Shown one piece after another: positions 1-64,000 of a stretch of DNA of 64,000 nucleotides. Position 1 is the first letter of the stretch, and each line of letters opens with the position of its first letter. Location of the stretch: the IMG/VR virus record IMGVR_UViG_3300025696_000001, positions 1-64,000 of that record; one strand, written 5' to 3'. A program made the translations under genes and the position numbers. Source of the DNA: a virus. Below the pieces are notes generated by a model. That model saw only the letters and a program-made list of their open reading frames with translations. It did no database searches and was not told where the DNA came from.

Positions 1-1
1 A

Positions 2-304
2 AGAGATAATTTTACCACCGAAACTGATCCTCCTTATAGTGACCCAGAAGGAGATGAAGCATCTTTACTCAAAGTTACTAGCTTACCTCAATTAGGTGAA
101 TTATTTTTAAACAGTACGCCTGTATCAATTAATCAAATAATAGATTTTAATCAAATTGACAGTGGACAATTTACATATATATCAGATATATCAGATGATA
201 ATCCAAATGTTTACATAGAAGATTCAGAAGGAAATAGATTTTACACAACAACTTTTGAATTTGAAATAGCAGATGAAGGATCTGGAATATTTACAGCTCA
301 ATAA
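2..304 (+). CDS. 3' end of a window-truncated gene; tail-fibre/adhesin-like C-terminus
   Basis: Frame is open from the window edge to TAA at 302-304. Translation ..DPPYSDPEGDEASLLKVTSLPQLGELFLNSTPVSINQIIDFNQIDSGQFTYISD.. resembles cadherin/VCBS-type adhesin repeats. Confidence 0.4.
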   Translation, partial: RDNFTTETDPPYSDPEGDEASLLKVTSLPQLGELFLNSTPVSINQIIDFNQIDSGQFTYISDISDDNPNVYIEDSEGNRFYTTTFEFEIADEGSGIFTAQ

Positions 305-331
305 TTATTAACAAAAAAATTGCTCAAAATA

Positions 332-700
332 ATGAACCATACGGTAATGAAATTTAAAGAAAGAAAACATAAATTAATAACATATAAAGAAATAGAAGAT
401 CTTCCTTTTAATAAACAAATAGACTTTTCACAAGAACAGGATAATTCCATACTTTGTACAAGACTTGCTGATACAAAAACAGGAATGAGTTTTAGAGTGG
501 TAATGAAGAAAGGAAAAAAGTGGGAAGAGCATGAGCATGATTGTGATGAGACTATATTAATGTATAAAGGAATCCTTAAAGGATTACTAACTAAAACAAT
601 AGTATCAAGAGGTTCATTAATAGAAATGCCCGCTGGTACACATCACGAAATATATTCAGAAACAGACGCAGAATTTTACGTAGAATTTAAAAAACCCTAA
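332..700 (+). CDS. Cupin-fold protein
   Basis: Both cupin motifs are present: HEHDCDETILMYKG (HxH-x3-E-x6-G) and GSLIEMPAGTHH (G-x5-P-x-G-x2-H). ATG at 332 lies inside the ORF that the track opens at TTG 320. Confidence 0.6.
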   Translation: MNHTVMKFKERKHKLITYKEIEDLPFNKQIDFSQEQDNSILCTRLADTKTGMSFRVVMKKGKKWEEHEHDCDETILMYKGILKGLLTKTIVSRGSLIEMPAGTHHEIYSETDAEFYVEFKKP

Positions 701-713
701 AAAATAAGATATA

Positions 714-1112
714 ATGGAATGGTTATTAAATAACATCTTTCAAATAATAACCTTGCTGGGGATACCAATTACTTGGTTTGTAAAAGATAGGTATTTTACC
801 AAAAAAGATTTAAAAGATAGAGATGTTAATACTGAATCTAACCAGTCTGAAATTGTATCTAAAAATTTAGAGTTATATCAACGAATGCTCGATGATATAG
901 AAAAGAGATATGAAGAAAGGTTGTTTAAGTCAGACAGAGAAAGAGAAGAATTAGAAAATATTATAAAAGAATTAAAACAGATAATAAAGGAATTAGAACA
1001 AGCATTAGCAGAATCAACTGAATTAAACCATCAGTTAGAAATTAAAACCAAAAGATTTGTTAATGAAATAATTAATCTAAAAGCTAGATTAAAAGAACAA
1101 GATGAAAAATAA
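714..1112 (+). CDS. Membrane-anchored coiled-coil protein, holin/spanin-like lysis accessory
   Basis: N-terminal TM segment IFQIITLLGIPITWFV followed by a long K/E-rich coiled coil. Overlaps the start of the endolysin gene. Confidence 0.4.
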   Translation: MEWLLNNIFQIITLLGIPITWFVKDRYFTKKDLKDRDVNTESNQSEIVSKNLELYQRMLDDIEKRYEERLFKSDREREELENIIKELKQIIKELEQALAESTELNHQLEIKTKRFVNEIINLKARLKEQDEK

Positions 1113-1653
1113 TAATATGAAAGATCAATTACTTAAAAATCCAAATGCAGATAAACTTACTGTAGAAAGGATAGGTAAGGTACATCCATTTCTTAGAGAG
1201 GCTGTATATTGTATATATGAAGAAATTTGTAACAAAGTAAATTCACAATATACCAGAGTTAGATTTAGTGATACTTTAAGAACGTTTAAAGAACAAGATG
1301 AGCTATATAAACAAGGTCGTACTAAACCTGGCTCTAAAGTTACATGGGTACGTGGTGGAGGTTCTTATCATAATTATGGTCTTGCTGTGGATATAGTTCT
1401 TATTAGAGATAAGGATAAAAACGGATCTTTTGAAGCAGCTAGTTGGGATACTATATTTGATGGTGATGGTGATGGTATTGCTGATTGGGCTGAATGTGTA
1501 AAGATATTCAACAAGTATGATTGGCAATGGGGTCTTAAGCGTAGTAATGGTACTCGTTATGATTTACCTCATTTTCAAAGAACACTGGGTTATACAACAA
1601 AACAACTTAATGCATTACCTAAAGATGGTGATGGTTATCCAATAATAAAATAA
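1102..1653 (+). CDS. Peptidase M15 (VanY / L-Ala-D-Glu peptidase type) endolysin
   Basis: Motifs SDTLRTFKEQDELYKQGR, GGSYHNYGLAVDIV and DLPHFQ match the zinc D,D/L,D-peptidase M15 signature. Confidence 0.8.
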   Translation: MKNNNMKDQLLKNPNADKLTVERIGKVHPFLREAVYCIYEEICNKVNSQYTRVRFSDTLRTFKEQDELYKQGRTKPGSKVTWVRGGGSYHNYGLAVDIVLIRDKDKNGSFEAASWDTIFDGDGDGIADWAECVKIFNKYDWQWGLKRSNGTRYDLPHFQRTLGYTTKQLNALPKDGDGYPIIK

Positions 1654-2270
1654 TGAAAATAACAGATAAAGTTAAAGACATAAGTCTTTTGGTATTAAGT
1701 ATTCTAGTAATACTGTTTGGATTTTTATACTTCAATAGAGTTGATGACGAAATGGTGGTAGAAGTTCCTGTAAAAATAGAAGTTCCAGTTCCTATAGTAG
1801 AAAAACAATTTGATACTATATATGAACCATATCCTGTATACGTTAAACCTGATACAGTTAAGGTAGTAGAATACAGAAATAGTGATATTCAAACCAAGGA
1901 TAGTTTGTACGTAGTAGCTACAGCTAAACGTAAGTATACCAATGTGTATGAAGATGAATATCTTGTTGCAACAGTAAATAGTGAAACAAGTGGTTTTTTA
2001 AATAAAGAAACTTTTGGTTATAAAACTAAACCTAGATCTATTGCAGTAGATACTGTTGTGCCAGTTACAATAGATGTTCCTTATAGATCAAGAATATTTA
2101 TAGGTGGTGAAGTTTCAGCTCCCGTATTAACAGGTGTTTTAACTCAAGATCTAATAAGACAAAGTGCCAGAGCTGAGATAGGAGCTGGTATAGATACCAA
2201 GAATTATATATTCAAGGGATCATTAGCAACAGATGGTTTTGTAGGACTAGGTGTATATTATAAGTTCTAA
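1653..2270 (+). CDS. N-terminally anchored membrane protein, function unknown (possible lysis accessory)
   Basis: TM segment ISLLVLSILVILFGFLYF. ATGA overlap with the endolysin stop. TAA stop. Confidence 0.5.
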   Translation: MKITDKVKDISLLVLSILVILFGFLYFNRVDDEMVVEVPVKIEVPVPIVEKQFDTIYEPYPVYVKPDTVKVVEYRNSDIQTKDSLYVVATAKRKYTNVYEDEYLVATVNSETSGFLNKETFGYKTKPRSIAVDTVVPVTIDVPYRSRIFIGGEVSAPVLTGVLTQDLIRQSARAEIGAGIDTKNYIFKGSLATDGFVGLGVYYKF

Positions 2271-2357
2271 TATTATAAAATAATATAAAATAAACCTTTA
2301 TTTATTAGGTTATTAAAAATATTGTTCGTAACTTTGTAATGAACTTAAATTATAAAT

Positions 2358-2942
2358 ATGAAATCTTATATTAATTACTATGTTTATTCACATATAAATA
2401 AAGAAAATAATGAAATATTTTATATAGGAATTGGATCTACTGTAAATGAAAACGAATATAAAAGATCTAATACTAAATTTCATAGAAATAATTTTTGGAA
2501 AAATTATACTAATAAGTACAGTTATAAAGTGGAAATCTTATATGAAAATATAAATAAAAAATCAGCTATAGATTTTGAAATATTTTTAATAAAATTATAT
2601 GGTCGCAGAGATCTTAATGAGGGTACTTTAGTTAATTTAACCGATGGAGGAGAAGGAATAAAAAGATATAAACATACTAAGGAAACTAAAAACAAAATGT
2701 CCAAATCTCATTTAGGAAAAGTAATGAGTAAAAAAACAAAACAAAAACTTAGTAATTTCAGAAAAGATATACCTTCTAATAGATGTAAACCTGTAATAGA
2801 TAATAAAACTGGAGTAATTTATAATTCATTAAAAGAAGCTTGTAAACATTACGATTTTAAATATAGAACATTACATGCTATGCTTATTGGTCAAAATCCA
2901 AATAAAAGCAACTTAACTTATATTAAAAAAAATGGAAATTAA
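2358..2942 (+). CDS. Free-standing GIY-YIG homing endonuclease (I-TevI-like architecture)
   Basis: YVYSH..EIFYIGIG (GIY-YIG). NUMOD3-like repeats HTKETKNKMSKSHLGK and SKKTKQKLSNF. C-terminal HTH-like PVIDNKTGVIYNSLKEACKHY. Confidence 0.8.
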   Translation: MKSYINYYVYSHINKENNEIFYIGIGSTVNENEYKRSNTKFHRNNFWKNYTNKYSYKVEILYENINKKSAIDFEIFLIKLYGRRDLNEGTLVNLTDGGEGIKRYKHTKETKNKMSKSHLGKVMSKKTKQKLSNFRKDIPSNRCKPVIDNKTGVIYNSLKEACKHYDFKYRTLHAMLIGQNPNKSNLTYIKKNGN

Positions 2943-3864
2943 AAAAATTAAACAATTTTTACGAGATAAGCCTGGATATCTTAAAAAGTCAGGAGTAGTA
3001 TTAGCTGAAAGGTTATTTGATAACCCTACTGACGAAGAAGTAGTAAATTGTTACAATGCATTAGCTGAAGTTAAACTACAGCTTAAAGAGGCTGAAATGA
3101 AGCCACAAGAACAAGGAGGTAAAGTATTAATTTACGATATAGAAACCAGTCCTAACATTGGATGGTTTTGGAGAGCTGGTTATAAGCTTAATATCTCACC
3201 AGAAAATATAACTAAAGAAAGAGCAATTATATGTGTGTCTTATAAATGGTTAGGTGAAGATGAAGTATATAGTCTTAGATGGGATAATGATCAATGTGAT
3301 AAATTTCTTATTGAACAGTTTGTAGAGGTAATGAATGAAGCTGATCTTATGGTAGCTCACAACGGTGATAGATTTGATCTTAAATGGATTAAGACTAGAG
3401 CATTATTTCATAGTATTACCAGTATGTTAATTGATTATAAATCACTTGATACACTTAAACTAGCTAAAAAGAAATTTAACTTCAACAGTAATAGACTTGA
3501 TTATATAGCTAAATACCTTGGATTTGAAGGTAAGATTAAAACTACAATAGGTCTTTGGACTGATATAGTCTTTAAAAAAGATGAACAGGCTCTTAAGGAA
3601 ATGATTGAATACTGTGAAGAAGATGTTAGACAACTTGAAAAAGTATATTGTAAGCTTGTTGGATGGGAGAAACCTAAGTTCCATGCAGGTGTATTGGAAG
3701 GAAAGGAGAGATTTAGTTCACCAATTAGCGGAGGCTATAACCTAAAGAAAATTAAAGAAACTGTAACTACAGCAGGAACAGTTAAACATATAATGAAAGA
3801 TCTAGATACAGATAGAATGTTTGAAATGAATGATTCAAACTATCGTAAATATTTAGACAGATAA
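2932..3864 (+). CDS. DEDD-type 3'-5' exonuclease (DnaQ / PolB-exo-like)
   Basis: ExoI LIYDIETS, ExoII AHNGDRFDL, ExoIII YCEEDVRQL. Confidence 0.7.
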   Translation: MEIKKIKQFLRDKPGYLKKSGVVLAERLFDNPTDEEVVNCYNALAEVKLQLKEAEMKPQEQGGKVLIYDIETSPNIGWFWRAGYKLNISPENITKERAIICVSYKWLGEDEVYSLRWDNDQCDKFLIEQFVEVMNEADLMVAHNGDRFDLKWIKTRALFHSITSMLIDYKSLDTLKLAKKKFNFNSNRLDYIAKYLGFEGKIKTTIGLWTDIVFKKDEQALKEMIEYCEEDVRQLEKVYCKLVGWEKPKFHAGVLEGKERFSSPISGGYNLKKIKETVTTAGTVKHIMKDLDTDRMFEMNDSNYRKYLDR

Positions 3865-3887
3865 ACAAATAATTTAAGTTGAGTGTA

Positions 3888-3918
3888 AATCTCTCTCTAA
3901 TACAGGGAGAGATTTTTT
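3888..3918 (+). terminator. Intrinsic terminator
   Basis: 10-bp stem AAUCUCUCUC / GGGAGAGAUU, 7-nt loop, followed by a U-run. Lies between the exonuclease stop and the next ATG. Confidence 0.7.
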
Positions 3919-3929
3919 ATTTAAAAACT

Positions 3930-4613
3930 ATGGCAAAACTAGAAGAAATATATTACGACATAATAGAAGGTATTAAAGAATATTCAGATGATTCTGAATT
4001 TAGCTATGAATACATAATCTATTTATACAATATCAAAAGGGCTAAGTACCTTAAACAAAAACTTGATCAATTAGGTCGTAAGTTTGATAATAGAACCTTA
4101 CAATCACTTTGTTTGACTTTAGAAGAGGTAGATTCAAATATGTGTGGAATAGAAGGTTGTGAAAAGATAATGCGTACTAAACAAGTATTACCTAAACTAT
4201 TACAACTTAGTGATAAGGATGCAGTTGAAAGAATATCACCATCAGATCAGTTAAGTAAAAAATACAATACCATTCCTAGAGAAAAGGCTGTTTACTACTT
4301 GAATAGTAATTTTGCAAGTAAGATAAAAGCATATATTCATAATGATGGTCATATATATTTAATATCATCACAGCCAGTATTTACTGATTGTATAACCATA
4401 AGTGGTGTATTTGAAGATCCTCTTAGTTTAAAAGAATATAAAAACTGTTGTGATTGTGATGATTTAAGTTCTGTATGTTTTGATGAAGCTACTACTGATT
4501 ATCCAATTACACCTGATTTACTTGATTTAATAAGAACAGAAATCATTAATGAACTATTAGGAAGAAAAGATCCTAGACTACAAGACAAAGATAACGACTC
4601 AGATGATCAATAA
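3930..4613 (+). CDS. Hypothetical virion-module protein
   Basis: First ATG after the terminator, in frame with track ORF 3879..4613. Acidic C-terminus. No motif recognised. Confidence 0.6.
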   Translation: MAKLEEIYYDIIEGIKEYSDDSEFSYEYIIYLYNIKRAKYLKQKLDQLGRKFDNRTLQSLCLTLEEVDSNMCGIEGCEKIMRTKQVLPKLLQLSDKDAVERISPSDQLSKKYNTIPREKAVYYLNSNFASKIKAYIHNDGHIYLISSQPVFTDCITISGVFEDPLSLKEYKNCCDCDDLSSVCFDEATTDYPITPDLLDLIRTEIINELLGRKDPRLQDKDNDSDDQ

Positions 4614-5115
4614 AATAAAATCACATTACGGAATAAATGATTATTATAAATATTATAAATCAAAGTATCCCAACGATAATATATCTAAAAAGGATTTTAA
4701 AAATATATTTACTATTTTTAATAAAGAACTTACCAAAGAAATTATAGAAAAAGGTAAAGTTAAGCTACCAAAGAGATTTGGTGAAATAGAAATTATAAAA
4801 AAGAAAAGAGAAGTTTATATAAATAAAGAAGGTGTTGTAATAAACAATAAACCTATTGATTGGAAAGCTACAAAAGATCTTTGGGCTATTAATGATGAGG
4901 CTAAAGAAAATAAAGTTCTTATAAGACATAATAACAAACATACTGGAGGCTATGTCTTTAGAATTGCATACAATAAAAAAGTGGCTAAATATAAAAACAA
5001 GTCTGTTTATTTTTTCAAACCAGTAAGAGATTTTTCAAGAAGTATTAATAAAAGGATAAAAGATTACTCAAAAAGTAAGTTTGATGCCTATGTAAAAAAA
5101 GATTATCATGTATAA
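4603..5115 (+). CDS. Possible HU/IHF-like DNA-binding protein
   Basis: ISKKDFKNIFTIFNKELTKEIIEKGKVKLPKRFGEIEIIKKK follows the HU/IHF pattern (sKKD..i...l..G..V.L..fG.f.v). crAss-like phages carry an IHF-like gene in this module. Confidence 0.4.
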   Translation: MINKIKSHYGINDYYKYYKSKYPNDNISKKDFKNIFTIFNKELTKEIIEKGKVKLPKRFGEIEIIKKKREVYINKEGVVINNKPIDWKATKDLWAINDEAKENKVLIRHNNKHTGGYVFRIAYNKKVAKYKNKSVYFFKPVRDFSRSINKRIKDYSKSKFDAYVKKDYHV

Positions 5116-5605
5116 TGATTTACCATATCATAAACGACCTGATTATATATTAAAAAAGAAAGAATACGATAAAAAATATAGATCTCAAGAACATGTTAAA
5201 GCTAAGGCTAGATTATTTATGACATCAGAAGATCAAAAAAAGAAAAGAAGAATTAGAGATAAAAAAAGATACCATAATGATAAATTATATAAATTAAGAT
5301 CTTGTATAAAAGCTAATATGTTAACTCAACTTAAAAACGGAGGTTATACAAAAAAATCTAGAATGAATAAAATATTAGGTTATAGTTATGAGGAATTAAT
5401 TATACATTTAGAGAGTCAATTTAAAGAAGGTATGACATGGGATAATCATGGTGAATGGCATATAGATCATATAATACCTTTAATGGCAGCAAATAATAAT
5501 GATCAGTTTATGAAATTATGGAATTATGAAAATCTTCAACCTCTTTGGGCAAGTGAAAATTTAGCTAAAAGAAATGAAGATAGTTTATTAACATTTAAAA
5601 TATAA
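5108..5605 (+). CDS. Free-standing HNH endonuclease
   Basis: HGEWHIDHIIPL...NYENLQPLWASENLAKRN (H-N-H core). Confidence 0.75.
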   Translation: MYNDLPYHKRPDYILKKKEYDKKYRSQEHVKAKARLFMTSEDQKKKRRIRDKKRYHNDKLYKLRSCIKANMLTQLKNGGYTKKSRMNKILGYSYEELIIHLESQFKEGMTWDNHGEWHIDHIIPLMAANNNDQFMKLWNYENLQPLWASENLAKRNEDSLLTFKI

Positions 5606-5658
5606 ATATTTTGTACAACGGAAAAAATGTATCTTTTCAAAAGGTACTATGGAGAGTA

Positions 5659-6354
5659 ATGAATAAATCATTTATGTCTGACATAAGTGAAGAACAAGCT
5701 GCTGATTATGCTTATGAGCTAATTAGAAGATTACAAATGGGTTTTTTACTAAATGCTAAACCTGAAACTTTAAAAATAGTAAACCACAAGGCTAAGTTAC
5801 CCAACGATCTTGTTACACTTAGAGGTGTGAGATATAAGGTAGATAAACAATCATCATCTTATCTCTCAATGAGATATAATGGTGATATTTTTGCTAGTGG
5901 TTATCACTGTGAAGAATATGAACAAGACAAAGCTTGTGATATAACATATACACTCAATGACAACTACATAGATGTATCAGAAAAAGATGGGTTTGTAGAA
6001 TTATCTTATTATGCAATTATACTTGATGAAGATGGGTATCCCAAGATTCCAGATAATCAATCATTTCAAGATGCATTGTACTATTATATAATTAAAGAAC
6101 ATCTATTTGGTCTTACTGCAATAGGAAAGGTTTCAGAACGTTTTTATAATAGAGTGGAGCAAGAATATGCATGGGCAGTTGGACAAGCTACAAATAGTCT
6201 TAAATTAGCTGGTATGGATCATTGGGATACCACCATGAAAGGTATAAATAGACTTATACATGATTCTTCAATGTCAACAGGAGGATTCAAGGGATTACAT
6301 CAACAGGAGCAGATTAGACATAGACATGGTAACAGTAATAATTTAAAAGGATAA
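5659..6354 (+). CDS. Hypothetical tail/virion protein
   Basis: First in-frame ATG of the ORF that the track opens at TTG 5611. Sits directly upstream of the 1312-aa tail giant. Any 'ring protein' label would rest on position alone. Confidence 0.55.
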   Translation: MNKSFMSDISEEQAADYAYELIRRLQMGFLLNAKPETLKIVNHKAKLPNDLVTLRGVRYKVDKQSSSYLSMRYNGDIFASGYHCEEYEQDKACDITYTLNDNYIDVSEKDGFVELSYYAIILDEDGYPKIPDNQSFQDALYYYIIKEHLFGLTAIGKVSERFYNRVEQEYAWAVGQATNSLKLAGMDHWDTTMKGINRLIHDSSMSTGGFKGLHQQEQIRHRHGNSNNLKG

Positions 6355-6358
6355 AGAT

Positions 6359-9300
6359 ATGCCTATTAAAAGTGCAAAATATACGTATGGTGGAATGAAT
6401 CAGGATCAAAGTAGATCCAAGCACAATCCGTCATTATACTTTGAAGGTAAGCACATTAGAATTACAAGTGAGGATTCTCAAACTACAGGTAGTGTGGTCA
6501 ATGAAAAAGGTACTAAAAAAGTGTTTAGTATACCTAATGATTTGTCTATTAATACCATTGGTAAAGTAATTACCTATAATGATAAATCCATATCTTATAA
6601 AAATTCTAAAATTGATAATCTTATAGTAAGTAATAACCACCTTATAATAGGTAGTGTAGTTACTAAGAATTCTATAATACTTATAACCAATTCTGGATCT
6701 ATTGATTGTATATGGGAAGTTAAGAATATATATGATAATACATATAATATTGAACTACTCTATATTGGTAATCTTGAAATGTCAATTGATAATCCAGTAC
6801 AGATTATATATAACTACGAGAATGAAATTAATGAAAAAATATATTGGGTTGATGGAAAAAATCAATTAAGGTTTTTAAATTTAAGACATTCAATAGAAAA
6901 TGGAGATAAGGAAAACCTTATAGATCTAGATGATGATTTAATTAATACAGTGGGTAATATATCAATGTCACAACCTGTTGTTACTGGATTATCACAAGGT
7001 GGTATTCATACATCAGGTATGGTACAATATGCTTACAATCTTTATAAAACAAACCTTAGTCAAAGTACACTTAGTCCATTTACTCCATTAATACCTTTAT
7101 CAAAGGGACTTTATACAAAAGGAGGAAATGTAAATGAAATTGTTGGAACCATTCCAATATTACAAATACCAAATATAGATTCTTCATATACTAATATAAA
7201 AGTATATGCAATTAAATATACCTCATTAAATGAAGATCCATCTGTATCACTTATAGCAGATAGAGCAATACCTGATAATAACTTTGTAACAATATATGAT
7301 GATGGTAATGTTATATCCAATTTATCAATAGAAGAATTTGCTTTCCTTGGATCAGATCCAATAGTACCCAAACATATAGAAAGTAAGGACAATCAATTGT
7401 TTTTATTTAATACAAAAGAGCAATCTTATAGTATTAAAGGATTGGATACAAGAGCCTACTCATTTAATTCTTCAGGGTCTTCATCACTTGCTACTTCACA
7501 AAATCCAATTGTTAACGGTAAACCAAGTGGAGCATTTACACAAGTACCTACTACATATACAATTAATCCAACTCATGATTCCATTAATCCAGATTATAGT
7601 GTATTTAAATATCAAAAAAATGGAACAGTACTAGGAGGAGAAGGTAAGTATCTAAAATATGAACTTAGTACCACCAATTTAAATAATGGACTGAACCAGT
7701 ATCTTAAATCAAATGAAATATATAGAATATCAATAGAGTTCTATAATAAGAAAGGTCAGCGTAGTCTACCTGAGTGGATTGCTGACTTTATTGCACCTGA
7801 TAACAATCTAAACAATAAGTTTAATACACTAACATTAACTCTTAAACCAGAATTCTATACATTTATAAATTCATTAAATGAGGATGAAAGACCTGTAGGT
7901 TATAAAGTACTTAGAGCAGATAGAACAATATCAGATAGAACTATACTTTGTCAAGGTCCTATTAATGGAATGATCGCAAATAAGATAGATAGTTCTCAAA
8001 AATGGTACCCTGGCAAATCAGGATTTCCTGAAATATTGTTTGATCAACAAGTAGTTAAATATCCAAGTTTAATTAGAACTTTTGATGATGTAAAACCAAT
8101 ACTTAGAAATACTGATTATTTACCATTGGCTTATGCAAACCATACTGACACTGGATTTGATAGATTAGGTGGAGCTGCTGATAGTGAAGGATTCAAAAAT
8201 CAAGATCCAAATGGGCGGAGAGGGCAATTGTTTCAATTCAATAAATTGATGCAAATGTATTCACCTGATATATTATTTAACAATGTGGTACCTGATAGAT
8301 CATATGATTTAAATATTAAGGGTATAAAAGAATCAAGTAGTAATCAAGCATGGAATGCTGAAATAAATACAATAAGTAAAGAAGTAGTCAATTCAAGTAA
8401 AATAGATAACGGAGTTACTCACTTTACACCTGGGGCAACACTAACACCAATAGTAGGTAGTCCAGCAGGACCATCTGATAGAGGTATATTTTCTCCAGCA
8501 GGAAGAGATAATGTAAATAATTATTTCCAGTTTTATAGGGAATTCAATGGTTCTTTTGAATCATCAAATCGTTCTTATAATATATATGGTAGTCCTGAAG
8601 TACAGGTATTGGGTCAGGGAATAGAATCTTATAATTCTGATTCTGAATTTAGATATAGTAATAATTATCAAACCATACTTCAAGATAGGAATGTACAGGG
8701 AGCTAATTCCAATTCAATTAATTCAATTACTTTTGCTGAAGGTCCAGATGAAGTTTCCTTTCCAAACAATCAAAGAAAATCATTGGATCAGATATATAAT
8801 GAATGTAATTTCAATATAACAAATGGTATAATTATAGCAGAACTTAAAAAACCAGAATCTTATATATATGAGGGTAATGTATATGGAGGTAATAATTATG
8901 AGGCAAAACGTCGTACTGACTATATTGAAATAGGTAATTATAAGAATATAGCTGATTCTACAAACGTTATAAATTCACCTGGAGATACATATGTATCTAA
9001 TTTTACATTTACAAAGATATCTAAGGATGATGTTGATTTGGTAGATAATACAAAATATCAAATAACTGAAATAGTTTCTTTACCTTTAGAAACAACTGTT
9101 GATTTAAAAAATAGAAATGATAATTCAAGAGATCAATGGGATGCTACATTTCAACCTGAATATGATGACTTTCAAAAATACAATAGAGTATATAGTCAGA
9201 AAAACAATATATTTAAAAGACGTAATGTAGATGCCAATTTTAAAGAGGTAAAAGAATTTGGAACAACCATATTAGCTAGTAAAAAGAAAATAGCAGGAGA

Positions 9301-10297
9301 AATCATTGATAGCTGGACAGATCTTCTTATCAATGAAACAATGGATCTTGATGGTAAATATGGTTCCATTAATGGTACAATTAATTTTAAGGACCAAATA
9401 TTTACATTTCAAGATAAAGCAGTAGCTGCATTGTCTATCAATCCACGTGTACAAACTCAAGCTTCCGATGGACTTTCACTGGAACTTGGTACAGGTAGGG
9501 TATTACAAGACTATCAATATATAACTACTAACTCAGGTTCAATCAATAAGTGGGGAATAATAGCTGGAAACAAAGGATTTTATTATTATGATGCATTGAA
9601 TAAAGCATTATATAGATCACCTGATTCAACACAAGTTAGCCTTTCTGATATGAAGGGAATGAGGAGTTATTTTGATAAATATCATCAACATGATATTATG
9701 ATAGTAGATAATCCATTAAAACAAAAAGGTGTATTATTGGGATACGATAACTATAACAAAGATGTATACATTACAATACATGGTCCAGGATTACAGAAAA
9801 CACTTACCTTTAGTGAAAAGAGTGATCAATTTATAGATGAAAAATTATATTATCCTAAATTATATATAGATTCTTCTCATAAGTTTATGGGATCTGAAGA
9901 TATAAGTAATGTACATAAACACTATGAGGGAAGGTATAATGAATACTATGAAAGAAATATAGATTCATCAATAACTCTTATGATCAATCCTGAAGCTGAT
10001 CTAGATTGTATATTCAATAATATAATATTTAAATCACAGGTAAGTGAAGGTCCAAGAGATCAACCTGATAAAACTATAACCTATATAAGAGCCTACAACG
10101 AATATCAAGATAGTGGTGTTGTTCCATTAACCAACAGAGTTAATATAGCACGTAAGTTTAGAGATTGGAAAGCTTTGATACCAAGGGATGGAAGAGATAG
10201 AATGAGAAATCCATGGTTGTTTTTAGAACTTGGATTTGAAAATGAAGAGAATTTAAAACTAGTATTGCACGATTTGAACGTGCTCTATACTATTTAA
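6359..10297 (+). CDS. Large tail protein (1312 aa), possibly crAss 'muzzle'-like by position
   Basis: Uninterrupted 3.9-kb ORF. N/S/T/Y-rich, beta-rich composition. No catalytic motif seen. Confidence 0.6.
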   Translation: MPIKSAKYTYGGMNQDQSRSKHNPSLYFEGKHIRITSEDSQTTGSVVNEKGTKKVFSIPNDLSINTIGKVITYNDKSISYKNSKIDNLIVSNNHLIIGSVVTKNSIILITNSGSIDCIWEVKNIYDNTYNIELLYIGNLEMSIDNPVQIIYNYENEINEKIYWVDGKNQLRFLNLRHSIENGDKENLIDLDDDLINTVGNISMSQPVVTGLSQGGIHTSGMVQYAYNLYKTNLSQSTLSPFTPLIPLSKGLYTKGGNVNEIVGTIPILQIPNIDSSYTNIKVYAIKYTSLNEDPSVSLIADRAIPDNNFVTIYDDGNVISNLSIEEFAFLGSDPIVPKHIESKDNQLFLFNTKEQSYSIKGLDTRAYSFNSSGSSSLATSQNPIVNGKPSGAFTQVPTTYTINPTHDSINPDYSVFKYQKNGTVLGGEGKYLKYELSTTNLNNGLNQYLKSNEIYRISIEFYNKKGQRSLPEWIADFIAPDNNLNNKFNTLTLTLKPEFYTFINSLNEDERPVGYKVLRADRTISDRTILCQGPINGMIANKIDSSQKWYPGKSGFPEILFDQQVVKYPSLIRTFDDVKPILRNTDYLPLAYANHTDTGFDRLGGAADSEGFKNQDPNGRRGQLFQFNKLMQMYSPDILFNNVVPDRSYDLNIKGIKESSSNQAWNAEINTISKEVVNSSKIDNGVTHFTPGATLTPIVGSPAGPSDRGIFSPAGRDNVNNYFQFYREFNGSFESSNRSYNIYGSPEVQVLGQGIESYNSDSEFRYSNNYQTILQDRNVQGANSNSINSITFAEGPDEVSFPNNQRKSLDQIYNECNFNITNGIIIAELKKPESYIYEGNVYGGNNYEAKRRTDYIEIGNYKNIADSTNVINSPGDTYVSNFTFTKISKDDVDLVDNTKYQITEIVSLPLETTVDLKNRNDNSRDQWDATFQPEYDDFQKYNRVYSQKNNIFKRRNVDANFKEVKEFGTTILASKKKIAGEIIDSWTDLLINETMDLDGKYGSINGTINFKDQIFTFQDKAVAALSINPRVQTQASDGLSLELGTGRVLQDYQYITTNSGSINKWGIIAGNKGFYYYDALNKALYRSPDSTQVSLSDMKGMRSYFDKYHQHDIMIVDNPLKQKGVLLGYDNYNKDVYITIHGPGLQKTLTFSEKSDQFIDEKLYYPKLYIDSSHKFMGSEDISNVHKHYEGRYNEYYERNIDSSITLMINPEADLDCIFNNIIFKSQVSEGPRDQPDKTITYIRAYNEYQDSGVVPLTNRVNIARKFRDWKALIPRDGRDRMRNPWLFLELGFENEENLKLVLHDLNVLYTI

Positions 10298-10358
10298 TCA
10301 TATAAAATAACCTATATAAAATTAGGTTAATATAAATTAAAACAATATATTTGTAGTT

Positions 10359-12095
10359 ATGCCAGATACAGTAAATAAATATGATAGCCTTTATCAAGAA
10401 ATGTTATCAAACATAGTAAAAGAAAAAGGTGGTTCACCTGAGATTTATAACAATCTACTCAATAAGATTGGATTTATGGAATCAGGTCTTGATCCTACTA
10501 TAAAGCAACGTAGTGGAGGTCCAGGAAGAGGTAAATACCAATTTGAGACAGGTATGGGTTATGAAAAAGCTTATGACAGTGATGGTAATCACAAACCTGG
10601 TCATTTTAAAGGTACAAGTAATAGAATATTTTATTCTGCTGTTCGTACCAAAAACTATCTTAAAACACTAGGTAAGAAAATTCCAGACTATATAAACAAT
10701 ATAATAGACAATGAAACTGGTGATGCAAGTACCTTATCAGAATCTCAACAAGATATACTAGCTTTGGGAGACTTGAGAATGGGTAAGGTTGATTTATCAG
10801 ATTATGCAAGTGGTAATTTATCTGGTAAAGACATATATATAAATAACTGGTGGGCTGGTAATGATTCTGAGCATAGAGAAAAACTAAATAAAAGATGGGA
10901 TAGTAGAGATGCTGATTTTAAAAATACCTCTCATTATCAACCAACAGAAAAAGATTATCAACCCAAAATGAGTCAGAATGATAAATCATCAATGGCTATA
11001 CAACAACCTTTTACACAACAATCCAGTAATCAACAGTCTCAAAGACCAATGATTGATGATAGGGTATCATCTCCTGAATTTACAAAAGGTAAATTTGATG
11101 AGTTTTTAAATGAAAGATTTAATAAAATAAATCAAAAACCAGCTATCTCAAGTCAAGCAAAGGGTACAGAAATGGCACAAGGTGGAATGCTTAATCATTT
11201 TAAAGGTGGTGGTACACATGAACAAAATCCTCTTGGAGGAATACCTCAAGGTATGGGAGCCAATGGTGCGCCCAATACTGTTGAAGAAGATGAGACAAGT
11301 TATGATTTTCCAGAAGGTAAGTTCATATTTAGTAATAGAATATTTACAGATGGTAAAGGGTCTTTTAGTAACACCACCTCTAACAAAATGGCTGATGGTG
11401 GTAAGCTTAATAGCAACTGTGGAGGTAAAGGGCAACCTCCTTGTAAAGATCCAAAACAATGGACTTTAGACTACATAAGCTCTGACAAATATAAAAATAG
11501 ACTTGTTAATTCAGGCTATGATAATGTTGATAATCTGATTAAAAAAAGAAAAAACAAAGTACAAAATGTAAAAATAAAAAATCAAGAAAGAGAACCTGAT
11601 TTTTTAGATAAGGTTTTAAATACATTAAAAGGGGAAGACTACACTGATGGTACAAGTAGGTATAATTATGATAAGAATAGTATAATTCTTGATAAAAAAC
11701 AAATTAAAAAATTAAATGCTAAATCAGAAAACGTGGAGGCTCATGAAATAGCCCATGCAGAAAGCAGTTTATTTGATAAAAATATATCTTTGAATAAATA
11801 CGATAAAGATCAAATAAAAAAAAGATATAGCAAAAGATATTTTGAATTTTATAAAAAAAATAAGCATAATTCAAGTCCACACGAAGTAAAAGCAGACCTT
11901 AATGCACTTAAATACCAATTATATAAAGAGGGAATAGACTTGGATAAAAATGATTTTACTAAAGAAATGCTTTATCAAACCGATAATAAGTTTATAATGA
12001 AAAGACTTTGGGACAAGTTTGAAGAGGAAGATCTAGTTTGGTTAATGAACAATATAGCTAGCAATGAAAAACCTAAAAAAAATAATATAGCATAA
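10359..12095 (+). CDS. Ejected/internal virion protein with SLT-like N-terminus and a zincin HExxH motif
   Basis: FMESGLDPTIKQRSGGPGRGKYQFE is lytic-transglycosylase-like (E-S ... Q). HEIAH at 11742-11756. Gly-rich linkers. CGGKGQPPCK motif is shared with the next gene. Confidence 0.5.
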   Translation: MPDTVNKYDSLYQEMLSNIVKEKGGSPEIYNNLLNKIGFMESGLDPTIKQRSGGPGRGKYQFETGMGYEKAYDSDGNHKPGHFKGTSNRIFYSAVRTKNYLKTLGKKIPDYINNIIDNETGDASTLSESQQDILALGDLRMGKVDLSDYASGNLSGKDIYINNWWAGNDSEHREKLNKRWDSRDADFKNTSHYQPTEKDYQPKMSQNDKSSMAIQQPFTQQSSNQQSQRPMIDDRVSSPEFTKGKFDEFLNERFNKINQKPAISSQAKGTEMAQGGMLNHFKGGGTHEQNPLGGIPQGMGANGAPNTVEEDETSYDFPEGKFIFSNRIFTDGKGSFSNTTSNKMADGGKLNSNCGGKGQPPCKDPKQWTLDYISSDKYKNRLVNSGYDNVDNLIKKRKNKVQNVKIKNQEREPDFLDKVLNTLKGEDYTDGTSRYNYDKNSIILDKKQIKKLNAKSENVEAHEIAHAESSLFDKNISLNKYDKDQIKKRYSKRYFEFYKKNKHNSSPHEVKADLNALKYQLYKEGIDLDKNDFTKEMLYQTDNKFIMKRLWDKFEEEDLVWLMNNIASNEKPKKNNIA

Positions 12096-13900
12096 TGAAA
12101 AATAAAAAACAAAATTTAATAAAACAATTCAATTTACCTAAATATATTAAAGGTAAATCATTTGCTGATGCATCTAAAGCTATTGAAAGTAAGTTTGAAG
12201 GACTTAATGATAAAGCAGCTAAAGATACCAAGCAAGCTCTTATGCAACGTCTTGCTGATATGCAAGAATATGTTAAAGAACAACAAGCACCAAGTCAAGA
12301 ACAATATGTAAACCCAATGCAAACACAAATGGCAATGGGTGGTTTTGATCCTACATCAATGCTTATTGAAAAAGGTATTCAAACAGCTCAAGGTCTTACC
12401 ACTGGAGCTATTGATGCTTTTGGTAAAACAAACATAGATACTTCAGGTAATCAACAATATCAAAAAGAAAAAGTTGACTTTGCTGGTGCTGGTATGAATA
12501 TGCTTTCAGGAGATCCTTCTGCTGGAATGCAGTTGTTGGGTAATATAGTAGGTGTAGGTAAAGCAAATAAAGATATTATACAAGCCAATAAAAATTTTGA
12601 AGTTGGTTCAGCAATGAAAAACATAAATTCATTTGGAATGGGTGGATCTACTGAATGTGGTGGTCCAGGACAACCTCCTTGTAAACAAAGACTTACTTCA
12701 GCACCAAAAGAAATTCAAGGTCAAGTAGATCAAAAAGCATTAGATCATCTAAATAAAGAATCAGGTGTAGGTTTTGATATGGAAACTGCACGTAGATTGT
12801 TTTATACACCAGAGTATGATGATCCTAAAGTACCTGAAATTAACTATGGTAAATATAAAGACGTAGGATATTTTGATGCATCTCTTACAGGTAATGGATT
12901 ACAGGTAAGTCCTACCAGTAAGAATCCACAAAATGCTAGAGGTTTTAGACAACAAATGGATTATATAAAAGGTTTGAATAAAGATATAGATTTTAATGAT
13001 ACTCAATATACTGATTTTCAAAATAGAAAAGCAATGGGTGGATTTCAAAATGATAAAGATCCTAGATTTTTAGATTTAAATGTTAATCAAACAAATCCAG
13101 AAGGTATAATAAGAATAGAACCTACTGAATCAATAGGTAATTCTTTTGAACTAAGAAATGGTAATATGAATATAGATAATACTAAATCTTCTGATAGTAA
13201 ATTGAATAAAGCTGATCTAAGTGGAATTGCAGATTTTGGTAAAAGTGCTTTAAGATATGCACCAGCACTCATGAATGCATTTCAATTAGCCAATATGGAA
13301 AAACCAGAGGTAGAAACCAGACAAAAAATGAACAGTAAATATAATCCTCAGTTAGTAGATGAAGAAAGAATTCAAAGATCTATAGCAGCTAACCAAGGTA
13401 ATACCAGTAGAAGTTTACAGAACGTTGCTAATGGATCTAAAGGATTTGTAGCAGCTAACATGCTTGGATCAGATATTAATACATCTAAAGCAATTGGTCA
13501 ATCTGCTGTAGCTGCTCAAGCACAGAATAATGCACAACTTCAATATGGTCAACAGTTTGATAGACAAGCTGATCAATTTAATATTAGTCAAAATAATCTC
13601 GAACAAGATCTTACTGATAGAAACAAAGGTGTATATGATACTAATAAATCAACACTACTTAGTCAAATTGGTAATGATTTAGGTGCTATAGGTAAAGAAG
13701 AATTATTTAAGCAATATCCTGTAATGATGGGTAAGAACTATAAATGGAATGGAGAGTATTTTGTAAATGATAAAGGTGATAAAAAAACAAAAGAAGAAGC
13801 TGCTGCAATAGAGGCTAAAGGTAATCAATCATCTATGGGTGGTTATCAATCTACTTTTAATGATCACATGAACATGTTAATGAATCCAAAAAAGAAGTAA
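12095..13900 (+). CDS. Ejected/internal virion ('cargo'-like) protein
   Basis: 601-aa ORF with a TAATG overlap upstream. Repeated M-x-GG motifs and CGGPGQPPCK. Q/N-rich. Confidence 0.55.
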   Translation: MKNKKQNLIKQFNLPKYIKGKSFADASKAIESKFEGLNDKAAKDTKQALMQRLADMQEYVKEQQAPSQEQYVNPMQTQMAMGGFDPTSMLIEKGIQTAQGLTTGAIDAFGKTNIDTSGNQQYQKEKVDFAGAGMNMLSGDPSAGMQLLGNIVGVGKANKDIIQANKNFEVGSAMKNINSFGMGGSTECGGPGQPPCKQRLTSAPKEIQGQVDQKALDHLNKESGVGFDMETARRLFYTPEYDDPKVPEINYGKYKDVGYFDASLTGNGLQVSPTSKNPQNARGFRQQMDYIKGLNKDIDFNDTQYTDFQNRKAMGGFQNDKDPRFLDLNVNQTNPEGIIRIEPTESIGNSFELRNGNMNIDNTKSSDSKLNKADLSGIADFGKSALRYAPALMNAFQLANMEKPEVETRQKMNSKYNPQLVDEERIQRSIAANQGNTSRSLQNVANGSKGFVAANMLGSDINTSKAIGQSAVAAQAQNNAQLQYGQQFDRQADQFNISQNNLEQDLTDRNKGVYDTNKSTLLSQIGNDLGAIGKEELFKQYPVMMGKNYKWNGEYFVNDKGDKKTKEEAAAIEAKGNQSSMGGYQSTFNDHMNMLMNPKKK

Positions 13901-13901
13901 A

Positions 13902-16277
13902 ATGAACAACAGATATAGTAGAGTACAACCAAGTCAATTTGATCCATTATCTTTACAAGAGATTATGGCAGTGCCACTTGCTAGACAAAAAACTCATGAT
14001 AATAGTTTAAAAGCTATAGATGAATTAGGTTTGTTTGAACTTAATAGACTTCAAAAAGATGATCCTGCAGCTAGTGATTTTATAAATAATTATACGGGCG
14101 AACTTCAGTCACAAGCAGATCAAATACTTGAAAAAGGTGTTAATCAATCCACAATGCGTGAAATGATGAAACTTAAGAATAAGAGGGATAACTTTTTACA
14201 GAATGATGGTAAAAAGATGGAAACTGCCTATAATAAAAGAATGGAAGATGAAAAAATTCTTAAATCTCAAATAGGTAAAAATGGAATGACTGCTGAAAGA
14301 GTGCAAGAAATTCTTAAGTATGGAATGGATCAATATCAAGGTATAGGAAAAGGACAATATGAATCCTATTATGGAGCTGGTCAAGTTGATGCGGGAGCAT
14401 TAGCAGATGAAGTTGGTAAGTCTATGCCTGAAAACTCAAGTACTTCTCATCAAGGATTAACTCCTTATCAAACACCAGATGGTCAAATGTTTTATAAATA
14501 TGCAAATACAGAAATTGCATCTAGAGACCCTTTTAGAATAGGAGCTGATGGTTCAATAAGTCAGGCGGGTCTTGTTAGACAGAATATTACACAGAGATTA
14601 ATGTCAAATCCTGAATTACAGGCTGATATAAATCACATGAAAAAGATTAACCCTAATTTTAATGAAGCTGAATATTTAAAACCTATAATTGACAATGCTG
14701 AAAATGTATGGCAGGCTGTGCAAGAAAAAACTTCTAATAATTATATGAATGCTCCTAGAGAAGCTGCTGGATCAAGACCTTCTAGTAAAAATGATGAAAA
14801 TAGTGGTTCAGGTATTGCAGAACAAGTAAGTAAAACACAATTTTATAGTCAATATAATGATTATTCAGATTTAGCAAAAAAAGCTAAACAAGATGAAAAA
14901 AATGGTGTTACTTCAAACGAAACTAGAGCTTATAAACAATTCGAACAAACATTCAAAAATACAGACTTTTATAAAAGAAAACAAGAACGAATGGTTTCTG
15001 ATATAATGAAAAATACAAATAATAATCTTTCATTAAATGATGTTACATCATTAATAGATGCACCTACTGCTAAAATACAAAAACTTAGTGATGGTAATTA
15101 TTATATGAAAAGTCCTGTTGATAATAAGGTAGCTAGAATAAGTCAAGAATTTATAGATGAGCAAATAAATAAAACAGATGCTAAATCTTTTGAAGAAATA
15201 GATTATAGAAATGTATTTACGGATAAAGGTGTTGTTAAAATGAGAGGTATAGATAATCAGAATGAATTTATTGCTAATCTTAATAATAATGATCTTAAAG
15301 ATATAGAAAATTATAAAATGGCTGAATATGAAAAATTTGCAAGCCCAGAAACAGCATTTATATTTACAGATATGAAACCGTCTGAAAGAACTGCTATGAA
15401 TGATAATCTTAAAAATACACTTTGGAATTCAGTAAATAATTTTGAATTACTAGAAATAGAAACAAGTGACGTAGAAGGAGAGGCTTTAGATATAGAATCT
15501 GAATTTTATGACCAGGATTCAAGTGAAAAAAGTAAGATGAAAATATCTAGATTAATGGATCAATCGGATAAACTCGAATTTGTAAATACAGGAGTTGATA
15601 ATAGAACAAATAAACCTTATGTAAGGGTTAAATTTAATAGAAAAAATGATGATGGTGAGGATAATGGTTATGTCGTAAAAGTTGGTATAGATAGTCTTAC
15701 AGGTAAGTCAGGAATACAAAGTGGAGAATCTGAGATACTTAGATTACTTAAAAAACACGGTGGAGCAGCAGGAGAAAAAGTAGCTGAAAGACTTCAACAA
15801 AAAATTATATATCAAAATGAAAATATAAATTATAGACAAGACGAATTTAATTCTACATCATCATATGTAAAAGATAGTTTAATGTCTTATAATATGAATA
15901 CTAAATTTAAATCAATATTTGGAGATGAATTTGATGTAAATTTATATGAAAATGAAGATGGTAAATATGTAATGCAAGGTAAAGGAAGAGGTCAGAAAGA
16001 AGGTAATTTCGTATCATGGAATGATGTAGTATCTCCCAAAAATATAAAGTTAAATCAAGAAAATCTTTCTAGTAGAGATGCTTCTATTCAAACAGCTATG
16101 ATGCAATATGCTATTGAAAATGAAGTTTTACAAACTTCTGATATCATGTTACCAAATGGTCAATATAATACTAGAGCAATTGAACAAGCATTTAATGATA
16201 TAATAGAAAATCCAGATCTTCATAAATTAGTATTAGGAGATAAATATTTACTTTATGATATGTTAAAAGATTACTAA
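13902..16277 (+). CDS. Large virion protein (791 aa), unknown function
   Basis: Uninterrupted ORF tightly coupled to both neighbours. Confidence 0.6.
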   Translation: MNNRYSRVQPSQFDPLSLQEIMAVPLARQKTHDNSLKAIDELGLFELNRLQKDDPAASDFINNYTGELQSQADQILEKGVNQSTMREMMKLKNKRDNFLQNDGKKMETAYNKRMEDEKILKSQIGKNGMTAERVQEILKYGMDQYQGIGKGQYESYYGAGQVDAGALADEVGKSMPENSSTSHQGLTPYQTPDGQMFYKYANTEIASRDPFRIGADGSISQAGLVRQNITQRLMSNPELQADINHMKKINPNFNEAEYLKPIIDNAENVWQAVQEKTSNNYMNAPREAAGSRPSSKNDENSGSGIAEQVSKTQFYSQYNDYSDLAKKAKQDEKNGVTSNETRAYKQFEQTFKNTDFYKRKQERMVSDIMKNTNNNLSLNDVTSLIDAPTAKIQKLSDGNYYMKSPVDNKVARISQEFIDEQINKTDAKSFEEIDYRNVFTDKGVVKMRGIDNQNEFIANLNNNDLKDIENYKMAEYEKFASPETAFIFTDMKPSERTAMNDNLKNTLWNSVNNFELLEIETSDVEGEALDIESEFYDQDSSEKSKMKISRLMDQSDKLEFVNTGVDNRTNKPYVRVKFNRKNDDGEDNGYVVKVGIDSLTGKSGIQSGESEILRLLKKHGGAAGEKVAERLQQKIIYQNENINYRQDEFNSTSSYVKDSLMSYNMNTKFKSIFGDEFDVNLYENEDGKYVMQGKGRGQKEGNFVSWNDVVSPKNIKLNQENLSSRDASIQTAMMQYAIENEVLQTSDIMLPNGQYNTRAIEQAFNDIIENPDLHKLVLGDKYLLYDMLKDY

Positions 16278-19200
16278 TGAATAAAAATTTAAAACATTTA
16301 AACGCAGTTGTAACAAAAGCAACTACATCACCAAATAATAACTTACCTGACCCTATAAAACAAAAAAATATAGGTTCAATGTTATCTAAACTTAATGGTG
16401 TTGATATTGATAGTGCTCAGAAGTCTAAAAATATAGGAACAGAATATAATGAAGATTTTATAGATGAAGATTGGTTATCTTATACCGATTCATCTATAAA
16501 TTTAGATGAATTGAGAGCACAAAGACAGTCTAACTTTTCTAAAACAATGTCAGGTCTTGGTAGAGTAGGTGCTAAAGTAGCAGCTGAAGTAGCTAAAATG
16601 CCAGGTATGGTAGGTGGTTTAATTGCTTCACCTTTCTCTAAAGCACCTGCCGTTGAAACTATATTTAATAATGCTTGGATTAATTCAATAGAAGATGCTA
16701 ATGAATATGTTAATAATGAATATTTACCTGTTTATATTAAAGATTCCGTAAAAAATGGTAATATTATAGATAATCTTACATCAATAGACTTTTGGGCAAC
16801 AGAAGGAGCTGATGGTGTAGGATATATAGCATCTATGTTTGTTCCAGGTGCAGTTCTTAAAGGATTAGGTGCTGGTAAAGTAGCAATGAAAGGATTGTCA
16901 AAAGCATCTAAAGGAATGTTTAAAACAGCTGATTCTGCACAAGATGCACTTAAAGCAATAGGAGCTACTGAAAACAATTTAAATGCATTTAATGCTACTA
17001 TAGCAAATACATTCTTTGAAGCAGGAGCTGAAGCTGGTGGAGCAATGGATGCATATGAACAAGGTCAGTTACAAAAGTTACAATCTGGAGAAATAACCCA
17101 AGAACAATTTGATAAAAACCTGGAAACTAAAGCTGATATAGGTAGAAATATATTCTGGTCTAACGTAGGTATTCTTGTTGGTCCAAATATGATTACTAAT
17201 AAAATACTATATGGTGCTAAAAAAGGTAAATTAGGAATAGATGCATTTAAAGATGAGGCTGGTAAATTTTCAATAAATTCAGTTAAAAAAGGAGTAAAAA
17301 AGAAAACTTTAGATTACACAGGAGAGTTTGCTAAAGGATTTGTACGTGAAGGTTTCTGGGAAGAAGCAATGCAAAGTTCTGTCGAGCATATGTTTTTAGA
17401 GAATGCAAATGGTAATGATATAGGTTTATTTGATTCATATATACATACACTTACTTCCGTAGAGGGACAGAAAGCAATTGCATTAGGAGGACTTTTAGGA
17501 GGTCCAATGAATGTATATGGTAAATATTCCCAGGATAAAGCTACAGACGCTAAAAGAAAGGCTATAGCTCCTCATATGGAAAATATGATAGAGTTGTTTA
17601 CAATGAGTCCATCACAAATATTTGACGTAGATCAAGAAACTGGTAAACGTACTATAAAACCTAAATACGCAATTAAGTATGGAGAGGAAATAAAGAAGGT
17701 AGAAGAAATAGAAAGTTTTTATGATAAAATCCAAGCTTATAAAGAAAAAAATGGAGGTAAGCTTCCAGCTAATATAAAAGCAGTTGCTGATGCAAGGGAA
17801 AATAAATTTATATCAGCTATGATTCTTCCTTTTATAACAGAAGGAGAACAAGGTATTCAAATACTTAAAAAAGCACTTGAAGCTAATGAAGATATTCAAA
17901 AGAAAGTAGATGAAACTAATGAAATATTAGATATAAAAGAAACTAAAGGTGAAAGGGTAGCTAAGATTGTAAAACAAGCTGAACAAATGCAAGATGATTA
18001 TTCTAAATCATCTGAATACTTGAAGTTTTTTACACCTGTAAATAGAAAAGGAGCTAATCAACAAGATCTTGACAGTTTTTACAATCAAATGAATATGTTG
18101 GAAACTGTTACAAAACAAAATAAAAGGTTTCTTGAGGAAAATAAAATAAAAATTGAACAAGAAGTATCTAATATAGAATTTGAATCTTTAAAAAAGTTTC
18201 AAAATAAAACTACTATATCTAAAAATAAGTATAATAAAATATTTAAGGGATTAAGAGGTACTAATAAAAAACAATTTACTGATTATCAACAAGAGAATGA
18301 CGGATTTAATAGTCAAGAATCTTTTCTTGAATGGTATAAAAATCAAAATGATGGTGTAATATATAAAAATAAAATAGAAGAAATAGAATCTATTTCTAAT
18401 GCATTATCACAACAATATGATATACTTGAAACTCTTTATGATAAAAAAGAACTTCAAAAAGCTTTTGATTATAAAGTAAGTAAAGAAAATCAACAACAAG
18501 AAGAACTTAAAGAAAAAGAAGCTGAAGCTGCTAAACAAGAAGCTGAAGCTAAAGAAAATATAGAAGAAGAAATAATAACTGAAGACAATAAAGCTAAAAA
18601 AGTAGAAGAAAATAAACAAACTGCTGCTAAAAAGAAAAAAGTATTTAAAGAGATTAATGATAATAATAAAGCATATGATTACTTTATGAGTATCTTTAAA
18701 TCTTCAAGTATTAATACTCAAACTGAACCTATAGATTCGGTAATGGTAAGTATTCTTAATAATTTAAATCTTGATCTTAATGGTATTGAAAATGATAATA
18801 TTATTACTTATCGAAAAAACGATGACAATTCAATTGAAGTTGAAATAATGAACAGTGGATATAAGTCCATTGATAAAGCTGTAATTGAGAAGAGAGAAAT
18901 TAAAGAAGAAACTCCTACTGTTAACAAAGAAGAAGATACTGTTGACAATACCACTAATGATAATTTAGATGAAGGTAGTTCTGAAACTAATAAGGATATA
19001 TCAAATAGTATAAATAATGAACCTCAAGTTAAAAATCTTGATGGAAGTATATTACATTCTAAGTTAGTAGATTCAAAAGATAATGAATTTGCTGATGAAG
19101 CTTTTTTTGCTTATTCTGAAACACCCAGAGATAAAAAAGGTGAAGAGGTAACATTTAAGCTAGGTGTACCTGGTAATAATACTAAAGCACAAGAAGCTTT

Positions 19201-20974
19201 AGATATGATGAATAATCAATCTAACGATGCAGTAGCTGATATAGAAAAAAGAAGACAAGAAGAGTTAAAAAATTCTAAAAAGAGAATCATATCCAACACA
19301 CCTATAAACGAGTATGATAATATAGATTTATCTGGTTATGTTCAAATAGGAATGACTTTGACAGAAGAACAAAAAAATCAAGGTTTAGCGGATGATATAG
19401 AACTATTTGTAGAAAATAACAACCATCAAACTGTTGAAGACTATGAAGAGTATAAAAAAACTCAAGGGCATACTTATTGGAATTATTCTTATATAAATAA
19501 TAGAAAAGCTTTAAAACAAGGTGTAAATCTTTATAGTAAATTAAAGAAAAATAAAGATAAAATTAACGCTAAATATGATTCCGAATTAGAAGAAGCTAAA
19601 TTTTTAAATAGATCTGATACAAAACAAAATCTAACAGATCAACAAAAAGAATTTTTATATGATTATCTACCTATTAAGGTTAATGTAAAGAATGGTGGAT
19701 TTAGTCATTTATTCTTTAAAGGATATAATGTGGCATTACCTAGTTCTCAAAAAGCAATTAGAAAAAATATTATTGATAAAATGCTTAAAGGTGAAACACC
19801 TAAAAGTAAAATAATGTTTCAAAAACCAGGTATGATACAACTGGATAGAACTAGTGATGGGTCTTTTGCTACCAATAAAGTTTTTGATACTGACGGTAAC
19901 AGTAATTTAGTAGGTGGTAAAAATATAGCAGAAACTACCATTATGTTTTCAAATGCTACAGGTTATCTTGTAGATTATAACAATAAAAACGTTGGTAATT
20001 TTGGAACTGTTAAAAATGCAGGTCAGATATTTATAGAAATACCAATGGCTAACGGTACAGTTATACCTCTTAAACTTAACCAAAGACGTATCAATTCAAT
20101 AGAAGCTGAAATATTGTTTAAAATAGTTAAGTCAATGATAGACCCTTCTATTAAATTATCATATAAAGATAATTTGGAAAAGTTAAAAGAAAGTGTTACC
20201 TTTACACAAAATGAACTAGATTATATAGAAACAGAAGTTAAAGCATTGGGTAAAAAAGTTAAAACAATCTCTGTAAGTGGTATAATGAATAATTTTGTAT
20301 TTAAGGGTAACACTGATGTAAATACTTTTGAAGTTGATGGTTCATACCTTAGAATGGCTGATAAAGCTATTGCTTCAGATAATATGGATGCTTCCAAAGA
20401 AGAAATTATAGAATGGCTTACTACAGAAAAGAATAGACAGATAACCAAGAAAGCAGTAGCTTTGAAATCTTATAAAAAGCATTTGTTTAATACTGTTCTT
20501 ACTACAGATGCTGTATTGGGTAAACCTTTATTTTCAGAAAAAACATCTCTATACATAGATCCTAATTTAGGAGAAGATCCATTATTGGTACAAATAGAAC
20601 GAGCAGAAAAGAAAATTACTGAAAGAAAAGAAAAGTCACCTAAAAGTACTTTACAAGATATTAAAGACAAGAAAAAATCTGAAGTAATTAAAGATCAAAT
20701 TAATAATTCAAGTACTAAAGAAGAAGATGTAAATAGTATGACTGATGAAGAAGCTATGTTCTTAGGATTAGTTGAAGAAACAAGAAGTGAAGATAATACG
20801 GTTAAAAAGGAATCTGTTAATGACACTAAAGAAACTGAACCTGAAAGCTTGGAAGAAAAAGTAAAACTTAATGTTGATTTAAGTAATACATCTTCAGTAG
20901 GTCTTGCAGCAGCTTTACTTGCAAAGTTAAATGAGAATAAACCAAAAGACAATCCTTCTAAGGAAGAATGTTAA
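16277..20974 (+). CDS. Giant virion protein (1565 aa) with a central K/E coiled-coil region
   Basis: Uninterrupted 4.7-kb ORF. Gly/Ala-rich hydrophobic segment near the N-terminus (GRVGAKVAAEVAKMPGMVGGLIASPF). K/E low-complexity stretch at about 18.45-18.65 kb. Confidence 0.6.
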   Translation: MNKNLKHLNAVVTKATTSPNNNLPDPIKQKNIGSMLSKLNGVDIDSAQKSKNIGTEYNEDFIDEDWLSYTDSSINLDELRAQRQSNFSKTMSGLGRVGAKVAAEVAKMPGMVGGLIASPFSKAPAVETIFNNAWINSIEDANEYVNNEYLPVYIKDSVKNGNIIDNLTSIDFWATEGADGVGYIASMFVPGAVLKGLGAGKVAMKGLSKASKGMFKTADSAQDALKAIGATENNLNAFNATIANTFFEAGAEAGGAMDAYEQGQLQKLQSGEITQEQFDKNLETKADIGRNIFWSNVGILVGPNMITNKILYGAKKGKLGIDAFKDEAGKFSINSVKKGVKKKTLDYTGEFAKGFVREGFWEEAMQSSVEHMFLENANGNDIGLFDSYIHTLTSVEGQKAIALGGLLGGPMNVYGKYSQDKATDAKRKAIAPHMENMIELFTMSPSQIFDVDQETGKRTIKPKYAIKYGEEIKKVEEIESFYDKIQAYKEKNGGKLPANIKAVADARENKFISAMILPFITEGEQGIQILKKALEANEDIQKKVDETNEILDIKETKGERVAKIVKQAEQMQDDYSKSSEYLKFFTPVNRKGANQQDLDSFYNQMNMLETVTKQNKRFLEENKIKIEQEVSNIEFESLKKFQNKTTISKNKYNKIFKGLRGTNKKQFTDYQQENDGFNSQESFLEWYKNQNDGVIYKNKIEEIESISNALSQQYDILETLYDKKELQKAFDYKVSKENQQQEELKEKEAEAAKQEAEAKENIEEEIITEDNKAKKVEENKQTAAKKKKVFKEINDNNKAYDYFMSIFKSSSINTQTEPIDSVMVSILNNLNLDLNGIENDNIITYRKNDDNSIEVEIMNSGYKSIDKAVIEKREIKEETPTVNKEEDTVDNTTNDNLDEGSSETNKDISNSINNEPQVKNLDGSILHSKLVDSKDNEFADEAFFAYSETPRDKKGEEVTFKLGVPGNNTKAQEALDMMNNQSNDAVADIEKRRQEELKNSKKRIISNTPINEYDNIDLSGYVQIGMTLTEEQKNQGLADDIELFVENNNHQTVEDYEEYKKTQGHTYWNYSYINNRKALKQGVNLYSKLKKNKDKINAKYDSELEEAKFLNRSDTKQNLTDQQKEFLYDYLPIKVNVKNGGFSHLFFKGYNVALPSSQKAIRKNIIDKMLKGETPKSKIMFQKPGMIQLDRTSDGSFATNKVFDTDGNSNLVGGKNIAETTIMFSNATGYLVDYNNKNVGNFGTVKNAGQIFIEIPMANGTVIPLKLNQRRINSIEAEILFKIVKSMIDPSIKLSYKDNLEKLKESVTFTQNELDYIETEVKALGKKVKTISVSGIMNNFVFKGNTDVNTFEVDGSYLRMADKAIASDNMDASKEEIIEWLTTEKNRQITKKAVALKSYKKHLFNTVLTTDAVLGKPLFSEKTSLYIDPNLGEDPLLVQIERAEKKITERKEKSPKSTLQDIKDKKKSEVIKDQINNSSTKEEDVNSMTDEEAMFLGLVEETRSEDNTVKKESVNDTKETEPESLEEKVKLNVDLSNTSSVGLAAALLAKLNENKPKDNPSKEEC

Positions 20975-20986
20975 TAAAAATATAAT

Positions 20987-23900
20987 ATGAGTTGTAAAAA
21001 TACAATAATATACAAACAATTACTTGATGTTTATAAAGAAGAGAAATTAGCCAAAGAAAGATATGATTGGTTGACTTCACCTAAATTCTTGCAGTTATTC
21101 GGAGATTGGACAGAAGGAGAAAACAGAGAAATTGATCCTAGTTCAAATAGAACCAATAACGATGAAGATAATACTCCCAGACTCTTTAGTGAATCCAAGA
21201 TGGGTAAGACCATTAATTATTTTCTTGACCGTTATGAGAATAGAATTGATGTAACACCACGTAATTTTGAATATCTTAATATAGAAAATAGAACTACTAA
21301 AATCAATGAAGTAGTTAATAGTATATCCAATATTATATTTCTTGAAAATATTAAAGAAAATTTCAATGATCTCAGTCTTATAGAGAATATAGATATTGAT
21401 TCTTATATAGATTCATTTTTAAACAATCTTGAGAAAAGGGAATTAGAAGGTGATGCCAATGATATTAAACAGCTAAAAAACCTTAGTGAAGAGGTTCTTC
21501 AAACTGTTGGTTATAGTAAAGAAAAAGTTCAAGTACTTGAAATGATGTCTGATGAAAGACTTAGAATCATTAATGGTCTAAGAAAGGGTAAATTAGAACT
21601 TAAAGAAGAGATTAAAAACTTTTTCAGAAATAAAGGTCTTGATATAAACGATCAAGTCGATACTTTAGATAGTGAAGATCTAGATGATAATAGTGATAGG
21701 GGAGAAAAAGAAAATTCAGTAGAGCAAAATACAAAAGATAAGGCTTCTACCAATGTTAAGCTTATGCTTTCTTTTATACCGAGCTATGAAACAAATCCTT
21801 CATTTGGTGCTAATATACAAAGTAATAGGTTTCAAGAGTCCAGTACATCCACATTTAGTTCTCAAAAACTAATGTCAGGAGATATAGTACATGAAAATCT
21901 ACTTAAGGATCTTGCTGATATAGTAACTTTAAAAGTACCTACCGGCGTCACTGATTTGTTTGAATCAATGAAGGCTATACTTGCTGAAAATCAATATAAC
22001 AAACCTTATTATAAGGATGTATTACAGATAGTAAATAGTGTAGATCAAAATAAACAAAATGAGTTTGTATCAGCAATGATGCATTCTCGTTATTCTCATT
22101 TGGTTTCTGAAAATGATTTAGTTGATAATGTATTTAAAACATTTGACGCAGCTAAACAAACAAGTATAGAATCTAAAATTACTAAAAACTGGCAAGAAAG
22201 ATTTAATGCCAAATTTTTTAATGATGAAAGTAAGCTTGACACTAGTGAAATAGATTATTTATATACTTATTCAAAAAAGACAAAAAATATTGTTGATACT
22301 ATATTTTCGACAGGTTCAAAATTAGATGAATTAACAGATGATCAATTTGCAAATAAAATTGTTAGAGCTTTATTTAGAGGTGAACATAATATATTAGGTG
22401 TATTTAAACAGATGGGTATTGAAAATATTACATCCAATGTTATATATTCCCAGATATTTAATGTGGAGCCAGATTTGAATACTATTGATTTTAGAAAAGC
22501 AGTTAAGACAAATATACAAAACCTTAATGATAGTATAATTAAGAGTGTTAATGATCTTAGATCTAATAAGAACAATGATAACTATAAATTTATTGATAAC
22601 AATAAATCATGGTTATTCAATGATTTAGCTGTTTATACTGCAATGTCTGAAAATGATATTAAGGATTCTACAGTATATAGTATGAATAAGATGTTTTGGT
22701 CGTATGGTAATCCATCATATATATCAAACATGGTATCTATATTTAAACAAGATCCCAATAGTCTTAGAGAACTAAAAAAAGATCCTATCAATAAACATAG
22801 TCTTTGGGTTGATTATTTACTTGCTGAAGAAACAGACGATCAAGGTGAGTACTTAATGTATAAAGATGATAGAGAAAAAGAATCAGCTAAGAGGCTAGAT
22901 GAATTCTTTGTTGGTAGAATGTTACAATATCAAACCAAGCAAAATATATCTGAAGCAACTGACAATAAAAAAATTAGTCCAGTAGATCAAACAATAGATA
23001 GGGTAAATAAAGTAATGAAGGGTGGTGTTAAGAACGCAGCTGGAACACTTACTAAGTCTACACCATCTATATATGCTACAATAGTTCCCGCAGATAAATC
23101 AACTTCTTTTGAGATTTCAATAAACCATTTCATAGATGAAACAATGGAGTCTATGGAAAATGTTGACAATATTCAGTTTTCAAATAAAGTTAAAAATATA
23201 TTATTTAATTATTTTACTGATGAATACAGTAGAATGGTTAATGCATATAAAGTTATTCAAGAATTTGAGGCATTACCAGAAGAAGAAAAACCAGAGGCTT
23301 TTAAAAACCTGAATGTTCATTATCATGTTAATCCAAAAGGAATTAATATAGATCCCAACAACTATAGAAATAATACTTATGGTATAAGAAAGGATAATAA
23401 AAAAGACGGTGAGTTATTAGGTCAAGCTTTTGTATCTCAAATAATGACTGATATTAATTATAATAGTCTTAATAATGCATTGGCTAAAGGTAATATTTTT
23501 AGAAATGATAATTCTCCTAAATTTCCGCAAGGTTTAAACAAAGACCAAGAAAAAGTAATTAAAGATAAAATTAATTCAATGTTACAACAAAGAGTTGTTG
23601 ATAACGTTGGTAAATTAATGGCTCAAGGTATAATCAAAAAAGATAAAAATGGTTATACAATGAATACAATTGATAAAGATGTGAAAAAAACATATAATGC
23701 TGAGAATGGTAATTTTACCCAACCTTCATTATATCATTTAGTATCTGATTACACCATAAATACAATCATAGCAAATGTAGAATATACCAAACTGTTTACT
23801 GGTGATCCTGCATACTATAAAAATATGGTTGATTTCTTTAAGCGTGTACCTGCTACTTACACAGATGGTACTCAGCTTAGGCTCGGTATTGAGGGAACAA

Positions 23901-26900
23901 ACGATGCTACTTTTAATATGGTTGTAGTTGAAAATCAAATAGTAGGTTCCAATTTTTATAATGAGCTTAAGGATTCATTAAAGTTAACAAATAGTGATAT
24001 AACAGAAGAAGAAATAAATGACATAATAGGAGCCTATGAAAATGGTATCAACCAAACAGATGCTCAAGCTTGGATAACACCAAATAGATGGAAGTTTATA
24101 TTGGAAAGAACAGGTAAATGGTCAAAAGCCCATGATGTAGTATATGATAAAATGCTTGAAAAGAATACAGAACCTTTTACTGCAAAGGAACTTAAGCTTT
24201 CAGCACAACCTCTTAAGGGTGTTTATTTTGGTGTAGTTCAGGGAGTACCTACTTATATGAAATATTCTCAAGCCGTATTATCACCAATGCTTGTAAAAGG
24301 ATCCAAACTTCAGACTCTTTATGATGCTATGGAAAAGCAGAATATAGATGAAGCTGTAACATTGGATGGAGTTAAGGTTGGAGCTAAAGTACCTACAAAT
24401 ATATCAAGAGATAATATAGACTTTAATATTCAACGTTTAAATAACTCTGAATGGAAACTTCAACAGGATCTTCCTGTTAAGTTAATGAAGCAAACACTTT
24501 TGGGTAGTCAAATACAGAAAAACATATATTCTACCATTCAATTGGATGAACAGTATGATATAGAAGGTACAACCATGACTGGTTCAGAAATGATATTACA
24601 TATTAACGATATCATTTCTACAATGTCTAATAAAGCTATTGATAACCTTAGTGTAACTCTGGGTATGGATAACAATGGTAAAATAGATAAAGATCAGTTA
24701 TATAAGATAGCAGAGGATGAAATAAATGATAACCCAGACCAATATACAAATAATGTAAAAGATGCTATTAGAAAGCAGATTCCATTTGAGGCTATACCAG
24801 GTCTTAAGGATAAAATCTACTCTATTGTATTTTCAAAAATAAGAAAGTCTGCAAGTAACATAAAAACCAATGGTGGATCATTTATACAAATGTCCAATTA
24901 TGGTCTTGATCAGGTAACTGCAGATGAAGCTGGTGTTACATGGTTAGTAGAACCTAATGAACTTAGACCACCTACTTTATATCAAGATAAGGATGGTAAT
25001 ATAAAACAACGTCCTGGTCAGATATTTATATCTCACTCTGACATTGCTAAAGCTATTCCTAACTATAGAGAATTAGCTAAAAAAGGTAAACTTAAAAGTA
25101 TGTTAGACAATGACATACTTAAAGCTATTGGATACCGTATACCAAACCAAGGGATGAGTTCTAATGACGCTTTGGATATAGTTGGTATATTACCTCCATA
25201 TATGAATGATACTATTGTAGCATACACTGAAATCACTACTAAGACAGGTTCTGACTTTGATATTGATAAGATGTATGTAATGTTACCTGAAATAAAGACA
25301 TTATACAACAAAAGAACATATGGACAAGCTAAAAAATATTTAAATAGTATATTAAGAAATGATGATGTAGATTTAAATAACGTAGATTCATTAAATGAAT
25401 TTTATGAAGATTTACTTGAACAAACAGGTATTGAGTTAAATACTGAAGAACTTACAAAATTATTATTATCATCTGATGAATATTTGGTGTCAGATAACTA
25501 TTTTCAAATTATAGTAGATAATATAGTTAAAGGTGATTCTATATTATCAGAAAAGTTTGAAGAACAGTATGAAATAGGTGAAATTAATAAAATAGTAAAA
25601 ACAAAATCCAACAAAGATTCAAAAGCAGGTATGAACAATATGCTCTTTGATGCTTATTGGTCTATACTTACTAATAAATCTACTTACACAGATTTAATTA
25701 AGCCAATTGATTTTGATTATTTACAAAATCATATTAAGTCACTTAATGAAACTCAGGATCTAAATGAAAACTTTAAATTTTATGATGGTCTTTATCAGTT
25801 ACAATTAAAGAATACATATACATTGGGTAAATCAGGTGTTGGTATATCAGCTAATCATGCTGTTGATCATAATATATCCAAAAATGGTGTAAATCTTACT
25901 TTTAATGGCTATTATTTAGGTGTAGGTTTTGAAAATAGTATGGGTGAAACTGTGTTTGATAGAAATCCAAGTACAATGTCGTCTAATTCTGTTGAATTAA
26001 CAACTGAAGAAGCTAAAGAAGCTGCAGAAAGAATCAATAAAGGTAGAAAACAAGAAGATAAAGTAAACTACAAGACTTTAAAATCATTTAAAATTGGAGA
26101 TACCATATCTGCATTTATGAATGCTTTTGTTGATAATGCAAAAGATCCTTATATAGAAAAAGGTAATTATGATACATATACTTCAGCAGTTGCATTTATG
26201 CTTACTAGAGCTGGTGTTCATCCATATTGGACTGATGCTTTTATTGGTCAACCTATATTAAAAGAACTTACTGCTTATATTAAAGATTATGAATCTCAAT
26301 CTATAGAAAAGAATCCAGCGTTTAAAGGAATGTCTGGTTTTGATATTATATTGGCTAGAGAAGTATCAGAACTAATCAATAACAAAAGTAAGTCAGCTAT
26401 AAACAAAAAATTAGCTGATATTAAAAAGCGTAAATTAGAAGTTTATACATACAGTGATCTTATTAATACTTATGATAATGATAGTAGTAATGAAAAGAAT
26501 ATTCAAATACTTCTTAAATTTAAAGAATTTCAAGATCAGGCTAAAAAATTAGATGCATCTGTTAATCTTTCTAGATTTGATACATTAGGCTCAGGTAGAA
26601 ATTTTGTAGATATGTTGGTATATAGAAATAATCTTCTTAATATACTTAACAAACAAAGTGAAAAAAATGAAATTAGAAACCACTATAACAAGTATATAAA
26701 AAATGGTGTATATACATCACTTGGTACACAGCTTAATAATTCTGTAATTTATGCAAATGATCTATTGGAAGATAACTCACAGATATTTTTAAGTGCTAAT
26801 AGTTCTTTTTTAAATGTTATCAACAACATATCGATGAATACAGCATCATCTTATGGTGGTTCTATGGGTAGATCTACCAATAAAGATATGATAGGTAAGA

Positions 26901-28252
26901 TAAGTAAAGATATCTACACTGCATTTATGTCTAAATATCCTTTGTTTCAAGTAGAAGAAAACCCATTGGTATTTATTAAAAAAGTTAAGTCCGACTTATT
27001 TAATTATAAAAATTCACAGGATAAAAAATTTCCAAATGCATTTATAGAAGCTATTACATTTTATGAAAATTCATTTGGTCTTGATATAGGTAGAATACCA
27101 ATTGAAACCAAAAATAACATATCTAATTCATTTTATGATATTTATAGAAAAGATAAAAAACTTGCAAAGAATGTAATTAAAGCATCATTTTTAATGACAG
27201 GATTTAATCAATCATTAATAGATTTTAATGAAATGATTCCTCATGAATTCTTTTTGGAAAACCATAGAATGCCTAATGGTGGATATATGTCAGTACAGGA
27301 ATTTATAAGACAGGAACTTTTAAAAGTAAATAATGCGGCTTATATGTCTTCATTTCATAAAGAGTATGCTCAAAATAATGTAGAAGACAATGTTATAGTT
27401 CCTAGTATTTCTGAAAGTTATCTGCAAAAGATAAAAGGTAGTAAAAATCTTTTCAAAATATCTAATTCTAATATTTTAAGTTCATATAAGCTTGCTGAAC
27501 GACGTAACTATAAAGGTGAGGTAATAGAGGAAGAAACTTCTTATACAGCATTTCTAAAAACAAGTGAACCTATTGTATCTGATGATGAAATGGATTATCT
27601 AGCTGCTTTTGATGATTTTATAGAAGAAGAAGTTTATAATCCACTATTGTTTGAATATATGGGTAATATAGAAGAAAATGGAGAGATTTCACCATTATAC
27701 AAACGTATTGAAAAGAAAGGATATAGAGATAGAACTTCTAAAGTTCATTATAAAGAATATAATGTAGAAGAAAGTAAGTTTAGAGATAATAGAGAATCAG
27801 TAATTGAAGGCAACGACAATCTTGATAAACTACCTTCTCAATACACTTTATATGAAAATTATAAACTAGCTGAATATGGTGAAAAAGAATCTTACAGAGG
27901 TAGTGAAGGACTTAAAAGATATATATCAGAATTAAATAGAAATGAATCTGAAGAAACTAGTGTATCTGAAGAAAATGTTGTATCTTTACAAAATGAAGAT
28001 ATATATGTATCATCTATACATGATAAAATAGATGGAAATGCTTATAACATAGCTTTAGAATATAAAGGAGTAGAATATGATATGGTTATATCTAGAGATG
28101 GTGAGATTATAGATCCTACTTATGTAGAAGGAACTAAAGAAAAAAATGCTGATCCTAGAATGTTTAAAATATCTAAAGAAAAATTAAATAGTATATTTAA
28201 ACAATTAGATACTTTTGAACAAGAATCAAATAACCCATTAGACTGTAATTAA
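20987..28252 (+). CDS. crAss-like virion-packaged DNA-dependent RNA polymerase (2421 aa)
   Basis: Size and position match crAss-like giants. The metal-binding loop KTGSDFDIDKMYV (DFDID at 25253-25267, in frame) matches the DxDxD catalytic loop of two-barrel RNAPs described for crAss-like phages. Confidence 0.7.
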   Translation: MSCKNTIIYKQLLDVYKEEKLAKERYDWLTSPKFLQLFGDWTEGENREIDPSSNRTNNDEDNTPRLFSESKMGKTINYFLDRYENRIDVTPRNFEYLNIENRTTKINEVVNSISNIIFLENIKENFNDLSLIENIDIDSYIDSFLNNLEKRELEGDANDIKQLKNLSEEVLQTVGYSKEKVQVLEMMSDERLRIINGLRKGKLELKEEIKNFFRNKGLDINDQVDTLDSEDLDDNSDRGEKENSVEQNTKDKASTNVKLMLSFIPSYETNPSFGANIQSNRFQESSTSTFSSQKLMSGDIVHENLLKDLADIVTLKVPTGVTDLFESMKAILAENQYNKPYYKDVLQIVNSVDQNKQNEFVSAMMHSRYSHLVSENDLVDNVFKTFDAAKQTSIESKITKNWQERFNAKFFNDESKLDTSEIDYLYTYSKKTKNIVDTIFSTGSKLDELTDDQFANKIVRALFRGEHNILGVFKQMGIENITSNVIYSQIFNVEPDLNTIDFRKAVKTNIQNLNDSIIKSVNDLRSNKNNDNYKFIDNNKSWLFNDLAVYTAMSENDIKDSTVYSMNKMFWSYGNPSYISNMVSIFKQDPNSLRELKKDPINKHSLWVDYLLAEETDDQGEYLMYKDDREKESAKRLDEFFVGRMLQYQTKQNISEATDNKKISPVDQTIDRVNKVMKGGVKNAAGTLTKSTPSIYATIVPADKSTSFEISINHFIDETMESMENVDNIQFSNKVKNILFNYFTDEYSRMVNAYKVIQEFEALPEEEKPEAFKNLNVHYHVNPKGINIDPNNYRNNTYGIRKDNKKDGELLGQAFVSQIMTDINYNSLNNALAKGNIFRNDNSPKFPQGLNKDQEKVIKDKINSMLQQRVVDNVGKLMAQGIIKKDKNGYTMNTIDKDVKKTYNAENGNFTQPSLYHLVSDYTINTIIANVEYTKLFTGDPAYYKNMVDFFKRVPATYTDGTQLRLGIEGTNDATFNMVVVENQIVGSNFYNELKDSLKLTNSDITEEEINDIIGAYENGINQTDAQAWITPNRWKFILERTGKWSKAHDVVYDKMLEKNTEPFTAKELKLSAQPLKGVYFGVVQGVPTYMKYSQAVLSPMLVKGSKLQTLYDAMEKQNIDEAVTLDGVKVGAKVPTNISRDNIDFNIQRLNNSEWKLQQDLPVKLMKQTLLGSQIQKNIYSTIQLDEQYDIEGTTMTGSEMILHINDIISTMSNKAIDNLSVTLGMDNNGKIDKDQLYKIAEDEINDNPDQYTNNVKDAIRKQIPFEAIPGLKDKIYSIVFSKIRKSASNIKTNGGSFIQMSNYGLDQVTADEAGVTWLVEPNELRPPTLYQDKDGNIKQRPGQIFISHSDIAKAIPNYRELAKKGKLKSMLDNDILKAIGYRIPNQGMSSNDALDIVGILPPYMNDTIVAYTEITTKTGSDFDIDKMYVMLPEIKTLYNKRTYGQAKKYLNSILRNDDVDLNNVDSLNEFYEDLLEQTGIELNTEELTKLLLSSDEYLVSDNYFQIIVDNIVKGDSILSEKFEEQYEIGEINKIVKTKSNKDSKAGMNNMLFDAYWSILTNKSTYTDLIKPIDFDYLQNHIKSLNETQDLNENFKFYDGLYQLQLKNTYTLGKSGVGISANHAVDHNISKNGVNLTFNGYYLGVGFENSMGETVFDRNPSTMSSNSVELTTEEAKEAAERINKGRKQEDKVNYKTLKSFKIGDTISAFMNAFVDNAKDPYIEKGNYDTYTSAVAFMLTRAGVHPYWTDAFIGQPILKELTAYIKDYESQSIEKNPAFKGMSGFDIILAREVSELINNKSKSAINKKLADIKKRKLEVYTYSDLINTYDNDSSNEKNIQILLKFKEFQDQAKKLDASVNLSRFDTLGSGRNFVDMLVYRNNLLNILNKQSEKNEIRNHYNKYIKNGVYTSLGTQLNNSVIYANDLLEDNSQIFLSANSSFLNVINNISMNTASSYGGSMGRSTNKDMIGKISKDIYTAFMSKYPLFQVEENPLVFIKKVKSDLFNYKNSQDKKFPNAFIEAITFYENSFGLDIGRIPIETKNNISNSFYDIYRKDKKLAKNVIKASFLMTGFNQSLIDFNEMIPHEFFLENHRMPNGGYMSVQEFIRQELLKVNNAAYMSSFHKEYAQNNVEDNVIVPSISESYLQKIKGSKNLFKISNSNILSSYKLAERRNYKGEVIEEETSYTAFLKTSEPIVSDDEMDYLAAFDDFIEEEVYNPLLFEYMGNIEENGEISPLYKRIEKKGYRDRTSKVHYKEYNVEESKFRDNRESVIEGNDNLDKLPSQYTLYENYKLAEYGEKESYRGSEGLKRYISELNRNESEETSVSEENVVSLQNEDIYVSSIHDKIDGNAYNIALEYKGVEYDMVISRDGEIIDPTYVEGTKEKNADPRMFKISKEKLNSIFKQLDTFEQESNNPLDCN

Positions 28253-28261
28253 AATAATAAT

Positions 28262-31200
28262 ATGAGTTGTAATACACAAACAAATACAATAAACTACCTT
28301 AAGAAAAAGGAGTTAATAGAAGACAATAGAAACGTACCTATTGATAAGCGTGAAGCTTTTGATGCTGAAAATGAACGTCTTACAGAATATGCTAAGACTG
28401 ATAAAGGTATTGACATGGGTCCACTGTTTACGGTTGAGAATAAAGAAATTAAAAGATCTGGTAAACAAGGTACTGTTATTATTAATAGAGCTAATCCTAA
28501 TGTTAAAGCATTTGAAGCTATTGAAGCATTTAATGAAAAGTCTAAAAAAAATAATCAAACCTTTGAAAAAAGATTAGAGGAACAACAGGAAAGTAAGATA
28601 CAATATAAAGAATTTTTATTTGATAGTACAAAAAAGTCTATAGCTCCAACCAATGAATATCTACCCAGTGAAAGAGAGCAAAATAGAGTTGATATACTTA
28701 ATAAATTGTTTGATGGTACTACTAATCCAACTACAGCTAATAAGTTTCTTAAAAACCTTTATAGCAATGGTGAAATAGATATTAATGAAGAAGGTATGGA
28801 ACTTATTAAATCTATGCTTCCTACCAGGTCTAAGATTGTATTTACTACTTCTGATAAAATGAAAGTTAGTAAATATTCATATGCTGAATATACTATAGAT
28901 AATAATACAATATCCATTAATCAAGATTTAATGGTTAAAGGTAATTTGTATTTTGCAATAGAATCTATATTACATGAAATAGCTCACGATAGATTTCATA
29001 AAGCACTTAGTCAACCTAAGACCAATAAGCAAATTGCATTTAGAAATAGTATGGTTTCCAGCTATGAATTCTATAAGAGAAATCTTGAAATAGATCCTAA
29101 TAATAATGATGATTATGGATTTACCAATGTAGACGAATTTGTATCTGAAATACTTACCAATAAAGCATTTAGAGATAAGCTAAAAACAGCTGAATCAACC
29201 AAATCAATATGGGATTCATTTATAGACGCTATTAAAACTTTGTTTGGACTAGGTGCCTCACTAAAAGTAAATGAAATATTAGACTCTATTATTGATTTAG
29301 CTCAAACAGAGTATAATGAAAATACTGAATCACCGTTAAACAAAACTTTTGCAAAACAGGTTAAGACACAAAGTGATATTAAAGTTGATCTTGAAAAAGA
29401 ACTAACCAATGTTAAAGGATTACTTACACGTATTTACGCTACTTTAGAAGCTGTTAAAATGAAGACCGCAACTAAAGAAGGTGAAAAATACAAAGGTAAA
29501 TATAAGGATATTCAAGAATTACTTAATGATCTAAAGACAGCATCTTCTAAAGAAGCTGTATTAAACTTTATGGAATTTTCTGTAAGAGAACTTAATAATT
29601 TGCATAAAGGTATTTTAAAGCAAAAAAATCCAGATGCTGGATATTTAAGTAGATTTAAGGCTTATATGAGTGTATTTTCAAACAATCAAGAAATACGTGA
29701 GATACTTGAAAATCTTAAAGCATATGGTAAGATATCAGATGCTGAATATAACAAAATAGATATTGCTCTTAATCAAGCTGTTGCTAAATATAATTCCATT
29801 GATCAGATTATAACGAATAAAATGAAAGATGTGGTAACTAAAATATACGCACCTCATAATAAAAGGGTTGATACTAAATATGAAGAACTTTTTAAAGCTG
29901 AATATAAGCAAAATAAACCTATTGGTATAACTGAATCAGAATATGTAAAACAACAGTTAGATGATAATTATGATGCTATAATGGCAGAAAAAGAAAAGAA
30001 TATTCGTATTGGTCTTAATATGATGAATAAGGATATAACATCTGCAGAATTTGCATTATTTACTGAAAAAGATATTGATAATACCTTTTTAAGTATAATG
30101 AGTGAAAGAATTGATGATTTAGATAAAAAAGTTAGAATGGTTGGTATGAACGTTAGGAATAAAATTGCTACTGCTACTAAAAAAGCTAATTTACAAGGTA
30201 GATCAAGTAAAAGTGTTCATAGTTTTATGCTCGATCTTACTAAAGACAATTCTTATTATGTAACTAAATATAAAGGTAAATTTAATGATAAAATTGAGTC
30301 ATTTCAACAAAGATTATCTGAAGAAGAATTTGGTTCTAAAAAATATAAGAAAATAGAGAATGAAAGAAATAAATGGATAAAAGAAAATTCTAAAGGTGGA
30401 ATTCCAACTAGTAAATGGTTAAATCCTAAGTTTAATACTATGACTAATACTCAAAAAGAGTATTATGATACTATGATAGATCAAATGAAGGAAAATAACA
30501 AGAAGACTAATGGTAATAATAGTTTATTTAGGCAACCTATAGAAGATGGTCCTGTATTCATTAAAATGCATGGTATAACTCAATCCACATCTGATAAAAT
30601 ACTTAGTGGTGAAGCTGGAAATGCTGTTAAAAAAGGATTTGGTGATTTATTTAAAATAAGAAAAGATCAAGATGAATTTGGTCAAATGGAAGATGAATCA
30701 TTTTATGAAAGAACATCCACTGATTTAAATAATAAAGCAGTTAATTCTATTCCTATATTTTATAGAGGTAGAATAGAATCCAATGATCAATCATTTGATG
30801 TGGGGACTATGGTTGCTATGGAATCTATTATGGCTGAAAATTATAAACAAAAGAAAGTAATGGAAGCTGAAACTGATATTCTTCTTCATGTTCTTGCTAC
30901 AACGAAAGTACAAAAAAGAACTACAATGATGAAAGCTCTTATTGGTAAATTTAGTAAAGATGAAGACGTAGATAGTACAGTTAAGGAAATTGGTATAAAT
31001 ACAAATATCTATAAGAAAATTAAATCTGTTGTAGAAAATAGAATGTATGGTATTACAGATGTATATGCAGGTAAAATATTGGGTAAAAATATTAGTGTAA
31101 ATAAAATATCCAATTCCATAGCTGGATTTACTGCTGACTTACAATTAGGTCTTAACTGGCTTACTGCTATTCCTAATGTTGTGCAAGCTAAATTACAAAA

Positions 31201-32437
31201 TCTTATTGAAGGTATAGGTGGGGATATTTATACAATAAAAGATATTAAAAAAGCAGAACAAATTTATTTTGCTGACATTAAAAATATAATGGATGATGTA
31301 GGATCTTATACTAATAAAAGTAAAATTAATATATTACTTGAAACATTTGATGTAATGGGAGATTTTAGTGCTGTTAAAAATAAGTTTGAAAATAGAACCA
31401 AGCTTAGATCATTAGCAAGCAAAGATAGCATACATGCTTATAACGCAATGGGTGAACATTATGCTCAATCTACTTTAATGCTTGCTATAATGAATGGTGT
31501 TAAAGTAAAAAATGCTAAAGGTCAATTTATAGATTCTAAAGGTAATGTAACAACTAAAGATAAAGCAATGTCTTTATATGAAGCTTATGAAAAGAAAACA
31601 GATAAAGACGGTAATGTAACACTTGAATTGAATAAATTAGCAGACCATACTTCTCATAGTTCTCAAAAACTATCTGAATTGGGTGAAATACATCATCAGC
31701 AATTAATAAGAAAACTAACTATTAAATTACATGGTCAGTATGATACTAAATTTCAATCTCATTTACAGAGATCTTGGTACGGTAAAGTATTTTCTATGTT
31801 TAAAAAATGGATGGTACCAGCTTATCAACGTAGGTATAAAGGTGTAATGTATTCACTTAAAGATTCAAGTGATCTTACTGATGAACAAAAATTCTATGAC
31901 TATGAAATGGGTAGATTTGATGAAGGTATCTATACTAGCTTTATAAGATTTATCAAAAATGGATTTTTTCCAGCAGTTAAAAATCTTAACTTAGAATTAG
32001 CTAAAACAAATTGGAGTGAATTAAGTGATATGGAGCGTTCTAACATACGTAAAACCATAGCTGAGTTGATGATAACAGGTATGATGATTACAGCTGCTAT
32101 GTTAACCTATGCTGCAGCAGACGATGATGATGATGAATTATTGTTTACACTTGCTTATGTATTTAGAAGACAACAATCTGAATTTATGCAATTTTATCAT
32201 CCAGCTGAAAACTTACGTGTATTTAGATCACCAGCAGTAGCTTTAAATACTGTAGAAAAAACATTTTCGTGGATGCAGCAAATAATGCCCTGGGCAATTA
32301 CTGAAGAATATGAAAATGGTAAAAATAGAGGTGAATATAAATCTTGGATTAAAACTAAAAAACTAATACCTATTATGGCACAGTTTGAACGTAGTCCAAA
32401 AGAACTGTTTAATTTCTTAGAGAATACTACAAACTAA
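28262..32437 (+). CDS. Giant virion protein (1391 aa) with a zincin HExxH motif and a C-terminal TM segment
   Basis: ESILHEIAHDRFH (HEIAH at 28973-28987). Hydrophobic MITGMMITAAMLTYAAA followed by DDDDDE. Last gene of the plus-strand block. Confidence 0.6.
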   Translation: MSCNTQTNTINYLKKKELIEDNRNVPIDKREAFDAENERLTEYAKTDKGIDMGPLFTVENKEIKRSGKQGTVIINRANPNVKAFEAIEAFNEKSKKNNQTFEKRLEEQQESKIQYKEFLFDSTKKSIAPTNEYLPSEREQNRVDILNKLFDGTTNPTTANKFLKNLYSNGEIDINEEGMELIKSMLPTRSKIVFTTSDKMKVSKYSYAEYTIDNNTISINQDLMVKGNLYFAIESILHEIAHDRFHKALSQPKTNKQIAFRNSMVSSYEFYKRNLEIDPNNNDDYGFTNVDEFVSEILTNKAFRDKLKTAESTKSIWDSFIDAIKTLFGLGASLKVNEILDSIIDLAQTEYNENTESPLNKTFAKQVKTQSDIKVDLEKELTNVKGLLTRIYATLEAVKMKTATKEGEKYKGKYKDIQELLNDLKTASSKEAVLNFMEFSVRELNNLHKGILKQKNPDAGYLSRFKAYMSVFSNNQEIREILENLKAYGKISDAEYNKIDIALNQAVAKYNSIDQIITNKMKDVVTKIYAPHNKRVDTKYEELFKAEYKQNKPIGITESEYVKQQLDDNYDAIMAEKEKNIRIGLNMMNKDITSAEFALFTEKDIDNTFLSIMSERIDDLDKKVRMVGMNVRNKIATATKKANLQGRSSKSVHSFMLDLTKDNSYYVTKYKGKFNDKIESFQQRLSEEEFGSKKYKKIENERNKWIKENSKGGIPTSKWLNPKFNTMTNTQKEYYDTMIDQMKENNKKTNGNNSLFRQPIEDGPVFIKMHGITQSTSDKILSGEAGNAVKKGFGDLFKIRKDQDEFGQMEDESFYERTSTDLNNKAVNSIPIFYRGRIESNDQSFDVGTMVAMESIMAENYKQKKVMEAETDILLHVLATTKVQKRTTMMKALIGKFSKDEDVDSTVKEIGINTNIYKKIKSVVENRMYGITDVYAGKILGKNISVNKISNSIAGFTADLQLGLNWLTAIPNVVQAKLQNLIEGIGGDIYTIKDIKKAEQIYFADIKNIMDDVGSYTNKSKINILLETFDVMGDFSAVKNKFENRTKLRSLASKDSIHAYNAMGEHYAQSTLMLAIMNGVKVKNAKGQFIDSKGNVTTKDKAMSLYEAYEKKTDKDGNVTLELNKLADHTSHSSQKLSELGEIHHQQLIRKLTIKLHGQYDTKFQSHLQRSWYGKVFSMFKKWMVPAYQRRYKGVMYSLKDSSDLTDEQKFYDYEMGRFDEGIYTSFIRFIKNGFFPAVKNLNLELAKTNWSELSDMERSNIRKTIAELMITGMMITAAMLTYAAADDDDDELLFTLAYVFRRQQSEFMQFYHPAENLRVFRSPAVALNTVEKTFSWMQQIMPWAITEEYENGKNRGEYKSWIKTKKLIPIMAQFERSPKELFNFLENTTN

Positions 32438-32460
32438 ATTTTAAATTGTAAAGTCTAAAA

Positions 32461-32497
32461 AAATCCTCTAACCTTAACTGGCTAGGGGATTTTTTTA
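32461..32497. terminator. Bidirectional intrinsic terminator at the convergence point of the two gene blocks
   Basis: 10-bp stem AAAUCCUCUA / UAGGGGAUUU, 12-nt loop. A-run upstream and T-run downstream. Confidence 0.7.
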
Positions 32498-32573
32498 TAT
32501 TTAAGAAGCAACACATTGATTGTCAAACCAACCGTCTTCTTCCATCTTATCTAAATACTCTGTTTTCATATTA

Positions 32574-32909
32574 TTAAATTAAGGTTGATAAATAAGCTCC
32601 TAATATAAAACCTATAGTTTTAGGTAAAGGAAATATTACATTTCTACCAAGTTTAGTTACATATTTATTTCTATTAAGAATTTTACTTTCTATTTGATAA
32701 TGTGAAAATAATCCAATAAAAAATAATATTAAATTAATTAATACGTTATCACTATTTTTTACTGCAAAAACAAATAATGTCAAAAATGCAATACTTGTTC
32801 CTCCTGTAAAACCATATAAAAAGTTTACAAAACTATGTTGTAGTATCTCTTGCCATGATACATCTTTTGCATCAAGAACTTTTCTTTTTTCTACTAAAAA
32901 TCTAGTCAT
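32574..32909 (-). CDS. Small multi-pass membrane protein
   Basis: Three hydrophobic segments: FTGGTSIAFLTLFVFAV, LINLILFFIGLF, IGFILGAYLSTLI. Confidence 0.55.
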   Translation of the reverse strand: MTRFLVEKRKVLDAKDVSWQEILQHSFVNFLYGFTGGTSIAFLTLFVFAVKNSDNVLINLILFFIGLFSHYQIESKILNRNKYVTKLGRNVIFPLPKTIGFILGAYLSTLI

Positions 32910-33135
32910 CTTTGATTCCTTTTAATAATACTTTACCTGTAATATTTAAACTATATCTTTTAATATTCCAACCTTCAAAAGAAACATTTACTAAAGGATT
33001 CCATCTACTACTCCAAACTCTACTTTCTTTATCTGTATTCTTTATCCAATTATAAACTTTAATACATTCTTCAGCATCTTGTCTATGATCAAGCTCTCTA
33101 AGTTGTTTTTCTAAATGGTTCATTAATTTTCCCAT
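32902..33135 (-). CDS. Hypothetical protein (77 aa)
   Basis: ORF with TAG stop, overlap-coupled to both neighbours. Confidence 0.5.
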   Translation of the reverse strand: MGKLMNHLEKQLRELDHRQDAEECIKVYNWIKNTDKESRVWSSRWNPLVNVSFEGWNIKRYSLNITGKVLLKGIKDD

Positions 33136-33407
33136 TATGAGTATTTTTTAATTAAATGTTGTTCTTTTTTGTTAATTTCAGCTTGTACTTCTTTTTTACC
33201 AAATACTTTAATCATATAGTCAAGTCTTATACGTGCATGTGCAAGCTCTTCTGTAATTTTATCATCTGATACTCCAGCTCCCTTGTTTAAACGTTGCAGA
33301 AGTACTGTAGTAGCTTCAGTTAGTTCTTCACAACACTTTGCAATGTTAAATTTAGGTTTATTGTTTTTTTCAAGAAGTACACGTACTGCTCTACTTGTCT
33401 TTACCAT
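33135..33407 (-). CDS. Small all-alpha protein, possible MazG/HisE-type NTP pyrophosphohydrolase
   Basis: KCCEELTEATTVLLQRL ... ITEELAHARIRLDYM resembles the EExxE...D helices of the all-alpha NTP-PPase fold. Weak call. Confidence 0.35.
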   Translation of the reverse strand: MVKTSRAVRVLLEKNNKPKFNIAKCCEELTEATTVLLQRLNKGAGVSDDKITEELAHARIRLDYMIKVFGKKEVQAEINKKEQHLIKKYS

Positions 33408-34386
33408 ATATTTTTTCTTTAATTATTTCTAACAATTCATTTCTTTGTGATCTACCATTATTATAACGGTTATAATCTGGATTAGCTGTTTTATAAACTT
33501 TAGCTATATCCATTAAAGAAAGTACAGGTTTGTTGTAGATTATATATTCTTCTGCATTACCTGTGTCGTAAAACCATTTACGATTTTCTGGAAATTTAGT
33601 AAAACTAGGTCCGTGAAAATGTTTAGTTTTTAAAATATCATGATCTGTTGATAATATAGAAACACCATAAAGAGTTTCTTCCATGTTAGAGTATAATTCT
33701 TTACCATCTTCAGTAGTCATTACTAATTTAGGTTTTTTAGAATCAATATATTCTTGAGTAGCTTGTTTTGTTGAAAAATAAATCATATTTAAACCATGAC
33801 CTTTCCAATTATAGTAAATAAAACCTGATATACTAGTACGATTTTTATATCCACCATAACATTTATCATCTTCAAATATATCAACACCGTCTTCTGTTAT
33901 AAATAATGGTTTTTTAACGTGTTTAGCTTCTTTAATTTCACGAATAAAAGTATCTTCTTTATACTTATTGTTCCCTAAACCATAATGCATTTTATTGTTT
34001 TTTATTAAAAAACTAGTTATATGTATAGCTTCTATAAAACCAGAATTTAACTCATCACCAATAGTAAATACTTTACCATCTGACAATCTTTTTACAGATT
34101 GTATAGATACTCCTTTATTTGTAAAAAATGCATCTTGAGTTATATTCCAAAAATTATCATTTTTATTAATTATACCTGTTGAAGTTTTAAAAGACAATAT
34201 TTTATAATCTTTTTCAATAATTTCTTGCCAAAATTCTGGATAATCTTGTGGAGTATTAACACCAGATTGAAATGAATTAGATCCTACTTTATACATATAA
34301 TGAGTACTAAACTCAGTATGTTTTTTAATTTCAGTTCCAAGTTTTAAACTACCTGGATATTCTTTGATTAATTTATACTTTTTCAT
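33391..34386 (-). CDS. Hypothetical protein with internal repeats (331 aa)
   Basis: Two clear repeats of about 65 aa: KP-x-x-x-TEDG-x-(D/E)-(I/L)-(F/Y) ... (Y/W)F-x-T-x-x-x-A-x-EYI. Confidence 0.6.
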   Translation of the reverse strand: MKKYKLIKEYPGSLKLGTEIKKHTEFSTHYMYKVGSNSFQSGVNTPQDYPEFWQEIIEKDYKILSFKTSTGIINKNDNFWNITQDAFFTNKGVSIQSVKRLSDGKVFTIGDELNSGFIEAIHITSFLIKNNKMHYGLGNNKYKEDTFIREIKEAKHVKKPLFITEDGVDIFEDDKCYGGYKNRTSISGFIYYNWKGHGLNMIYFSTKQATQEYIDSKKPKLVMTTEDGKELYSNMEETLYGVSILSTDHDILKTKHFHGPSFTKFPENRKWFYDTGNAEEYIIYNKPVLSLMDIAKVYKTANPDYNRYNNGRSQRNELLEIIKEKIYGKDK

Positions 34387-34493
34387 TGCATTACATACAT
34401 TACACTGTTATTAATATTTAATGCTATTGCATTATCTTGTGTTATAAAATCCTGTGGATCATTATATAACGTTTTTTCAAATATATTCATTTT

Positions 34494-35435
34494 TTAAAAA
34501 TTATTTGGGTGAATTATATGAGGAGAATTTATCATAGTTTGAGTATAACCATTTATCATTCTTTGTTGATGTTCTTGCTGTTTAAGTTTTCTTATTCTTA
34601 AATCAAACTCTTTTTGAGTTTCATTTATTTTTTTATCATATTTATTAGGCATTTGATAAGTACGTTCAAACCTTAAATCTCTTGTTTGTTCTTTCCAAGA
34701 TAATGGTCTAGGTTTTACAGGTTCTTTTATTTTACTAATATAATCAGATTGAGGTCCGTTATAATTAATTGTATCACGTAATTGATCATATACAGATCTA
34801 CCTATAATTCCTCGGCTTATCCAACTATTATCAGGTTGAAACCATTTTTTATAATATTTATCATTTAATTTAAACATTATAATAGTCATAGATGATCCAT
34901 TACTATTTTCATAAGGAGTTTCAAAATGAATAGTATGAGATTTTTTAAATACTTTATATATATCTTTTATTACTGCTGTTTGAATATCTACTAAAACCAT
35001 CTTTTTACTACCATATTTAGTAAATTCTTCTATAATTTTTAATGAATCTTCATTATTTATTAATGCTTGACTATTAAATATAGATATCCATTGACAATTT
35101 TTAGTAGGAGATTTAATTGCTCTAATAGGATTTGATCTAGTATTAAAGTTCTTGTATATACTAGTATCATTATTATTTCTAGTAACTTGTGGTTGTTCTC
35201 GAATTTGCTCTACAATACCTCTACCTACTTGAGGTTGGTTTTGTTGTTGTACAACTTGTTCTAAATGTCTAACTACGTCAGCTTGATTGTTAAATCTTAT
35301 TCTTAATCTACTGAGCTCGTCATTTAATCTAATGTTATTACGAAGCACACGTTCATTCTCTCTAATAACACCTTCAAATGTTAATTCATAATCAGATAAA
35401 AATATTTTAATTAACCATTTTATAAATTTTTTCAT
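34494..35435 (-). CDS. Hypothetical protein (313 aa), N-terminal hydrophobic segment plus coiled coil
   Basis: Uninterrupted ORF with TAA stop. No motif recognised. Confidence 0.6.
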   Translation of the reverse strand: MKKFIKWLIKIFLSDYELTFEGVIRENERVLRNNIRLNDELSRLRIRFNNQADVVRHLEQVVQQQNQPQVGRGIVEQIREQPQVTRNNNDTSIYKNFNTRSNPIRAIKSPTKNCQWISIFNSQALINNEDSLKIIEEFTKYGSKKMVLVDIQTAVIKDIYKVFKKSHTIHFETPYENSNGSSMTIIMFKLNDKYYKKWFQPDNSWISRGIIGRSVYDQLRDTINYNGPQSDYISKIKEPVKPRPLSWKEQTRDLRFERTYQMPNKYDKKINETQKEFDLRIRKLKQQEHQQRMINGYTQTMINSPHIIHPNNF

Positions 35436-35453
35436 ATTTTATTTTAATTAAAA

Positions 35454-35473
35454 AGCAGGCTGTTACACCTGCT
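35454..35473 (-). terminator. Intrinsic terminator after the small MazG-like gene
   Basis: Minus-sense hairpin AGCAGG-UGUAACAG-CCUGCU followed by UUUUUAAUU. Confidence 0.55.
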
Positions 35474-35478
35474 TTATT

Positions 35479-35661
35479 TTATAGTTCTTTAATTGCTCGT
35501 TTTAAGTAAAGAGCTTGATCTAATGTTTCTTCATAAGCGTGTTGTAGTCATTGTTTATGGTTTAGATCTGTACGATCCAATGTTACACCATACTTTTTGA
35601 TTCCAACTTCACTACGTTGCTTTAGATCAGCTCTAACGCTTTCTACTATTTGGTCTGTCAT
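35479..35661 (-). CDS. Small MazG-like / dNTP-pyrophosphohydrolase-like protein (60 aa), one in-frame TGA
   Basis: MTDQIVESVRADLKQRSEVGIKKYGVTLDRTDLNHKQ[TGA]LQHAYEETLDQALYLKRAIKEL. The pattern R..G..KYG....W...A.EE..D..YL is typical of small phage all-alpha NTP-PPases. TGA at 35548-35550. Confidence 0.55.
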
Positions 35662-35747
35662 CTACTTTCTTTTTTATTTTAAGTCTCTTGAGCCAGCCTG
35701 TGCTGTCAAGATGTCTATAATGCTGTCTTGCTTTCATTGTTTAAATA

Positions 35748-36938
35748 TTATTGTTTTATATATTTAATGCAATCATATATGCTGTCATGTTCAATAACAT
35801 TATATGCATTAATGTTGCTAATCATTCGTTGATACCACTTTTCTTCTTGTGTACCTTTAGTTACAAGTATAAACAAGCCACCCGTTTCCTTATTGTCTTT
35901 TCTGATACGTCCAGCACGTTGTATTAAATCCTTTTCAGAACTGTAATACGACATTGCTATTACATTATCTAAGCCTTTAATGTTGGCGCCTTGTTTTAAT
36001 ACTTTAAAACTAGCTATTTCTTTTAATTTACCATCTTCAAAATCTTTCCTTATTTTATCATTTACATCGGAGCTATTCCTCGACGATATAACGTTCTTTG
36101 TTACCTTTGATAAGGCATCTAATGAATTACCAAATATTATGGTATTTTTAAGGTGCGGAAGTAATAAATTTATAGCATTTACTTTACTTTCCAAATTATA
36201 TAGAAGTGTTGCACGTTTGTTTATAGCAATGCGAGCAAACAATTCTTGTTTTGATTTATCATCCACAAATTGACTTTGCATTAGTCTTTTGGACCAATAG
36301 CTATAAGCTTCTTTTTCTGTTTGATAAAATGGTTTTTTGATACTACCAGCTTTTACTGTTTTTTCTATCTCTTCGAGCTGGTTATATATGATATGTATAT
36401 CTAAGTTTCTATTTAGATCATCTTCTCGTGCATCGTCAATAGTATATCTATATATTATAGGGCAATACTTGTTAAGATATGTGCCTTTATTTATAAGATC
36501 CCCTGTTCTGGTTTCATACTCTGTTTTGACATCTATCTTTGCTGAAAGACCTATAATAGCTTTATACTTGTTGTTTTTATAGAAATTGGAATATGATGGA
36601 GTGAGACTATCATGGATCTCATCTGCAATTATTAAACCGAATTCTTTACCTTTTCACTTATATGCTGACTGATAACAATAAAACTTAAGGTTATAAGATT
36701 TCATTGTATCTACATTATTTAACTTATCAAAGAGAGATATAGATTTTAATAAATCTTTTTCTCGTTCTTTAGTTTCAGCTAAATAAAGGTGTAAATCCTC
36801 ATTAGGATTCATTGAATGCAAAGCAAGCAATGCTATAAAGGTTTTTCCAACACCTGTACTTACCTCTACTGTACCACATTTACCAGCAGCAATTCACTTA
36901 TCTCAAGCTTCTTTCTGGATTTTATTTCTTTTATCCAT
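35748..36938 (-). CDS. SF2 (DExH) helicase, 396 aa when three in-frame TGA codons are read through
   Basis: Motif I STGVGKT, motif II ADEIH, motif VI QRAGRIRK. The N-terminal 219 codons are joined to track ORF 35748..36281 only if the TGAs at 36903-05, 36894-96 and 36654-56 are sense. Confidence 0.8.
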
Positions 36939-36974
36939 GCTTATGTTTATTAAGTTTGGTATGAAGCTTAAACA

Positions 36975-37142
36975 CTAATCCCAATATGTATTTAAGCCTA
37001 TTGTTTTTAGCGCTATAAACCTTTCTACGTCTTGAGAGCAATAAGAACCCTTTTCCATAGACTGGGTCGTTGTTCATTTCTGGAAATTCTCCCATATTAA
37101 ATTATTTTTTTGTAGCATTTCTACTACTTCTTGTTTAATCAT
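36975..37142 (-). CDS. Small hypothetical protein (55 aa), tentative, one in-frame TGA
   Basis: The ATG overlaps the upstream stop (AATGATTAA). Ends in TAG. TGA at 37074-76. A competing 48-aa basic ORF in another frame cannot be excluded. Confidence 0.25.
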
Positions 37143-37257
37143 TACTTTCTTTTTTTAATAAGAAAATAATACTATTAATTTCAGATACTTCATCTGAACC
37201 AAGTCTATCGCTCCAATCTAACATTTGTTGAAGTCTTTGTATAGCTTTTTTATTCAT
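37135..37257 (-). CDS. Small hypothetical protein (40 aa)
   Basis: MNKKAIQRLQQMLDWSDRLGSDEVSEINSIIFLLKKESND. The ATG sits 3 nt after the upstream stop. Confidence 0.3.
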   Translation of the reverse strand: MNKKAIQRLQQMLDWSDRLGSDEVSEINSIIFLLKKESND

Positions 37258-37259
37258 AA

Positions 37260-37673
37260 TTATTTTTTGATAATATTAAAAACATCTCTTTTTTTATCAT
37301 TTATTCTTTTAAATTTTTGTTTATAGTTTGATGAAATTACAGATAATCCAGTACAATGAGTATTTTTATTTATCATATTTAATTCTCTCCAGCAATCATC
37401 AAAATGAAAATGAAAATCACCTAAATAATTAAATTTATCTTCAAAATTAGTAAACCGTATATTATTACGATCTATTTTTAGCTTATCTGATATTTTAAAT
37501 AAATCATCATTGTTCATATCAGGTCTATTCCATTGAAGATCAGGTCTTTCATATCTACTTGTAGTTATGTAAATATCATAGCCTTTTCTAATCAAACTAA
37601 AACAAAAATCCTGAACGTCTTGTCTTGAAAGAGTACTGTCAAAATCAAAACTTATCTTATTTTTTTTATTCAT
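37260..37673 (-). CDS. HAD-superfamily phosphatase (possible 5' nucleotidase)
   Basis: Motif I ISFDFDSTL (DxDxT) near the N-terminus, motif II ITTSR, acidic motif HFDDC. Start taken at ATG 37673. Confidence 0.65.
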   Translation of the reverse strand: MNKKNKISFDFDSTLSRQDVQDFCFSLIRKGYDIYITTSRYERPDLQWNRPDMNNDDLFKISDKLKIDRNNIRFTNFEDKFNYLGDFHFHFDDCWRELNMINKNTHCTGLSVISSNYKQKFKRINDKKRDVFNIIKK

Positions 37674-37809
37674 ATATTTTAATCCACCTCCCACCCGCCA
37701 TTACGCTGTTTAAACAATATAGTTAAAGGGCGTATAAATACACACTTTATAAAATAGATTCTTACTTGTAACCTATGCATCGGTGCCTATACCTGCTATT
37801 GTTGTTTAA

Positions 37810-38058
37810 TTATTCTACTTCTACAATATGTTTTATTAAAGAAATACTACTTACATTATCTTTCATATTGTTTCTATCAATTTTATTAATAGGAATATTA
37901 AAATATACTGTACCTTTACTTGTTTCTGTTTTATAACTAATTGAAGAAACGTCTGTAACTAATAATAAATCATTAGTTCTTTCTGCCATAGGATTTTCTT
38001 TCTTTAATGTTTTTACTGCAATAGCTTTGTAGTTAACTGTTTTTAATATATCATTCAT
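37810..38058 (-). CDS. Hypothetical protein (82 aa)
   Basis: ORF with TAA stop. No motif recognised. Confidence 0.5.
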   Translation of the reverse strand: MNDILKTVNYKAIAVKTLKKENPMAERTNDLLLVTDVSSISYKTETSKGTVYFNIPINKIDRNNMKDNVSSISLIKHIVEVE

Positions 38059-38060
38059 AA

Positions 38061-38222
38061 TTATGACTCTCCGATTTCAAGTATTTGGTTTTCTAATTCA
38101 ATTACCTCATCTTCCATTTCTTCTACTACTGTATCTAAATATTCAAGTTCTTGAATTAATCTTTGATTAGTAATATTTCCATTTTTTACGTCGGTAATTA
38201 TAGCTTTTAATAGCTCTGACAT
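38061..38222 (-). CDS. Small coiled-coil protein (53 aa)
   Basis: MSELLKAIITDVKNGNITNQRLIQELEYLDTVVEEMEDEVIELENQILEIGES. Fills the gap between nrdA and the next gene. Too short to appear in the ORF track. Confidence 0.4.
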   Translation of the reverse strand: MSELLKAIITDVKNGNITNQRLIQELEYLDTVVEEMEDEVIELENQILEIGES

Positions 38223-38244
38223 TTTATTTAAATTTAAATTTTGT

Positions 38245-39891
38245 TTAACTTTCGCATGCTACACATGTATTAATATCTCTTGCAAAACTTTGTGCTGCAC
38301 TTTGACTAAATTGATAATAAAGTGTTTTAACACCTTCTTCCCAAGCATATATGTAGAGCTTATTAACCTCTTTTGCTGAAACAGAAGGATGTATCATCAA
38401 GTTGAGTGACTGACTTTGATCAATGTGTTTTTGTCTTTGTGCTGCTTGTAATACAAGTTCTTTTGGTGATATTTCTATAAATGATTTAAATACTTCTTTA
38501 GTAGGAAAATCTAAGTGTTGTACACTTCCATCATTATCAAGAATGCTTTTCCAAACCTCTGGTGTATCAAGATTGTACTGCTCAAGTTGCTGCCTAAGCA
38601 TTTCATTCTTATATACTGATTTGACTTTAGCAAGATCTTTAATAAAATAATTGGACTTTATTGGTTCGATACCCATACTTACTTGTCCAAGTATATAACT
38701 ACTTGATTTTGTTGGTGCAATAGCCATTACCGTTGTATTGGCATATCCTTCTCGAATAGATTTCATTTCTAGAAAATCATGACACCATTTACTAGCTGCT
38801 TGAGCTTTTTCATTTATAGTTTTAAAAATTATACTATTCCAATATTTAGCCTTCAGACTATCTACTTCTAACAATTCACTTTGTAAAAAAGAATGCCACC
38901 CTAACACACCAAGACCTATAGCCCTGTGGTCCTTTGCAAATCTCCACGCTCTCTTCATACCAGGAAGGTGCTCAGACTTTTTAATAAAGTCTTCTATCAC
39001 GGCGTTAAGGAATTGTATGTAAACTTCTACAGCATCAGTATTCGCAATCTCTTTCCAGTGAAGTAGATTGATACTACCCAAACAACAGACAAAGCTGTTA
39101 TAAGTGTCCTGTGGTAGCTGTATTTCTGAACAAAGGTTGCTAGCTTTAATATCTAGACCAAGCTCTTTGTACGGACTGTTGTTATTGGAATTATCCTTAA
39201 ACATTATATAAGGGAAACCAAAATCTTTACGTTTCTGTATGATTTTAGCCCAAATCTTTCTCTTTCCAGAGTCTCCATCTTTCATGGCATTCATCCACGC
39301 ATCCGTGACTGTGACGCCAAATTGAAGATTTTGAATGGGATTGCCCTCGTCCCCAATTTTAAGGAATTCCATTATATCTGGGTGTTCAACGGGTAAATAG
39401 AGAGCACATGCCCCTCTTCTGGATTCACCCTGCTTACATCTATCGATAATGGTATCGTAGATTTTAGCGTAATGAACAGGACCGTCTGCATAGCCACCTC
39501 CTGATATTACTGAACCTCTTTTTCTTATATTGCCTAAATACATGGATGTACCACCTCCATATTTAGACATCATTCCTATTTCTCTTGCTCCATTTAGGAT
39601 ACTATCCATTGTGTCATCTACATCAGAACCATAACAACTAATAGGCAAAGCCTTTTCATATCCAAAATTACACCATACGGGAGTTGATAGACTATAATAG
39701 CCCAGTGCCATGTAGTTTTCAAACTTTTCAGCTCATCCTTTTATCCCTAAAATCTTTTCTGCGTAATTTCCTATGTCTTTAATCCTCTGTTCTGCTGTGA
39801 TACCGTTTTTAAGATATCCTCTATTTAGGAACTTTCTTGACTCGTCATTAAGCCAATAGTACTTCTCTCTTTTCTTTTTCTCTATTTCCAT
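38245..39891 (-). CDS. nrdA: Ribonucleotide reductase class I large subunit (548 aa), one in-frame TGA
   Basis: NLCSEI active-site Cys, APTKSSSYILG, C-terminal CVAC pair. The N-terminal 60 codons (MEIEKKKREKYYWLNDESRKFL..GIKG[TGA]AEKFENY) join in frame through the TGA at 39733-35. Confidence 0.85.
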
Positions 39892-39955
39892 TAATGTTTT
39901 TTAAACACCTATGGATATTATTTAATGTTAACAATACCCATAAGTGGATATTGTT

Positions 39956-40930
39956 TTAGAAGAGGTCATCTTCTGTAATACTTTCTGATTTCTTGTTATA
40001 ATCAATTGATTTTTTATAAAAGAAATCACCTTCTTTGGTTGATTTAATTTCAACATCAAACCACATTGTAGATTCTAAAGATTGAGTTTGGACCTCAAAT
40101 ACTTCTTTCATACCAATGCTCTGTAGGCTATTGTTAAATCTATTTTTGATAAACTCGGTTATTGTTTCTTTTGATAAAAAACTTAATTCACCTTTCTCAA
40201 ATATCCAATCTAATACTTTACATTCAGCCTCGAAAGCTTTTACACATGCAGATCGTATTAGTTCTTCAAATTCTTCATCAAACCATTCAGGGTTTTCTTT
40301 TTTAATAATATTGATTATATCTATACCAAAATTACCATGTACATCTTCTTCTTTGCTGGTTGCCTCGACTATATTACTCACACCCTTAAATAAGTTAAGT
40401 TCCTTATTGAATGACATCATTATAAGGAATTGACTAAATAAAGATACATGCTCTATAAACAAACTAAATAAAAGGACAGATTTTGTATACATCTTATCAC
40501 TTTTACTTCTGGTTCCAGATAAGTATTTTTCAAGATAGGAAATTCTATCTTTAATTGCTGGTACATCAGTAATTGTTTGAAATTCATCTTCAAGACCCAA
40601 TACTTCGAGTAAATGTTTATAAGCATCAAAGTGCCTAGCTTCACTTTCACTAAAAGTAGCTCCTACAGCTTGAATTTCATATTTAGGTAGACGTTTATAC
40701 AGATCACCCCAAAAAGCCTTTACATTGACTTCTATCTGAGCTATTGCAAGCATGGAACGCTTGATTGCCTCACGTTGACTGTCTGTAACTTTAGTCATGA
40801 AATCAGAAATATCTTCTGTAACATTAAATTCACTATGTATTCAATAAGAATGCCTTATAGCATCCTTATACTTGAGAAGCTCAGGATACTCATAAGGCAA
40901 TACTGATTTACGTTTCTCAAATATATTCAT
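39956..40930 (-). CDS. nrdB: Ribonucleotide reductase class I small subunit (324 aa), one in-frame TGA
   Basis: Di-iron ligands SESEARHF and KEEDVHGNF. Acidic C-terminal tail ITEDDLF. N-terminus MNIFEKRKSVLPYEYPELLKYKDAIRHSY[TGA]IHSEF places the TGA (40841-43) at the conserved FFW-x-x-EE Trp. Confidence 0.85.
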
Positions 40931-41109
40931 TATGATATCATTTCTTCCAATTGGTTCATTCTATCATTTACAGCATCTTTCAGCTTAGAATGTATTTTTG
41001 TATAACGACCATTACTGGTACGAAGATTAACTTCGTATTTTCCAATACTCGTTCCACTCATTCTTTTTGTTACTCCTTTAAATCCTGTATTCGTTCTAAT
41101 TTTATTCAT
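40930..41109 (-). CDS. Small AP2-domain DNA-binding protein (59 aa)
   Basis: TGFKGVTKRMSGTSIGKYEVNLRTSNGRYTKIHSKLKDAVNDR matches the AP2 (GV...KY.a.i..nGk...g.f...eA) pattern seen in phage HEG-associated domains. TAATG overlap with nrdB. Confidence 0.5.
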   Translation of the reverse strand: MNKIRTNTGFKGVTKRMSGTSIGKYEVNLRTSNGRYTKIHSKLKDAVNDRMNQLEEMIS

Positions 41110-41125
41110 TTTCTCTTTTTTTAAT

Positions 41126-41434
41126 TTAGTTTTCTTTTACAAATGCACCATTTACCATAGTACCTTTGCGTTTGTTAATAATATTGTAAGCTCCTTCTAA
41201 ACATTCTAATAAGTTTAATTCTTGCAATTCTGCTTGTAGTATTATTGTTACCAATATATCACCTAGAGCGTCCTTTATTTCCTCTCGGTCGTTACTATTT
41301 ATTGCTGCAAGAAGCTCATTGACTTCTTCTAATGTTTTAATGGCTTGTGCCATTGGTGTTGCTTTTTTAAGGATACCTTTATCTGCTCCTCATTGTACTA
41401 TTAACGGTTGTAATTTACTATAACTATACTCCAT
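41126..41434 (-). CDS. MazG-type nucleoside triphosphate pyrophosphohydrolase (102 aa), one in-frame TGA
   Basis: EEVNELLAAI...DALGDILVTIILQAE core. N-terminus MEYSYSKLQPLIVQ[TGA]GADKGILKKATP joins through the TGA at 41390-92. Confidence 0.7.
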
Positions 41435-41450
41435 ATCTCTCTTTTTGGAT

Positions 41451-42038
41451 TTAGTTTTGTTTGAAAATATCTGACATATTTTCAAGTGTTATATTTGATT
41501 TATCATTAAAATCAAAAGTTTCAGATTCAATGTCTATTGGATCTTTTAGTTCAGAACCTTTGTCTATAGAAACACCTAATTCTTTTTCAAGTTCTTTTCT
41601 TAAATCTTCAGATTTATCGAATACTTGCTTCATTTTTTTTATGTTCTTTCTTATAAACCCAGGAACATGACCAAACATATCAGTCCAATATTGTATTATT
41701 ATTAATTTATAATCTTCTGAAAGCTCTGAATATCTTCCAGCTATAAATCTAGCTATATCTTCAATATATTCTTCTGGTATCTTATATTCATACAATACCT
41801 CATCTTCAACAGAATAAGATTTTAGATAAAGTTCATTATCTGTAAATACACTTTCATTTTTTGAAAAATTTATATCTCTATAATTAAACTTGCATTTTAT
41901 ATAAAATTTACCAATTTTCAAATCTCTACTTGTAAATAAATAGGTATTTGTAATAAAAGATCTATTTCTGTTATCTATATTTATTCATTGACATAATAAT
42001 GGAAGAATATAGCTTTTGCTTTTGTTTACATTTACCAT
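41451..42038 (-). CDS. Hypothetical protein (195 aa), one in-frame TGA
   Basis: The ATG overlaps the upstream stop (ATGGTAA). Its frame is continuous with track ORF 41451..41921 through the TGA at 41985-87. Confidence 0.55.
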
Positions 42039-43333
42039 TCATTACTCTTTTCTGATTTAGTTGATTCAAAAGTAGCTATTGATGATTTAATAGACTTGTT
42101 CTTTAAAGTATTTATTCCTATTTTTCGTTCAAGATCTTTTTGATGTTTTTCCATCATATCTTTATATCTCTTATGAACATTATCTGCATCAGAATACACA
42201 TTAATTGAAGAATCTATCACCTCTTGTGGTACATCTCTTAATTCTTCTTCAAAAGATTTTTCTTTTTCTCCCTTCTTAAGATTTTTAGAAAACTGTTTTA
42301 CAAATGAAAAATGTCTACCATCAAAATAGTTTGCTCTACCTGTTTGAATTGACATTAAACCTCTTTTATAATAATCAATTGGATAATCATATAGATCTTT
42401 TTCTATATGTTCTTGAATTTCTTTTAAATAGTCTTTTATTCCTTTAAAATATCTTTCATCTCTATTATCCCATCCTAACCATGTTGATACAATATCTTTT
42501 CTTTCAACTTTATATAAAACAGGTTCTTCATCCTTGTTTACAATTATAAAAGAAGGTTCAAGTATTGCATAATCTTTTAATTCTGGTTTTTCATCAACAT
42601 AACATTTTAAACCAATTGTATACAGACATGCTTGTATATCATATCTATATTTAAAAAAACTTTTTATAAAATCAGAAGTCTTAAAAGAAGTAAACTTTAG
42701 ATCATTTATCTGAATAGTCTTTTTATTGTGGTTAATATGAATGTTATCAACTACACTTTTAAATTTAAAACCTTCATACTCAAACTCTAAAACAATTTGA
42801 TTGAGATTTTGATATATCTCAATATTTTTATTGTTGAAAAACTTTTCAGTATACTGATTGTTTTTTAATTTATTAGCCATATTGACAATATCAATATAAA
42901 AAGAACTTGTAATAATCTTTTTACCTTTTGATTTAATATTGTCAAGAATAAATAATTTTATGTTATCTATTCTTTCATCTTTGATTGTATTGCTACCACT
43001 TGTCCTATCTGATTTAAATAAACCAGCTTCTACAGCAGTATCATTACATAACTCTACAAACTCTGGACTATTTAATATTTCTTGATTAATTACACCTGCG
43101 GTATTTTTTTCAATTAATTCAAGAAGGGTATTTTCCATTGAAGTAAGTTTTACATCAATATCACTTATATAATATTTTTTGTCAAAATCATCATATATAT
43201 AATCATCAAGAGCTTTTCCTTGAGAAAGTCCTTTACTTGATTTTTTTCTTTCTGTTATAAGTGATTTAGGACCTTCTTCAATAAATCTTAATATAGAGCT
43301 ATATGAATTATAATCCTTATCTTTGTTTAACAT
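42032..43333 (-). CDS. PD-(D/E)XK (RecB/Cas4-like) nuclease
   Basis: VDNIH...INDLKFT (D...D-x-K) followed by YDIQACLY (QxxxY). Confidence 0.55.
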   Translation of the reverse strand: MLNKDKDYNSYSSILRFIEEGPKSLITERKKSSKGLSQGKALDDYIYDDFDKKYYISDIDVKLTSMENTLLELIEKNTAGVINQEILNSPEFVELCNDTAVEAGLFKSDRTSGSNTIKDERIDNIKLFILDNIKSKGKKIITSSFYIDIVNMANKLKNNQYTEKFFNNKNIEIYQNLNQIVLEFEYEGFKFKSVVDNIHINHNKKTIQINDLKFTSFKTSDFIKSFFKYRYDIQACLYTIGLKCYVDEKPELKDYAILEPSFIIVNKDEEPVLYKVERKDIVSTWLGWDNRDERYFKGIKDYLKEIQEHIEKDLYDYPIDYYKRGLMSIQTGRANYFDGRHFSFVKQFSKNLKKGEKEKSFEEELRDVPQEVIDSSINVYSDADNVHKRYKDMMEKHQKDLERKIGINTLKNKSIKSSIATFESTKSEKSNEW

Positions 43334-43354
43334 TTAATTAGTTATTAAATTTTG

Positions 43355-43735
43355 TTAGTAGACTTTTATATAAACTCCAGGTTTATCCTTACTATAAGTA
43401 GAATATTCTCCCTTTATCTTAAAAGGAAAAGGAACCATTTCAGTAATGTTATCATCCTCAAGCCATTCAGCATGAACCATTTCGTCCTGTACTGTCTGTA
43501 TTGGATTTACCCAGTCATATTTATGACGAGTACCTCTTACAAAATGAAAACCTATTTTATATGGTTTCTCTTTTCCTTCTAATAATTCTAAAAATCTATC
43601 TTTATTCTCTTCCCACCATTTAGCGGTGTTTTTCTTTCATACTTTGGTAGCTTTTGATGCTATAAAGTATCTTCCAGTTCATCTACGTCCATTTTTACTG
43701 GATGGACAATTAGATGGGCAAAATAATAATTTCAT
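43355..43735 (-). CDS. RusA-like Holliday junction resolvase (126 aa), two in-frame TGA
   Basis: CPSNCPSSKNGRR[TGA]TGRYFIASKATKV[TGA]KKN...FHFVRGTRHKYDWVNPIQTVQDEMVHAEWLEDDNI parallels the RusA pattern PPSNNRY...R.DlDN..K...D.L....DD. TGAs at 43679-81 and 43637-39. Confidence 0.5.
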
Positions 43736-44092
43736 CTATTTCATTTTTTCTTCGTTTTGTTTGTTATACCATTGTATAAATTCTATTACTGCACCATATA
43801 CAATTTCCAATTTAGATTCTCCTTCTCCAAAAAAACAATAAATTTCTTTATTATTATTTTTATCTAAAATAGTAATAGTTTCTTGTCTAATTGTAATATC
43901 AAATCTATAATCTTCTAAATTTTCAATCTTTTCAACAACTGGTATTAACCAATCCCATGATTTGTGATACATTTCTAATGGCTTATCTCCTACATAAGGA
44001 CCTTTTGGTGTATTATAATCTACTGGATAATGTCCAGACATAGATTCATCCCATCCCATAAAGTTAGCAATAAGTCTATTATTTTCTTTCAT
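43736..44092 (-). CDS. Hypothetical protein (118 aa)
   Basis: ORF with TAG stop directly abutting the next ATG. NFMGW...SWDWLIPVVEKI motif of unknown function. Confidence 0.55.
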   Translation of the reverse strand: MKENNRLIANFMGWDESMSGHYPVDYNTPKGPYVGDKPLEMYHKSWDWLIPVVEKIENLEDYRFDITIRQETITILDKNNNKEIYCFFGEGESKLEIVYGAVIEFIQWYNKQNEEKMK

Positions 44093-44104
44093 TATTTTCT
44101 ATTT

Positions 44105-44803
44105 TTATTCCCATTTAATACAAAATTCTTTTCCATTTTGACCTTCTATTATTTCGTTAACTTGTTTAAAATGTGTACAATTCCAATCTATGTTATTATC
44201 ACAAGCATATGCTGGATGTGGACATGTAAGTTTTTCATAAAAATTCTTTTTTGAGGTTTTTACACTTGAGTTAAATGCATGTTGAGATTTATTTCCCCAC
44301 AAACAAAATATAACTCCTGCATTGTTATCAATAATAAAATTTATTATAAATTTTGTAAAATCATTCCAAATTTCTAAATGACTGTTTACCATACCTTTTT
44401 GTACAGTCAATGCTGTATTATATAAGAATACTCCTTGTCTTACCCAATTTTCAAGTGTAACATCTGGATCTATGAGTGTTGTATCATATTGCGTTTCAAT
44501 ACATTTAAATATCTTGTTTAAAGAAGGTGATAAATTAATAGCATCATCATTGTTAGCAAATGCATAACCGTTTGCATGACCAGTTGTATATGGATCTTGA
44601 CCCAGAATTACAACTTTTATATTCTTGGGATCACTATTTCTAAATATTCTAAAAACATCTTTTTTATTTGGATATATTTCTGACTTATCATAGCTTCTAC
44701 TTAAATTTTTAATAAGATTAACAAAATAGTCAGACTTTACATACTGTGCAAATTCATCAATTTTCATCCATTTTTCTCCAAATATTTCATTATATTTTAT
44801 CAT
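44105..44803 (-). CDS. ung: Uracil-DNA glycosylase, family 1-like
   Basis: VVILGQDPYTTGHANGYAF (GQDPY motif) and CPHPAY (the HPSP-equivalent His loop). Confidence 0.7.
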   Translation of the reverse strand: MIKYNEIFGEKWMKIDEFAQYVKSDYFVNLIKNLSRSYDKSEIYPNKKDVFRIFRNSDPKNIKVVILGQDPYTTGHANGYAFANNDDAINLSPSLNKIFKCIETQYDTTLIDPDVTLENWVRQGVFLYNTALTVQKGMVNSHLEIWNDFTKFIINFIIDNNAGVIFCLWGNKSQHAFNSSVKTSKKNFYEKLTCPHPAYACDNNIDWNCTHFKQVNEIIEGQNGKEFCIKWE

Positions 44804-44807
44804 CTTA

Positions 44808-46304
44808 TTAATTTATATCATTGGTAAATTTAGAATAAAACTTGTGTTCGGTAACACCTTCTGGATCAACCTTGTTAAGATTTTCCATTAATGATTTTCT
44901 TTCAGAATTATATTTTAAATTTGAATTTAGAATACCATCAGTAAATTCTTCATTATCTTTTGCAACCATTTTTATTATGGTTTCAAGGATATTTGATTTA
45001 TTACTTATTGAATTTAAAAAACTACTATCAGTAAACTTTTCAGTATATTGATTTGCTGCAGCAACCATAGCTGCTGAACTAGCTATAAAATGAAATATCT
45101 TAAAGAAATCAAAAGTATTGTTATGCTGTCTAAACTCTACTGTTTGCTTATTGGTAAATATAATGGGAATTATATTAAACCACGCATAACGAGGAGCAAT
45201 ATTCCATTTTCTGTTACCACTTGGATCATTTGGATGTTTTGTTACATTGTCAAGATCATTATCATACATTGAAAAATCATGACCCATTGAAAGATAATTA
45301 AATAAACTGTTAAACAGTGACTTAACACCTGTTCTGGTTGACTTTAGATTCTGATTAAAAACATCCTTGTTGATTGGGGCACTATAATTCTTTGATTTAC
45401 CATATGCAATTGAATCTTTTTTATAATGAGGCTGCATTGCATATATATCATTTTCTACAAGACATGATATGTTGTTCATTGCAAGAATATTATTTGGATC
45501 TCTTTTAAGACCACCCAAATGAATATGCATTGAACATTTAAAATCATATTTGGTTCTGTCTTTTAGCAATTCACATATATCCATTAAATTATAAAGACCC
45601 TTAGCTCCAGACAACGGAATTGTAACATATTCAAGACCCTGAATACTACCATCACGAAGAGGTATTAAACCATGTTTATAACATAATCTTTCAGGTATAT
45701 AACCTGATGAAGTCTCAAATTCAACACCATATGTAATACCGTTCTTTTCAAGAAATTTACCCAGTTCATCTATCATTTTATTACCTCCAGATGGTTTATA
45801 AAATGTATCATATGCCCTTTTGGTCATATCACTGGCAAATCTACTATCATAGATTAAATCATTTTTATTGATTGGAGGTCTCTTTATTGATTTAAATTTT
45901 GCATCGGACATTACATTAGACTCATAAAATGTTCCACTGTTATAATGCTCTTTATAATTATCACCCAAGATTTCTTGATTTATTGCTAAATTATTTAATC
46001 TTGAGCTTAATGAAACATTTACATTTTTTGTTATATTGGAGGTAAAGAACCCCAATATTGGAGTTCCATCTTTTTCAAATCCTACAACACCTCTTCTCAA
46101 AGGAACTTTATTTGTTAGAACATATTCTTTTTTTTCATAGTCATATTCTATAAGTCCATTGTTAAATCTATGATATTTACCATCAACCTTATAACATTCA
46201 CCGCTATCCTTTACTTTTGTGTCACCTATTTTATAAAAAGTATTTTGTATCTTTCTACAGTGGCTTCGTTCTATCATTTCTCCACTATACGTTTTTACTT
46301 TCAT
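44808..46304 (-). CDS. Glutamine-synthetase-fold amidoligase (Amidoligase_2-like)
   Basis: GVEFETSSG, LRDGSIQGLEYVTIPL, CSMHIHLGG and VEFRQHNNT match the phage COOH-NH2 ligase family signature. Confidence 0.65.
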   Translation of the reverse strand: MKVKTYSGEMIERSHCRKIQNTFYKIGDTKVKDSGECYKVDGKYHRFNNGLIEYDYEKKEYVLTNKVPLRRGVVGFEKDGTPILGFFTSNITKNVNVSLSSRLNNLAINQEILGDNYKEHYNSGTFYESNVMSDAKFKSIKRPPINKNDLIYDSRFASDMTKRAYDTFYKPSGGNKMIDELGKFLEKNGITYGVEFETSSGYIPERLCYKHGLIPLRDGSIQGLEYVTIPLSGAKGLYNLMDICELLKDRTKYDFKCSMHIHLGGLKRDPNNILAMNNISCLVENDIYAMQPHYKKDSIAYGKSKNYSAPINKDVFNQNLKSTRTGVKSLFNSLFNYLSMGHDFSMYDNDLDNVTKHPNDPSGNRKWNIAPRYAWFNIIPIIFTNKQTVEFRQHNNTFDFFKIFHFIASSAAMVAAANQYTEKFTDSSFLNSISNKSNILETIIKMVAKDNEEFTDGILNSNLKYNSERKSLMENLNKVDPEGVTEHKFYSKFTNDIN

Positions 46305-46319
46305 TGTTTTATTATTTTT

Positions 46320-48434
46320 TTAAAAATTACCATTTTCATCTCCAGTATTTGATCCATCCATATTAAAATTTGGTGAAAATTCATTGTACATATCTTCAGA
46401 AGCTCTCATTGCTATATAAGTATATTCCTCTTCATCCAACTGTTCATCTTCATCAACTTCACCACAACTGTCACAATCATTCTCAAATATTGTAGATTCT
46501 ATATAGTTTTTAATTGGTTTATAACTTTTTTCAAAATTATCTAGCCATTCAGCTATATTCAATTCCTGATCATATTTTTCTGGATGTTCAAATACTATAC
46601 TTTTACCTATTTCAATTGATTCATCCATTGCATTTATAAAATCATCATATTTGTTGTAAAGATCTTCATCATCAAGTTCACTTTCCTCATCATCAGTATC
46701 AGTTTCCTTAATTGTGTTCTTTAAAACATTTTGAATATTCTTTTTGAAATCACCAGATTTTATACTATCATTTTCATCTAATATTTTATCTTTGTCATCT
46801 ACGGGATTAGGTACCATTTTTATAGATGAATTATCTAACATGCCATTTCTGACAACATATGAATACGTACTACCTATTGGTTTAAAGTAGTCATAAAGGC
46901 AAATTTCACCATTTGCTATTATTTTATTCTTATACTCATCTTTCTTACTTTCAAGTATTTCATGCTTGTTTACAGTAAGTTCATTACCAGTATAATAATG
47001 ACACACTGGATATTTAGACATGTGTGACATTTGACTATTTGTAAAGAAATTATCTGCAGAATCCATACATACAATATAATCATGCTCATTTTTAAGCATT
47101 AATCCATTATATAGATAGTATAATGTTAAATCTGAACAATCTCCAAATACCTTTGAAATATTACTTTTTGAATTATGTGATATAATTTTATAATCCTTAA
47201 GAATTTCTCTAGTTTTAGTAATTGAATCACTAACATATATAAGACCTCTTTGTTTGGAATAGATATAAACACCATTCTTTGCAAAACTGTCTCCATTCAT
47301 GTACCTAAGTCTTTCATATCTAAGAGAATTATCATCTAATTCATCACATGTTCTTAATATCTTCTCAAAAAATATACTTTTGGATTGAAGTATTTCAGTT
47401 TCAGTTAATCCCTCACTGTTACCCAAATGGTTTTTAACAATAGTTTTCTTTCTATGATTTTCCTTAGGCTCTTCTTCTTTTCTTACATATTTAGTTTTCT
47501 TTTTTTCTTTATCTTTTAAAGCCCTGTTATATTCAACCATAGTAGAATATTTTTTATTCTTTGTACGATCAATATCAATTGCTTTACCAAGTCTACCTCC
47601 TTTTACTGCAACAAGACCATTATCTGGAAAAGTATATATTTCTACATCTTCTTCAGTATGTCTTTTTCCAGCAATTATTTCAAGATGTTCAGGTAATGAT
47701 GACCAATACATACTTCCTTCTTGATCATACCAATAATGAAGAGGTCTTTCGACTTCAGTAATTGCATTTGCCCATGTATCAACTTTTGATTTACCTTTAA
47801 AAAACCATACATTCTCAGGTTCTCTTTCAGAAAACATAACAAGAGCAGCTCTACCTGTATATTCTTGTAGAACTTTGATATTCTTATTGGAGTTATCATC
47901 TTTTTGTTTTGATAATATTTCCAAAAGAATCTCACTATCAACTTTTAGTCTACCGTTATCTCTTTCATCAATACCATATTTCTCAGCAAGAAAAGAATGA
48001 TTTTTTAAAGTACCATTATGAGCACCAATAAAATACTTACCATCTTCCATTATAAATTTAAATGGATGGGTATTTTCTACACTTTTGGTACCTCCTCTTG
48101 AGGAATTTCTGGTATGACCAATAATGACAGGGATATCTTTTGGATTGGGAAACTTATGTTTTATCATCATATCCCTAAACTTGGCTTCATTGTTGGAACC
48201 TATGTTATCACCTCTATAAAGCTCTCCATCTACAAATATACCACATGAGTCAGTACCTCTGGATTCATTCAGTATACCGAGTGTTATAAATTTATCTCTG
48301 TTGAATTTACTAACATCATCACCTGTCCATCCAAAATTACCACATGATAGGATATTTTTATTACTATTTGGTCTTATTAAATTTGATAACATTGTAGATA
48401 TCAAAAATAATAATATTATATTAAATATAAGCAT
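46320..48434 (-). CDS. Class II (Ntn) glutamine amidotransferase fused to a C-terminal region of about 400 aa with unknown function
   Basis: LSC|GNFGW, RGTDSCGIFV, GHTRNSSRGG..NTHPF, GAHNGTLKN, DSEILLE. The catalytic Cys is preceded by a hydrophobic leader of about 30 aa. Acidic C-terminal stretch. Confidence 0.7.
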   Translation of the reverse strand: MLIFNIILLFLISTMLSNLIRPNSNKNILSCGNFGWTGDDVSKFNRDKFITLGILNESRGTDSCGIFVDGELYRGDNIGSNNEAKFRDMMIKHKFPNPKDIPVIIGHTRNSSRGGTKSVENTHPFKFIMEDGKYFIGAHNGTLKNHSFLAEKYGIDERDNGRLKVDSEILLEILSKQKDDNSNKNIKVLQEYTGRAALVMFSEREPENVWFFKGKSKVDTWANAITEVERPLHYWYDQEGSMYWSSLPEHLEIIAGKRHTEEDVEIYTFPDNGLVAVKGGRLGKAIDIDRTKNKKYSTMVEYNRALKDKEKKKTKYVRKEEEPKENHRKKTIVKNHLGNSEGLTETEILQSKSIFFEKILRTCDELDDNSLRYERLRYMNGDSFAKNGVYIYSKQRGLIYVSDSITKTREILKDYKIISHNSKSNISKVFGDCSDLTLYYLYNGLMLKNEHDYIVCMDSADNFFTNSQMSHMSKYPVCHYYTGNELTVNKHEILESKKDEYKNKIIANGEICLYDYFKPIGSTYSYVVRNGMLDNSSIKMVPNPVDDKDKILDENDSIKSGDFKKNIQNVLKNTIKETDTDDEESELDDEDLYNKYDDFINAMDESIEIGKSIVFEHPEKYDQELNIAEWLDNFEKSYKPIKNYIESTIFENDCDSCGEVDEDEQLDEEEYTYIAMRASEDMYNEFSPNFNMDGSNTGDENGNF

Positions 48435-49257
48435 TTTCTTTTTTTTCTTTTTTATTATATTTTACCAATAATTCATTTACTTTTTCCAAATCAAGATCTT
48501 CTTCTGGATTTATGTACATAGAAACATCTTCAAGTAGATCTTCAGTAGATATATGACTGTTTTTTGCCATTTCCACTGCTTTTAAAGACCTTCTGTATAT
48601 ATCTCTTACACTATCTTCATCTTTTAGAAAATAACCTCCTAGAGAGCGACATTCAACACCATAGTCTTTTTCTCTTATGTCACCTATCTTACCATAGAAC
48701 TTTCTACGGTTATGATCATCATTATCTTCCAATAACAAAGGTAAGCTAACACATATCTCAAAAAATACAGCCAATCTATCAATCTCATTTTCTGTTGGGT
48801 TATCCCATCCAAAATGAATGTGAAAACCTGAAGATCTCATTTTAATACCTTGAATTTCTTCTTGATCAATTTCTATGATTCTTTTTGCAATTACATTATA
48901 TGCAGGTTCACATCCAAAAATATGAGCTTTTTCATCTTCTAATATCTCATCAGTAGCAAGCTCACTACTAGAATAATGAAGATCCATGTTCAATGGTGCT
49001 ATAAGTAATTCAATATATGATTTTGCATAATTTATTGAATCAACAAATTGATCTTCAGATCTACATGGTGGAATATTAAATTCAGCAAGAATATTATCTT
49101 CTTGAATAAAACATCCTTCACCAATATCTTGTGGGTTATTTTTGTCAGCATTAAAAACACCTATTATAGAACCTATTTTCCCTGTCTTTGATCCTTTTAC
49201 AAATACTTCTGGGTCTGATCCTATTGTTAAATTACTATAACTGTTCTTGTAATCCAT
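48421..49257 (-). CDS. Second amidoligase (phage COOH-NH2 ligase type 2-like)
   Basis: IGSDPEVFV, EDNILAEFNIPPC, GFHIHFGW, ECRSLGGYF. Confidence 0.6.
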   Translation of the reverse strand: MDYKNSYSNLTIGSDPEVFVKGSKTGKIGSIIGVFNADKNNPQDIGEGCFIQEDNILAEFNIPPCRSEDQFVDSINYAKSYIELLIAPLNMDLHYSSSELATDEILEDEKAHIFGCEPAYNVIAKRIIEIDQEEIQGIKMRSSGFHIHFGWDNPTENEIDRLAVFFEICVSLPLLLEDNDDHNRRKFYGKIGDIREKDYGVECRSLGGYFLKDEDSVRDIYRRSLKAVEMAKNSHISTEDLLEDVSMYINPEEDLDLEKVNELLVKYNKKEKKENAYI

Positions 49258-49891
49258 TCTCTATTAGTTTTATTGTATATTCTTTAAATTCATTACTCGC
49301 ATGTGCAAACTCAGGATGTCCCTGAATACACAAACTGTTTGTATTGTTGTAATACACTACTTCACACTCTTCAAAATCATCAGGTATGTCAATGCTGACA
49401 TTATCTCCATTGAGATATTTTTCTGAAAGGAATTCAGTTGCTGATGCGAGTATTTTATAGTTTGATTTATCCATATTAAATGGATACATCATTTGATGGT
49501 GTGTTGAGGTTACTTCAATTATTTCATTATCGCTTGTATTTATATAATGACTGTTACCATGACCTGTTACATGCTGAATAAGTTTACCTCCACTCATTAC
49601 AGTCAAAAACTGAGATCCTCTACATATACCTAATTTTAATAATCCATCTGGTAAAGAATTAAAGAATTCTTCTTCTATTACATCTCTACGAATATTTATA
49701 CCTGTTTGGTTTCCTCTATTTTCATTATAATATTCTGGATTAACATCTGCTCCTCCAGTAAATAATGCAAATGTTATACCTTCTTCATTTGGATTATCAG
49801 TTAATTCAACATCATAATATTTATTTAAAAATGTTAAATAATTGTTACCAAAATAATCAAAATTTGTAAATACCTTAATCTTCTTTTTCAT
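49235..49891 (-). CDS. Class I glutamine amidotransferase / gamma-glutamyl hydrolase (peptidase C26-like)
   Basis: FTGGADVNPEYY, nucleophile elbow GICRGSQFL, HHQMM, QGHPEF. Confidence 0.65.
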   Translation of the reverse strand: MKKKIKVFTNFDYFGNNYLTFLNKYYDVELTDNPNEEGITFALFTGGADVNPEYYNENRGNQTGINIRRDVIEEEFFNSLPDGLLKLGICRGSQFLTVMSGGKLIQHVTGHGNSHYINTSDNEIIEVTSTHHQMMYPFNMDKSNYKILASATEFLSEKYLNGDNVSIDIPDDFEECEVVYYNNTNSLCIQGHPEFAHASNEFKEYTIKLIENGLQEQL

Positions 49892-50642
49892 CTTGTTCTA
49901 TTCTATTTAATAATGTGTTAATAAGTCCAATTGCAACAAATGGATAGTTTCTTTCTTCAGGATGTGACTGTTCTGCCGCAATAGGTAAAATCTTGTGAAT
50001 CATAAATTCTATATTGTTATGATTCTTATCACGTGCTAATTCAAGGAATTCATCAGATAAATCTTCTTCAAATATAGCTTGATGATGTATTGAATTAGTT
50101 TTAAATTCTCTTGGTATATTACCTGAAAACTTAATTTTATCCTTATTGGATTCAATATATCTTTCACCAGCATAATCTTCTGGAAAATTGTCTAATATTG
50201 TTACCAGATCATCTACCAATTCACCTCTAAAAGTTTTGGATCTCTCGTTATAGACATGCTGTGTAAGAGTACCACCAAAACATACATTTAGATTTTGAAA
50301 ACCTGCACATATTCCATATATTGCTGTTTTTCCCTGTTTTGCTTTTTCGATATATTTCCAAAAAGCACCTACTTTTTCGTCATAGAATGATTCATACTCC
50401 ATATCTGGGGAATCAGTCATTACGTGTGGTCTTTGACCATATCTTAATGGATTGACATCTCTACCTCCAGGAAGTATAAGTAAGTCTACATCTACTGCAT
50501 TTTCATTGTGTGCATCTATCATAATTACATCTGCATCAAAACTTCTTGCAAATTCTACATACATTGCATTCTGACCGTAACCTGGTTGATATTTACCCAA
50601 ATGGTTATGAGCTAGTATTCCTATTATTCTTTTTCTTGACAT
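49875..50642 (-). CDS. Second class I GATase / peptidase C26-like protein
   Basis: LPGGRDVNPLRYG, GICAGFQNLNV, HHQAI, QSHPEE. Confidence 0.65.
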   Translation of the reverse strand: MSRKRIIGILAHNHLGKYQPGYGQNAMYVEFARSFDADVIMIDAHNENAVDVDLLILPGGRDVNPLRYGQRPHVMTDSPDMEYESFYDEKVGAFWKYIEKAKQGKTAIYGICAGFQNLNVCFGGTLTQHVYNERSKTFRGELVDDLVTILDNFPEDYAGERYIESNKDKIKFSGNIPREFKTNSIHHQAIFEEDLSDEFLELARDKNHNNIEFMIHKILPIAAEQSHPEERNYPFVAIGLINTLLNRIEQDEKED

Positions 50643-50650
50643 TTTATTTT

Positions 50651-50788
50651 TTATTTTTTATTATTTAATAATTTTTTACTTTTAAAATCAGCTATCATAC
50701 TATAAAATATTTCTTTTTCTTCTTCAGTAGCTTCACTCCATACTGCATCACTAAAAGGACTTTTATTAGTCTCTTTATAATCAGCCAT
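50651..50788 (-). CDS. Small acidic protein (45 aa), tentative
   Basis: MADYKETNKSPFSDAVWSEATEEEKEIFYSMIADFKSKKLLNNKK fills the only gap inside the ligase cluster. Confidence 0.3.
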   Translation of the reverse strand: MADYKETNKSPFSDAVWSEATEEEKEIFYSMIADFKSKKLLNNKK

Positions 50789-50795
50789 GTTAATT

Positions 50796-51683
50796 TTAGT
50801 TACTTTCATTATATTTATTTTTTAACATTACTGGTATATGTTCGATATACTTTTGTTTTACAACAGTATCTTCATCCACTTCACCAAAACTTGGTGCTGA
50901 ATTAATTTCCACTATTATAAAATCTGGATTGTCTCTTCTATTACCATCTCTATCTGTTGCTGATTGTACTCTTAAATCAATTGCACCAAAATCCAATCCA
51001 ACAGAATTTAGAGCCTTCACTGATTCTGATACTATATCATCCCAATTTGTAGGTTTATCAAAAAGACCCGTTGCTGAATCTTCAAGTATCCATACACAAT
51101 TAGCATCGTTTCTAAACCATTTTTGATCATCTGGAGTATCTCTCTTCATCATTTTACGACATGTATAGAAACATCCATTAGCATCAACATGAAGTCTATA
51201 CTCCCTTGAATAATTATAATACCTTTCAAAAATTCTATTTTCTAGATTTACTCCCAATCTTAAGTAATTTCTTATTTCTTCAATTGTATTGAGTATTGTA
51301 TTACCCTGACCTCTACTACCATATAATGATTTGGCAACCAATGGTATTGGCATGTCATCTATATTTACGGATTCATTGTTTGTTTGTAAAACAAATTGTT
51401 CTAGATTACCAGAAGCTTTATACCAATCTGCTGTTTTTACATTATCTCTTGTAAAACAATTTTTCATTCTTAGCTTACTACTACTGTTTCTAACAGCTTC
51501 AATTGTATTAAGCTCTATTCTATCACCATTGTTTGTTACGCTATCTTTGATATCTGTAGTACTACCCAATCTTACAACTGACTTAAATGGTAACAATTGT
51601 AAATTTTTATGTCTTCTTCTAAGACATGAATGAGAGGGATGTCTAGTAAAGATAGTAGGTCTAAAGTTTGTATATTTTTTCAT
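50796..51683 (-). CDS. ATP-grasp ligase (RimK-like)
   Basis: VAKSLYGSRGQGNTIL, EYRLHV, FGAIDLRV, IIVEINSAPSFG. Confidence 0.7.
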   Translation of the reverse strand: MKKYTNFRPTIFTRHPSHSCLRRRHKNLQLLPFKSVVRLGSTTDIKDSVTNNGDRIELNTIEAVRNSSSKLRMKNCFTRDNVKTADWYKASGNLEQFVLQTNNESVNIDDMPIPLVAKSLYGSRGQGNTILNTIEEIRNYLRLGVNLENRIFERYYNYSREYRLHVDANGCFYTCRKMMKRDTPDDQKWFRNDANCVWILEDSATGLFDKPTNWDDIVSESVKALNSVGLDFGAIDLRVQSATDRDGNRRDNPDFIIVEINSAPSFGEVDEDTVVKQKYIEHIPVMLKNKYNESN

Positions 51684-52116
51684 TGAATTCTTTTATTAAT
51701 TTTTCTTTTGTGTATATTCTTTCATTAAATATGGAACCATAATTTTCGTTACTTTTATTGGGATCAAAAAAATATATATAATCTTTAGCCATTAAAGTTC
51801 TATTTTTAATTACAGGTTTATTTATATCGTTACAAAGTCTTATTATACATTGCTTTTCTCTTATAAGCTCTCTTACATATCTATTATATTGTCTAGTTCT
51901 AAACTTTGGATAATATGACTTAATTAATTTATATAAACCAGAAAGAGATCTAGCATAAAATTCACTTTTTATCTTTGTGCAATTTTTATTTTTATATGTT
52001 GCATATCTTCCGTTTCTACTGTATTGATTCAATAAAAACTTATGTAACAATTCTTTTGCTGTAGAATGTTTAAAGTTGAAATGCTCTTGTATGATCTGCA
52101 TAATCTCCTGATTCAA
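51661..52116 (-). CDS. Hypothetical basic protein (151 aa)
   Basis: ORF overlapping both neighbours. TAG stop. Confidence 0.5.
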   Translation of the reverse strand: MNQEIMQIIQEHFNFKHSTAKELLHKFLLNQYSRNGRYATYKNKNCTKIKSEFYARSLSGLYKLIKSYYPKFRTRQYNRYVRELIREKQCIIRLCNDINKPVIKNRTLMAKDYIYFFDPNKSNENYGSIFNERIYTKEKLIKEFNEKIYKL

Positions 52117-52477
52117 TTAATGTTTTGCCTTCTTTATCACCAAAGTAAATAGATGCTTCAATTTCTTCTCCATCATCAAGCTCAACTTGTATTGGAGTTC
52201 TTTTATACCATGATCCCTCATGATCATTTGGGTTATATCCCTCAAGCCCATCTACCGTAGGTAACTGTTCTGGAGTAACTGAATATACTTCTACCCTTAC
52301 TTTACTTACTGCTTCGTCTTTTTTTACAAAAGGGATTCCATTTGCTGTAAGTTTATATTTTTCTTTTGTCCATCCAGCAGATATAAGTTTGGAATCACCT
52401 AAAAATCGATGGTTTCCAAAATTACTTCTAAGTGTTCCATATACACAAATTAATGTATTATCATTTTCTTTATTCAT
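52070..52477 (-). CDS. Gamma-glutamylcyclotransferase (GGCT/AIG2-like)
   Basis: N-terminal ICVYGTLRSNFGNH (YGTLR hallmark) and GLEGY Glu loop. Confidence 0.7.
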   Translation of the reverse strand: MNKENDNTLICVYGTLRSNFGNHRFLGDSKLISAGWTKEKYKLTANGIPFVKKDEAVSKVRVEVYSVTPEQLPTVDGLEGYNPNDHEGSWYKRTPIQVELDDGEEIEASIYFGDKEGKTLIESGDYADHTRAFQL

Positions 52478-52481
52478 TTCT

Positions 52482-53510
52482 TTAAATATTTGTTTTAGAG
52501 TTTAATATTGTTTTTGCTAGATTTTTGTCATAATTATCAACAAGTTCAGAAAAATCCTTTGATTTATATACCTCTGAAAGACATACATTTCTTAAAGAAT
52601 ATTCTTTACATATTTCTTGGGCACTTAACTGTCCCCAATTTTCTTCTTTATCATAATCATTATCAAAGAATACAAATATATTATCAAATCTAAGTTTTAG
52701 TTGGTCTATAATATTATCTTTTGGCTTTGCTTTCTCATTTTGCAAAGAGATTGCTGGAATACCTGTTGTATTAATAATTGACATCACATCTTTTAGTGAT
52801 TTTGTAATTATTAATTTACTACCAGATTTAGGTAGTTGAGTCCATCCTTGCCATACTGAATTATCACTATTTGTAAACCATTTATATTCACTGTAAGGTT
52901 GATATATTTTTAGTGTTTGAACACTATCTTTCCATTCTGTATATACGTATGCATGCTTGTCCGCAGCTATAGGCTTTTTATTTAGGAATATATATTTTAT
53001 AGGGCTTACATTATAATCTTTTAATATCTTCAGATCAATATTGAATTTTGACCAATAATCAATATCATGCTTTTCCCAAGATCTTCTATTGACTTGTATC
53101 TCGCATTTTTCCTTTCTTGATATTTTTATTTTTCTTTTTCTCTGTTTTACTTTTTTATTACTATCTGAATCAAGATCTTCATTACATTTAAATCTTTTAT
53201 GTAATCCAAAATCAATAGCTATTCTACTATATACATCATACCATCTGGTATATTGAAACAATTCTTTTACAAATTTGAAACAATCACCTCCACCCTTTAC
53301 AAAATCATTATATATTATATAACCTTCTTTAGATTCAAAAAATCCAAAAGATGGTGTTTTATCATCTCTAAATGGTGATGACATAACTGATCCTATTTTG
53401 ATTTTATGGGTGTTCATGTAATATGTATATATTGACTCATCAAGTATATTATCTCTTATTACATCTCTTGTAATTAAGGGTTTTATTATACATTCATTTA
53501 TATCTACCAT
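52482..53510 (-). CDS. DNA primase (DnaG/Toprim-like) with a degenerate zinc-finger region
   Basis: SSPFRDDKTPSFGFF parallels CPFH.EKTPSF but lacks the Cys residues. VFFDNDYDKEE is a Toprim DxD. Confidence 0.5.
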   Translation of the reverse strand: MVDINECIIKPLITRDVIRDNILDESIYTYYMNTHKIKIGSVMSSPFRDDKTPSFGFFESKEGYIIYNDFVKGGGDCFKFVKELFQYTRWYDVYSRIAIDFGLHKRFKCNEDLDSDSNKKVKQRKRKIKISRKEKCEIQVNRRSWEKHDIDYWSKFNIDLKILKDYNVSPIKYIFLNKKPIAADKHAYVYTEWKDSVQTLKIYQPYSEYKWFTNSDNSVWQGWTQLPKSGSKLIITKSLKDVMSIINTTGIPAISLQNEKAKPKDNIIDQLKLRFDNIFVFFDNDYDKEENWGQLSAQEICKEYSLRNVCLSEVYKSKDFSELVDNYDKNLAKTILNSKTNI

Positions 53511-53522
53511 TTTTAAGTTTAT

Positions 53523-53550
53523 TAAAAAAAGGGGACTTTTACATCCCCTT
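53523..53550 (-). terminator. Intrinsic terminator downstream of the SSB-like gene
   Basis: Minus-sense AAGGGGA-UGUAAAAG-UCCCCUU followed by UUUUUU. Confidence 0.65.
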
Positions 53551-53574
53551 CATTTACTGTAAAATTTTTAACTA

Positions 53575-54207
53575 CTAAAAGAAGTCATCATTATCAACCT
53601 CTTCTTTAACTTCCTCATTTGGTGAAGTACTTCCAAATACATCATCACTTTGAGTGTTGCTATCAGGTTGAGGTCTGGACATTACATCATTATATTGAGC
53701 TTTTTCTGGATCAGAACTAGCTACTGGCTTAAGTCTGGTTGTATTCTCATCCTTATTGGCATTTTCAATAAAGTTAATACCTCTAAGAGTCAAATACTGT
53801 TTCGGATAAGCTTCATTACCATAGGCAACAAAAATGTTTACCTTATTTCCTTTACTTGCACCTTCATGGATTTTCTTCATTAGAAAATCGGTTGCTTCTT
53901 TATAATCTGGAAATTTGGGAAATTCTACACCCACTGTTTCTGGATTTACGGCATGAACAATATTTATAATTCTACCAAGTTTAAATTTAGGACTGTTGTC
54001 TCCTTCTTTAATATAGTAAAATCCTTCATTCATTTCACCATTTTCATCCTTGAAAAATACTTTATAATCAGGTGAATTAGGTTTATCCTCTGCTGATTTC
54101 TTTTTTACGGATACTGATACGTCTGTTACACGACCTGCATCTCCATTGTTAAAAATCTTTACTTCTTTTTCTTCACCGTTAGATGAAAATTCATTTAAAT
54201 CAATCAT
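53575..54207 (-). CDS. Probable single-stranded DNA-binding protein
   Basis: Acidic C-terminal tail EEVDNDDFF as in T7 gp2.5 and bacterial SSB tails. Sits between the ATPase and the primase. Confidence 0.45.
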   Translation of the reverse strand: MIDLNEFSSNGEEKEVKIFNNGDAGRVTDVSVSVKKKSAEDKPNSPDYKVFFKDENGEMNEGFYYIKEGDNSPKFKLGRIINIVHAVNPETVGVEFPKFPDYKEATDFLMKKIHEGASKGNKVNIFVAYGNEAYPKQYLTLRGINFIENANKDENTTRLKPVASSDPEKAQYNDVMSRPQPDSNTQSDDVFGSTSPNEEVKEEVDNDDFF

Positions 54208-54271
54208 TTATTATTTTTTTATAAGTTAAATTAATGACATTGCTAACTTATCTTACTAAATCTAATAAAAA

Positions 54272-54946
54272 TTAATCTACATAATCTCGTATAGCATTAT
54301 TAATTGCTTGGAGATCATTATCTACATACATTTCACTAAACATATCAATAGGAGTCTTACAACTATCAGTTCCATCAGTTTCGGTTTTGAACCTATAACT
54401 TGTAGGTTGACCTGGTTCTTTGATTGCATCTGCATAAAGAACTATTGAACTAAAACTTTCTGGTACAAATCTTTTGATCATTTGACCCTGTACTGCTATT
54501 CTTTGATTTAATGTTCCCATATCATCATAGTGCTTTTCTGGGTGACACATAAAATAGACGATAATATCATCTCTCATTGTATCATTGACAAAATTAATAA
54601 GCTTATACTGTTGAGCAGCCATGTTAGCCCATGCTTGCATACCATTTTTAGCATTTCTAAATTCATTGCTCATTACTGCGTCAGTCATGATTCTTGACCA
54701 TGTATCTACTACAACAGTTTTAATAGACTCATTATCACTTGCTTCTTTTAGTTTTCCAACTACCTGTCTTATGTCTGAAGTTTGTATATAGTTGCCTTTT
54801 TCTTCATTATAAATTTCTTTATATTTTCTGAATGGAAGGGCTTTTTGATCCGTATTTACGATTACGGTTTCGTCAGGGTTTAATGTCCTGAGACTTGTTG
54901 ATTTACCAGATCCTGATTCACCAACAACAAATACTAAATGTGCCAT
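54272..54946 (-). CDS. P-loop ATPase (AAA_24 / Sak4-like recombination ATPase)
   Basis: N-terminal LVFVVGESGSGKST Walker A. VVVDTWS Walker B-like. Confidence 0.6.
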   Translation of the reverse strand: MAHLVFVVGESGSGKSTSLRTLNPDETVIVNTDQKALPFRKYKEIYNEEKGNYIQTSDIRQVVGKLKEASDNESIKTVVVDTWSRIMTDAVMSNEFRNAKNGMQAWANMAAQQYKLINFVNDTMRDDIIVYFMCHPEKHYDDMGTLNQRIAVQGQMIKRFVPESFSSIVLYADAIKEPGQPTSYRFKTETDGTDSCKTPIDMFSEMYVDNDLQAINNAIRDYVD

Positions 54947-54995
54947 TTTATATTTTAATAAGTTAAGTTGACACTGCTGACTTATTAAAATTTAC

Positions 54996-55472
54996 TTAAG
55001 CTTTTTTGATAATTAATTCAGTTAATTTTTTAATTCTTTCATCCGAAGTCAATTCTGAATTTTCAATTAATTTAATTATATTGAATGTTTTATATTCTTC
55101 TTCATTAAAGATATCAGAATTACTTTCTCTAATGTAAGAAAGTTTATTGTTCATTGAATCAATTTCTTCAACTAAATTATCTTTTTGTTCAGTTAAATTA
55201 TTTAACTCTTCAACCAAATCATTTTCTGTTACCATATCAGGTACAGAAAACTGAGAATATTCTATAGTATTACCACCTGGTATACCTCTTTCCATTGATC
55301 TAATACCAACACGTGCATTTTCATCTATTTTAAAAGAATCACCTGTATTTCCATAATTATGACCATTTGCATTATTAAGTATTGTTAGTACTTTACCTGT
55401 CAAATATTCTTTGATTTTAGCAGGAGTATTTAATTTTCTTTTTCTTATTACGTCTGTAAATTTTGTTCCCAT
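54996..55472 (-). CDS. Hypothetical protein (158 aa)
   Basis: ORF with TAA stop. C-terminal coiled coil. Confidence 0.5.
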   Translation of the reverse strand: MGTKFTDVIRKRKLNTPAKIKEYLTGKVLTILNNANGHNYGNTGDSFKIDENARVGIRSMERGIPGGNTIEYSQFSVPDMVTENDLVEELNNLTEQKDNLVEEIDSMNNKLSYIRESNSDIFNEEEYKTFNIIKLIENSELTSDERIKKLTELIIKKA

Positions 55473-55478
55473 TGTTTT

Positions 55479-55838
55479 TTATTTATTATAAGCCAACATT
55501 TCTGCTGGAATTCTTGGATATGATTTATAATTTGATAAATTAAAATCTTTTATTCTAAAACAATCCAATAAAGAATCCAAGCTATTATCTTTTGAAGATA
55601 TTGCTGGTTTATTTCCTTTATTATAATTATCTATAAGACTAGGTATATGATCCATAATCGATAAATCACATTTACCATACTTATCAACATCCCTACTTAA
55701 TTGCTCTTTAACGGCATTAAGATGAGGCTCATAGATATGGACGTTGCTAAAATCACCTATAATACCTTTTGGGACCATGTTAGTCATCTTACCTATGATC
55801 TGTGCTAAAAGTGCATAAGAAGCAATGTTAAAGGGTAA
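55479..55838 (-). CDS. thyA: Thymidylate synthase, exon 2
   Basis: Begins LPFNIASYALLAQ, which is the ThyA core continuing from ..FLG. The Met in the track ORF is the last intron codon (AUG ending in omega-G). Confidence 0.85.
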   Translation of the reverse strand, partial: LPFNIASYALLAQIIGKMTNMVPKGIIGDFSNVHIYEPHLNAVKEQLSRDVDKYGKCDLSIMDHIPSLIDNYNKGNKPAISSKDNSLDSLLDCFRIKDFNLSNYKSYPRIPAEMLAYNK

Positions 55839-55875
55839 CATTTTATTCCATAAAGTGCGTAACTACTTTATGCGT

Positions 55876-56142
55876 TTAATTAATTTTAATAACTTTATTA
55901 CAATACACACATAAAGTATGTACATATATTTCTCTATTAGGTCTATTATTTATTTTTTCACAATGTTCAATATGTTTTTTCAAACTATCAGAACATTTCA
56001 TAATATCTGTACTTTTTATAAACAATGTTTTGCCATTTTTAGTATAACTAATTTTAGCTAATACTTGTTGTGATATTTTGTGATTAAAAAATATAATATC
56101 TCCTATATTTAAATTGTTATTGTTAAAATCTTTTATTTTCAT
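55876..56142 (-). CDS. Second intron ORF (88 aa) in the P9 region, unknown function
   Basis: Lies between the P9 hairpin and the terminal hairpin 55849-55872. Cys/His pattern C-x10-H-C ... C-x2-C. Confidence 0.45.
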   Translation of the reverse strand: MKIKDFNNNNLNIGDIIFFNHKISQQVLAKISYTKNGKTLFIKSTDIMKCSDSLKKHIEHCEKINNRPNREIYVHTLCVYCNKVIKIN

Positions 56143-56265
56143 AATATTTATTAATTAAACTGCTGCATATTACTATGCAGATTAGACTATATCTTCACTC
56201 ATTTCTGAGGTCTACCGTTTCCACTCACTTGAATGTACGTTCACAATGAACTAGTCGTTGCGCAT

Positions 56266-56976
56266 TTATTTATATTTATATTTATTAAATTTAACATTTT
56301 TACTATTTATCCTATAATAAATAGTTGATGATGGTATTTTTAATTGTCTAGAAGCTTCATTTAAAGATTTATACTCTATATTATTTATAATAATAGGTTT
56401 TTCTTGACCATTATTACATTTACCTAGATGAGCTATTCTTAATTTTTCTTTAGTTTCTATACTGTGTTTTTTACCATAAAAAGAATTATTTCTACCTTTT
56501 CTATTTGTACATTTAATACAGGCTTTAGAGCTACTATTAATTCTTGTACCACATTTACAATAAGTTAATCCACCTTTCCAATTAGGGTTGTTACTTCCTA
56601 TGTAAGATTTAGTTCTTTTAGGTGCTTTTAATAAAGCTTCAGTAGTTTTTTTTATAATCTCAGCTCTATTAGGATGATTAAATATTAAATCACCACCTGT
56701 AGCCATTTTTGAAATATTATAAGTATCCTTAAAATCAATAACATTATCAAATAGATATTGTTCTCTCTCAAGATAATTATAACAAGTTTCAATAATTATA
56801 AATTCAAAATTGTCTTCTGAATATTTATTAAAAGCTCTTTGTAAATGAATAGAATGATGTTTATTCTTTCTTAATTCATTAAAATGTTTTAATTTTCTAA
56901 CATGGCAGTTTTTACTACTACCAATATAGAATTTCCCGTTAATTCTATTACGAATTATATAAATGTATCCTTTCAT
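56266..56976 (-). CDS. Intron-encoded GIY-YIG homing endonuclease
   Basis: GYIYIIRNRINGKFYIGSS (GIY-YIG). NUMOD3-like GKKHSIETKEKLRIAHLGK. C-terminal HTH-like YKSLNEASRQLKIPSSTIYYR. Sits where T4-type introns carry their ORF (P6 loop). Confidence 0.8.
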   Translation of the reverse strand: MKGYIYIIRNRINGKFYIGSSKNCHVRKLKHFNELRKNKHHSIHLQRAFNKYSEDNFEFIIIETCYNYLEREQYLFDNVIDFKDTYNISKMATGGDLIFNHPNRAEIIKKTTEALLKAPKRTKSYIGSNNPNWKGGLTYCKCGTRINSSSKACIKCTNRKGRNNSFYGKKHSIETKEKLRIAHLGKCNNGQEKPIIINNIEYKSLNEASRQLKIPSSTIYYRINSKNVKFNKYKYK

Positions 56977-57129
56977 AGATACAAATATACAACAGATTAA
57001 ATGGAATACCAAATAATATGTCAACTAATTTATAATAAATTTAATTATAAAATTTAGCACAGGATTATCCCCAGCTTAATCTGGTAGGACTTTCCCTGTT
57101 TAGATAGATTTAACCTCAGCTTACATTTT

Positions 57130-57855
57130 ACCGAGGAAAGTGTCCACACTATGTTGATGCCATTTTAAAGTGAATTTATATCTAGATATATTCTTGTTAG
57201 GATTAGGATTTTTAAAGTCCATATCACTAACAGATTTACCTTCCCATAATTTCATTATTAATTCTGTTCTAGATAATGGCTCAACTAATATCTCAAAACT
57301 CCAATGACAAGGTGTTAATGCACATTGATCTTTTTCTGCTGGATTCCAAAAAGTTACTGTTTTCTTAGTAGCCATTGGATTACTTTTAAGAGTATTAATA
57401 AGTTCTGAAAATTGGTCTAATGTAGGTGATATACCATCTGATTTTCCTTCATCTGACCAACTTCTCAATTGAGCACCATATCCTCTACCTATATTTCCTA
57501 TTTCTGGAAAATGTTTTAGTTTTGATATATAATTTTCTACTCTCATTGTAGGTTTATTATTTTGTTTTTTATACCAATAATTAAAAGCATCTTTACTCCA
57601 AATGTTAATATCATTATCTACAAGATATTTAATATTTTGTTCCCCTCTTAAAATCCATAACAACTCTCCTACAACACCTTTCCAATATAACTGTTTAGTA
57701 GTTATTGCGGGAAAACCATCATTAAAATTGTGTACAATCTTATAATCTGGTATTTGAAGCCTATATACACCTTTACGATTTGGGTCTTCATATCTAAATC
57801 CATCATCTAGGATGTGTTGTAGTAATTTGTGATATTTTTTATCTATAAAAGCCAT
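57130..57855 (-). CDS. thyA: Thymidylate synthase, exon 1
   Basis: FPAITTKQLYWKGVVGELLWILRG, TFWNPAE, ALTPCHWSFE (catalytic Cys), ends ..WHQHSVDTFLG. Confidence 0.85.
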
Positions 57856-57903
57856 TTATTTTTTGTATTTTTTACGTTTATCATTTTTATTTTTTCATCT
57901 ATT

Positions 57904-58311
57904 TTACTCATTTTTTCTTTTTAAATGCGCTTCTATTTTTCTTAGTTCGGTAGTAATTCTAGCACAGATTTCATATTCTTTTCTGTCACTATATTTTCTT
58001 ATTTCAGATTTTAATTGTGCTATTCTACCTTCGAGATTTATTTTTCTAACTATACTCTTTTTTCTTGAATTGAATACAGAAGTAGCTATTGTAATAGTCT
58101 CTTCCCAATTCAAAGTTTCGTCAAAAGAACTATATTCTCTTTTTATTACGGTATATGGAATTTCTTTACCATCAATTTCCGTAATTGAATGTCTTAAAGA
58201 GCCTTTTTCCAATAAATCACTGTTATCTTCAAAAAAACTCTTTGTTGTATTCTCGTTAGAAATTGATTCAGTATCAATTTCAACATCTATTAACTGTTCA
58301 GCTCTAAACAT
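57904..58311 (-). CDS. Hypothetical protein (135 aa)
   Basis: Charged, protein-like composition. The overlapping plus-strand ORF 57863..58405 is F/L/S-rich antisense noise. Confidence 0.55.
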   Translation of the reverse strand: MFRAEQLIDVEIDTESISNENTTKSFFEDNSDLLEKGSLRHSITEIDGKEIPYTVIKREYSSFDETLNWEETITIATSVFNSRKKSIVRKINLEGRIAQLKSEIRKYSDRKEYEICARITTELRKIEAHLKRKNE

Positions 58312-58376
58312 ATTTTTATTTTATCAATCTCTAGTCATTATGACTGAAATCTTTTTTATTAAACTTCATATTTTCA

Positions 58377-59315
58377 TTATTTTAAAAATTTACGATAGAC
58401 TTTAGCTATCTCTAATTTGTCATCAGGCTTTGGTAATTCCATAAAATAGTTTACTGCTCCATCAAAATATAATGGACATAATGAATTACCACCACCTTCA
58501 CGTGATGCAAGTATTTCTAAGAATCTTATTTTATCTTTAAAGTGTAGTATATTGTATCCATCTTTTTCTGGATATGTTTTTATACTATGTCTAAAAGGAC
58601 TAAACAAGCCTAATATTACATCTGCATCACGCTGTGTAAGTTTATTGTCAGCAAGACCATCAAGACTAGGTTTTAACCTACTAGCCTTCATGTTTTCTAT
58701 ACTTTCTTGTGCTGCTGATTGCTGTTGTATTACTACTGGTGAAAAATTAAACCTATTTCTAAGTTTGACCAAATAGTCAGAAGAAAGTTTTGTTATTGAT
58801 TCATGTAGATTTCTATGCTCTTTTTCTTTGGATATTAAAGAGATGTGATCTATAATAATTATAACATATTCTTCTGGATCATGAGGTTCATAATAGTCAA
58901 ATATTTCATTTTCACTACTCTCACCAGTTTTTGAATCAGTAAATACTTTTGTTTTATAATGTGTTACACCATTTCTATTGGCATAATCTTCCATAAATTT
59001 ATAGATACCATATGGATTTTTAATATTATCAATGAACGTTACCGTTTTATCAAATTGATTAAAATATTCATCATAACCATCTATTTTATCAAGTACTTCC
59101 TGTTCTACAGCTCCTTTTACACTACGTAAACTTACTGGGTCTATTCTTACTTCTCCCCTTGTATCCATGTAAAGCTTGTTTGAGATTGCCTGTCTCAATT
59201 TTTGCTCTGCACTCATTTCCAGAGAGAAATAAAATATTTTTAATTTGGTATTATCATTTTTTTGTACATATCTTAAAGGATTGTACATAAACAAATGATC
59301 TGCTATTTGTGATTT
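58377..59315 (-). CDS. DnaB-like replicative helicase, exon 2
   Basis: KSQIADHLF.., FYFSLEMS (H1a), IIIDHISLI (Walker B), RecA-like core. The frame is open upstream of the track start to 59315. Confidence 0.75.
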   Translation of the reverse strand, partial: KSQIADHLFMYNPLRYVQKNDNTKLKIFYFSLEMSAEQKLRQAISNKLYMDTRGEVRIDPVSLRSVKGAVEQEVLDKIDGYDEYFNQFDKTVTFIDNIKNPYGIYKFMEDYANRNGVTHYKTKVFTDSKTGESSENEIFDYYEPHDPEEYVIIIIDHISLISKEKEHRNLHESITKLSSDYLVKLRNRFNFSPVVIQQQSAAQESIENMKASRLKPSLDGLADNKLTQRDADVILGLFSPFRHSIKTYPEKDGYNILHFKDKIRFLEILASREGGGNSLCPLYFDGAVNYFMELPKPDDKLEIAKVYRKFLK

Positions 59316-59378
59316 CTCTTTGTTACCTTATTTCTAAGGGTTAAGTCATTTCTGCTTAACTCTACAATTTAATATTAA

Positions 59379-60071
59379 TTAAAACTCATCATCTTCTTCT
59401 TCTTGGTCAACTTCATCATTGTTATTACCTTTTTCAAGATTAAAAACATATATGATAATTTCATTACCTGAATTAGGATTATGTACTCTAGAAGTAGATA
59501 CGTTAAATGTTTCCATTACCTCGTTAATATCTTCAAATCTATTACAATTTGTATTTGTTGAAGCAAGTATTGCACCTCTACCACAGTCATTAAACATTCC
59601 CAATAATATCTTTGAATAGATTCTATTGGTTATTTGTCTAATTTCATCGTTGGTAAGTTTTATATTTTCATCTAATCTATTGTTAACCCTAATAATTTGA
59701 TGACAAATATTATTATAACAAGCAGTTATGTTATTAATTTGCGAAACACCACAGCTCATATTAAGTCTTTCATTATAATTACCCATAGTATTATGAGTAA
59801 TTTCAATTATATCATTATCACTAACTCTAATTGAATATGATCTATCTCCATTATATTGAATCTCATTAAGTATTCTATCAAATGGATATTTTTCAATTAC
59901 AGGCTCTTCTACTACATCTTCAAAAAGATTTGTACCATATCTACTATTCAGGTTACGATCGTTTCTCAGAAGATATCTATTTTCATTCTGTGGATCTATT
60001 TCTACTTCATACTCATTACCTACTGTGAGGTTGTAATTTCTCGCATCTACGCAAGTTACTATTTTTGACAT
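59379..60071 (-). CDS. Intron-borne ORF (230 aa), unknown function
   Basis: Lies between the putative 3' core and the terminal hairpins. Acidic tail DQEEEDDEF. No HEG motif seen. Confidence 0.55.
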   Translation of the reverse strand: MSKIVTCVDARNYNLTVGNEYEVEIDPQNENRYLLRNDRNLNSRYGTNLFEDVVEEPVIEKYPFDRILNEIQYNGDRSYSIRVSDNDIIEITHNTMGNYNERLNMSCGVSQINNITACYNNICHQIIRVNNRLDENIKLTNDEIRQITNRIYSKILLGMFNDCGRGAILASTNTNCNRFEDINEVMETFNVSTSRVHNPNSGNEIIIYVFNLEKGNNNDEVDQEEEDDEF

Positions 60072-60329
60072 TGTTTTGTTTTTTAATTAATTTTTATTTT
60101 TGTAGTTCGGACTTTCCCTTCATCTTATTTACACCAATCTCCACCACAACAAGATGATCCTGTTGGACATGAATTTTTAATAAGATGTTCCTTTGAAGTC
60201 TCTACACCGTTTTGAAATATAGTAATTTCTGCTGCTAATTTACCAGAATTTAAATTTTTCATTAAAAGTTTATTTTTAATTTTATTTAAAAAATTATTAT
60301 ATTCATCAATTGACGGCACGGGATTGCCA

Positions 60330-60953
60330 TTATTCTTTGTATTTTTCATAAATAAGTTTTATTCTTCTTTCTGTTATATATTTCCATGATTTGATCTTTT
60401 TTTCAAAATTAATATCTGATACTCTAGATTTAAAAAAACCATTTACATAATCTTTTTTCTCATTTACTTTAAAAGATTTCATTACCTTACATACACCTTC
60501 ACAAAAAGAATGATTATAATTATAGACTCTTGTTGCATTTTTAAATACGTATAATATATACGAAATTGTTAAGAGCTCTACTTTAGTGTAGCCTTTTAAT
60601 TTCTTTATCTTATTATAATAATGTACTACATGTTCAAATCCATGTGTTGTATCTCCCCATATATATCTTATACACATTCCAGTAATTATATAATCTGATT
60701 TTCTAAATCCAGGTTTAACATCAACAATTATTTCATTTCTTTTTGTTTTGATATCACCTATTGGTAATTTCATCTTTTTCAAATCTTTTATATAGTCAAG
60801 AGATTGGGACATATTTTTGTTGTATAAATCCTTTCCTTGTATCAATATTGATCTTTCACCTTTTTTAAAGGGTCTTGAACAAGATGTATTAAAATCTGCA
60901 AAACAAGCTTGATCTGTTTTTTTTATTTTATCTATTATATAACTTGAAGCCAT
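60330..60953 (-). CDS. Intron-borne ORF (207 aa) in the P5 loop, unknown function
   Basis: Exactly bracketed by the two strands of P5. Its stop codon lies inside P5'. No GIY-YIG, HNH, LAGLIDADG or His-Cys motif recognised. Confidence 0.55.
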   Translation of the reverse strand: MASSYIIDKIKKTDQACFADFNTSCSRPFKKGERSILIQGKDLYNKNMSQSLDYIKDLKKMKLPIGDIKTKRNEIIVDVKPGFRKSDYIITGMCIRYIWGDTTHGFEHVVHYYNKIKKLKGYTKVELLTISYILYVFKNATRVYNYNHSFCEGVCKVMKSFKVNEKKDYVNGFFKSRVSDINFEKKIKSWKYITERRIKLIYEKYKE

Positions 60954-60999
60954 ATTTATTTTTTTTTAATAATGGGTTTCCCCGTTTAATTATATACTA

Positions 61000-61917
61000 T
61001 TATTTTTTGGGTATATAATCATTAAACAATTTTAATAACATTTTATTATTTCTTCTATACACTTTTTCAAAAGATTCAATACTTTTAAATGTATTTACAT
61101 TAACTCCTTTTGATAAACTTTTGAATAAATTAAGTGATTCTTCTTTATTTTTAATACCATTGGTAAAATCACCTAAAATATTTGAAATATTTATACAGTG
61201 ATTAAGTGATGTTATTTTTTTAATATCATTACTAATCAGTCTACAATGATATATAACAGACTTGTTATTTATTATATTTTCTATACTTTTTTTATCAATT
61301 AAATTATTAAATCTCAAAACACATCTATAACTACAATTATCAGGATTTTTACCTTTATCTTTATCCTTAGAGTTTAAAAAGTACAAAAAGTTATTATACA
61401 TATGATAGTCAGGAAGATATTCTCTATAGCATTTTACACTTCTTAAATCAGTAAATGCATATTCTTTTGTGTTTTCCATAATACTTATCATAAAAAGACA
61501 ATATAAAAGATTCTTTTTTCTCTTTGAACTATAGTCCATTGATTTTCTTAAATATTCTCTTCCTGATAAATAACATGAGCATCTTATAAATCTAATAAGT
61601 AGGATTTTTTTCATAATAGTATCACATTCTATAGTATACATATTATATTCACTTTTATCTATTTTAAATAAATGGGATAACTTATCAAGAAGCTCTTTAA
61701 GTACAGGTATTTCTGATATTTCAACATTTTTATTTTCATTTGAACTTCTTATTTCAAATTTAAATATATGTTTATTAGAATCGTAGGTACCTCTTGCAAA
61801 TACTCCATCCCAACATTGAAGTCCTCTTTGATTATTTGAATTCGTTATATTTGTTGAGTTGGACTTGTTGTTGGAATACACTGTAAGAATGTATTGCTCT
61901 TTTAATTTTTGTGACAT
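61000..61917 (-). CDS. Intron-borne ORF (305 aa), unknown function
   Basis: Follows P2. Preceded by a duplicated AAUUUAAAC string. No HEG motif recognised. Confidence 0.55.
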   Translation of the reverse strand: MSQKLKEQYILTVYSNNKSNSTNITNSNNQRGLQCWDGVFARGTYDSNKHIFKFEIRSSNENKNVEISEIPVLKELLDKLSHLFKIDKSEYNMYTIECDTIMKKILLIRFIRCSCYLSGREYLRKSMDYSSKRKKNLLYCLFMISIMENTKEYAFTDLRSVKCYREYLPDYHMYNNFLYFLNSKDKDKGKNPDNCSYRCVLRFNNLIDKKSIENIINNKSVIYHCRLISNDIKKITSLNHCINISNILGDFTNGIKNKEESLNLFKSLSKGVNVNTFKSIESFEKVYRRNNKMLLKLFNDYIPKK

Positions 61918-61987
61918 TGTTTTGTTTAAATTGTTTAAATTCGGAATTATTCAATATGTATTACTACATAAGGTGGCAAATCTGTTT

Positions 61988-62158
61988 ACCAACTTTACTA
62001 TTTGCAGTAACAAGATAATATTTACCCTGTTCTATACCAGCTAGTGATTCTTCAAAACGAGGCATCCCAAAAGGAATACAATTGCTTTTACCACTTATTG
62101 ATCTTTCTCTTCTTTGAGCTAGATCTCATCTTACTCTATTGAATAATGTTTTTTCCAT
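61988..62158 (-). CDS. DnaB-like replicative helicase, exon 1 (57 codons), one in-frame TGA
   Basis: MEKTLFNRVR[TGA]DLAQRRERSISGKSNCIPFGMPRFEESLAGIEQGKYYLVTANSKVG ends in the first half of the Walker A motif. TGA at 62126-28. Confidence 0.7.
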
Positions 62159-62328
62159 TATTTTATTTTATTAATTATATATATTTGAGGTTTAACTATC
62201 GTTTTTTTGTTAACACCCATTTTTCTGTGTACTTGTTTTTTAATATCTTTAAACTGATCTTGCGGATCAGCTTTTTCAGAAGACATTTCAAACATGTCTT
62301 CATTAACTAATACTTTCCATTTCGTCAT
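62158..62328 (-). CDS. Small hypothetical protein (56 aa)
   Basis: MTKWKVLVNEDMFEMSSEKADPQDQFKDIKKQVHRKMGVNKKTIVKPQIYIINKIK. TAATG overlap with helicase exon 1. Confidence 0.4.
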   Translation of the reverse strand: MTKWKVLVNEDMFEMSSEKADPQDQFKDIKKQVHRKMGVNKKTIVKPQIYIINKIK

Positions 62329-62334
62329 TTTTAT

Positions 62335-62922
62335 CTATTTCAATTCGGTTCTCCAATCGGAGTTTTCTGGTTCTTTTCTTGCTTGTTCAATCCATATTTC
62401 AAGTTCGGATGTTTCCTCACCTCTAAAATTTTGTTTGTATATAAAATAATCAGCACGTTTAATATATTTAAAGTTATTATTAAAACTTTCTATATATAAT
62501 TTTGTTGCTTTGATTATTTCATCAAAGTCTACGTCTGTATTTGTTTCAAGAAATCTTTCAAGTTTCTTTTTTACGGATTGTAAATTACCCATAGAACCAA
62601 CACGGATATCTTTAAATAGTAGTCTATATTCTTTAGTATAGTCTTCCATCTTTTCATCTTTTTGTTTATCAATTTTTATTGTAACAAAAAGTTTTACTAC
62701 TTTTTCACCTTTATCTCTTAAATATACACCTGTTTTATCAGATACCAAATATTCTTTTTCAATCAAATCATTGATATATACTTTATTTAAGTCATAGTCA
62801 AAATATATTTTTTTTGAACTAAGATATATTTTAATTAAACACATTATTTGGTTTATATTTATATTTAGGATTTTAAGGTCTTTAAAGTTAAATGATACGT
62901 TTTCTATATCTCATGTATTCAT
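62335..62922 (-). CDS. Hypothetical protein (195 aa if the in-frame TGA is read; 169 aa from ATG 62844 otherwise)
   Basis: The MNT[TGA]DIENVSFNF.. extension is in frame with track ORF 62335..62844 and closes the gap. TGA at 62911-13. TAG stop. Confidence 0.5.
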
Positions 62923-62932
62923 ATTTTTATTG

Positions 62933-63094
62933 TTAATAATCTAGTTCATCATCGTCTTCTACTACAACCATTCCTTCTTCATCACACAATGTACATTCTT
63001 TATAATGCAATCCTTTTGTCTTACCAGATACTTTTTCTGTCATATACTTTTTTTCTCCAAAGCATTGTGGACAAATATCTTTTTCTACTTCCAT
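62933..63094 (-). CDS. Small zinc-ribbon protein (53 aa)
   Basis: MEVEKDICPQCFGEKKY...KECTLCDEEG: two CxxC pairs and an acidic tail. Confidence 0.45.
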   Translation of the reverse strand: MEVEKDICPQCFGEKKYMTEKVSGKTKGLHYKECTLCDEEGMVVVEDDDELDY

Positions 63095-63095
63095 A

Positions 63096-63605
63096 TTATT
63101 TCAATTTAGATTGCTTAAACTTCTTAAATCCAGATGTAATATGATAAGATTTATCATTTCTACCAGCTCTAAATGCTTGTTCTAAAGCTTCATCATCCGC
63201 TGTTATAGTCATAAGTTCATTTTTAACACCTTCTTTTTCAAATCTACGTTTATAATCATTATCATGATGATTTCTAATATGTACATGCCATTGATAATTG
63301 TTTCCATAACCAATAGGTATTTTTAAAACAGATAAAACATCAAATTTTTCTTTCAGTTTATTTACTGTAAACTTATTAGTTACATGAGCCATTACAACTC
63401 TCATTGAAGTTTTTTTAGATAATATCTCTTCTATGATATTTAATTTATTATTAAAATCTCTAGGTGACATATTAACATATTCAAGTGTTCCAAACTTACA
63501 ATTGTCGCTTGATCTGTTAAATTTAACATAACTACCTGTTTTGTTACATCTATAATTACCAGCGTTGTCAGCTTTTATTGTATTTATTATTTCTTTTTCA
63601 TTCAT
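63096..63605 (-). CDS. Hypothetical protein (169 aa)
   Basis: ORF with ATGA-type coupling to the upstream gene. Confidence 0.55.
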   Translation of the reverse strand: MNEKEIINTIKADNAGNYRCNKTGSYVKFNRSSDNCKFGTLEYVNMSPRDFNNKLNIIEEILSKKTSMRVVMAHVTNKFTVNKLKEKFDVLSVLKIPIGYGNNYQWHVHIRNHHDNDYKRRFEKEGVKNELMTITADDEALEQAFRAGRNDKSYHITSGFKKFKQSKLK

Positions 63606-64000
63606 TATTTATTTTCAATTACGTTAATAATTTTATTTACTTCTCTTAAATAATAATCATAATTAATATTATAATTATCTTTTTCTTCAAATTTATTAAA
63701 TACTATTGCATCATAACCAGCTTCTATACTTGATTCTCTATCACCTTCATCAACTTCATTAAATATGTTGATCTGATAGGTTGGTGTTTTATCTGGTAAT
63801 GGTGGTAATTGTTTAACAAGCATATCACCATCTTCTGATATATAATATCTTGTTACTTTACCTAATTTATGATCTTCAGGCTGATAGTCTTTTACAACTC
63901 TTCTAATTAACTTGTTTTGACCTGTCATTTTTACACCAAGACAAAAATCATGTATTCCATAATTTTTTGCAAAAGTATAATCACCATTTTTTAAATGTTC
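63605..64000 (-). CDS. 3' end of a window-truncated gene, possibly a family B DNA polymerase C-terminus
   Basis: The frame stays open upstream of the track Met (63928) to the window edge. The INYDYYLREVNKII tail resembles the PolB C-terminal iD..YY...Q motif. Weak call. Confidence 0.35.
   Translation of the reverse strand, partial: EHLKNGDYTFAKNYGIHDFCLGVKMTGQNKLIRRVVKDYQPEDHKLGKVTRYYISEDGDMLVKQLPPLPDKTPTYQINIFNEVDEGDRESSIEAGYDAIVFNKFEEKDNYNINYDYYLREVNKIINVIENK

What the first reader, a model, noticed from the sequence alone, without database searches (positions are those of the whole stretch)
320..32437. Recoding is module-restricted: the 32-kb virion/lysis block is completely TGA-free
Standard-code ORFs tile the whole plus-strand block (332..32437) with no coding gaps. 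That is about 32 kb of late-type genes with zero in-frame TGA, although Trp (TGG) is frequent there. The minus-strand segment 44105..55472 (UDG, ligase cluster, primase, SSB, ATPase) is also TGA-free.
All in-frame TGAs fall in two patches: 35.5-43.7 kb, and 62.1-62.9 kb (62126-28 and 62911-13). As I recall the published surveys of recoded phages, including crAss-like ones, they describe recoded stops concentrated in late structural and lysis genes. Here the polarity looks inverted.
Possible explanations:
- a timing switch acting on a middle gene class;
- a code-4 host with strong selection for TGG in virion genes;
- a mosaic origin of the TGA-containing patches.
No suppressor tRNA or release-factor gene is visible in this window.
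Basis: partly seen in the sequence, partly recalled or inferred. Interest (0 to 1): 0.75.

Follow-up and report, generated by a model that had tools for sequence, protein, structure and literature searches.

The report
UGA-as-tryptophan confined to early replication genes
A marine crAss-like phage and its close relatives read the stop codon UGA as tryptophan only in their early DNA-replication genes and never in their virion genes, which is the reverse of the pattern published for recoded phages.

Summary
The window is 64 kb of a ~100.6-kb marine crAss-like phage whose nearest cultured relative is Cellulophaga phage phi14:2.

- **Late arm.** All 17 plus-strand genes in 332..32437 lack in-frame TGA. 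So does the whole 57-kb middle/late arm (50 genes, 146 TGG, 0 TGA).
- **Replicative arm.** It has 14 TGA against 103 TGG (Fisher p = 7.5e-6). The TGAs lie inside conserved domains and mostly at positions where standard-code relatives have TGG.
- **Not two fixed patches.** The DNA polymerase just past the window end also carries a TGA. Five sister lineages put TGAs in other replication genes, but none in any late-arm stretch sampled.
- **New signatures.** TGAs sit near gene 5' ends (median codon 19 against 206 for TGG). They are almost always followed by a purine. TGG is conserved far more than synonymous A/G sites. TGA is never a stop in this arm (0/49, against 8/45 in phi14:2).
- **No decoder found.** There is no tRNA(UCA), release-factor or TrpRS gene in the genome.

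Best reading: a young, competitively decoded UGA-to-Trp reassignment, tolerated or used as a 5' gate in early enzymes and excluded from virion genes. A code-4 host, a mosaic origin and artefact are rejected.

The parts
332..32437 (+). Window part of the middle/late arm. It holds 17 genes: lysis, tail, ring and muzzle proteins, the homologues of the phi14:2 virion RNA polymerase proteins gp65 and gp66, and also a DnaQ-like exonuclease, a homing endonuclease and an endonuclease VII. There is no in-frame TGA and no TGA stop, so the block reads the same in code 11 and code 4.
   Evidence: Synteny with phi14:2 g065-g079.
32574..35435 (-). Five genes without TGA at the far end of the replicative arm.
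   Evidence: 0 TGA, 14 TGG.
35479..35661 (-). Small gene of 60 aa with an in-frame TGA at 35548-35550 (codon 38). The closest standard-code relative has Trp (TGG) there.
35748..36938 (-). SNF2/ResIII-type helicase (homologue of phi14:2 g056). In-frame TGAs at 36903-36905 (codon 12), 36894-36896 (codon 15) and 36654-36656 (codon 95). The Walker A motif lies between codons 15 and 95.
   Evidence: Pfam ResIII spans residues 5-133. Codons 15 and 95 are TGA in L099 and L101 and TGG in L010 and phi14:2.
36975..37142 (-). Small gene of 55 aa with an in-frame TGA at 37074-37076 (codon 23).
   Evidence: TGA in L099, TGG in L101.
38245..39891 (-). Ribonucleotide reductase large subunit with an in-frame TGA at 39733-39735 (codon 53). 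Public gene calls split it into 52-aa and 488-aa pieces.
   Evidence: TGA in L101, TGG in L099, Phe or Tyr in more distant relatives.
39956..40930 (-). Ribonucleotide reductase small subunit with an in-frame TGA at 40841-40843 (codon 30), inside the conserved motif HSYWIH.
   Evidence: Trp (TGG) in 16 of 16 standard-code relatives. TGA in L099 and L101. Trp at the aligned position in the solved homologue 6SF4/5OLK.
41126..41434 (-). MazG-type nucleotide pyrophosphohydrolase with an in-frame TGA at 41390-41392 (codon 15).
   Evidence: (Trp in 4 of 4 relatives).
41451..42038 (-). Homologue of phi14:2 g047 with an in-frame TGA at 41985-41987 (codon 18).
43355..43735 (-). RusA-like resolvase (homologue of phi14:2 g044) with in-frame TGAs at 43679-43681 (codon 19) and 43637-43639 (codon 33). 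The four later Trp codons are TGG.
43736..61917 (-). Replication genes that carry no TGA in this lineage: UDG, an amidoligase/GATase cluster, primase, Sak4-like ATPase, a split thymidylate synthase and DnaB. Relatives have TGAs in three of them (the DnaB, thymidylate synthase and ATPase homologues).
61964..62158 (-). Small gene of 64 aa (homologue of phi14:2 g024) with an in-frame TGA at 62126-62128 (codon 11).
62335..62922 (-). Replisome-organiser-like gene (homologue of phi14:2 g022) with an in-frame TGA at 62911-62913 (codon 4).
   Evidence: The same codon is TGA in L104/L230, L177 and L178.
63605..64000 (-). 3' end of the family-B DNA polymerase gene. The gene runs about 1.5 kb past the window end and has an in-frame TGA at codon 80 there.
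   Evidence: Codon 80 is TGA in L104, L177 and L178 and TGG in phi14:2 and L231.

Best explanation
**Shown**
- The phage belongs to a clade of at least six marine crAss-like lineages in which UGA has changed from a stop codon to a tryptophan codon.
- The change affects only the replicative arm. By synteny with phi14:2, this arm is the early class transcribed by the injected virion RNA polymerase.
- The middle/late arm uses TGA neither as a sense codon nor as a stop, so it reads the same in both codes.

**Inferred**
- UGA is not a clean sense codon in the infected cell. It is probably decoded as Trp in competition with release factor 2, by something other than a canonical phage tRNA(UCA). Candidates are host tRNA-Trp, a host or co-resident suppressor, or an unrecognised phage factor.
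- Because each UGA costs protein yield, selection keeps TGG at most Trp sites.
- It tolerates or exploits UGA only where aborting is cheap and a lower output is acceptable. That means the first one to three Trp codons of early enzymes, in purine-following contexts that favour suppression.
- It excludes UGA from abundant virion proteins. It also purges UGA as a stop in the arm where it is read through.
- Functionally, these 5' UGAs would act as leaky gates or attenuators on replication and nucleotide-metabolism genes.
For: **TGA is a sense codon for Trp**
- Pfam domains span the TGAs in the helicase and both RNR subunits.
- Standard-code relatives have TGG at the aligned sites: RNR beta 16/16, MazG 4/4, helicase codons 15 and 95, and RusA-like codons 19 and 33 in the nearer relatives (L010, phi14:2).
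- The solved homologue 6SF4/5OLK has Trp at the RNR beta site.
- The sequence is 99.9-100% identical across assemblies from several samples.

**Restriction to one arm**
- 0 TGA / 146 TGG in the late arm against 14 / 103 in the replicative arm, p = 7.5e-6.
- Relatives L099+L174, L101+L175 and L178+L008 show TGAs in replication genes and none in the late genes sampled.

**Decoding looks costly and competitive**
- TGG is retained at 95% of conserved Trp sites, against 34% and 15% retention of G-ending Lys/Glu/Gln codons. Four-fold sites are about 54% identical.
- The base after TGA is a purine at 21 of 22 unique sites across the clade, against 61 of 102 for TGG (p = 9e-4).
- TGAs are 5'-proximal: median codon 19 against 206 in the window (within-gene permutation p = 1.6e-4). 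In relatives, 18 of 19 unique sites are at or before codon 118.

**TGA is lost as a stop**
- 0 of 49 replicative-arm genes end in TGA, against 8 of 45 in phi14:2 (p = 0.002) and 7 of 118 in metagenomic standard-code relatives.

**No canonical decoder**
- No tRNA(UCA), release-factor or TrpRS gene in the rebuilt genome, which is complete except for 184 bases inside the chaperonin gene (precomputed Pfam families).
Against: - Nothing here measures decoding efficiency or timing.
- The helicase has three TGAs and the DNA polymerase has one. If each were read poorly, these essential proteins would be made in very small amounts. Suppression must therefore be fairly efficient, which weakens the cost argument.
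- TGA retention (8 of 9) matches the neutral retention of A-ending codons (85-92%). So there is no positive evidence that the TGAs are selected for.
- The lack of TGA stops in the late arm does not differ significantly from phi14:2 (0/47 against 3/46, p = 0.12).
- The sister lineages share ancestry, so their shared sites are not independent replicates.
- The host is unidentified.
- A block of replication genes (43736..61917) with presumably similar expression carries no TGA in this lineage. Expression cost alone does not explain that.
Confidence: 0.5

Rival explanations
1. A temporal code switch with reversed polarity. UGA suppression would be available only in the early phase. It could be supplied by an early, highly expressed phage RNA or protein, or by transient inactivation of RF2. 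The 5' UGAs would then be a selected timer or licence for replication genes. Late genes would avoid UGA because suppression is off when they are translated.
For: - The TGA genes all lie in the arm that is early in phi14:2 (10.1101/2020.03.07.982082; synteny).
- The 5' position is what a gate would need.
- The only tRNA gene sits next to a tmRNA gene in the early non-coding region, and it carries a 70-78 nt insert in the anticodon loop. It is present in all four recoded lineages for which that region is available.
- That tRNA was not found in standard-code phi14:2 (all but the last 418 bases scanned).
- The region in phi14:2 that holds its tmRNA gene (between g004 and g006) contains two intergenic stretches that are transcribed very highly from the earliest time point (10.1101/2020.03.07.982082).
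- Three small genes at the very start of the arm still end in TGA.
Against: - No reading of the tRNA gives a UCA anticodon, and the candidate anticodons differ between lineages.
- Its co-occurrence with recoding may only reflect shared ancestry.
- The tmRNA copy in this genome has lost its T arm.
- There are no expression data for this clade.
- TGA retention is no higher than neutral.
- The three early TGA 'stops' are each followed by TAA or TAG within 4-17 codons, and relatives have only 0-1 of them.
Confidence: 0.25
2. The host natively reads UGA as Trp (code 4), and the pattern is codon-usage drift with a stronger preference for TGG in virion genes.
For: - No phage suppressor was found.
- Trp-type tRNA(UCA) genes do occur in some Bacteroidota assemblies: a Cyclobacterium jeungdonense isolate and a Flavobacterium MAG contig.
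Against: - TGA supplies only 12% of Trp codons in the recoded arm and 5% genome-wide. In real code-4 genomes it supplies 80-90% (Mgcod preprint).
- TGG is under strong purifying selection in an AT-rich genome.
- The rule that a purine follows TGA implies competition with a release factor.
- The nearest cultured relative infects Cellulophaga baltica and uses TGA as a stop in 13 genes.
- RNR beta is very close to that of a marine Flavobacteriaceae species.
Confidence: 0.07
3. The TGA-containing genes were acquired or replaced by recombination from a fully recoded donor (mosaic origin).
For: - In this lineage the TGAs cluster in one contiguous 8-kb patch.
Against: - The same genes are in the same order in standard-code relatives and in phi14:2.
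- The TGAs sit mostly at ancestral TGG sites.
- Most Trp codons in those genes are still TGG, for example 11 of 12 in RNR alpha.
- Relatives have TGAs in the polymerase and in the DnaB, thymidylate synthase and ATPase homologues outside the patch.
Confidence: 0.04
4. Artefact or decay: assembly errors, pseudogenes, or genes that are truly split.
For: - Public gene calls made with code 11 split these genes.
Against: - Contigs from several samples are 99.9-100% identical over the stretches compared.
- The same TGAs are conserved in lineages whose synonymous sites are saturated, with the reading frames intact.
- The fragments join in frame into full-length domains.
Confidence: 0.02

Closest known systems
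Stop-codon-recoded crAss-like phages with block structure (Yutin et al. 2021, PMC7886860; Borges et al. preprint 10.1101/2021.08.26.457843; Mgcod preprint 10.1101/2022.06.29.495998)
   Same: - It is a Crassvirales genome with TGA read as Trp.
- The recoding is confined to one block, and its boundary coincides with the switch of coding strand.
- The other block reads the same in both codes.
- A detectable tRNA(UCA) is absent, which is common (only 3 of 17 complete code 11+4 genomes in Mgcod and 35% in Borges have one).
- Close relatives use the standard code.
   Different: - The polarity is reversed. Here the replication (early) arm is recoded and the virion arm reads in both codes.
- The recoding is sparse (12% of Trp codons in that arm).
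- The TGAs are confined to gene 5' ends and to contexts with a following purine.
- The clade is marine, not from the gut.
Cellulophaga phage phi14:2 (NC_021806; Akihdevirus, Steigviridae)
   Same: - The major capsid protein is 71% identical.
- The genome size (about 100 kb) and GC content (about 29%) are similar.
- The two arms are syntenic gene for gene.
- It has a tmRNA gene in the same early non-coding region.
   Different: - phi14:2 uses the standard code. It has TGG at the orthologous sites it shares (helicase, RNR beta, RusA-like, polymerase) and TGA as the stop of 13 genes.
- No tRNA gene was found in it.
Leaky UGA read by tRNA-Trp, as in the Qbeta A1 readthrough protein, and the classical context effect on nonsense suppression (from my own knowledge, not checked here)
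   Same: - UGA is decoded as Trp in competition with termination.
- Efficiency is favoured by a purine after the codon.
   Different: - Here the UGAs lie inside essential domains near the N-terminus of many genes. They are not at the end of a complete ORF where readthrough adds an extension.
TGA-avoiding phages predicted to infect both standard-code and alternatively coded hosts (Liu et al. 2023, PMC10746230)
   Same: - A large part of the genome avoids TGA both as a stop and as a sense codon, so it can be translated under either code.
   Different: - Those phages avoid in-frame TGA throughout. This one requires UGA to be read as Trp for its polymerase, helicase and RNR.

Membership tests
Phage with TGA reassigned to Trp (code 4 type) | In-frame TGAs inside conserved genes, aligning with Trp in homologues | tested here: met
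Phage with TGA reassigned to Trp (code 4 type) | TGA is not used as a stop codon | tested here: met
   0 of 49 replicative-arm genes and 0 of 50 late-arm genes end in TGA, against 8/45 and 3/46 in phi14:2. Three small ORFs at the start of the arm end in TGA with ATGA overlaps and have back-up stops nearby.
Phage with TGA reassigned to Trp (code 4 type) | Phage-encoded suppressor tRNA with anticodon UCA (frequent but not universal) | tested here: not met
   ARAGORN, with and without its intron option, and Rfam were run over the rebuilt genome. The single tRNA has no UCA under any splice model.
Block-structured multi-code crAss-like genome (Yutin 2021; Mgcod) | The change of code coincides with the switch of coding strand | tested here: met
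   The boundary lies at the strand switch near 32.4-32.6 kb.
Block-structured multi-code crAss-like genome (Yutin 2021; Mgcod) | The recoded block holds the late (virion, lysis) genes, and the early replication block reads in both codes | tested here: not met
   The arrangement is reversed. Temporal classes are taken from phi14:2 by synteny and were not measured for this phage.
Crassvirales (Steigviridae-like) | crAss-type capsid, portal, ring, muzzle and auxiliary capsid proteins and the giant virion RNA polymerase block | tested here: met
   Precomputed Pfam families Crass_capsid, CrAss_Ring_1 to Ring_4, crAss_MUZ, crAss_AuxCP and crAss_CARG1. Capsid protein 71% identical to phi14:2.
Phage matched to a native code-4 host (for example Mollicutes phages) | TGA is the main Trp codon throughout the genome | tested here: not met
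   14 TGA against 249 TGG over the two arms, with TGG under selection.
Code 25 (TGA = Gly) or selenocysteine | TGA aligns with Gly, or with Cys/Sec | tested here: not met
   The aligned residues are Trp, or Phe, Tyr, Leu, Ile, Val or Lys, and never Gly or Cys. SECIS elements were not searched for specifically; Rfam found none.

The most novel reading that the evidence does not exclude
The 5'-proximal UGAs are a selected licence on early replication genes. They would be read by a non-canonical decoding device that this clade gained together with the recoding. One candidate is the early, intron-bearing tRNA next to the tmRNA gene. Another is a phage factor that disables RF2. UGA would then mean Trp only in a defined phase or host state. 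That would be a code switch running opposite to the published late-gene and lysis timer.
Probability: 0.2. Interest if true: 0.85.

Novelty: new variant of a known kind. Interest (0 to 1): 0.7.

Why it matters
The current model holds that phages recode stop codons to hold back late and lysis genes until a phage suppressor accumulates. This clade needs UGA read as Trp for its DNA polymerase, helicase and ribonucleotide reductase. By synteny with phi14:2, those genes are in the class transcribed first after infection. The virion genes stay code-neutral, and no suppressor tRNA is visible. So the late-gene timer cannot be the general reason for phage recoding.

Three sequence signatures look like a reassignment caught while the codon is still ambiguous:
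- the 5' position of the TGAs;
- the purine that follows them;
- the strong conservation of TGG.

This stage has mostly been discussed in theory. The clade has a cultured, genetically characterised standard-code relative (phi14:2 on Cellulophaga baltica), so reporter tests are feasible.

There is also a practical point. Public code-11 gene calls split the polymerase, RNR and helicase genes of these phages into fragments.

Tried and rejected
- **Near-identical GenBank phages.** None found by megablast.
- **Relatives of the last late-arm gene in IMG/VR.** A scan with the 28262..32437 protein found none.
- **Suppressor tRNA.** ARAGORN found no tRNA in the window or in any flanking piece, and Rfam at gathering score found nothing. 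The one tRNA appeared only in a permissive Rfam scan and with ARAGORN's intron option. I listed every way of joining its anticodon loop, and none gives UCA. The 3'-side model gives CUU in this phage and L177, and GAA or AAA in L104 and L178.
- **tmRNA as part of the decoding device.** Made unlikely, because standard-code phi14:2 also has a tmRNA gene and this phage's copy lacks the T arm.
- **Hidden genes in the large early gaps.** ORFs under other stop-codon sets are not convincing.
- **Repeat or promoter motifs that would delimit the TGA patch.** None found, apart from an AACCACTAA motif before four early ORFs.
- **Host identification through Trp-type tRNA(UCA) in GTDB genomes.** Most hits are Mycoplasmatota. 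The Ulvibacter MAG hit is not a tRNA. Only a Cyclobacterium isolate and a Flavobacterium MAG contig carry such a tRNA.
- **Early TGA stops as evidence for a switch.** The signal is weak, with 3 in this phage and 0-1 in relatives.
- **Exact 3' half of the tRNA in IMG/VR.** No match.
- **The 64-aa ORF at 61964..62158 as a fragment of a split DnaB gene.** Rejected, because phi14:2 has a free-standing homologue, g024.

Full report
**What the window is.** Exact-protein look-ups place the window on ~100.3-100.65-kb contigs from North Sea and other marine metagenomes. I rebuilt the whole genome from overlapping pieces. It is complete except for 184 bases inside the chaperonin gene. Precomputed Pfam families specific to crAss-like phages cover the capsid, ring, muzzle and auxiliary capsid proteins. 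The capsid protein is 71% identical to that of Cellulophaga phage phi14:2. The two genomes are syntenic gene for gene.

The genome has two arms:
- a plus-strand arm of about 57 kb holding the chaperonin, terminase, portal, capsid, tail and lysis genes and the virion RNA polymerase block; window 332..32437 is its last 32 kb;
- a minus-strand arm that starts with small ORFs and non-coding stretches, then runs through the DNA polymerase and the replication and nucleotide-metabolism genes down to window 32574.

**Check of the observation.** The 17 plus-strand genes in the window hold 10,615 codons. They have 75 TGG, no in-frame TGA, and TAA as every stop. The other two frames hold 134 and 708 TGA triplets. 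Over the whole middle/late arm the count is 50 genes, 146 TGG and 0 TGA. Over the replicative arm, from the polymerase to 32574, it is 49 genes, 103 TGG and 14 TGA (Fisher p = 7.5e-6). If the late arm had the same TGA share, the chance of finding none would be 8e-9.

Within the window's minus strand, 11 TGAs lie in 35479..43735 and none in 43736..61917 (p = 4e-5). A further candidate at 63101-63103 is not coding.

**The TGAs are sense codons for tryptophan.**
- They fall inside Pfam domains of the helicase and both RNR subunits.
- In 16 IMG/VR relatives that use the standard code, the aligned codon is TGG at RNR beta codon 30 (16/16) and MazG codon 15 (4/4).
- It is also TGG at helicase codons 15 and 95 and RusA-like codons 19 and 33 in the nearer relatives.
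- The remaining sites align with aromatic or hydrophobic residues or Lys, never Gly or Cys.
- phi14:2 has TGG at the shared sites in the helicase, RNR beta, the RusA-like gene and the polymerase.
- The RNR beta site lies in the motif HSYWIH, which is also Trp in the solved flavobacterial homologue 6SF4/5OLK.
- From my own knowledge, not tested here, this corresponds to Trp48 of E. coli NrdB, a residue of the radical pathway.
- Contigs from different samples are 99.9-100% identical over the stretches I could compare, which include five of the TGA sites. So these TGAs are not assembly errors.

**The unit is the arm, not two patches.**
- Public code-11 gene calls list a 79-aa and a 503-aa gene at the window edge. 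These are one family-B DNA polymerase with a TGA at codon 80.
- Two sister lineages, L099 and L101, have proteins 38-93% identical to the window's. They share most of the patch TGAs and show some turnover, for example RNR alpha codon 53, helicase codons 12 and 215, and codon 118 of the g047-like gene.
- Three further lineages (L104/L230, L177, L178) carry TGAs in the polymerase (codons 7, 31, 80) and the replisome-organiser-like gene (codon 4, shared with the window).
- They also carry TGAs in the DnaB homologue (codon 7), thymidylate synthase (codon 58) and the Sak4-like ATPase (codon 106).
- The sampled late-arm stretches of three of these lineages have no TGA in real genes. They are L174 (same contig as L099), L175, and L008 (same lineage as L178). 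Each covers 11-21 kb around the capsid gene.
- The outgroups have none at all. These are L010-L025, L231 and phi14:2.

**Signatures of costly, competitive decoding.**
1. *Selection on TGG.* Between the window and L099 or L101, four-fold sites are about 54% identical. G-ending Lys, Glu and Gln codons at conserved residues stay G-ending in only 34% and 15% of cases. TGG stays TGG in 95%. TGA stays TGA in 8 of 9, no more than the neutral retention of A-ending codons (85-92%). So TGA is selected against at most Trp sites but not at the sites where it occurs.
2. *Position.* In the window the median TGA codon position is 19, against 206 for TGG in the same genes (within-gene permutation p = 1.6e-4). 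In relatives, 18 of 19 unique sites are at or before codon 118. In most genes the first one to three Trp codons are TGA and the later ones TGG.
3. *Context.* The base after TGA is A or G at 21 of 22 unique sites in the clade and never T. After TGG it is a purine at 61 of 102 sites (p = 9e-4). From my own knowledge, a following purine is the classical context that favours tRNA-mediated suppression over release-factor action.
4. *Stops.* No gene of the replicative arm ends in TGA, against 8 of 45 in phi14:2 (p = 0.002). The late arm has 0 of 47, against 3 of 46 in phi14:2, which is not significant.

**What decodes UGA is unknown.** The genome has no tRNA(UCA). The precomputed Pfam families show no release factor or tRNA synthetase. 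The only tRNA gene (L094 9430-9573, about 4.3 kb beyond the window end) scores 46.6 bits against the Rfam tRNA model. It carries a 70-nt insert in the anticodon loop. Homologues with 78-nt inserts sit at the same place in L104, L177 and L178. All four have an 8-bp acceptor stem in which positions -1 and 73 covary. Their candidate anticodons differ between lineages, and none is UCA.

Just upstream lies a tmRNA gene. It scores 54-58 bits in the relatives and 46 bits in phi14:2. In this phage it has a deletion of about 100 nt that removes the T arm. phi14:2 has the tmRNA gene, but no tRNA gene was found in it. The tRNA gene therefore seems to have been gained in the same clade as the recoding. 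That could be coincidence of ancestry.

Enigmatic introns in phage tRNAs have been reported for Lak megaphages (PMC6784885). Missing suppressors are common in TGA-recoded phages (Borges preprint; Mgcod preprint).

**Timing and comparison with the literature.** In phi14:2 the whole replicative module is the early class and is transcribed by the injected virion RNA polymerase. [quoted passage not shown] By synteny, the TGA-bearing genes here are early genes. Published surveys describe the opposite arrangement. They find recoded late genes and replication genes that are standard-coded or readable in both codes, with the code boundary at the strand switch (PMC7886860; 10.1101/2021.08.26.457843; 10.1101/2022.06.29.495998). 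The boundary at the strand switch is shared. The polarity is reversed.

**Explanation.** I consider it well supported (about 0.9) that this is a clade-specific UGA-to-Trp reassignment confined to the early replicative arm. The mechanism is inferred. The conservation of TGG, the following purine, the 5' position and the loss of TGA stops fit a codon that is read as Trp in competition with termination. Such a codon would be allowed only where an aborted product is short and a lower yield is acceptable, and would be excluded from abundant virion proteins.

Whether the 5' UGAs are merely tolerated or serve as gates cannot be told from sequence. The switch model (rival 1) would give the clade-specific tRNA and the highly expressed early RNAs a role. 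A code-4 host, a mosaic origin and artefact are each contradicted by several results listed under the rivals.

**Limits.**
- The temporal classes are borrowed from phi14:2.
- The sister lineages are not independent samples.
- The late arms of the relatives were sampled only in part (about 11-21 kb each).
- The host and the decoding agent are unknown.
- Three TGAs in the helicase require fairly efficient decoding, which sits uneasily with a purely cost-based account.

Noticed in passing
L337 (phi14:2) 4031-4502; L104 1221-1667; L177 1927-2411; L178 5645-6096; L094 8931-9302 (about 4.6-5.0 kb beyond the window end): This phage family encodes a tmRNA with a long tag ending in LAMAA or LAMVA. In cultured phi14:2 the gene lies in the non-coding stretch between g004 and g006. 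Drobysheva et al. reported two very highly transcribed intergenic RNAs of unknown function at the g004-g005 and g005-g006 junctions. The RefSeq record lists no RNA gene in that stretch. The copy in the window's own genome has lost about 100 nt, including the T arm.
   Followed up: partly
L094 9430-9573 (about 4.3 kb beyond the window end); L104 1842-1995; L177 2542-2694; L178 6268-6421: This is the only tRNA gene of these genomes. It has a 70-78 nt AU-rich hairpin insert in the anticodon loop and an 8-bp acceptor stem in which positions -1 and 73 covary. It sits 130-180 nt downstream of the tmRNA gene. It is present in the four TGA-recoded lineages with data and was not found in phi14:2. The candidate anticodons differ between lineages (CUU, or GAA/AAA), and none is UCA. 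A pattern scan of IMG/VR shows that insert-bearing tRNAs are widespread in phage contigs.
   Followed up: partly
L094 5077-5130; L178 2959-3010: Matches to the twister-P1 ribozyme model (43 and 49 bits, below the gathering score of 67; E about 1e-7) in the early regions of two lineages, each just upstream of a small ORF.
   Followed up: no
window 55479-57855 (minus strand): The thymidylate synthase gene is in two pieces (57121..57855 and 55479..55841). Between them lies a GIY-YIG, I-TevI-like homing endonuclease ORF (56266..56976). The arrangement resembles the T4 td intron. The gene is uninterrupted in phi14:2 (g032). Rfam reported no group I intron.
   Followed up: no
scaffold_135 positions 5612-5614, 6778-6780 and 7578-7580 (L094; early small-ORF region outside the window): Three small early ORFs end in TGA inside an ATGA motif (at two of them the ATG starts the next called gene). 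Each is followed by TAA or TAG 4-17 codons later. They are the only apparent TGA stops in the genome. Relatives have 0-1 such cases.
   Followed up: partly
window 39956-40930: The phage RNR small subunit matches the solved NrdB of PDB entries 6SF4 and 5OLK very closely (E = 4e-136, roughly three quarters identical by eye). From memory these entries are from the marine flavobacterium Leeuwenhoekiella blandensis, which would point to a Flavobacteriaceae host range and a host-derived gene.
   Followed up: no
L257 6857-6930 (Cyclobacterium jeungdonense KCTC 23150); L272 7343-7415 (Flavobacterium sp. MAG contig with a tRNA cluster): These are Trp-type tRNAs of normal length with anticodon UCA in Bacteroidota assemblies. 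Opal suppressor tRNAs therefore exist in the phylum, possibly on mobile elements.
   Followed up: no
window 44808-52477: A cluster of gamma-glutamyl cyclotransferase-like, glutamine amidotransferase, COOH-NH2 ligase and amidoligase genes sits next to a UDG-like gene. It is conserved in phi14:2 (g037-g042). It resembles the gene sets proposed for DNA base hypermodification.
   Followed up: no
scaffold_135 positions 7561, 7901, 8323 and 10844 (L094): The motif AACCACTAA lies a few to about 20 nt upstream of the start codon of four early ORFs. It was seen upstream of genes nowhere else in the genome.
   Followed up: no
L337 9636-12081 (phi14:2 g018x): The phi14:2 DNA polymerase is annotated as a two-piece join, and homology to this phage's polymerase breaks between about 10586 and 10996. 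The gene in this clade has no such insertion.
   Followed up: no

What the first reader, a model, noticed from the sequence alone, without database searches (positions are those of the whole stretch)
35479..43735. TGA is a sense codon (Trp) in the nucleotide-metabolism genes
Ten gene-internal TGAs lie on the minus strand, at 35548-50, 36654-56, 36894-96, 36903-05, 39733-35, 40841-43, 41390-92, 41985-87, 43637-39 and 43679-81. An eleventh at 37074-76 is tentative. Reading them through fuses headless or tail-less ORF fragments into full-length proteins.
- The SF2 helicase regains its Walker A (KEA[W]DK[W]IAAGKCGTVEVSTGVGKT).
- NrdB regains its N-terminus, with the TGA at the FFW-RPEE-type position (RHSY[W]IHSEF). 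That is the equivalent of the radical-transfer Trp48 of E. coli R2.
- The same holds for NrdA (GIKG[W]AEKF), MazG (LIVQ[W]GADKGI) and the RusA-like protein (GRR[W]TG, TKV[W]KK).
Without read-through this stretch would contain 0.2-0.65 kb non-coding holes in an otherwise gap-free genome. Every stop codon I checked in the window is TAA (the large majority) or TAG (e.g. 32902, 33391, 43736, 49235, 51661, 53575, 62335). None is TGA. TGG is still the majority Trp codon; NrdA, for example, has about 10 TGG to 1 TGA.
Basis: partly seen in the sequence, partly recalled or inferred. Interest (0 to 1): 0.85.

Follow-up and report, generated by a model that had tools for sequence, protein, structure and literature searches.

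The report
TGA-as-tryptophan in a marine crAss-like phage
A marine crAss-like phage reads the stop codon TGA as tryptophan near the start of its DNA-replication and nucleotide-metabolism genes, yet its genome carries no tRNA gene, which does not fit the usual picture of how and why phages recode stop codons.

Summary

- **Coordinates:** all 11 listed in-frame TGAs exist.
- **Amino acid:** homologues have Trp or an aromatic or hydrophobic residue at those columns, never Gly. MazG has W in 142/150, NrdB in 76/76 and helicase codon 15 in 55/57.
- **Relatives:** three ocean relatives (helicase 78-88% aa identity) keep 8 of the TGAs. At five orthologous positions they swap TGA with TGG.
- **What it is:** the window is 64 kb of a ~100.4-kb marine crAss-like phage. 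Its nearest cultured relative is Cellulophaga phage phi14:2, which uses the standard code.

New findings:
- There are at least three more sense TGAs. Two lie in the window (62126, 62911) and one lies in the DNA polymerase just beyond it.
- All 14 lie on the replicative arm, which is the early arm in phi14:2. There are none in 57.8 kb of structural genes.
- All 14 lie within the first 95 codons.
- No well-supported gene ends in TGA.
- No tRNA gene was found in at least 99.7% of the genome.

How TGA is decoded is unknown. My best guess is host-dependent, incomplete read-through. This is a new variant of a known kind, because published recoding concentrates in late genes.

The parts
43355..43735 (-). 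RusA-like resolvase gene (126 aa). Sense TGAs at 43679-43681 (codon 19) and 43637-43639 (codon 33).
   Evidence: It is 62% identical to phi14:2 g044, which has W at both columns. Both TGAs are conserved in L073, L074 and L075. Codon 91 is TGG here and TGA in L075. A JGI assembly confirms both TGAs.
41451..42038 (-). Gene of unknown function (195 aa, homologue of phi14:2 g047). Sense TGA at 41985-41987 (codon 18).
   Evidence: The TGA is conserved in three relatives. Codon 118 is TGG here and TGA in the TARA relatives. The column is L/V/I in distant homologues.
41126..41434 (-). MazG-like NTP pyrophosphohydrolase gene (102 aa). Sense TGA at 41390-41392 (codon 15).
   Evidence: Pfam MazG match. 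The column is W in 142 of 150 homologues. The TGA is conserved in three relatives.
39956..40930 (-). Ribonucleotide reductase small subunit NrdB (324 aa). Sense TGA at 40841-40843 (codon 30).
   Evidence: Ribonuc_red_sm covers residues 9-281. Best solved-structure match has E = 4e-136, with W at the column. W in 76/76 cellular homologues. Aligns with E. coli R2 W48. TGA conserved in three relatives.
38245..39891 (-). Ribonucleotide reductase large subunit NrdA (548 aa). Sense TGA at 39733-39735 (codon 53).
   Evidence: Ribonuc_red_lgN covers residues 20-79 and so spans the TGA. The orthologous codon is TGG in the two TARA relatives and TGA in L075. The column is Y (50) or F (30) in 80 cellular homologues.
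36975..37142 (-). Small ORF (55 aa) with a TGA at 37074-37076 (codon 23). Tentative, because ORF 36931-37095 overlaps it in another frame.
   Evidence: The TGA is conserved in three relatives. Codon 54 is TGG here and TGA in all three. Substitution patterns do not decide between the two frames. No family match.
35748..36938 (-). SF2 helicase gene (396 aa). Sense TGAs at 36903-36905 (codon 12), 36894-36896 (codon 15) and 36654-36656 (codon 95).
   Evidence: ResIII covers residues 5-133, and Helicase_C also matches. Column 15 is W in 55/57, column 95 is W in 34/64, and column 12 is L/F/V/I. Codons 15 and 95 are TGA in three relatives. Codon 12 is TTA (Leu) in all three.
35479..35661 (-). Small gene (60 aa). 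Sense TGA at 35548-35550 (codon 38).
   Evidence: A 73%-identical homologue in L046 spans all 60 residues and has W at the TGA column.
35452..35475 (-). Terminator-like hairpin (8-bp stem followed by a T run), directly after the last TGA-bearing gene of this stretch.
   Evidence: Found by the consensus scan and visible in the sequence. No function has been tested.
61964..62158 (-). Small gene (64 aa, homologue of phi14:2 g024). Sense TGA at 62126-62128 (codon 11).
   Evidence: phi14:2 g024 aligns from residue 4 to 64 at 66% identity, across the TGA. Many other relatives also align from residues 3-6. The column is variable: K, A, D, Q, E or N. Under the standard code this is a 240-nt hole.
62335..62922 (-). 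Gene similar to the replisome organizer (195 aa). Probable sense TGA at 62911-62913 (codon 4).
   Evidence: phi14:2 g022 aligns from residue 9, which is 18 residues upstream of the first ATG available under the standard code. The only start codon upstream of that is the ATG at 62922, before the TGA.
63605..64000 (-). 3' part of the DNA polymerase gene (636 aa). The gene starts 1,515 nt beyond the window end. Its sense TGA (codon 80) lies about 1,277 nt beyond the window.
   Evidence: The PHROG 1252 match grows from 414 to 527 bits and becomes one stretch (residues 2-634) when the TGA is read through. The sequence DLET...NFDYPVL lies upstream of the TGA and YCEHDV downstream. I read these by eye as the three exonuclease motifs. 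phi14:2 has W at the column.

Best explanation
**What it is.** The window is two thirds of a ~100.4-kb marine crAss-like phage (order Crassvirales, related to phi14:2).

**Shown**
- TGA is translated as tryptophan at about 14 codons in 11 genes.
- All of these genes lie on the replication and nucleotide-metabolism arm.
- TGA has been given up as a terminator by all well-supported genes.
- The recoding is old. It is shared with ocean-wide relatives whose four-fold sites differ by 37-49%.
- It is restricted to one arm and to the first ~100 codons of genes.
- No tRNA gene was detected in the genome.

**Inferred: how it is decoded.** Decoding is done by the host's apparatus, most likely tRNA-Trp reading UGA in competition with release factor 2. 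Efficiency would be incomplete, possibly raised during infection.

**Inferred: why the pattern looks as it does.**
- A leaky TGA is tolerated where a failed read costs only a short peptide, that is, near the 5' end.
- It is tolerated in enzymes needed in small amounts.
- It may be tolerated in genes transcribed by the phage's own virion RNA polymerase, where premature termination would not cause Rho-type polarity.
- There the TGAs act as translational throttles or gates on polymerase, ribonucleotide reductase, MazG, helicase and resolvase.

**Confidence by layer.** 'TGA = Trp sense codon' about 0.97. 'No canonical phage tRNA' about 0.9. The host-dependent leaky-throttle mechanism about 0.4.
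For: **TGA = Trp**
- Trp or aromatic columns at the TGA sites.
- Five TGA/TGG swaps between orthologues, one of them on a weak alignment.
- Family matches run across the TGAs.

**Lineage**
- crAss-specific Pfam families and 43% identity to a phi14:2 virion protein.

**Loss of TGA stops**
- 0 of 51 + arm genes and 0 of 49 curated minus-arm genes end in TGA, against 13 of 110 in phi14:2.

**No tRNA**
- ARAGORN found none on any piece or on the rebuilt 100,324-bp genome, even with relaxed thresholds.
- Rfam found none: at E-value thresholds on the window and on the early region, which hold the replicative arm, and at gathering scores on the window. About 19 kb of the structural arm outside the window was scanned with ARAGORN only.
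- No release-factor or Trp-tRNA-synthetase family appears among the precomputed Pfam hits for called genes. My own scan of ten early genes found none either.

**Arm restriction**
- 14 TGA against 103 TGG on the minus arm. 0 TGA against 147 TGG on the + arm. The TARA relative shows the same pattern.

**5' bias**
- Among Trp codons at or before codon 100 there are 14 TGA and 40 TGG. Beyond codon 100 there are 0 TGA and 63 TGG. Fisher p = 7e-6.

**TGA is a poor codon, not a free synonym**
- TGG is retained at 21/22 and 22/23 sites. Other G-ending two-fold codons are retained at only 25-42%.

**Competition with termination**
- None of the 14 sense TGAs is followed by T. T follows 26% of TGG codons and 43% of real stops.

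**Timing**
- In phi14:2 the replicative module is the early class, transcribed by the virion polymerase. Middle and late genes use the host polymerase (bioRxiv 10.1101/2020.03.07.982082).
Against: - The helicase has three TGAs. At the low read-through I recall for UGA in E. coli and B. subtilis (a few per cent at most), its yield would be negligible. This lineage nevertheless gained the third one (TTA to TGA at codon 12). That argues for efficient decoding.
- TGA is retained at 8/8 and 7/8 sites across saturating divergence. So it is not being purged where it sits.
- An 18-kb stretch of the same arm (43.7-62.1 kb) has no TGA, and I cannot explain why.
- The host is unknown, so nothing about its tRNA-Trp or release factor 2 has been seen.
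- About 66-326 bp of the genome at one assembly junction was not read.
- A non-canonical suppressor RNA would escape ARAGORN and Rfam.
- The polarity argument rests on phi14:2 transcription data, not on this phage.
Confidence: 0.5

Rival explanations
1. The phage itself reprograms decoding without a canonical tRNA, so that TGA is read efficiently as Trp. Possible routes are neutralising host release factor 2, editing or modifying the host tRNA-Trp anticodon, editing the mRNA (A to I), or a non-canonical suppressor RNA made from the abundant early non-coding transcripts.
For: - Three TGAs in one helicase and one in the essential DNA polymerase argue for efficient decoding.
- TGA is retained at 8/8 and 7/8 sites.
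- TGA stops are lost genome-wide.
- Many early genes have no recognisable function.
- Conserved early non-coding regions include a twister-like hit and a segment shared with phi14:2.
- Published surveys found suppressor tRNAs in only 35% of code-4 phages and raised the same possibilities (PMC7886860).
Against: - No candidate gene or RNA was identified.
- If decoding were efficient, TGA should spread through the A+T-rich genome. Instead it is 5% of Trp codons, absent from the late arm, confined to 5' ends, and TGG is strongly protected.
- The shared non-coding element also exists in phi14:2, which is not recoded.
Confidence: 0.25
2. The host natively reads UGA as Trp (genetic code 4), and the phage simply follows its host.
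For: - No phage tRNA was found.
- No TGA terminators in well-supported genes.
- Low G+C content.
Against: - In code-4 organisms, as I recall, TGA is the major Trp codon genome-wide. Here it is 14 of about 264 Trp codons.
- There are none in 57.8 kb of structural genes. The sites are 5'-biased and avoid a following T, and TGG is retained far above other G-ending codons.
- The nearest cultured relative infects Cellulophaga and uses TGA stops.
- The closest cellular RNR genes are from Flavobacteriaceae. A literature search found no free-living marine flavobacterium with code 4.
- A few small early ORFs look TGA-terminated, in this phage and in the TARA relative.
Confidence: 0.1
3. TGA is a true stop. 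The genes are expressed as N-terminally truncated proteins by re-initiation at a downstream start codon, plus short leader peptides.
For: All TGAs are 5'-proximal, and an in-frame ATG follows several of them.
Against: - The parts upstream of the TGAs hold features that look essential. I read GVGKT in the helicase as its Walker A motif and DLET...NFDYPVL in the polymerase as its first two exonuclease motifs. The Trp aligned with E. coli R2 W48 is itself the TGA.
- Upstream segments are conserved in frame. NrdB is 93% identical over its full length.
- TGA/TGG swaps occur at these codons.
Confidence: 0.02
4. The TGAs are assembly or sequencing errors, or the genes are decaying pseudogenes.
For: Each TGA differs from TGG by one transition.
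Against: - The same TGAs appear in a separate assembly, in near-identical contigs from several runs, and in orthologues from other oceans.
- There are no in-frame TAG or TAA codons and no frameshifts in the same genes.
- The proteins are under strong constraint (88-93% identity).
Confidence: 0.01
5. TGA encodes glycine (code 25) or selenocysteine.
For: Both are known meanings of UGA in bacteria.
Against: - The columns are W, Y, F or hydrophobic, not G or C.
- The swaps are with TGG only, never with GGN or TGY.
- I think fourteen selenocysteine insertion elements implausible, but I did not look for them.
Confidence: 0.01

Closest known systems
TGA-to-Trp (and TAG-to-Gln) recoded crAss-like and other gut phages (Yutin et al. 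2021, PMC7886860; Borges et al. preprint 10.1101/2021.08.26.457843)
   Same: - Same order (Crassvirales), same codon and same amino acid.
- Only part of the genome is recoded.
- Low G+C and prior loss of TGA as a terminator.
- Suppressor tRNAs are missing from many such genomes (35% detection for code 4).
   Different: - Published cases concentrate recoded codons in late structural and lysis genes and leave replication genes in standard code. Here it is the reverse: 14 on the replicative arm and 0 in 51 structural-arm genes.
- The density is very low (about 5% of Trp codons).
- All sites lie within the first 95 codons.
- There is no tRNA gene of any kind.
- The setting is marine and flavobacterial rather than gut.
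Cellulophaga phage phi14:2 (NC_021806), the nearest cultured relative
   Same: - Same genome size and two-arm layout.
- Same gene order from UDG through RusA, exonuclease, MazG and RNR to the helicase.
- Same giant virion RNA-polymerase genes and the same amidoligase cluster.
- No tRNA genes.
   Different: - Standard code: 13 of 110 genes end in TGA, with 275 TGG and no in-frame TGA.
- A different type of ribonucleotide reductase (27-41% identity).
Natural UGA read-through by host tRNA-Trp, for example the read-through (A1) protein of RNA phage Qbeta, and leaky UGA in E. coli and B. subtilis (from my own knowledge)
   Same: UGA is decoded as Trp by the ordinary host tRNA without any suppressor gene. 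Efficiency depends on the base after the codon.
   Different: Those are single sites at gene ends that add an extension to a minority of molecules. Here there are 14 sites inside the N-terminal parts of enzymes that need the read-through to be functional at all.
The in-frame UGA early in prfB, which senses release factor 2 activity (from my own knowledge)
   Same: A 5'-proximal in-frame UGA makes the output of a gene depend on how well UGA is terminated.
   Different: prfB escapes by a +1 frameshift at a defined slippery site. Here the frame is kept and Trp is inserted. No shift site was seen.
Genetic code 4 organisms (Mycoplasma, Spiroplasma and some insect endosymbionts) and their phages (from my own knowledge)
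   Same: TGA = Trp and there are no TGA terminators.
   Different: In those organisms TGA is the major Trp codon everywhere, read by a dedicated tRNA-Trp(UCA), and release factor 2 is lost. Here TGA is rare, position-restricted and apparently disfavoured.

Membership tests
Stop-codon-recoded phage, TGA read as Trp | In-frame TGAs inside conserved genes, at alignment columns occupied by Trp | tested here: met
   W at MazG 15 (142/150), NrdB 30 (76/76), helicase 15 (55/57), polymerase 80, RusA 19 and 33, and g35479 38. TGA/TGG swaps between orthologues.
Stop-codon-recoded phage, TGA read as Trp | TGA abandoned as a terminator | tested here: met
   0 of about 100 well-supported genes end in TGA, against 12% in phi14:2. 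Up to four tiny ORFs may still end in TGA, each with a TAA or TAG 3-16 codons later.
Stop-codon-recoded phage, TGA read as Trp | Phage-encoded suppressor tRNA with anticodon UCA (common, not universal) | tested here: not met
   No tRNA was found by ARAGORN (default and relaxed) or by Rfam in at least 99.7% of the genome. About 66-326 bp was not read.
Stop-codon-recoded phage, TGA read as Trp | Recoded codons concentrated in late (structural and lysis) genes, as in the published timer model | tested here: not met
   14 of 14 lie on the replicative arm and 0 lie in the 51 + arm genes, which include terminase, portal, capsid and tail genes. The replicative arm is the early class in phi14:2.
Stop-codon-recoded phage, TGA read as Trp | Phage-encoded release factor 1 or Trp-tRNA synthetase (seen in a few cases) | tested here: not met
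   No such Pfam family appears among the precomputed hits for called genes. My scan of ten early genes found none either. Not every gene was scanned by me.
Crassvirales (crAss-like phages) | crAss-type capsid, portal, ring, muzzle and cargo proteins, and giant virion RNA-polymerase genes | tested here: met
   Pfam Crass_capsid, crAss_AuxCP, CrAss_Ring_1, Ring_2 and Ring_3_4, crAss_MUZ and crAss_CARG1 on the contig. 43% identity to the phi14:2 virion protein and 29% to gut crAss phages. Synteny with phi14:2.
Genetic code 4 host (phage simply follows host code) | TGA used as a common Trp codon throughout the genome | tested here: not met
   14 TGA against about 250 TGG, none on the + arm, and TGG retention far above that of other G-ending codons.
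Genetic code 4 host (phage simply follows host code) | Host has tRNA-Trp(UCA) and lacks release factor 2 | not testable with these tools
   The host is unknown. The nearest cellular RNR homologues are only 50-54% identical (Flavobacteriaceae and Patescibacteria).
Genetic code 25 (TGA = Gly) | Gly-dominated columns at TGA sites | tested here: not met
   Gly is never the dominant residue. The highest count is 4 of 28 at RusA codon 33, in distant homologues.
Selenocysteine recoding | TGA at Cys or Sec columns | tested here: not met
   The columns are W, Y, F or hydrophobic, and the swaps are with TGG.
Selenocysteine recoding | An insertion (SECIS) element downstream of each TGA | not tested
   No SECIS search was run. 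The Trp columns and TGA/TGG swaps already argue against selenocysteine.

The most novel reading that the evidence does not exclude
A phage without any tRNA gene makes UGA readable as Trp by acting on the host's own termination or decoding machinery. It could do this by neutralising release factor 2, by changing the tRNA-Trp anticodon, or through an unrecognised RNA from its abundant early non-coding transcripts. It would then use UGAs placed in the first ~100 codons as a gate on its replication enzymes. Those genes are probably transcribed by the injected virion RNA polymerase. This would be a second, mechanistically different mode of phage stop-codon recoding, with timing opposite to the late-gene lysis-timer model.
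Probability: 0.25. Interest if true: 0.85.

Novelty: new variant of a known kind. Interest (0 to 1): 0.66.

Why it matters
- **It tests the current model.** Stop-codon recoding in phages is explained today as a late-gene switch driven by a phage suppressor tRNA. This lineage is widespread in cold and temperate oceans and breaks both parts of that picture. The recoded codons sit in replication and nucleotide-metabolism genes, and the genome has no tRNA. If the pattern holds, recoding has more than one purpose and more than one mechanism.
- **It is experimentally approachable.** A cultured relative (phi14:2 on Cellulophaga baltica) offers a nearby system for reporter and ribosome-profiling tests.
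- **It affects annotation.** Public gene calls for this contig split the polymerase, both reductase subunits, the helicase, MazG and the resolvase into fragments. Genome-wide code predictors are likely to miss about 14 codons in 100 kb.
- **The 5' restriction is a new handle.** It is a quantitative observation about what limits the spread of a reassigned codon.

Tried and rejected
- **Finding the source.** Megablast of 35-44 kb against GenBank phages found nothing. An exact 50-mer search in IMG/VR found nothing. Two look-ups of end genes failed. The one at the window's far end failed because that ORF is really the tail of the polymerase gene.
- **One contiguous recoded block, perhaps imported from a recoded donor.** I held this view until searches showed TGAs in the polymerase, the replisome-organizer-like gene and a 64-aa gene 18-22 kb away. 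TGAs also sit both in vertically inherited genes (RusA-like, helicase) and in the replaced RNR genes.
- **Candidate N-terminal TGAs rejected.** The TGAs at 61951 and 63101, and the one in the extension of the GIY-YIG gene beyond the window end, only extend ORFs into the neighbouring gene. No homologue supports them. An apparent ORF beyond the window with two TGAs is non-coding, because phi14:2 has a stop at the same place.
- **A hidden suppressor.** I tried relaxed ARAGORN (whose only call was an implausible tRNA-Ile with a 349-nt intron), Rfam at E up to 10 on the early gaps, and folding of the region around the twister-like hit (z = -1.1). None showed a tRNA-like structure.
- **Signal scans.** The promoter scan was at chance level. 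The terminator scan gave one useful hairpin.
- **Frameshift at 37074.** I could not identify a slippery sequence by eye.
- **Host from the RNR genes.** The nearest cellular NrdA is only 50-54% identical, so it says little.
- **Small ORFs.** Pfam finds nothing for them.

Full report
**1. What the window is**

- The window has about 28% G+C and two gene arms. The + strand genes run to 32437 and the minus-strand genes run from 32574 onward.
- A 1,312-aa virion protein is 43% identical to one of Cellulophaga phage phi14:2 and about 29% identical to gut crAss phages.
- The public contig that holds the window carries crAss-specific capsid, ring, muzzle and cargo families.
- That contig is ENA ERZ23491538, KRUG19-1_SAMN03169777_METAG-scaffold_135, 100,650 bp. 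The window is record 36196-100195.
- Gene order on the minus arm matches phi14:2. It runs UDG, RusA-like, exonuclease, g047-like, pyrophosphatase, RNR small and large subunits, SF2 helicase.
- The same phage was assembled at 99.95-100% identity from several North Sea runs.

**2. The observation**

- All eleven TGAs are in frame at the stated coordinates.
- Read through, they turn fragments into full-length proteins whose family matches cross the TGAs.
- A separate JGI assembly has the TGAs at 41985, 43637 and 43679.
On the + arm, 51 genes end in TAA (48) or TAG (3). There are 147 in-frame TGG and no in-frame TGA, against 1,429 out-of-frame TGAs.
- phi14:2 has similar base composition (29.6% G+C against about 28% here). 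It ends 13 of 110 genes in TGA and has 275 TGG with no in-frame TGA.

**3. Which amino acid**

| Site | Residues in homologues |
|---|---|
| MazG 15 | W in 142/150 |
| NrdB 30 | W in 76/76 cellular homologues, 9/9 phage homologues and three solved structures |
| Helicase 15 | W in 55/57 |
| Helicase 95 | W in 34/64 |
| RusA 19 and 33 | W in phi14:2 (62% identity) |
| g35479 38 | W in a 73%-identical homologue |
| NrdA 53 | Y in 50, F in 30 |
| Helicase 12, g41451 18 | L, F, V or I |

- NrdB W30 aligns with W48 of E. coli R2.
- Gly never dominates any column.

The strongest evidence comes from three close relatives found in ocean metagenomes. L073 and L074 are TARA scaffolds of about 100.5-100.9 kb with 88% helicase identity. 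L075 is Ga0307978_1000058, 99.9 kb, with 78% helicase identity.

- Eight TGAs are conserved at orthologous codons.
- TGA and TGG swap at five positions:
  - NrdA 53: TGA here, TGG in TARA, TGA in L075.
  - RusA 91: TGG here, TGA in L075.
  - g41451 118: TGG here, TGA in TARA.
  - g36975 54: TGG here, TGA in all three.
  - g35479 38: TGA here, TGG in L075. This rests on a weak alignment (25% identity).
- Helicase 12 is TTA (Leu) in all three relatives and TGA here.

This excludes errors, pseudogenes, code 25 and selenocysteine.

**4.

- *DNA polymerase.* Its tail is window 63605-64000, and the gene is a 636-aa ORF with a TGA at codon 80. The sequence DLET...NFDYPVL lies before the TGA and YCEHDV after it. 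I read these by eye as the three exonuclease motifs. The PHROG polymerase match grows from 414 to 527 bits as one stretch. phi14:2 has W at the column.
- *Window 61964-62158.* This 64-aa homologue of phi14:2 g024 aligns from residue 4, across a TGA at 62126-62128.
- *Window 62335-62922.* This gene resembles the replisome organizer. Its homology starts 18 residues upstream of the first standard-code ATG, which implies a start at 62922 and a TGA at codon 4 (62911-62913). I rate this probable.
- *Rejected.* Other candidate N-terminal TGAs were rejected.

**5. Distribution**

- All 14 TGAs are on the minus arm, where there are 103 TGG in 49 curated genes. None is on the + arm. The TARA relative shows the same pattern.
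- In phi14:2 the replicative arm is the early class, transcribed by the injected virion RNA polymerase. Middle and late genes use the host polymerase.
- All 14 lie at codons 4-95, with a median of 21. Among Trp codons up to codon 100 there are 14 TGA and 40 TGG. Beyond codon 100 there are 0 TGA and 63 TGG. Fisher p = 7e-6.
- In eight genes the TGA is the first Trp codon.
- The relatives have three later ones (RusA 90, g41451 117, g36975 54), so the rule is a tendency.
- None of the 14 is followed by T. T follows 26% of TGG codons and 43% of true stops. By my calculation the chance of this is about 0.015.

**6. Selection**

- Between the window and L073 or L075, four-fold sites differ at 37% and 49%. 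Other A/G two-fold codon pairs differ at 19-31%. G-ending minor codons are retained in only 42% and 25% of cases.
- By contrast TGG is retained at 22/23 and 21/22 sites, and TGA at 7/8 and 8/8.
- So TGG-to-TGA changes are selected against at most Trp sites despite the A+T bias. At its few sites, TGA is not purged.
- TGA therefore behaves as a costly codon that is acceptable, or useful, only in particular places.

**7. No suppressor**

- I walked the contig with three protein searches and look-ups. I rebuilt 100,324 bp of the circle.
- Two other assemblies of 100,518 and 100,531 bp suggest a true size of about 100.39 kb. That estimate assumes they are circular with k-mer overlaps. Between 66 and 326 bp at one junction is therefore unread.
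- ARAGORN finds no tRNA in any piece, nor in the whole genome at relaxed thresholds.
- Rfam finds none at E-value thresholds on the window and on the early region, and none at gathering scores on the window. About 19 kb of the structural arm outside the window was scanned with ARAGORN only.
- The relatives' fetched parts have none either.
- No release factor, Trp-tRNA synthetase or deaminase family was seen.

**8. How it most likely works**

*Shown:* TGA is read as Trp; TGA terminators have been lost; the sites are restricted to one arm and to 5' ends; TGG is protected; and no tRNA gene was detected.

*Inferred:* decoding depends on the host apparatus, most simply tRNA-Trp competing with release factor 2. 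The avoidance of a following T fits this. Efficiency is incomplete, so TGAs survive only where a failed read wastes little. That means 5' ends, low-copy enzymes, and possibly genes whose transcription is not coupled to translation, which would spare them Rho-type polarity. In those places they throttle or gate the replication enzymes.

*The main difficulty:* the helicase has three TGAs and gained one recently, which calls for efficient decoding. I therefore give substantial weight (0.25) to phage-induced reprogramming or a non-canonical suppressor RNA. A native code-4 host gets 0.1, because it fits the rarity and placement of TGA poorly.

**9. Comparison with what is known**

- TGA-to-Trp recoding is established in crAss-like phages. 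It affects 'mostly late phage genes' (PMC7886860).
- The current model has suppressor tRNAs switching on structural and lysis genes. Replication genes are in standard code or are variably recoded. Suppressors were detected in only 35% of code-4 phages.
- The case here shares the codon, the amino acid, the order, the low G+C and the prior loss of TGA stops.
- It differs in module (early, not late), in density, in the 5' restriction, in the absence of any tRNA, and in habitat.
- A survey of 63 more distant relatives found no in-frame TGA in these genes. One g41451 homologue (L046) has an in-frame stop that I did not follow up. Many of these relatives use TGA stops. The nearest standard-code neighbours have already lost them. 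That matches the proposed route to recoding.
- My literature searches found no description of recoding in marine phi14:2-like phages.

**10. Verdict**

The feature is a new variant of a known kind. It is interesting because it contradicts the late-gene, suppressor-tRNA picture and because a cultured relative exists on which to test it.

Noticed in passing
window 55479-57855 (minus strand): The thymidylate synthase gene is in two pieces: 57121-57855 (244 aa) and 55479-55841 (120 aa), both matching PF00303. Between them lie a GIY-YIG / I-TevI-like homing endonuclease (about 56266-57024) and an 88-aa ORF. This looks like an intron or a homing-endonuclease insertion of the T4 td type. Rfam found no group I intron.
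   Followed up: partly
L090:2016-2552 (about 1.5-2.2 kb beyond the window end): A second GIY-YIG/NUMOD1 homing endonuclease sits directly upstream of the DNA polymerase gene. In phi14:2 the polymerase is annotated as joined from two pieces.
   Followed up: no
L084:1507-1560 (minus), same as L088:8719-8772; early region outside the window: Match to the type-P1 twister ribozyme (43.4 bits, E about 1e-7 to 1e-6, below the gathering score of 67.2). The conserved core nucleotides are present. It lies in a 650-nt gap between small early genes.
   Followed up: partly
L088:12618-12776 (outside the window) and phi14:2 L008:4031-4500: A non-coding segment is conserved between this phage and phi14:2, with a stop at the same place in both. 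In phi14:2 ARAGORN calls it a 470-nt 'tmRNA' with tag GSSVQKLAMVA. It lies in the intergenic region reported as very highly transcribed. ARAGORN makes no such call in this phage.
   Followed up: partly
window 34383-34490 (minus strand): A 35-aa ORF fills the gap between two genes. It ends in TGA with an ATGA overlap onto the next start. It begins MNIFEKTLYNDP, close to the N-terminus of the NrdB of relative L001 (MGIFEKTLHNDP). It is possibly a remnant of a displaced reductase gene, and it is the only candidate TGA terminator in the window.
   Followed up: partly
window 38245-41434 compared with its flanks: Mosaic divergence against the TARA relatives. NrdA, NrdB, MazG and the helicase are 88-93% identical, while UDG, amidoligase, exonuclease and the genes after the helicase are 45-59%. 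The reductase is of a different type from that of phi14:2. The best solved-structure matches are 6sf4/5olk and 6dqx. I recall these as class Id enzymes.
   Followed up: partly
window 36931-37142 (minus strand): Two overlapping ORFs in different frames are both conserved in relatives. The nucleotide core TGGGAGAATTTCCARAARTGAACAA is strongly conserved around the TGA. The second ORF ends in an overlap with the helicase start. Which one is translated, or whether both are, is unresolved.
   Followed up: partly
window 78: The window has C where two public assemblies of the same phage have T. This is the only difference found in the overlaps I compared base by base, about 46 kb of the window.
   Followed up: no
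early region outside the window (L084:1-278 and 704-1069, L088:11326-11490) and L174:492-869 and 3215-3460: Small early ORFs that the public gene calls end at TGA. Each is followed within 2-16 codons by an in-frame TAA or TAG. This could mean TGA still works as a leaky stop with a back-up stop.
   Followed up: partly
window 44808-52477 (minus strand): A cluster of amidoligase, two glutamine amidotransferases, a COOH-NH2 ligase, an ATP-grasp (RimK-like) gene and a gamma-glutamyl cyclotransferase. It is shared with phi14:2. Its function in infection is unknown.
   Followed up: no

What the first reader, a model, noticed from the sequence alone, without database searches (positions are those of the whole stretch)
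44808..52477. Seven-enzyme amide-bond cluster (3 ligases, 3 amidotransferase/hydrolases, 1 cyclotransferase) inside the replication module
These genes are co-directional and overlap-coupled:
- a GS-fold amidoligase (44808..46304);
- an Ntn/class II GATase fusion (46320..48434);
- a second amidoligase (48421..49257);
- two class I GATase/peptidase C26 paralogues (49235..49891 and 49875..50642);
- a RimK-like ATP-grasp ligase (50796..51683);
- an unknown 151-aa protein;
- a gamma-glutamylcyclotransferase (52070..52477).
Comparative genomics of amidoligases has previously noted phage operons that combine these families, as I recall, and predicted peptide-like metabolite or peptide-tag synthesis. 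As far as I know, no product or target has been shown.
The enzyme set implies stepwise ATP-dependent addition of (gamma-)glutamyl or amino-acid units, with glutamine-derived amination and trimming or cyclisation. The cluster sits between UDG and primase, in a genome that also encodes an atypical ThyA, several MazG-like enzymes and a HAD phosphatase. A DNA or nucleotide hypermodification pathway, such as amino-acid-decorated pyrimidines, is therefore one reasonable hypothesis. Protein tagging or cell-wall peptide remodelling are alternatives.
Basis: partly seen in the sequence, partly recalled or inferred. Interest (0 to 1): 0.8.

Follow-up and report, generated by a model that had tools for sequence, protein, structure and literature searches.

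The report
Known phage amide-ligase cassette, crAss-like copy
The seven enzyme genes are real, but they are the crAss-like-phage copy of a phage-only "amidoligase" gene cassette first described in 2009; its product is still unknown, and the evidence here argues against the proposed link to DNA base modification.

Summary
Window 44808-52477 (minus strand) holds nine tightly packed, co-directional ORFs between primase and UDG. They encode two GCS2-type carboxylate-amine ligases (Amidoligase_2 and phiEco32-type COOH-NH2 ligase), a RimK-like ATP-grasp ligase, an Ntn (class II) glutamine amidotransferase, two C26/class I GATase paralogues and a gamma-glutamylcyclotransferase. There are also a fast-evolving 146-151-aa ORF and a 52-aa ORF.

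This is not a new kind of cluster. It is the phiEco32/LUZ24-type cassette that later papers call a putative "peptidoglycan modification module". The gene order seen here is conserved in Cellulophaga phage phi14:2 and about 20 crAss-like contigs.

Lineage-specific features:
- an extra C26 paralogue;
- a 30-aa hydrophobic N-terminal extension before the catalytic Cys of the Ntn enzyme;
- a confidently modelled C-terminal domain with no structural match.

The DNA-hypermodification reading is poorly supported:
- LUZ24 carries the cassette but no thymidylate-synthase-family gene.
- DNA of a LUZ24-like phage was sensitive to 11 of 16 restriction enzymes.
- phiEco32 uses ThyX.
- No known hypermodification enzyme was found in the scanned window ORFs.
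- All three genomes avoid palindromic restriction sites.

The most likely function is ATP-dependent building and gamma-glutamyl-specific trimming of a peptide- or amine-type conjugate early in infection. The acceptor is unknown.

The parts
52070..52477 (-). Gamma-glutamylcyclotransferase (GGACT/AIG2-like, 135 aa). First cassette gene after primase.
   Evidence: PF06094 at 1e-20 and phrog_2520 at 2e-29. PDB relatives are the UPF0131 proteins PH0828, YkqA and YtfP. Carries the YGTL motif and the DGLEG Glu (sequence). Found in 50 of 79 cassette loci.
51661..52116 (-). Basic ORF of 146-151 aa and unknown function. The TTG start is at 52116; the independent gene call starts at the ATG at 52101.
   Evidence: No Pfam, PHROG or NCBIfam hit. 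Positional homologues of 148-158 aa lie between GGCT and the ATP-grasp gene in L003, L004, L005 and L007. Similarity to the window ORF itself is weak: BLASTP E=2.5e-4 to L007, against a database of only those few gap ORFs. Absent from phi14:2 and from more distant relatives. Called as 146 aa by the collection's gene caller.
50796..51683 (-). RimK-like ATP-grasp ligase (295 aa).
   Evidence: phrog_2599 at 3e-28. Profile A2 hits cyanophycin synthetase (1.7e-11), alpha-L-glutamate ligases (3e-10), RimK (1e-8), LysX/ArgX and Ddl. NCBIfam rimK_fam at 4e-6, below its cut-off. Invariant columns in the orthologue alignment are K70, E161, R163, H165, D236, E259 and N261. Reading E259/N261 as the metal-binding E-x-N motif is my interpretation.
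50651..50809 (-). 52-aa ORF of doubtful significance.
   Evidence: Called by the ORF list and by the independent gene caller. No family hit and no homologue in any related locus.
49875..50642 (-). C26a: additional class I GATase / peptidase C26 paralogue (255 aa), specific to this lineage.
   Evidence: PF07722 at 1.4e-21 and PF00117 at 4e-10. Triad present: GICAGFQ and SHPEE. It is 72-73% identical to the copies aligned from L003 and L005, and 22-28% to all other C26 copies. Nearest PDB entries are 7d4r/7d53 ('probable glutamine amidotransferase') and 3fij.
49235..49891 (-). C26b: orthologue of the single C26 / class I GATase found across the cassette family (218 aa).
   Evidence: PF07722 at 3e-13 and phrog_7218 at 3e-35. 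Triad present: GICRGSQ and GHPE. It lacks the roughly 40-aa insert of C26a, as do the single-copy genes of L007, L014, L018, L019, L025 and L042. Weak best NCBIfam hit is gamma-glutamyl-CDP-amidate hydrolase, 1.3e-6, far below its cut-off.
48421..49257 (-). phiEco32-type COOH-NH2 ligase type 2 (278 aa). Phage-specific carboxylate-amine ligase and anchor gene of the cassette.
   Evidence: PF14395 at 1.9e-8 and phrog_3815 at 4e-58. It is 45% identical to phi14:2 gp050 by tblastn and 30% to phiEco32 gp86. Found in 311 phage records but in only 6 short MAG contigs among 185,579 genomes. Invariant residues include D15, P16, E17, Q52, E53, D54, N55, E59, H146, H148, G150, E202 and R204.
46320..48434 (-). 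Ntn (class II) glutamine amidotransferase fusion (704 aa). Three parts: a hydrophobic N-terminal extension (aa 1-30, nt 48345-48434); the Ntn glutaminase domain starting at Cys31 (to about aa 295, nt about 47550-48344); and a domain of unknown fold with an acidic helical tail (aa 341-704, nt 46323-47414).
   Evidence: PF13522 at 2e-9. In 49 homologues Cys31-Gly32 are nearly invariant, and R109, N140, G141 and D166 are invariant. 29 of the 49 carry a 24-30-aa hydrophobic extension before the Cys; 19 start M-C. AF2 gives mean pLDDT 80, with a helix at aa 2-20. Foldseek matches only the Ntn domain: GFAT/GlmS 4e-11, PurF, EgtC 3e-8, AsnB. The C-terminal model has pLDDT 77.5 with a core above 90. 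It has no PDB match better than E=1.3, and in BFVD it matches only phi14:2 gp051.
44808..46304 (-). Amidoligase_2-family carboxylate-amine ligase (498 aa). It has a lineage-specific N-terminal domain (aa 1-190, nt 45735-46304) and a catalytic region (aa 191-498).
   Evidence: PF12224 at 23.3 bits (cut-off 22) over aa 205-403; phrog_2443 at 6e-58. Invariant residues in 18 orthologues: G193, E195, E197, D218, S220, G223, E225, H260, H262, E390 and R392. The N-terminal domain was found in only 21 loci, all with the crAss-like arrangement. No PDB hit by sequence.
52482..53510 (-). DNA primase. Conserved upstream neighbour; context, not part of the enzyme set.
   Evidence: phrog_12622 at 3e-71. Directly upstream of GGCT in almost all crAss-like loci.
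44105..44803 (-). Uracil-DNA glycosylase. Conserved downstream neighbour; context only.
   Evidence: PF03167 at 2e-15. Follows the amidoligase gene in 19 crAss-like loci.

Best explanation
**Identity.** This is the crAss-like-phage version of the phage-specific phiEco32/LUZ24-type amidoligase cassette.

**Proposed mechanism.**
1. The genes are expressed early, together with the replication genes.
2. Their products work in the cytoplasm as a build-and-trim pathway for amide bonds.
3. The two GCS2-type carboxylate-amine ligases and the RimK-type ATP-grasp ligase each use ATP to join a carboxylate to an amine. That allows up to three peptide or isopeptide bonds, probably involving glutamate.
4. 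The Ntn amidotransferase binds a free L-glutamine or L-gamma-glutamyl head group. It either delivers ammonia to an activated carboxylate or hydrolyses a gamma-glutamyl amide.
5. The C26 enzymes and the cyclotransferase remove L-gamma-glutamyl groups, the latter as 5-oxoproline.

**What I commit to.** The substrate is a soluble peptide- or amine-type molecule on which gamma-glutamyl serves as a building block or a removable handle. It is not DNA.

**Shown here:** the enzyme families, their intact catalytic residues, their conserved co-occurrence, the restriction to phages, and early expression in phi14:2.

**Inferred:** the order of steps, glutamate as the unit, and the kind of acceptor.
For: - Family assignments and catalytic residues are intact.
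- The core set co-occurs in 66-69 of 79 loci drawn from very different phages.
- The anchor ligase is virtually absent from cellular genomes.
- In phi14:2, which has the same gene order, the whole replicative module is early and is transcribed by the virion RNA polymerase (bioRxiv 10.1101/2020.03.07.982082).
- R109, N140-G141 and D166 are invariant in the Ntn domain. By my alignment to GlmS from memory, these correspond to the residues that hold the alpha-amino and alpha-carboxylate groups of glutamine. The fold matches GlmS, PurF, AsnB and the gamma-glutamyl hydrolase EgtC.
- The nearest characterised relatives of the ATP-grasp enzyme all add amino acids to carboxylates of peptides or proteins: cyanophycin synthetase, RimK and LysX/ArgX.
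- The C26 copies are closest to a Pseudomonas 'probable glutamine amidotransferase' (7d4r) and weakly to a gamma-glutamyl-CDP-amidate hydrolase.
- From established knowledge, not tested here: three pathways use gamma-glutamyl as a temporary handle on an amine. They are GS-type ligase plus C26 hydrolase (PuuA/PuuD), ATP-grasp plus GGCT (BtrJ/BtrG in butirosin) and GCS2 ligase plus Ntn hydrolase (EgtA/EgtC).
- No cassette protein has a recognisable DNA-binding or peptidoglycan-binding domain.
Against: - No product, substrate or phenotype is known for any member of the family in the papers I could search.
- The GS/GCS2 fold of the two ligases was not verified structurally.
- The acceptor-side domain of the Ntn protein has no known relative, so it gives no clue.
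- The conserved position beside primase is not explained by a small-molecule role.
- The hydrophobic extension on the Ntn enzyme would fit a membrane-associated substrate better than a soluble one.
- No tailoring or export genes accompany the cassette.
Confidence: 0.35

Rival explanations
1. Cell-wall peptide remodelling, the published guess. The three ligases make the unusual bonds of a phage-directed peptidoglycan stem peptide or precursor. The amidotransferase amidates it and the hydrolases degrade host versions. The altered wall would block superinfection or prepare the cell for lysis.
For: - This is how citing papers summarise Iyer 2009 and Hardies 2013 (PMC5498523; PMC10580990; PMC11945000).
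- Cassette hosts named in the records and papers are mostly Gram-negative: Escherichia, Pseudomonas, Vibrio, Aeromonas and Cellulophaga.
- From established knowledge: MurT/GatD and AsnB/LtsA-type enzymes amidate stem peptides using glutamine.
- The Ntn enzyme of this lineage has a conserved 24-30-aa hydrophobic N-terminal helix. It is the only transmembrane-like segment in the cluster and would place the enzyme at the membrane where lipid II is found.
- The ATP-grasp profile also hits D-Ala-D-Ala ligases (5e-6) and, weakly, a pseudomurein ATP-grasp model.
Against: - From established knowledge: GGCT, C26 and the Ntn glutaminase pocket need an L-gamma-glutamyl group with a free alpha-amine. The stem-peptide D-isoglutamate is N-acylated and of D configuration.
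- There is no Mur-ligase domain, no AsnB-type synthetase domain and no peptidoglycan-binding domain.
- The genes are early and sit with the replication genes, not with the lysis genes.
- Half of the crAss-like homologues, and all phiEco32/LUZ24-type homologues, lack the hydrophobic extension.
- The hypothesis has never been tested experimentally, as far as the searchable literature shows.
Confidence: 0.25
2. Protein tagging. The ligases add glutamate or short peptide tags to a phage or host protein, for example a replication or translation factor, in the way RimK glutamylates ribosomal protein S6. The hydrolases trim or reverse the tag.
For: - The nearest characterised ATP-grasp relatives (RimK, LysX/ArgX, cyanophycin synthetase) act on protein or peptide C-termini.
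- The cassette is adjacent to primase in 40 of 70 loci, across two primase types.
- A fast-evolving basic ORF sits inside the cluster in this sub-lineage.
Against: - There is no conserved candidate substrate gene across the family. The 151-aa ORF is confined to the closest relatives, and the small ORFs of phiEco32 and LUZ24 have no counterpart here.
- No LysW-like carrier protein was found.
- From established knowledge: GGCT-type enzymes act on free gamma-glutamyl amines rather than on proteins.
Confidence: 0.15
3. DNA or nucleotide hypermodification. The cassette appends amino-acid or gamma-glutamyl groups to a base or nucleotide, protecting phage DNA from host nucleases.
For: - The cassette lies inside the replication module, next to primase, in most lineages.
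- The window's ThyA has an unusual R166-to-H change and an insert.
- From established knowledge: class II GATase domains do occur in 7-deazaguanine DNA-modification pathways.
Against: - LUZ24 has the cassette but no thymidylate-synthase-family or nucleotide-metabolism gene. phiEco32 has ThyX.
- DNA of the LUZ24-like phage U17 was sensitive to 11 of 16 restriction enzymes.
- No known hypermodification family was found in the scanned window ORFs.
- Palindrome avoidance is strong. Window: GGCC 0 observed against 10.7 expected, CCGG 1 against 9.6. phiEco32: GATC 170 against 362, CCWGG 4 against 89. In LUZ24 several 6-mer palindromes are absent.
- phi14:2 DNA is routinely amplified by PCR and sequenced.
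- The cassette proteins have no recognisable nucleic-acid-binding domain.
Confidence: 0.1

Closest known systems
Cellulophaga phage phi14:2 gp048-gp052 (KC821624; Crassvirales, Steigviridae)
   Same: Same gene order and orientation: primase - GGCT - ATP-grasp - COOH-NH2 ligase - Ntn GATase fusion - amidoligase - UDG. The COOH-NH2 ligase is 45% identical. It has the same hydrophobic extension before the Ntn Cys, and its gp051 shows the same C-terminal domain. The module is an early transcription class.
   Different: phi14:2 has no C26/class I GATase gene, no 151-aa ORF and no 52-aa ORF. Three of its five cassette genes are annotated only as 'hypothetical' or as 'glucosamine-fructose-6-phosphate aminotransferase'.
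phiEco32 gp77-gp86 and LUZ24 gp16-gp22 cassette (Iyer et al. 2009; 'peptidoglycan modification module' attributed to Hardies et al. 2013)
   Same: Same five core families: COOH-NH2 ligase type 2, Amidoligase_2, Ntn GATase with N-terminal Cys, RimK-like ATP-grasp and AIG2/GGCT. C26 is often present too. The cassette is co-directional, lies among early or replication genes, and is next to a primase gene. No product is known.
   Different: - The order relative to transcription is roughly reversed: ligase first, primase last.
- A roughly 190-205-aa ORF sits between the two ligases (phiEco32 gp85, LUZ24 gp17). It shows no homology to the N-terminal domain of the window's amidoligase or to the C-terminal domain of its Ntn protein.
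- Small conserved ORFs follow the GATase.
- The Ntn protein starts M-C, with no extension and a different C-terminal region.
- The neighbouring primase is of the T7 gp4 type.
Gamma-glutamyl 'handle' pathways: PuuA/PuuD (putrescine), BtrJ/BtrG (butirosin), EgtA/EgtC (ergothioneine)
   Same: Each pairs an ATP-dependent ligase that makes a gamma-glutamyl amide with a C26 hydrolase, a GGCT-type cyclotransferase or an Ntn hydrolase that later removes it. All three remover types are present here. EgtC is a structural match of the Ntn domain. The pathway descriptions come from established knowledge and were not tested here.
   Different: These are cellular pathways with known substrates and extra tailoring enzymes such as oxidases, carrier proteins or methyltransferases, none of which is present here. 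The sequence relationship is only at superfamily level. Membership is not claimed.
MurT/GatD and AsnB/LtsA-type amidation of peptidoglycan stem peptides
   Same: They combine a glutamine amidotransferase with an ATP-dependent activating enzyme acting at the membrane face (established knowledge). AsnB is a structural match of the Ntn domain.
   Different: No Mur-ligase domain is present. The CobB/CobQ-type GATase_3 hit of C26a is below its cut-off (19.6 against 27 bits). There is no AsnB-type synthetase domain, and the C-terminal domain has no known fold match.

Membership tests
phiEco32-type phage amidoligase cassette | COOH-NH2 ligase type 2 (PF14395) present | tested here: met
   34.3 bits against a 25-bit cut-off; phrog_3815 at 4e-58.
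phiEco32-type phage amidoligase cassette | Second ligase of the Amidoligase_2 family (PF12224) | tested here: met
   23.3 bits against a 22-bit cut-off (marginal), but phrog_2443 at 6e-58 and conserved ExE, HxH and ExR motifs in 18 orthologues.
phiEco32-type phage amidoligase cassette | Class II (Ntn) glutamine amidotransferase with catalytic N-terminal Cys | tested here: met
   PF13522 at 37.9 bits. Cys31-Gly32 are nearly invariant. The fold matches GlmS, PurF, EgtC and AsnB. Here the Cys follows a 30-aa extension that would have to be cleaved off; that cleavage is not testable here.
phiEco32-type phage amidoligase cassette | RimK-like ATP-grasp ligase | tested here: met
   The orthologue profile hits cyanophycin synthetase, alpha-L-glutamate ligases and RimK at 1e-11 to 1e-8. 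The single sequence alone does not.
phiEco32-type phage amidoligase cassette | AIG2/GGCT-family cyclotransferase | tested here: met
   PF06094 at 74.9 bits.
phiEco32-type phage amidoligase cassette | Genes clustered co-directionally in a phage genome among early or replication genes | tested here: met
   The phi14:2 orthologues belong to the early class.
phiEco32-type phage amidoligase cassette | Defined biochemical product or target | not testable with these tools
   None is reported for any member in the searchable literature.
Pyrimidine hypermodification pathways built on 5-hydroxymethyl pyrimidines | ThyA-family hydroxymethylase rather than a methylating thymidylate synthase | tested here: inconclusive
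   The joined ThyA matches true thymidylate synthases best (1e-41; T4 td 1e-37) and keeps the catalytic Cys and Asn177. It has R166-to-H and an insert of about 30 aa. Sequence alone cannot separate the two activities.
Pyrimidine hypermodification pathways built on 5-hydroxymethyl pyrimidines | 5-hmdU DNA kinase, aGPT-Pplase, glycosyltransferase or similar post-replicative enzymes | tested here: not met
   No such family was found among the replication-module ORFs scanned with Pfam and PHROGs. Several ORFs remain unannotated, and the plus-strand ORFs at 1-32437 were not scanned.
Pyrimidine hypermodification pathways built on 5-hydroxymethyl pyrimidines | Cassette co-occurs with a pyrimidine hydroxymethylase across phages | tested here: not met
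   LUZ24 has none annotated. phiEco32 has ThyX.
Pyrimidine hypermodification pathways built on 5-hydroxymethyl pyrimidines | Non-canonical bases in virion DNA | not testable with these tools
   Only indirect evidence: a LUZ24-like phage's DNA was sensitive to 11 of 16 enzymes, and all three genomes avoid palindromes.
PuuA/PuuD-type gamma-glutamylation pathway | C26 gamma-glutamyl hydrolase with Cys-His-Glu triad | tested here: met
   Both paralogues keep the triad. The nearest PDB entry is 7d4r.
PuuA/PuuD-type gamma-glutamylation pathway | Glutamine-synthetase-family gamma-glutamyl-amine synthetase, plus the oxidase and dehydrogenase steps | tested here: not met
   The ligases are of the Amidoligase_2 and COOH-NH2_lig families, not Gln-synt_C. 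No oxidase or dehydrogenase is in the cluster.
MurT/GatD or AsnB-type stem-peptide amidation | Mur-ligase or PP-loop synthetase partner domain | tested here: not met
   No Mur_ligase or Asn_synthase hit. The C-terminal domain of the Ntn protein matches no PDB fold.
RimK/LysX protein-modifying ATP-grasp systems | Dedicated acidic C-terminal substrate or carrier protein (S6-like or LysW-like) encoded nearby | tested here: not met
   No such ORF is in the window cluster. The small ORFs of LUZ24 and phiEco32 have no counterpart here.

The most novel reading that the evidence does not exclude
The cassette acts on the replication machinery or on DNA or nucleotides. For example, it might append a gamma-glutamyl or peptide group to a base, a nucleotide pool component or a replisome protein. 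Such a role would explain why two unrelated arrangements both keep the cassette beside a primase gene. It would also explain why Kuravirus phages resist restriction-modification systems with no known modification pathway. The lineage seen here would be a membrane-tethered, self-activating variant with a new acceptor domain.
Probability: 0.1. Interest if true: 0.85.

Novelty: new member of a known kind. Interest (0 to 1): 0.38.

Why it matters
The cassette takes up 7.7 kb of this roughly 100-kb genome and about 5.7 kb of the 45.6-kb LUZ24 genome. It is conserved across crAss-like phages, Kuravirus, Bruynoghevirus and many marine phages, including phage-therapy candidates. It is essentially absent from cellular genomes. 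Even so, its product has not been identified since the cassette was first described in 2009.

This work shows that a whole branch of Crassvirales keeps the cassette in a fixed position between primase and UDG. That gives the open question a further culturable model, phi14:2 on Cellulophaga baltica. It also narrows the hypotheses: a role in pyrimidine hypermodification is unlikely. The window itself adds lineage-specific variations rather than a new principle.

Tried and rejected
1. Near-identity DNA search of the cluster against GenBank phages found no match.
2. Single-sequence PDB search with the ATP-grasp protein gave only chance hits. A profile was needed.
3. Profiles of the two GCS2-type ligases against PDB sequences gave nothing. 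hhalign between the two aligned only the HxH motif, at 7.5% probability.
4. The C-terminal domain of the Ntn protein was a dead end:
   - Foldseek against PDB gave nothing better than E=1.3.
   - BFVD returned only the phi14:2 orthologue.
   - A word-indexed protein search with the domain core returned nothing, not even the parent protein, which I read as a limit of that tool.
5. I tested whether the extra domains of the crAss-like proteins are fusions of the separate small ORFs of phiEco32 or LUZ24 (gp85/gp17-like, gp81/gp82/gp20-like). hhalign probabilities were 0.15% or lower, so the idea was rejected. Part (gp14, gp15, gp20, gp23) reused a stale model and was discarded.
6. The LysW-like carrier idea came from the C-terminal EDYFE of LUZ24 gp20. 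It was not supported: the motif is internal in Kuravirus and no counterpart exists in the window.
7. Rfam found no group I intron in the thyA insert at either threshold.
8. Iyer 2009, Iyer 2013 and Hardies 2013 could not be read. Their content is cited second-hand from papers that quote them.
9. The scan of cellular genomes for informative neighbourhoods returned only 6 short MAG contigs.

Full report
**1. What is in the sequence**

Window 44808-52477 carries nine minus-strand ORFs. Spacings run from -32 to +15 nt, and the block is bracketed by primase (52482-53510) and UDG (44105-44803). An independent gene caller on the source contig makes the same calls. That contig is ENA ERZ23491538 scaffold_135, 100,650 bp.

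- Amidoligase_2: 44808-46304
- class II/Ntn GATase domain at the N-terminus of a 704-aa protein: 46320-48434
- phiEco32-type COOH-NH2 ligase: 48421-49257
- two Peptidase_C26/class I GATase proteins: 49235-49891 and 49875-50642
- GGACT-family cyclotransferase: 52070-52477

The ATP-grasp call (50796-51683) had no Pfam or PDB support as a single sequence. A profile of 16 orthologues hits cyanophycin synthetase, alpha-L-glutamate ligases, RimK, LysX/ArgX and Ddl. Catalytic residues are intact throughout:
- Cys/His/Glu in both C26 copies
- Cys31-Gly32 plus R109, N140-G141 and D166 in the Ntn domain
- ExE, HxH and ExR motifs in both GCS2-type ligases
- E259/N261 in the ATP-grasp enzyme

**2. What genome this is**

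The nearest isolate is Cellulophaga phage phi14:2 (Crassvirales, Steigviridae). Its COOH-NH2 ligase is 45% identical. The window also has the crAss hallmark, a 2421-aa ORF with a DFDID motif. Its replication module follows the phi14:2 layout: DNA polymerase, DnaB-like helicase, thyA, Sak4, an SSB-like protein, primase, the cassette, UDG, exonuclease, MazG and RNR.

**3. The cluster is a known, phage-specific cassette**

phi14:2 has primase - GGCT - ATP-grasp - COOH-NH2 ligase - Ntn GATase - amidoligase - UDG in the same order. phiEco32 (gp77-gp86) and LUZ24 (gp16-gp22) have the same five core families next to their primase/helicase genes.

The literature I could read attributes the first description to Iyer et al. 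2009 and the cell-wall idea to Hardies et al. 2013. As late as 2025 it still calls the set a 'putative peptidoglycan modification module' (PMC5498523; PMC10580990; PMC11945000; PMC11318856). I found no paper reporting a product or target, and none discussing the crAss-like version.

**4. Comparative genomics**

A profile of the COOH-NH2 ligase retrieved 77 IMG/VR loci. Iterative HMM searches over 79 loci found Amidoligase_2 in 66, the Ntn GATase in 68-69, the ATP-grasp in 68, GGCT in 50 and C26 in 45. Many of these loci are truncated.

Two arrangements exist:
- A crAss-like one, identical to the window. It has zero to two C26 copies and is always flanked by primase and UDG.
- A podovirus one: (C26) - COOH-NH2 ligase - an ORF of about 200 aa - amidoligase - Ntn - ATP-grasp - (GGCT) - primase/helicase.

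Several jumbo-phage contigs carry only the COOH-NH2 ligase, with or without GGCT or C26. In 185,579 cellular genomes the anchor ligase appears in only six short MAG contigs, so the family is essentially phage-only. A primase gene lies within 1.5 kb in 40 of the 70 loci that have at least four cassette genes. It is upstream in the crAss-like arrangement and downstream in the other, and the two primases are of different types. I cannot explain that linkage.

**5. What is particular to this window**

(a) *Two C26 genes.* C26b is the orthologue of the widespread single copy. C26a is an extra paralogue found only in the window and in L003-L006.

(b) *A hydrophobic extension on the Ntn protein.* The protein begins with MLIFNIILLFLISTMLSNLIRPNSNKNILS before the catalytic Cys. 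Of 49 homologues, 29 have such a 24-30-aa extension and 19 start M-C. All phiEco32/LUZ24-type proteins where the N-terminus could be read start M-C. AF2 predicts a helix for aa 2-20, and it is the only transmembrane-like segment in the cluster. An Ntn enzyme needs a free N-terminal Cys, so I infer that the extension is a propeptide removed by self-cleavage, possibly a membrane tether. This is inference.

(c) *An unknown C-terminal domain on the Ntn protein.* Residues 341-704 fold confidently, with the core above pLDDT 90, into a beta-rich domain plus an acidic helical tail. The model matches nothing in PDB and only phi14:2 gp051 in BFVD. It is not a GlmS, PurF or AsnB-type synthase domain.

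(d) *An extra N-terminal domain on the amidoligase.* Its first 190 aa form a domain confined to the crAss-like arrangement.

(e) *A fast-evolving small ORF.* The 146-151-aa basic ORF has rapidly diverging positional homologues only in the closest relatives.

**6. Testing the DNA-hypermodification idea**

Evidence against:
- LUZ24 carries the cassette in a 45.6-kb genome with no annotated thymidylate synthase or other nucleotide-metabolism gene.
- phiEco32 has ThyX and a dCTP deaminase.
- DNA of the LUZ24-like phage U17 was sensitive to 11 of 16 restriction enzymes.
- The window's thyA is split at FLG|LPFN by an insert of about 1.3 kb carrying a GIY-YIG endonuclease. Once joined, it matches genuine thymidylate synthases best.
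- No known hypermodification enzyme family was found in the replication-module ORFs I scanned.
- Palindromic restriction sites are avoided in all three genomes. Mean z of 4-mer palindromes is -1.8 in the window, -3.8 in phiEco32 and -2.4 in LUZ24, against about +0.2 for other words. In the window GGCC occurs 0 times and CCGG once. In phiEco32 CCWGG occurs 4 times against 89 expected.

Evidence for:
- the primase linkage;
- the unexplained resistance of Kuravirus phages to restriction-modification systems (PMC11990801);
- the R166-to-H change in the window's ThyA.

I put this reading at about 10%.

**7. Most likely mechanism**

All three 'removal' enzymes belong to families that recognise an L-gamma-glutamyl or glutamine head group with free alpha-amino and alpha-carboxylate groups. 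These are the Ntn glutaminase/EgtC-like fold, C26 and GGCT. All three ligases belong to families that make amide bonds through ATP-activated carboxylates.

Known cellular pathways pair exactly these families to put on, and later take off, a gamma-glutamyl group on an amine: PuuA/PuuD, BtrJ/BtrG and EgtA/EgtC. That statement rests on established knowledge, except that EgtC is a structural match.

The phi14:2 orthologues are early genes transcribed by the virion RNA polymerase. I therefore favour an early, cytoplasmic build-and-trim pathway for a gamma-glutamyl-linked peptide or amine conjugate (35%). The alternatives are:
- the published cell-wall-precursor idea (25%), which the hydrophobic Ntn extension would fit;
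- protein tagging (15%);
- DNA or nucleotide modification (10%).

None of these can be settled by sequence analysis.

**8. Verdict**

However, the cluster is a new member, with lineage-specific variations, of a cassette known since 2009. Its function remains an open and experimentally tractable question.

Noticed in passing
window 55479-57855 (minus strand): thyA is split into an N-terminal part (57121-57855, Pfam positions 1-175) and a C-terminal part (55479-55841, positions 176-265). The break falls at FLG|LPFN. The insert of about 1.3 kb holds a GIY-YIG homing endonuclease ORF (56266-57024) and an 88-aa ORF. The junction bases (U before the 5' junction, G before the 3' junction) fit a group I intron, but Rfam finds none. 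The joined protein has His in place of the conserved Arg166.
   Followed up: partly
window 48345-48434 (minus strand; aa 1-30 of the Ntn GATase): A conserved-length (24-30 aa) hydrophobic helix precedes the catalytic Cys in 29 of 49 homologues, while the others start M-C. This implies a cleavable propeptide, possibly a membrane tether, which is unusual for a class II amidotransferase.
   Followed up: partly
whole window; also phiEco32 (L089+L002+L090) and LUZ24 (L086): Short palindromes are strongly avoided. Window: GGCC 0 and CCGG 1 in 64 kb; CATG 124 against 195 expected. phiEco32: GATC 170 against 362; CCWGG 4 against 89. This points to long-term selection by restriction enzymes.
   Followed up: partly
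related loci L001-L079 and LUZ24/phiEco32: The cassette sits next to a primase gene in 40 of 70 loci, although the two arrangements use different primase types and place the primase on opposite sides. No explanation was found.
   Followed up: partly
window 20987-28252 (plus strand): A 2421-aa ORF carries a DFDID motif at residue 1423, the hallmark of the crAss-like virion RNA polymerase. It is flanked by 1565-aa and 1391-aa ORFs.
   Followed up: partly
window 35748-39711 (minus strand): Other replication genes also look fragmentary. A 177-aa ORF has only a Helicase_C domain. The RNR large-subunit ORF (488 aa) matches only the C-terminal two-thirds of the family profiles. About 1 kb (36282-37259) has no ORF of 90 aa or more. 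More split genes or mobile inserts may be present.
   Followed up: no
L002 (phiEco32 gp81, gp82), L086 (LUZ24 gp20): The podovirus-type cassettes have conserved small ORFs right after the Ntn GATase gene. LUZ24 gp20 ends in EDYFE, which resembles the C-terminal EDWGE of the LysW carrier protein (the latter recalled from memory). The motif is internal in Kuravirus, and nothing equivalent exists in the window.
   Followed up: partly
L029 5904-6608: In one crAss-like lineage the single C26 copy has lost the catalytic Cys (GFGNGS) and the His, so this step appears dispensable or non-catalytic there.
   Followed up: no
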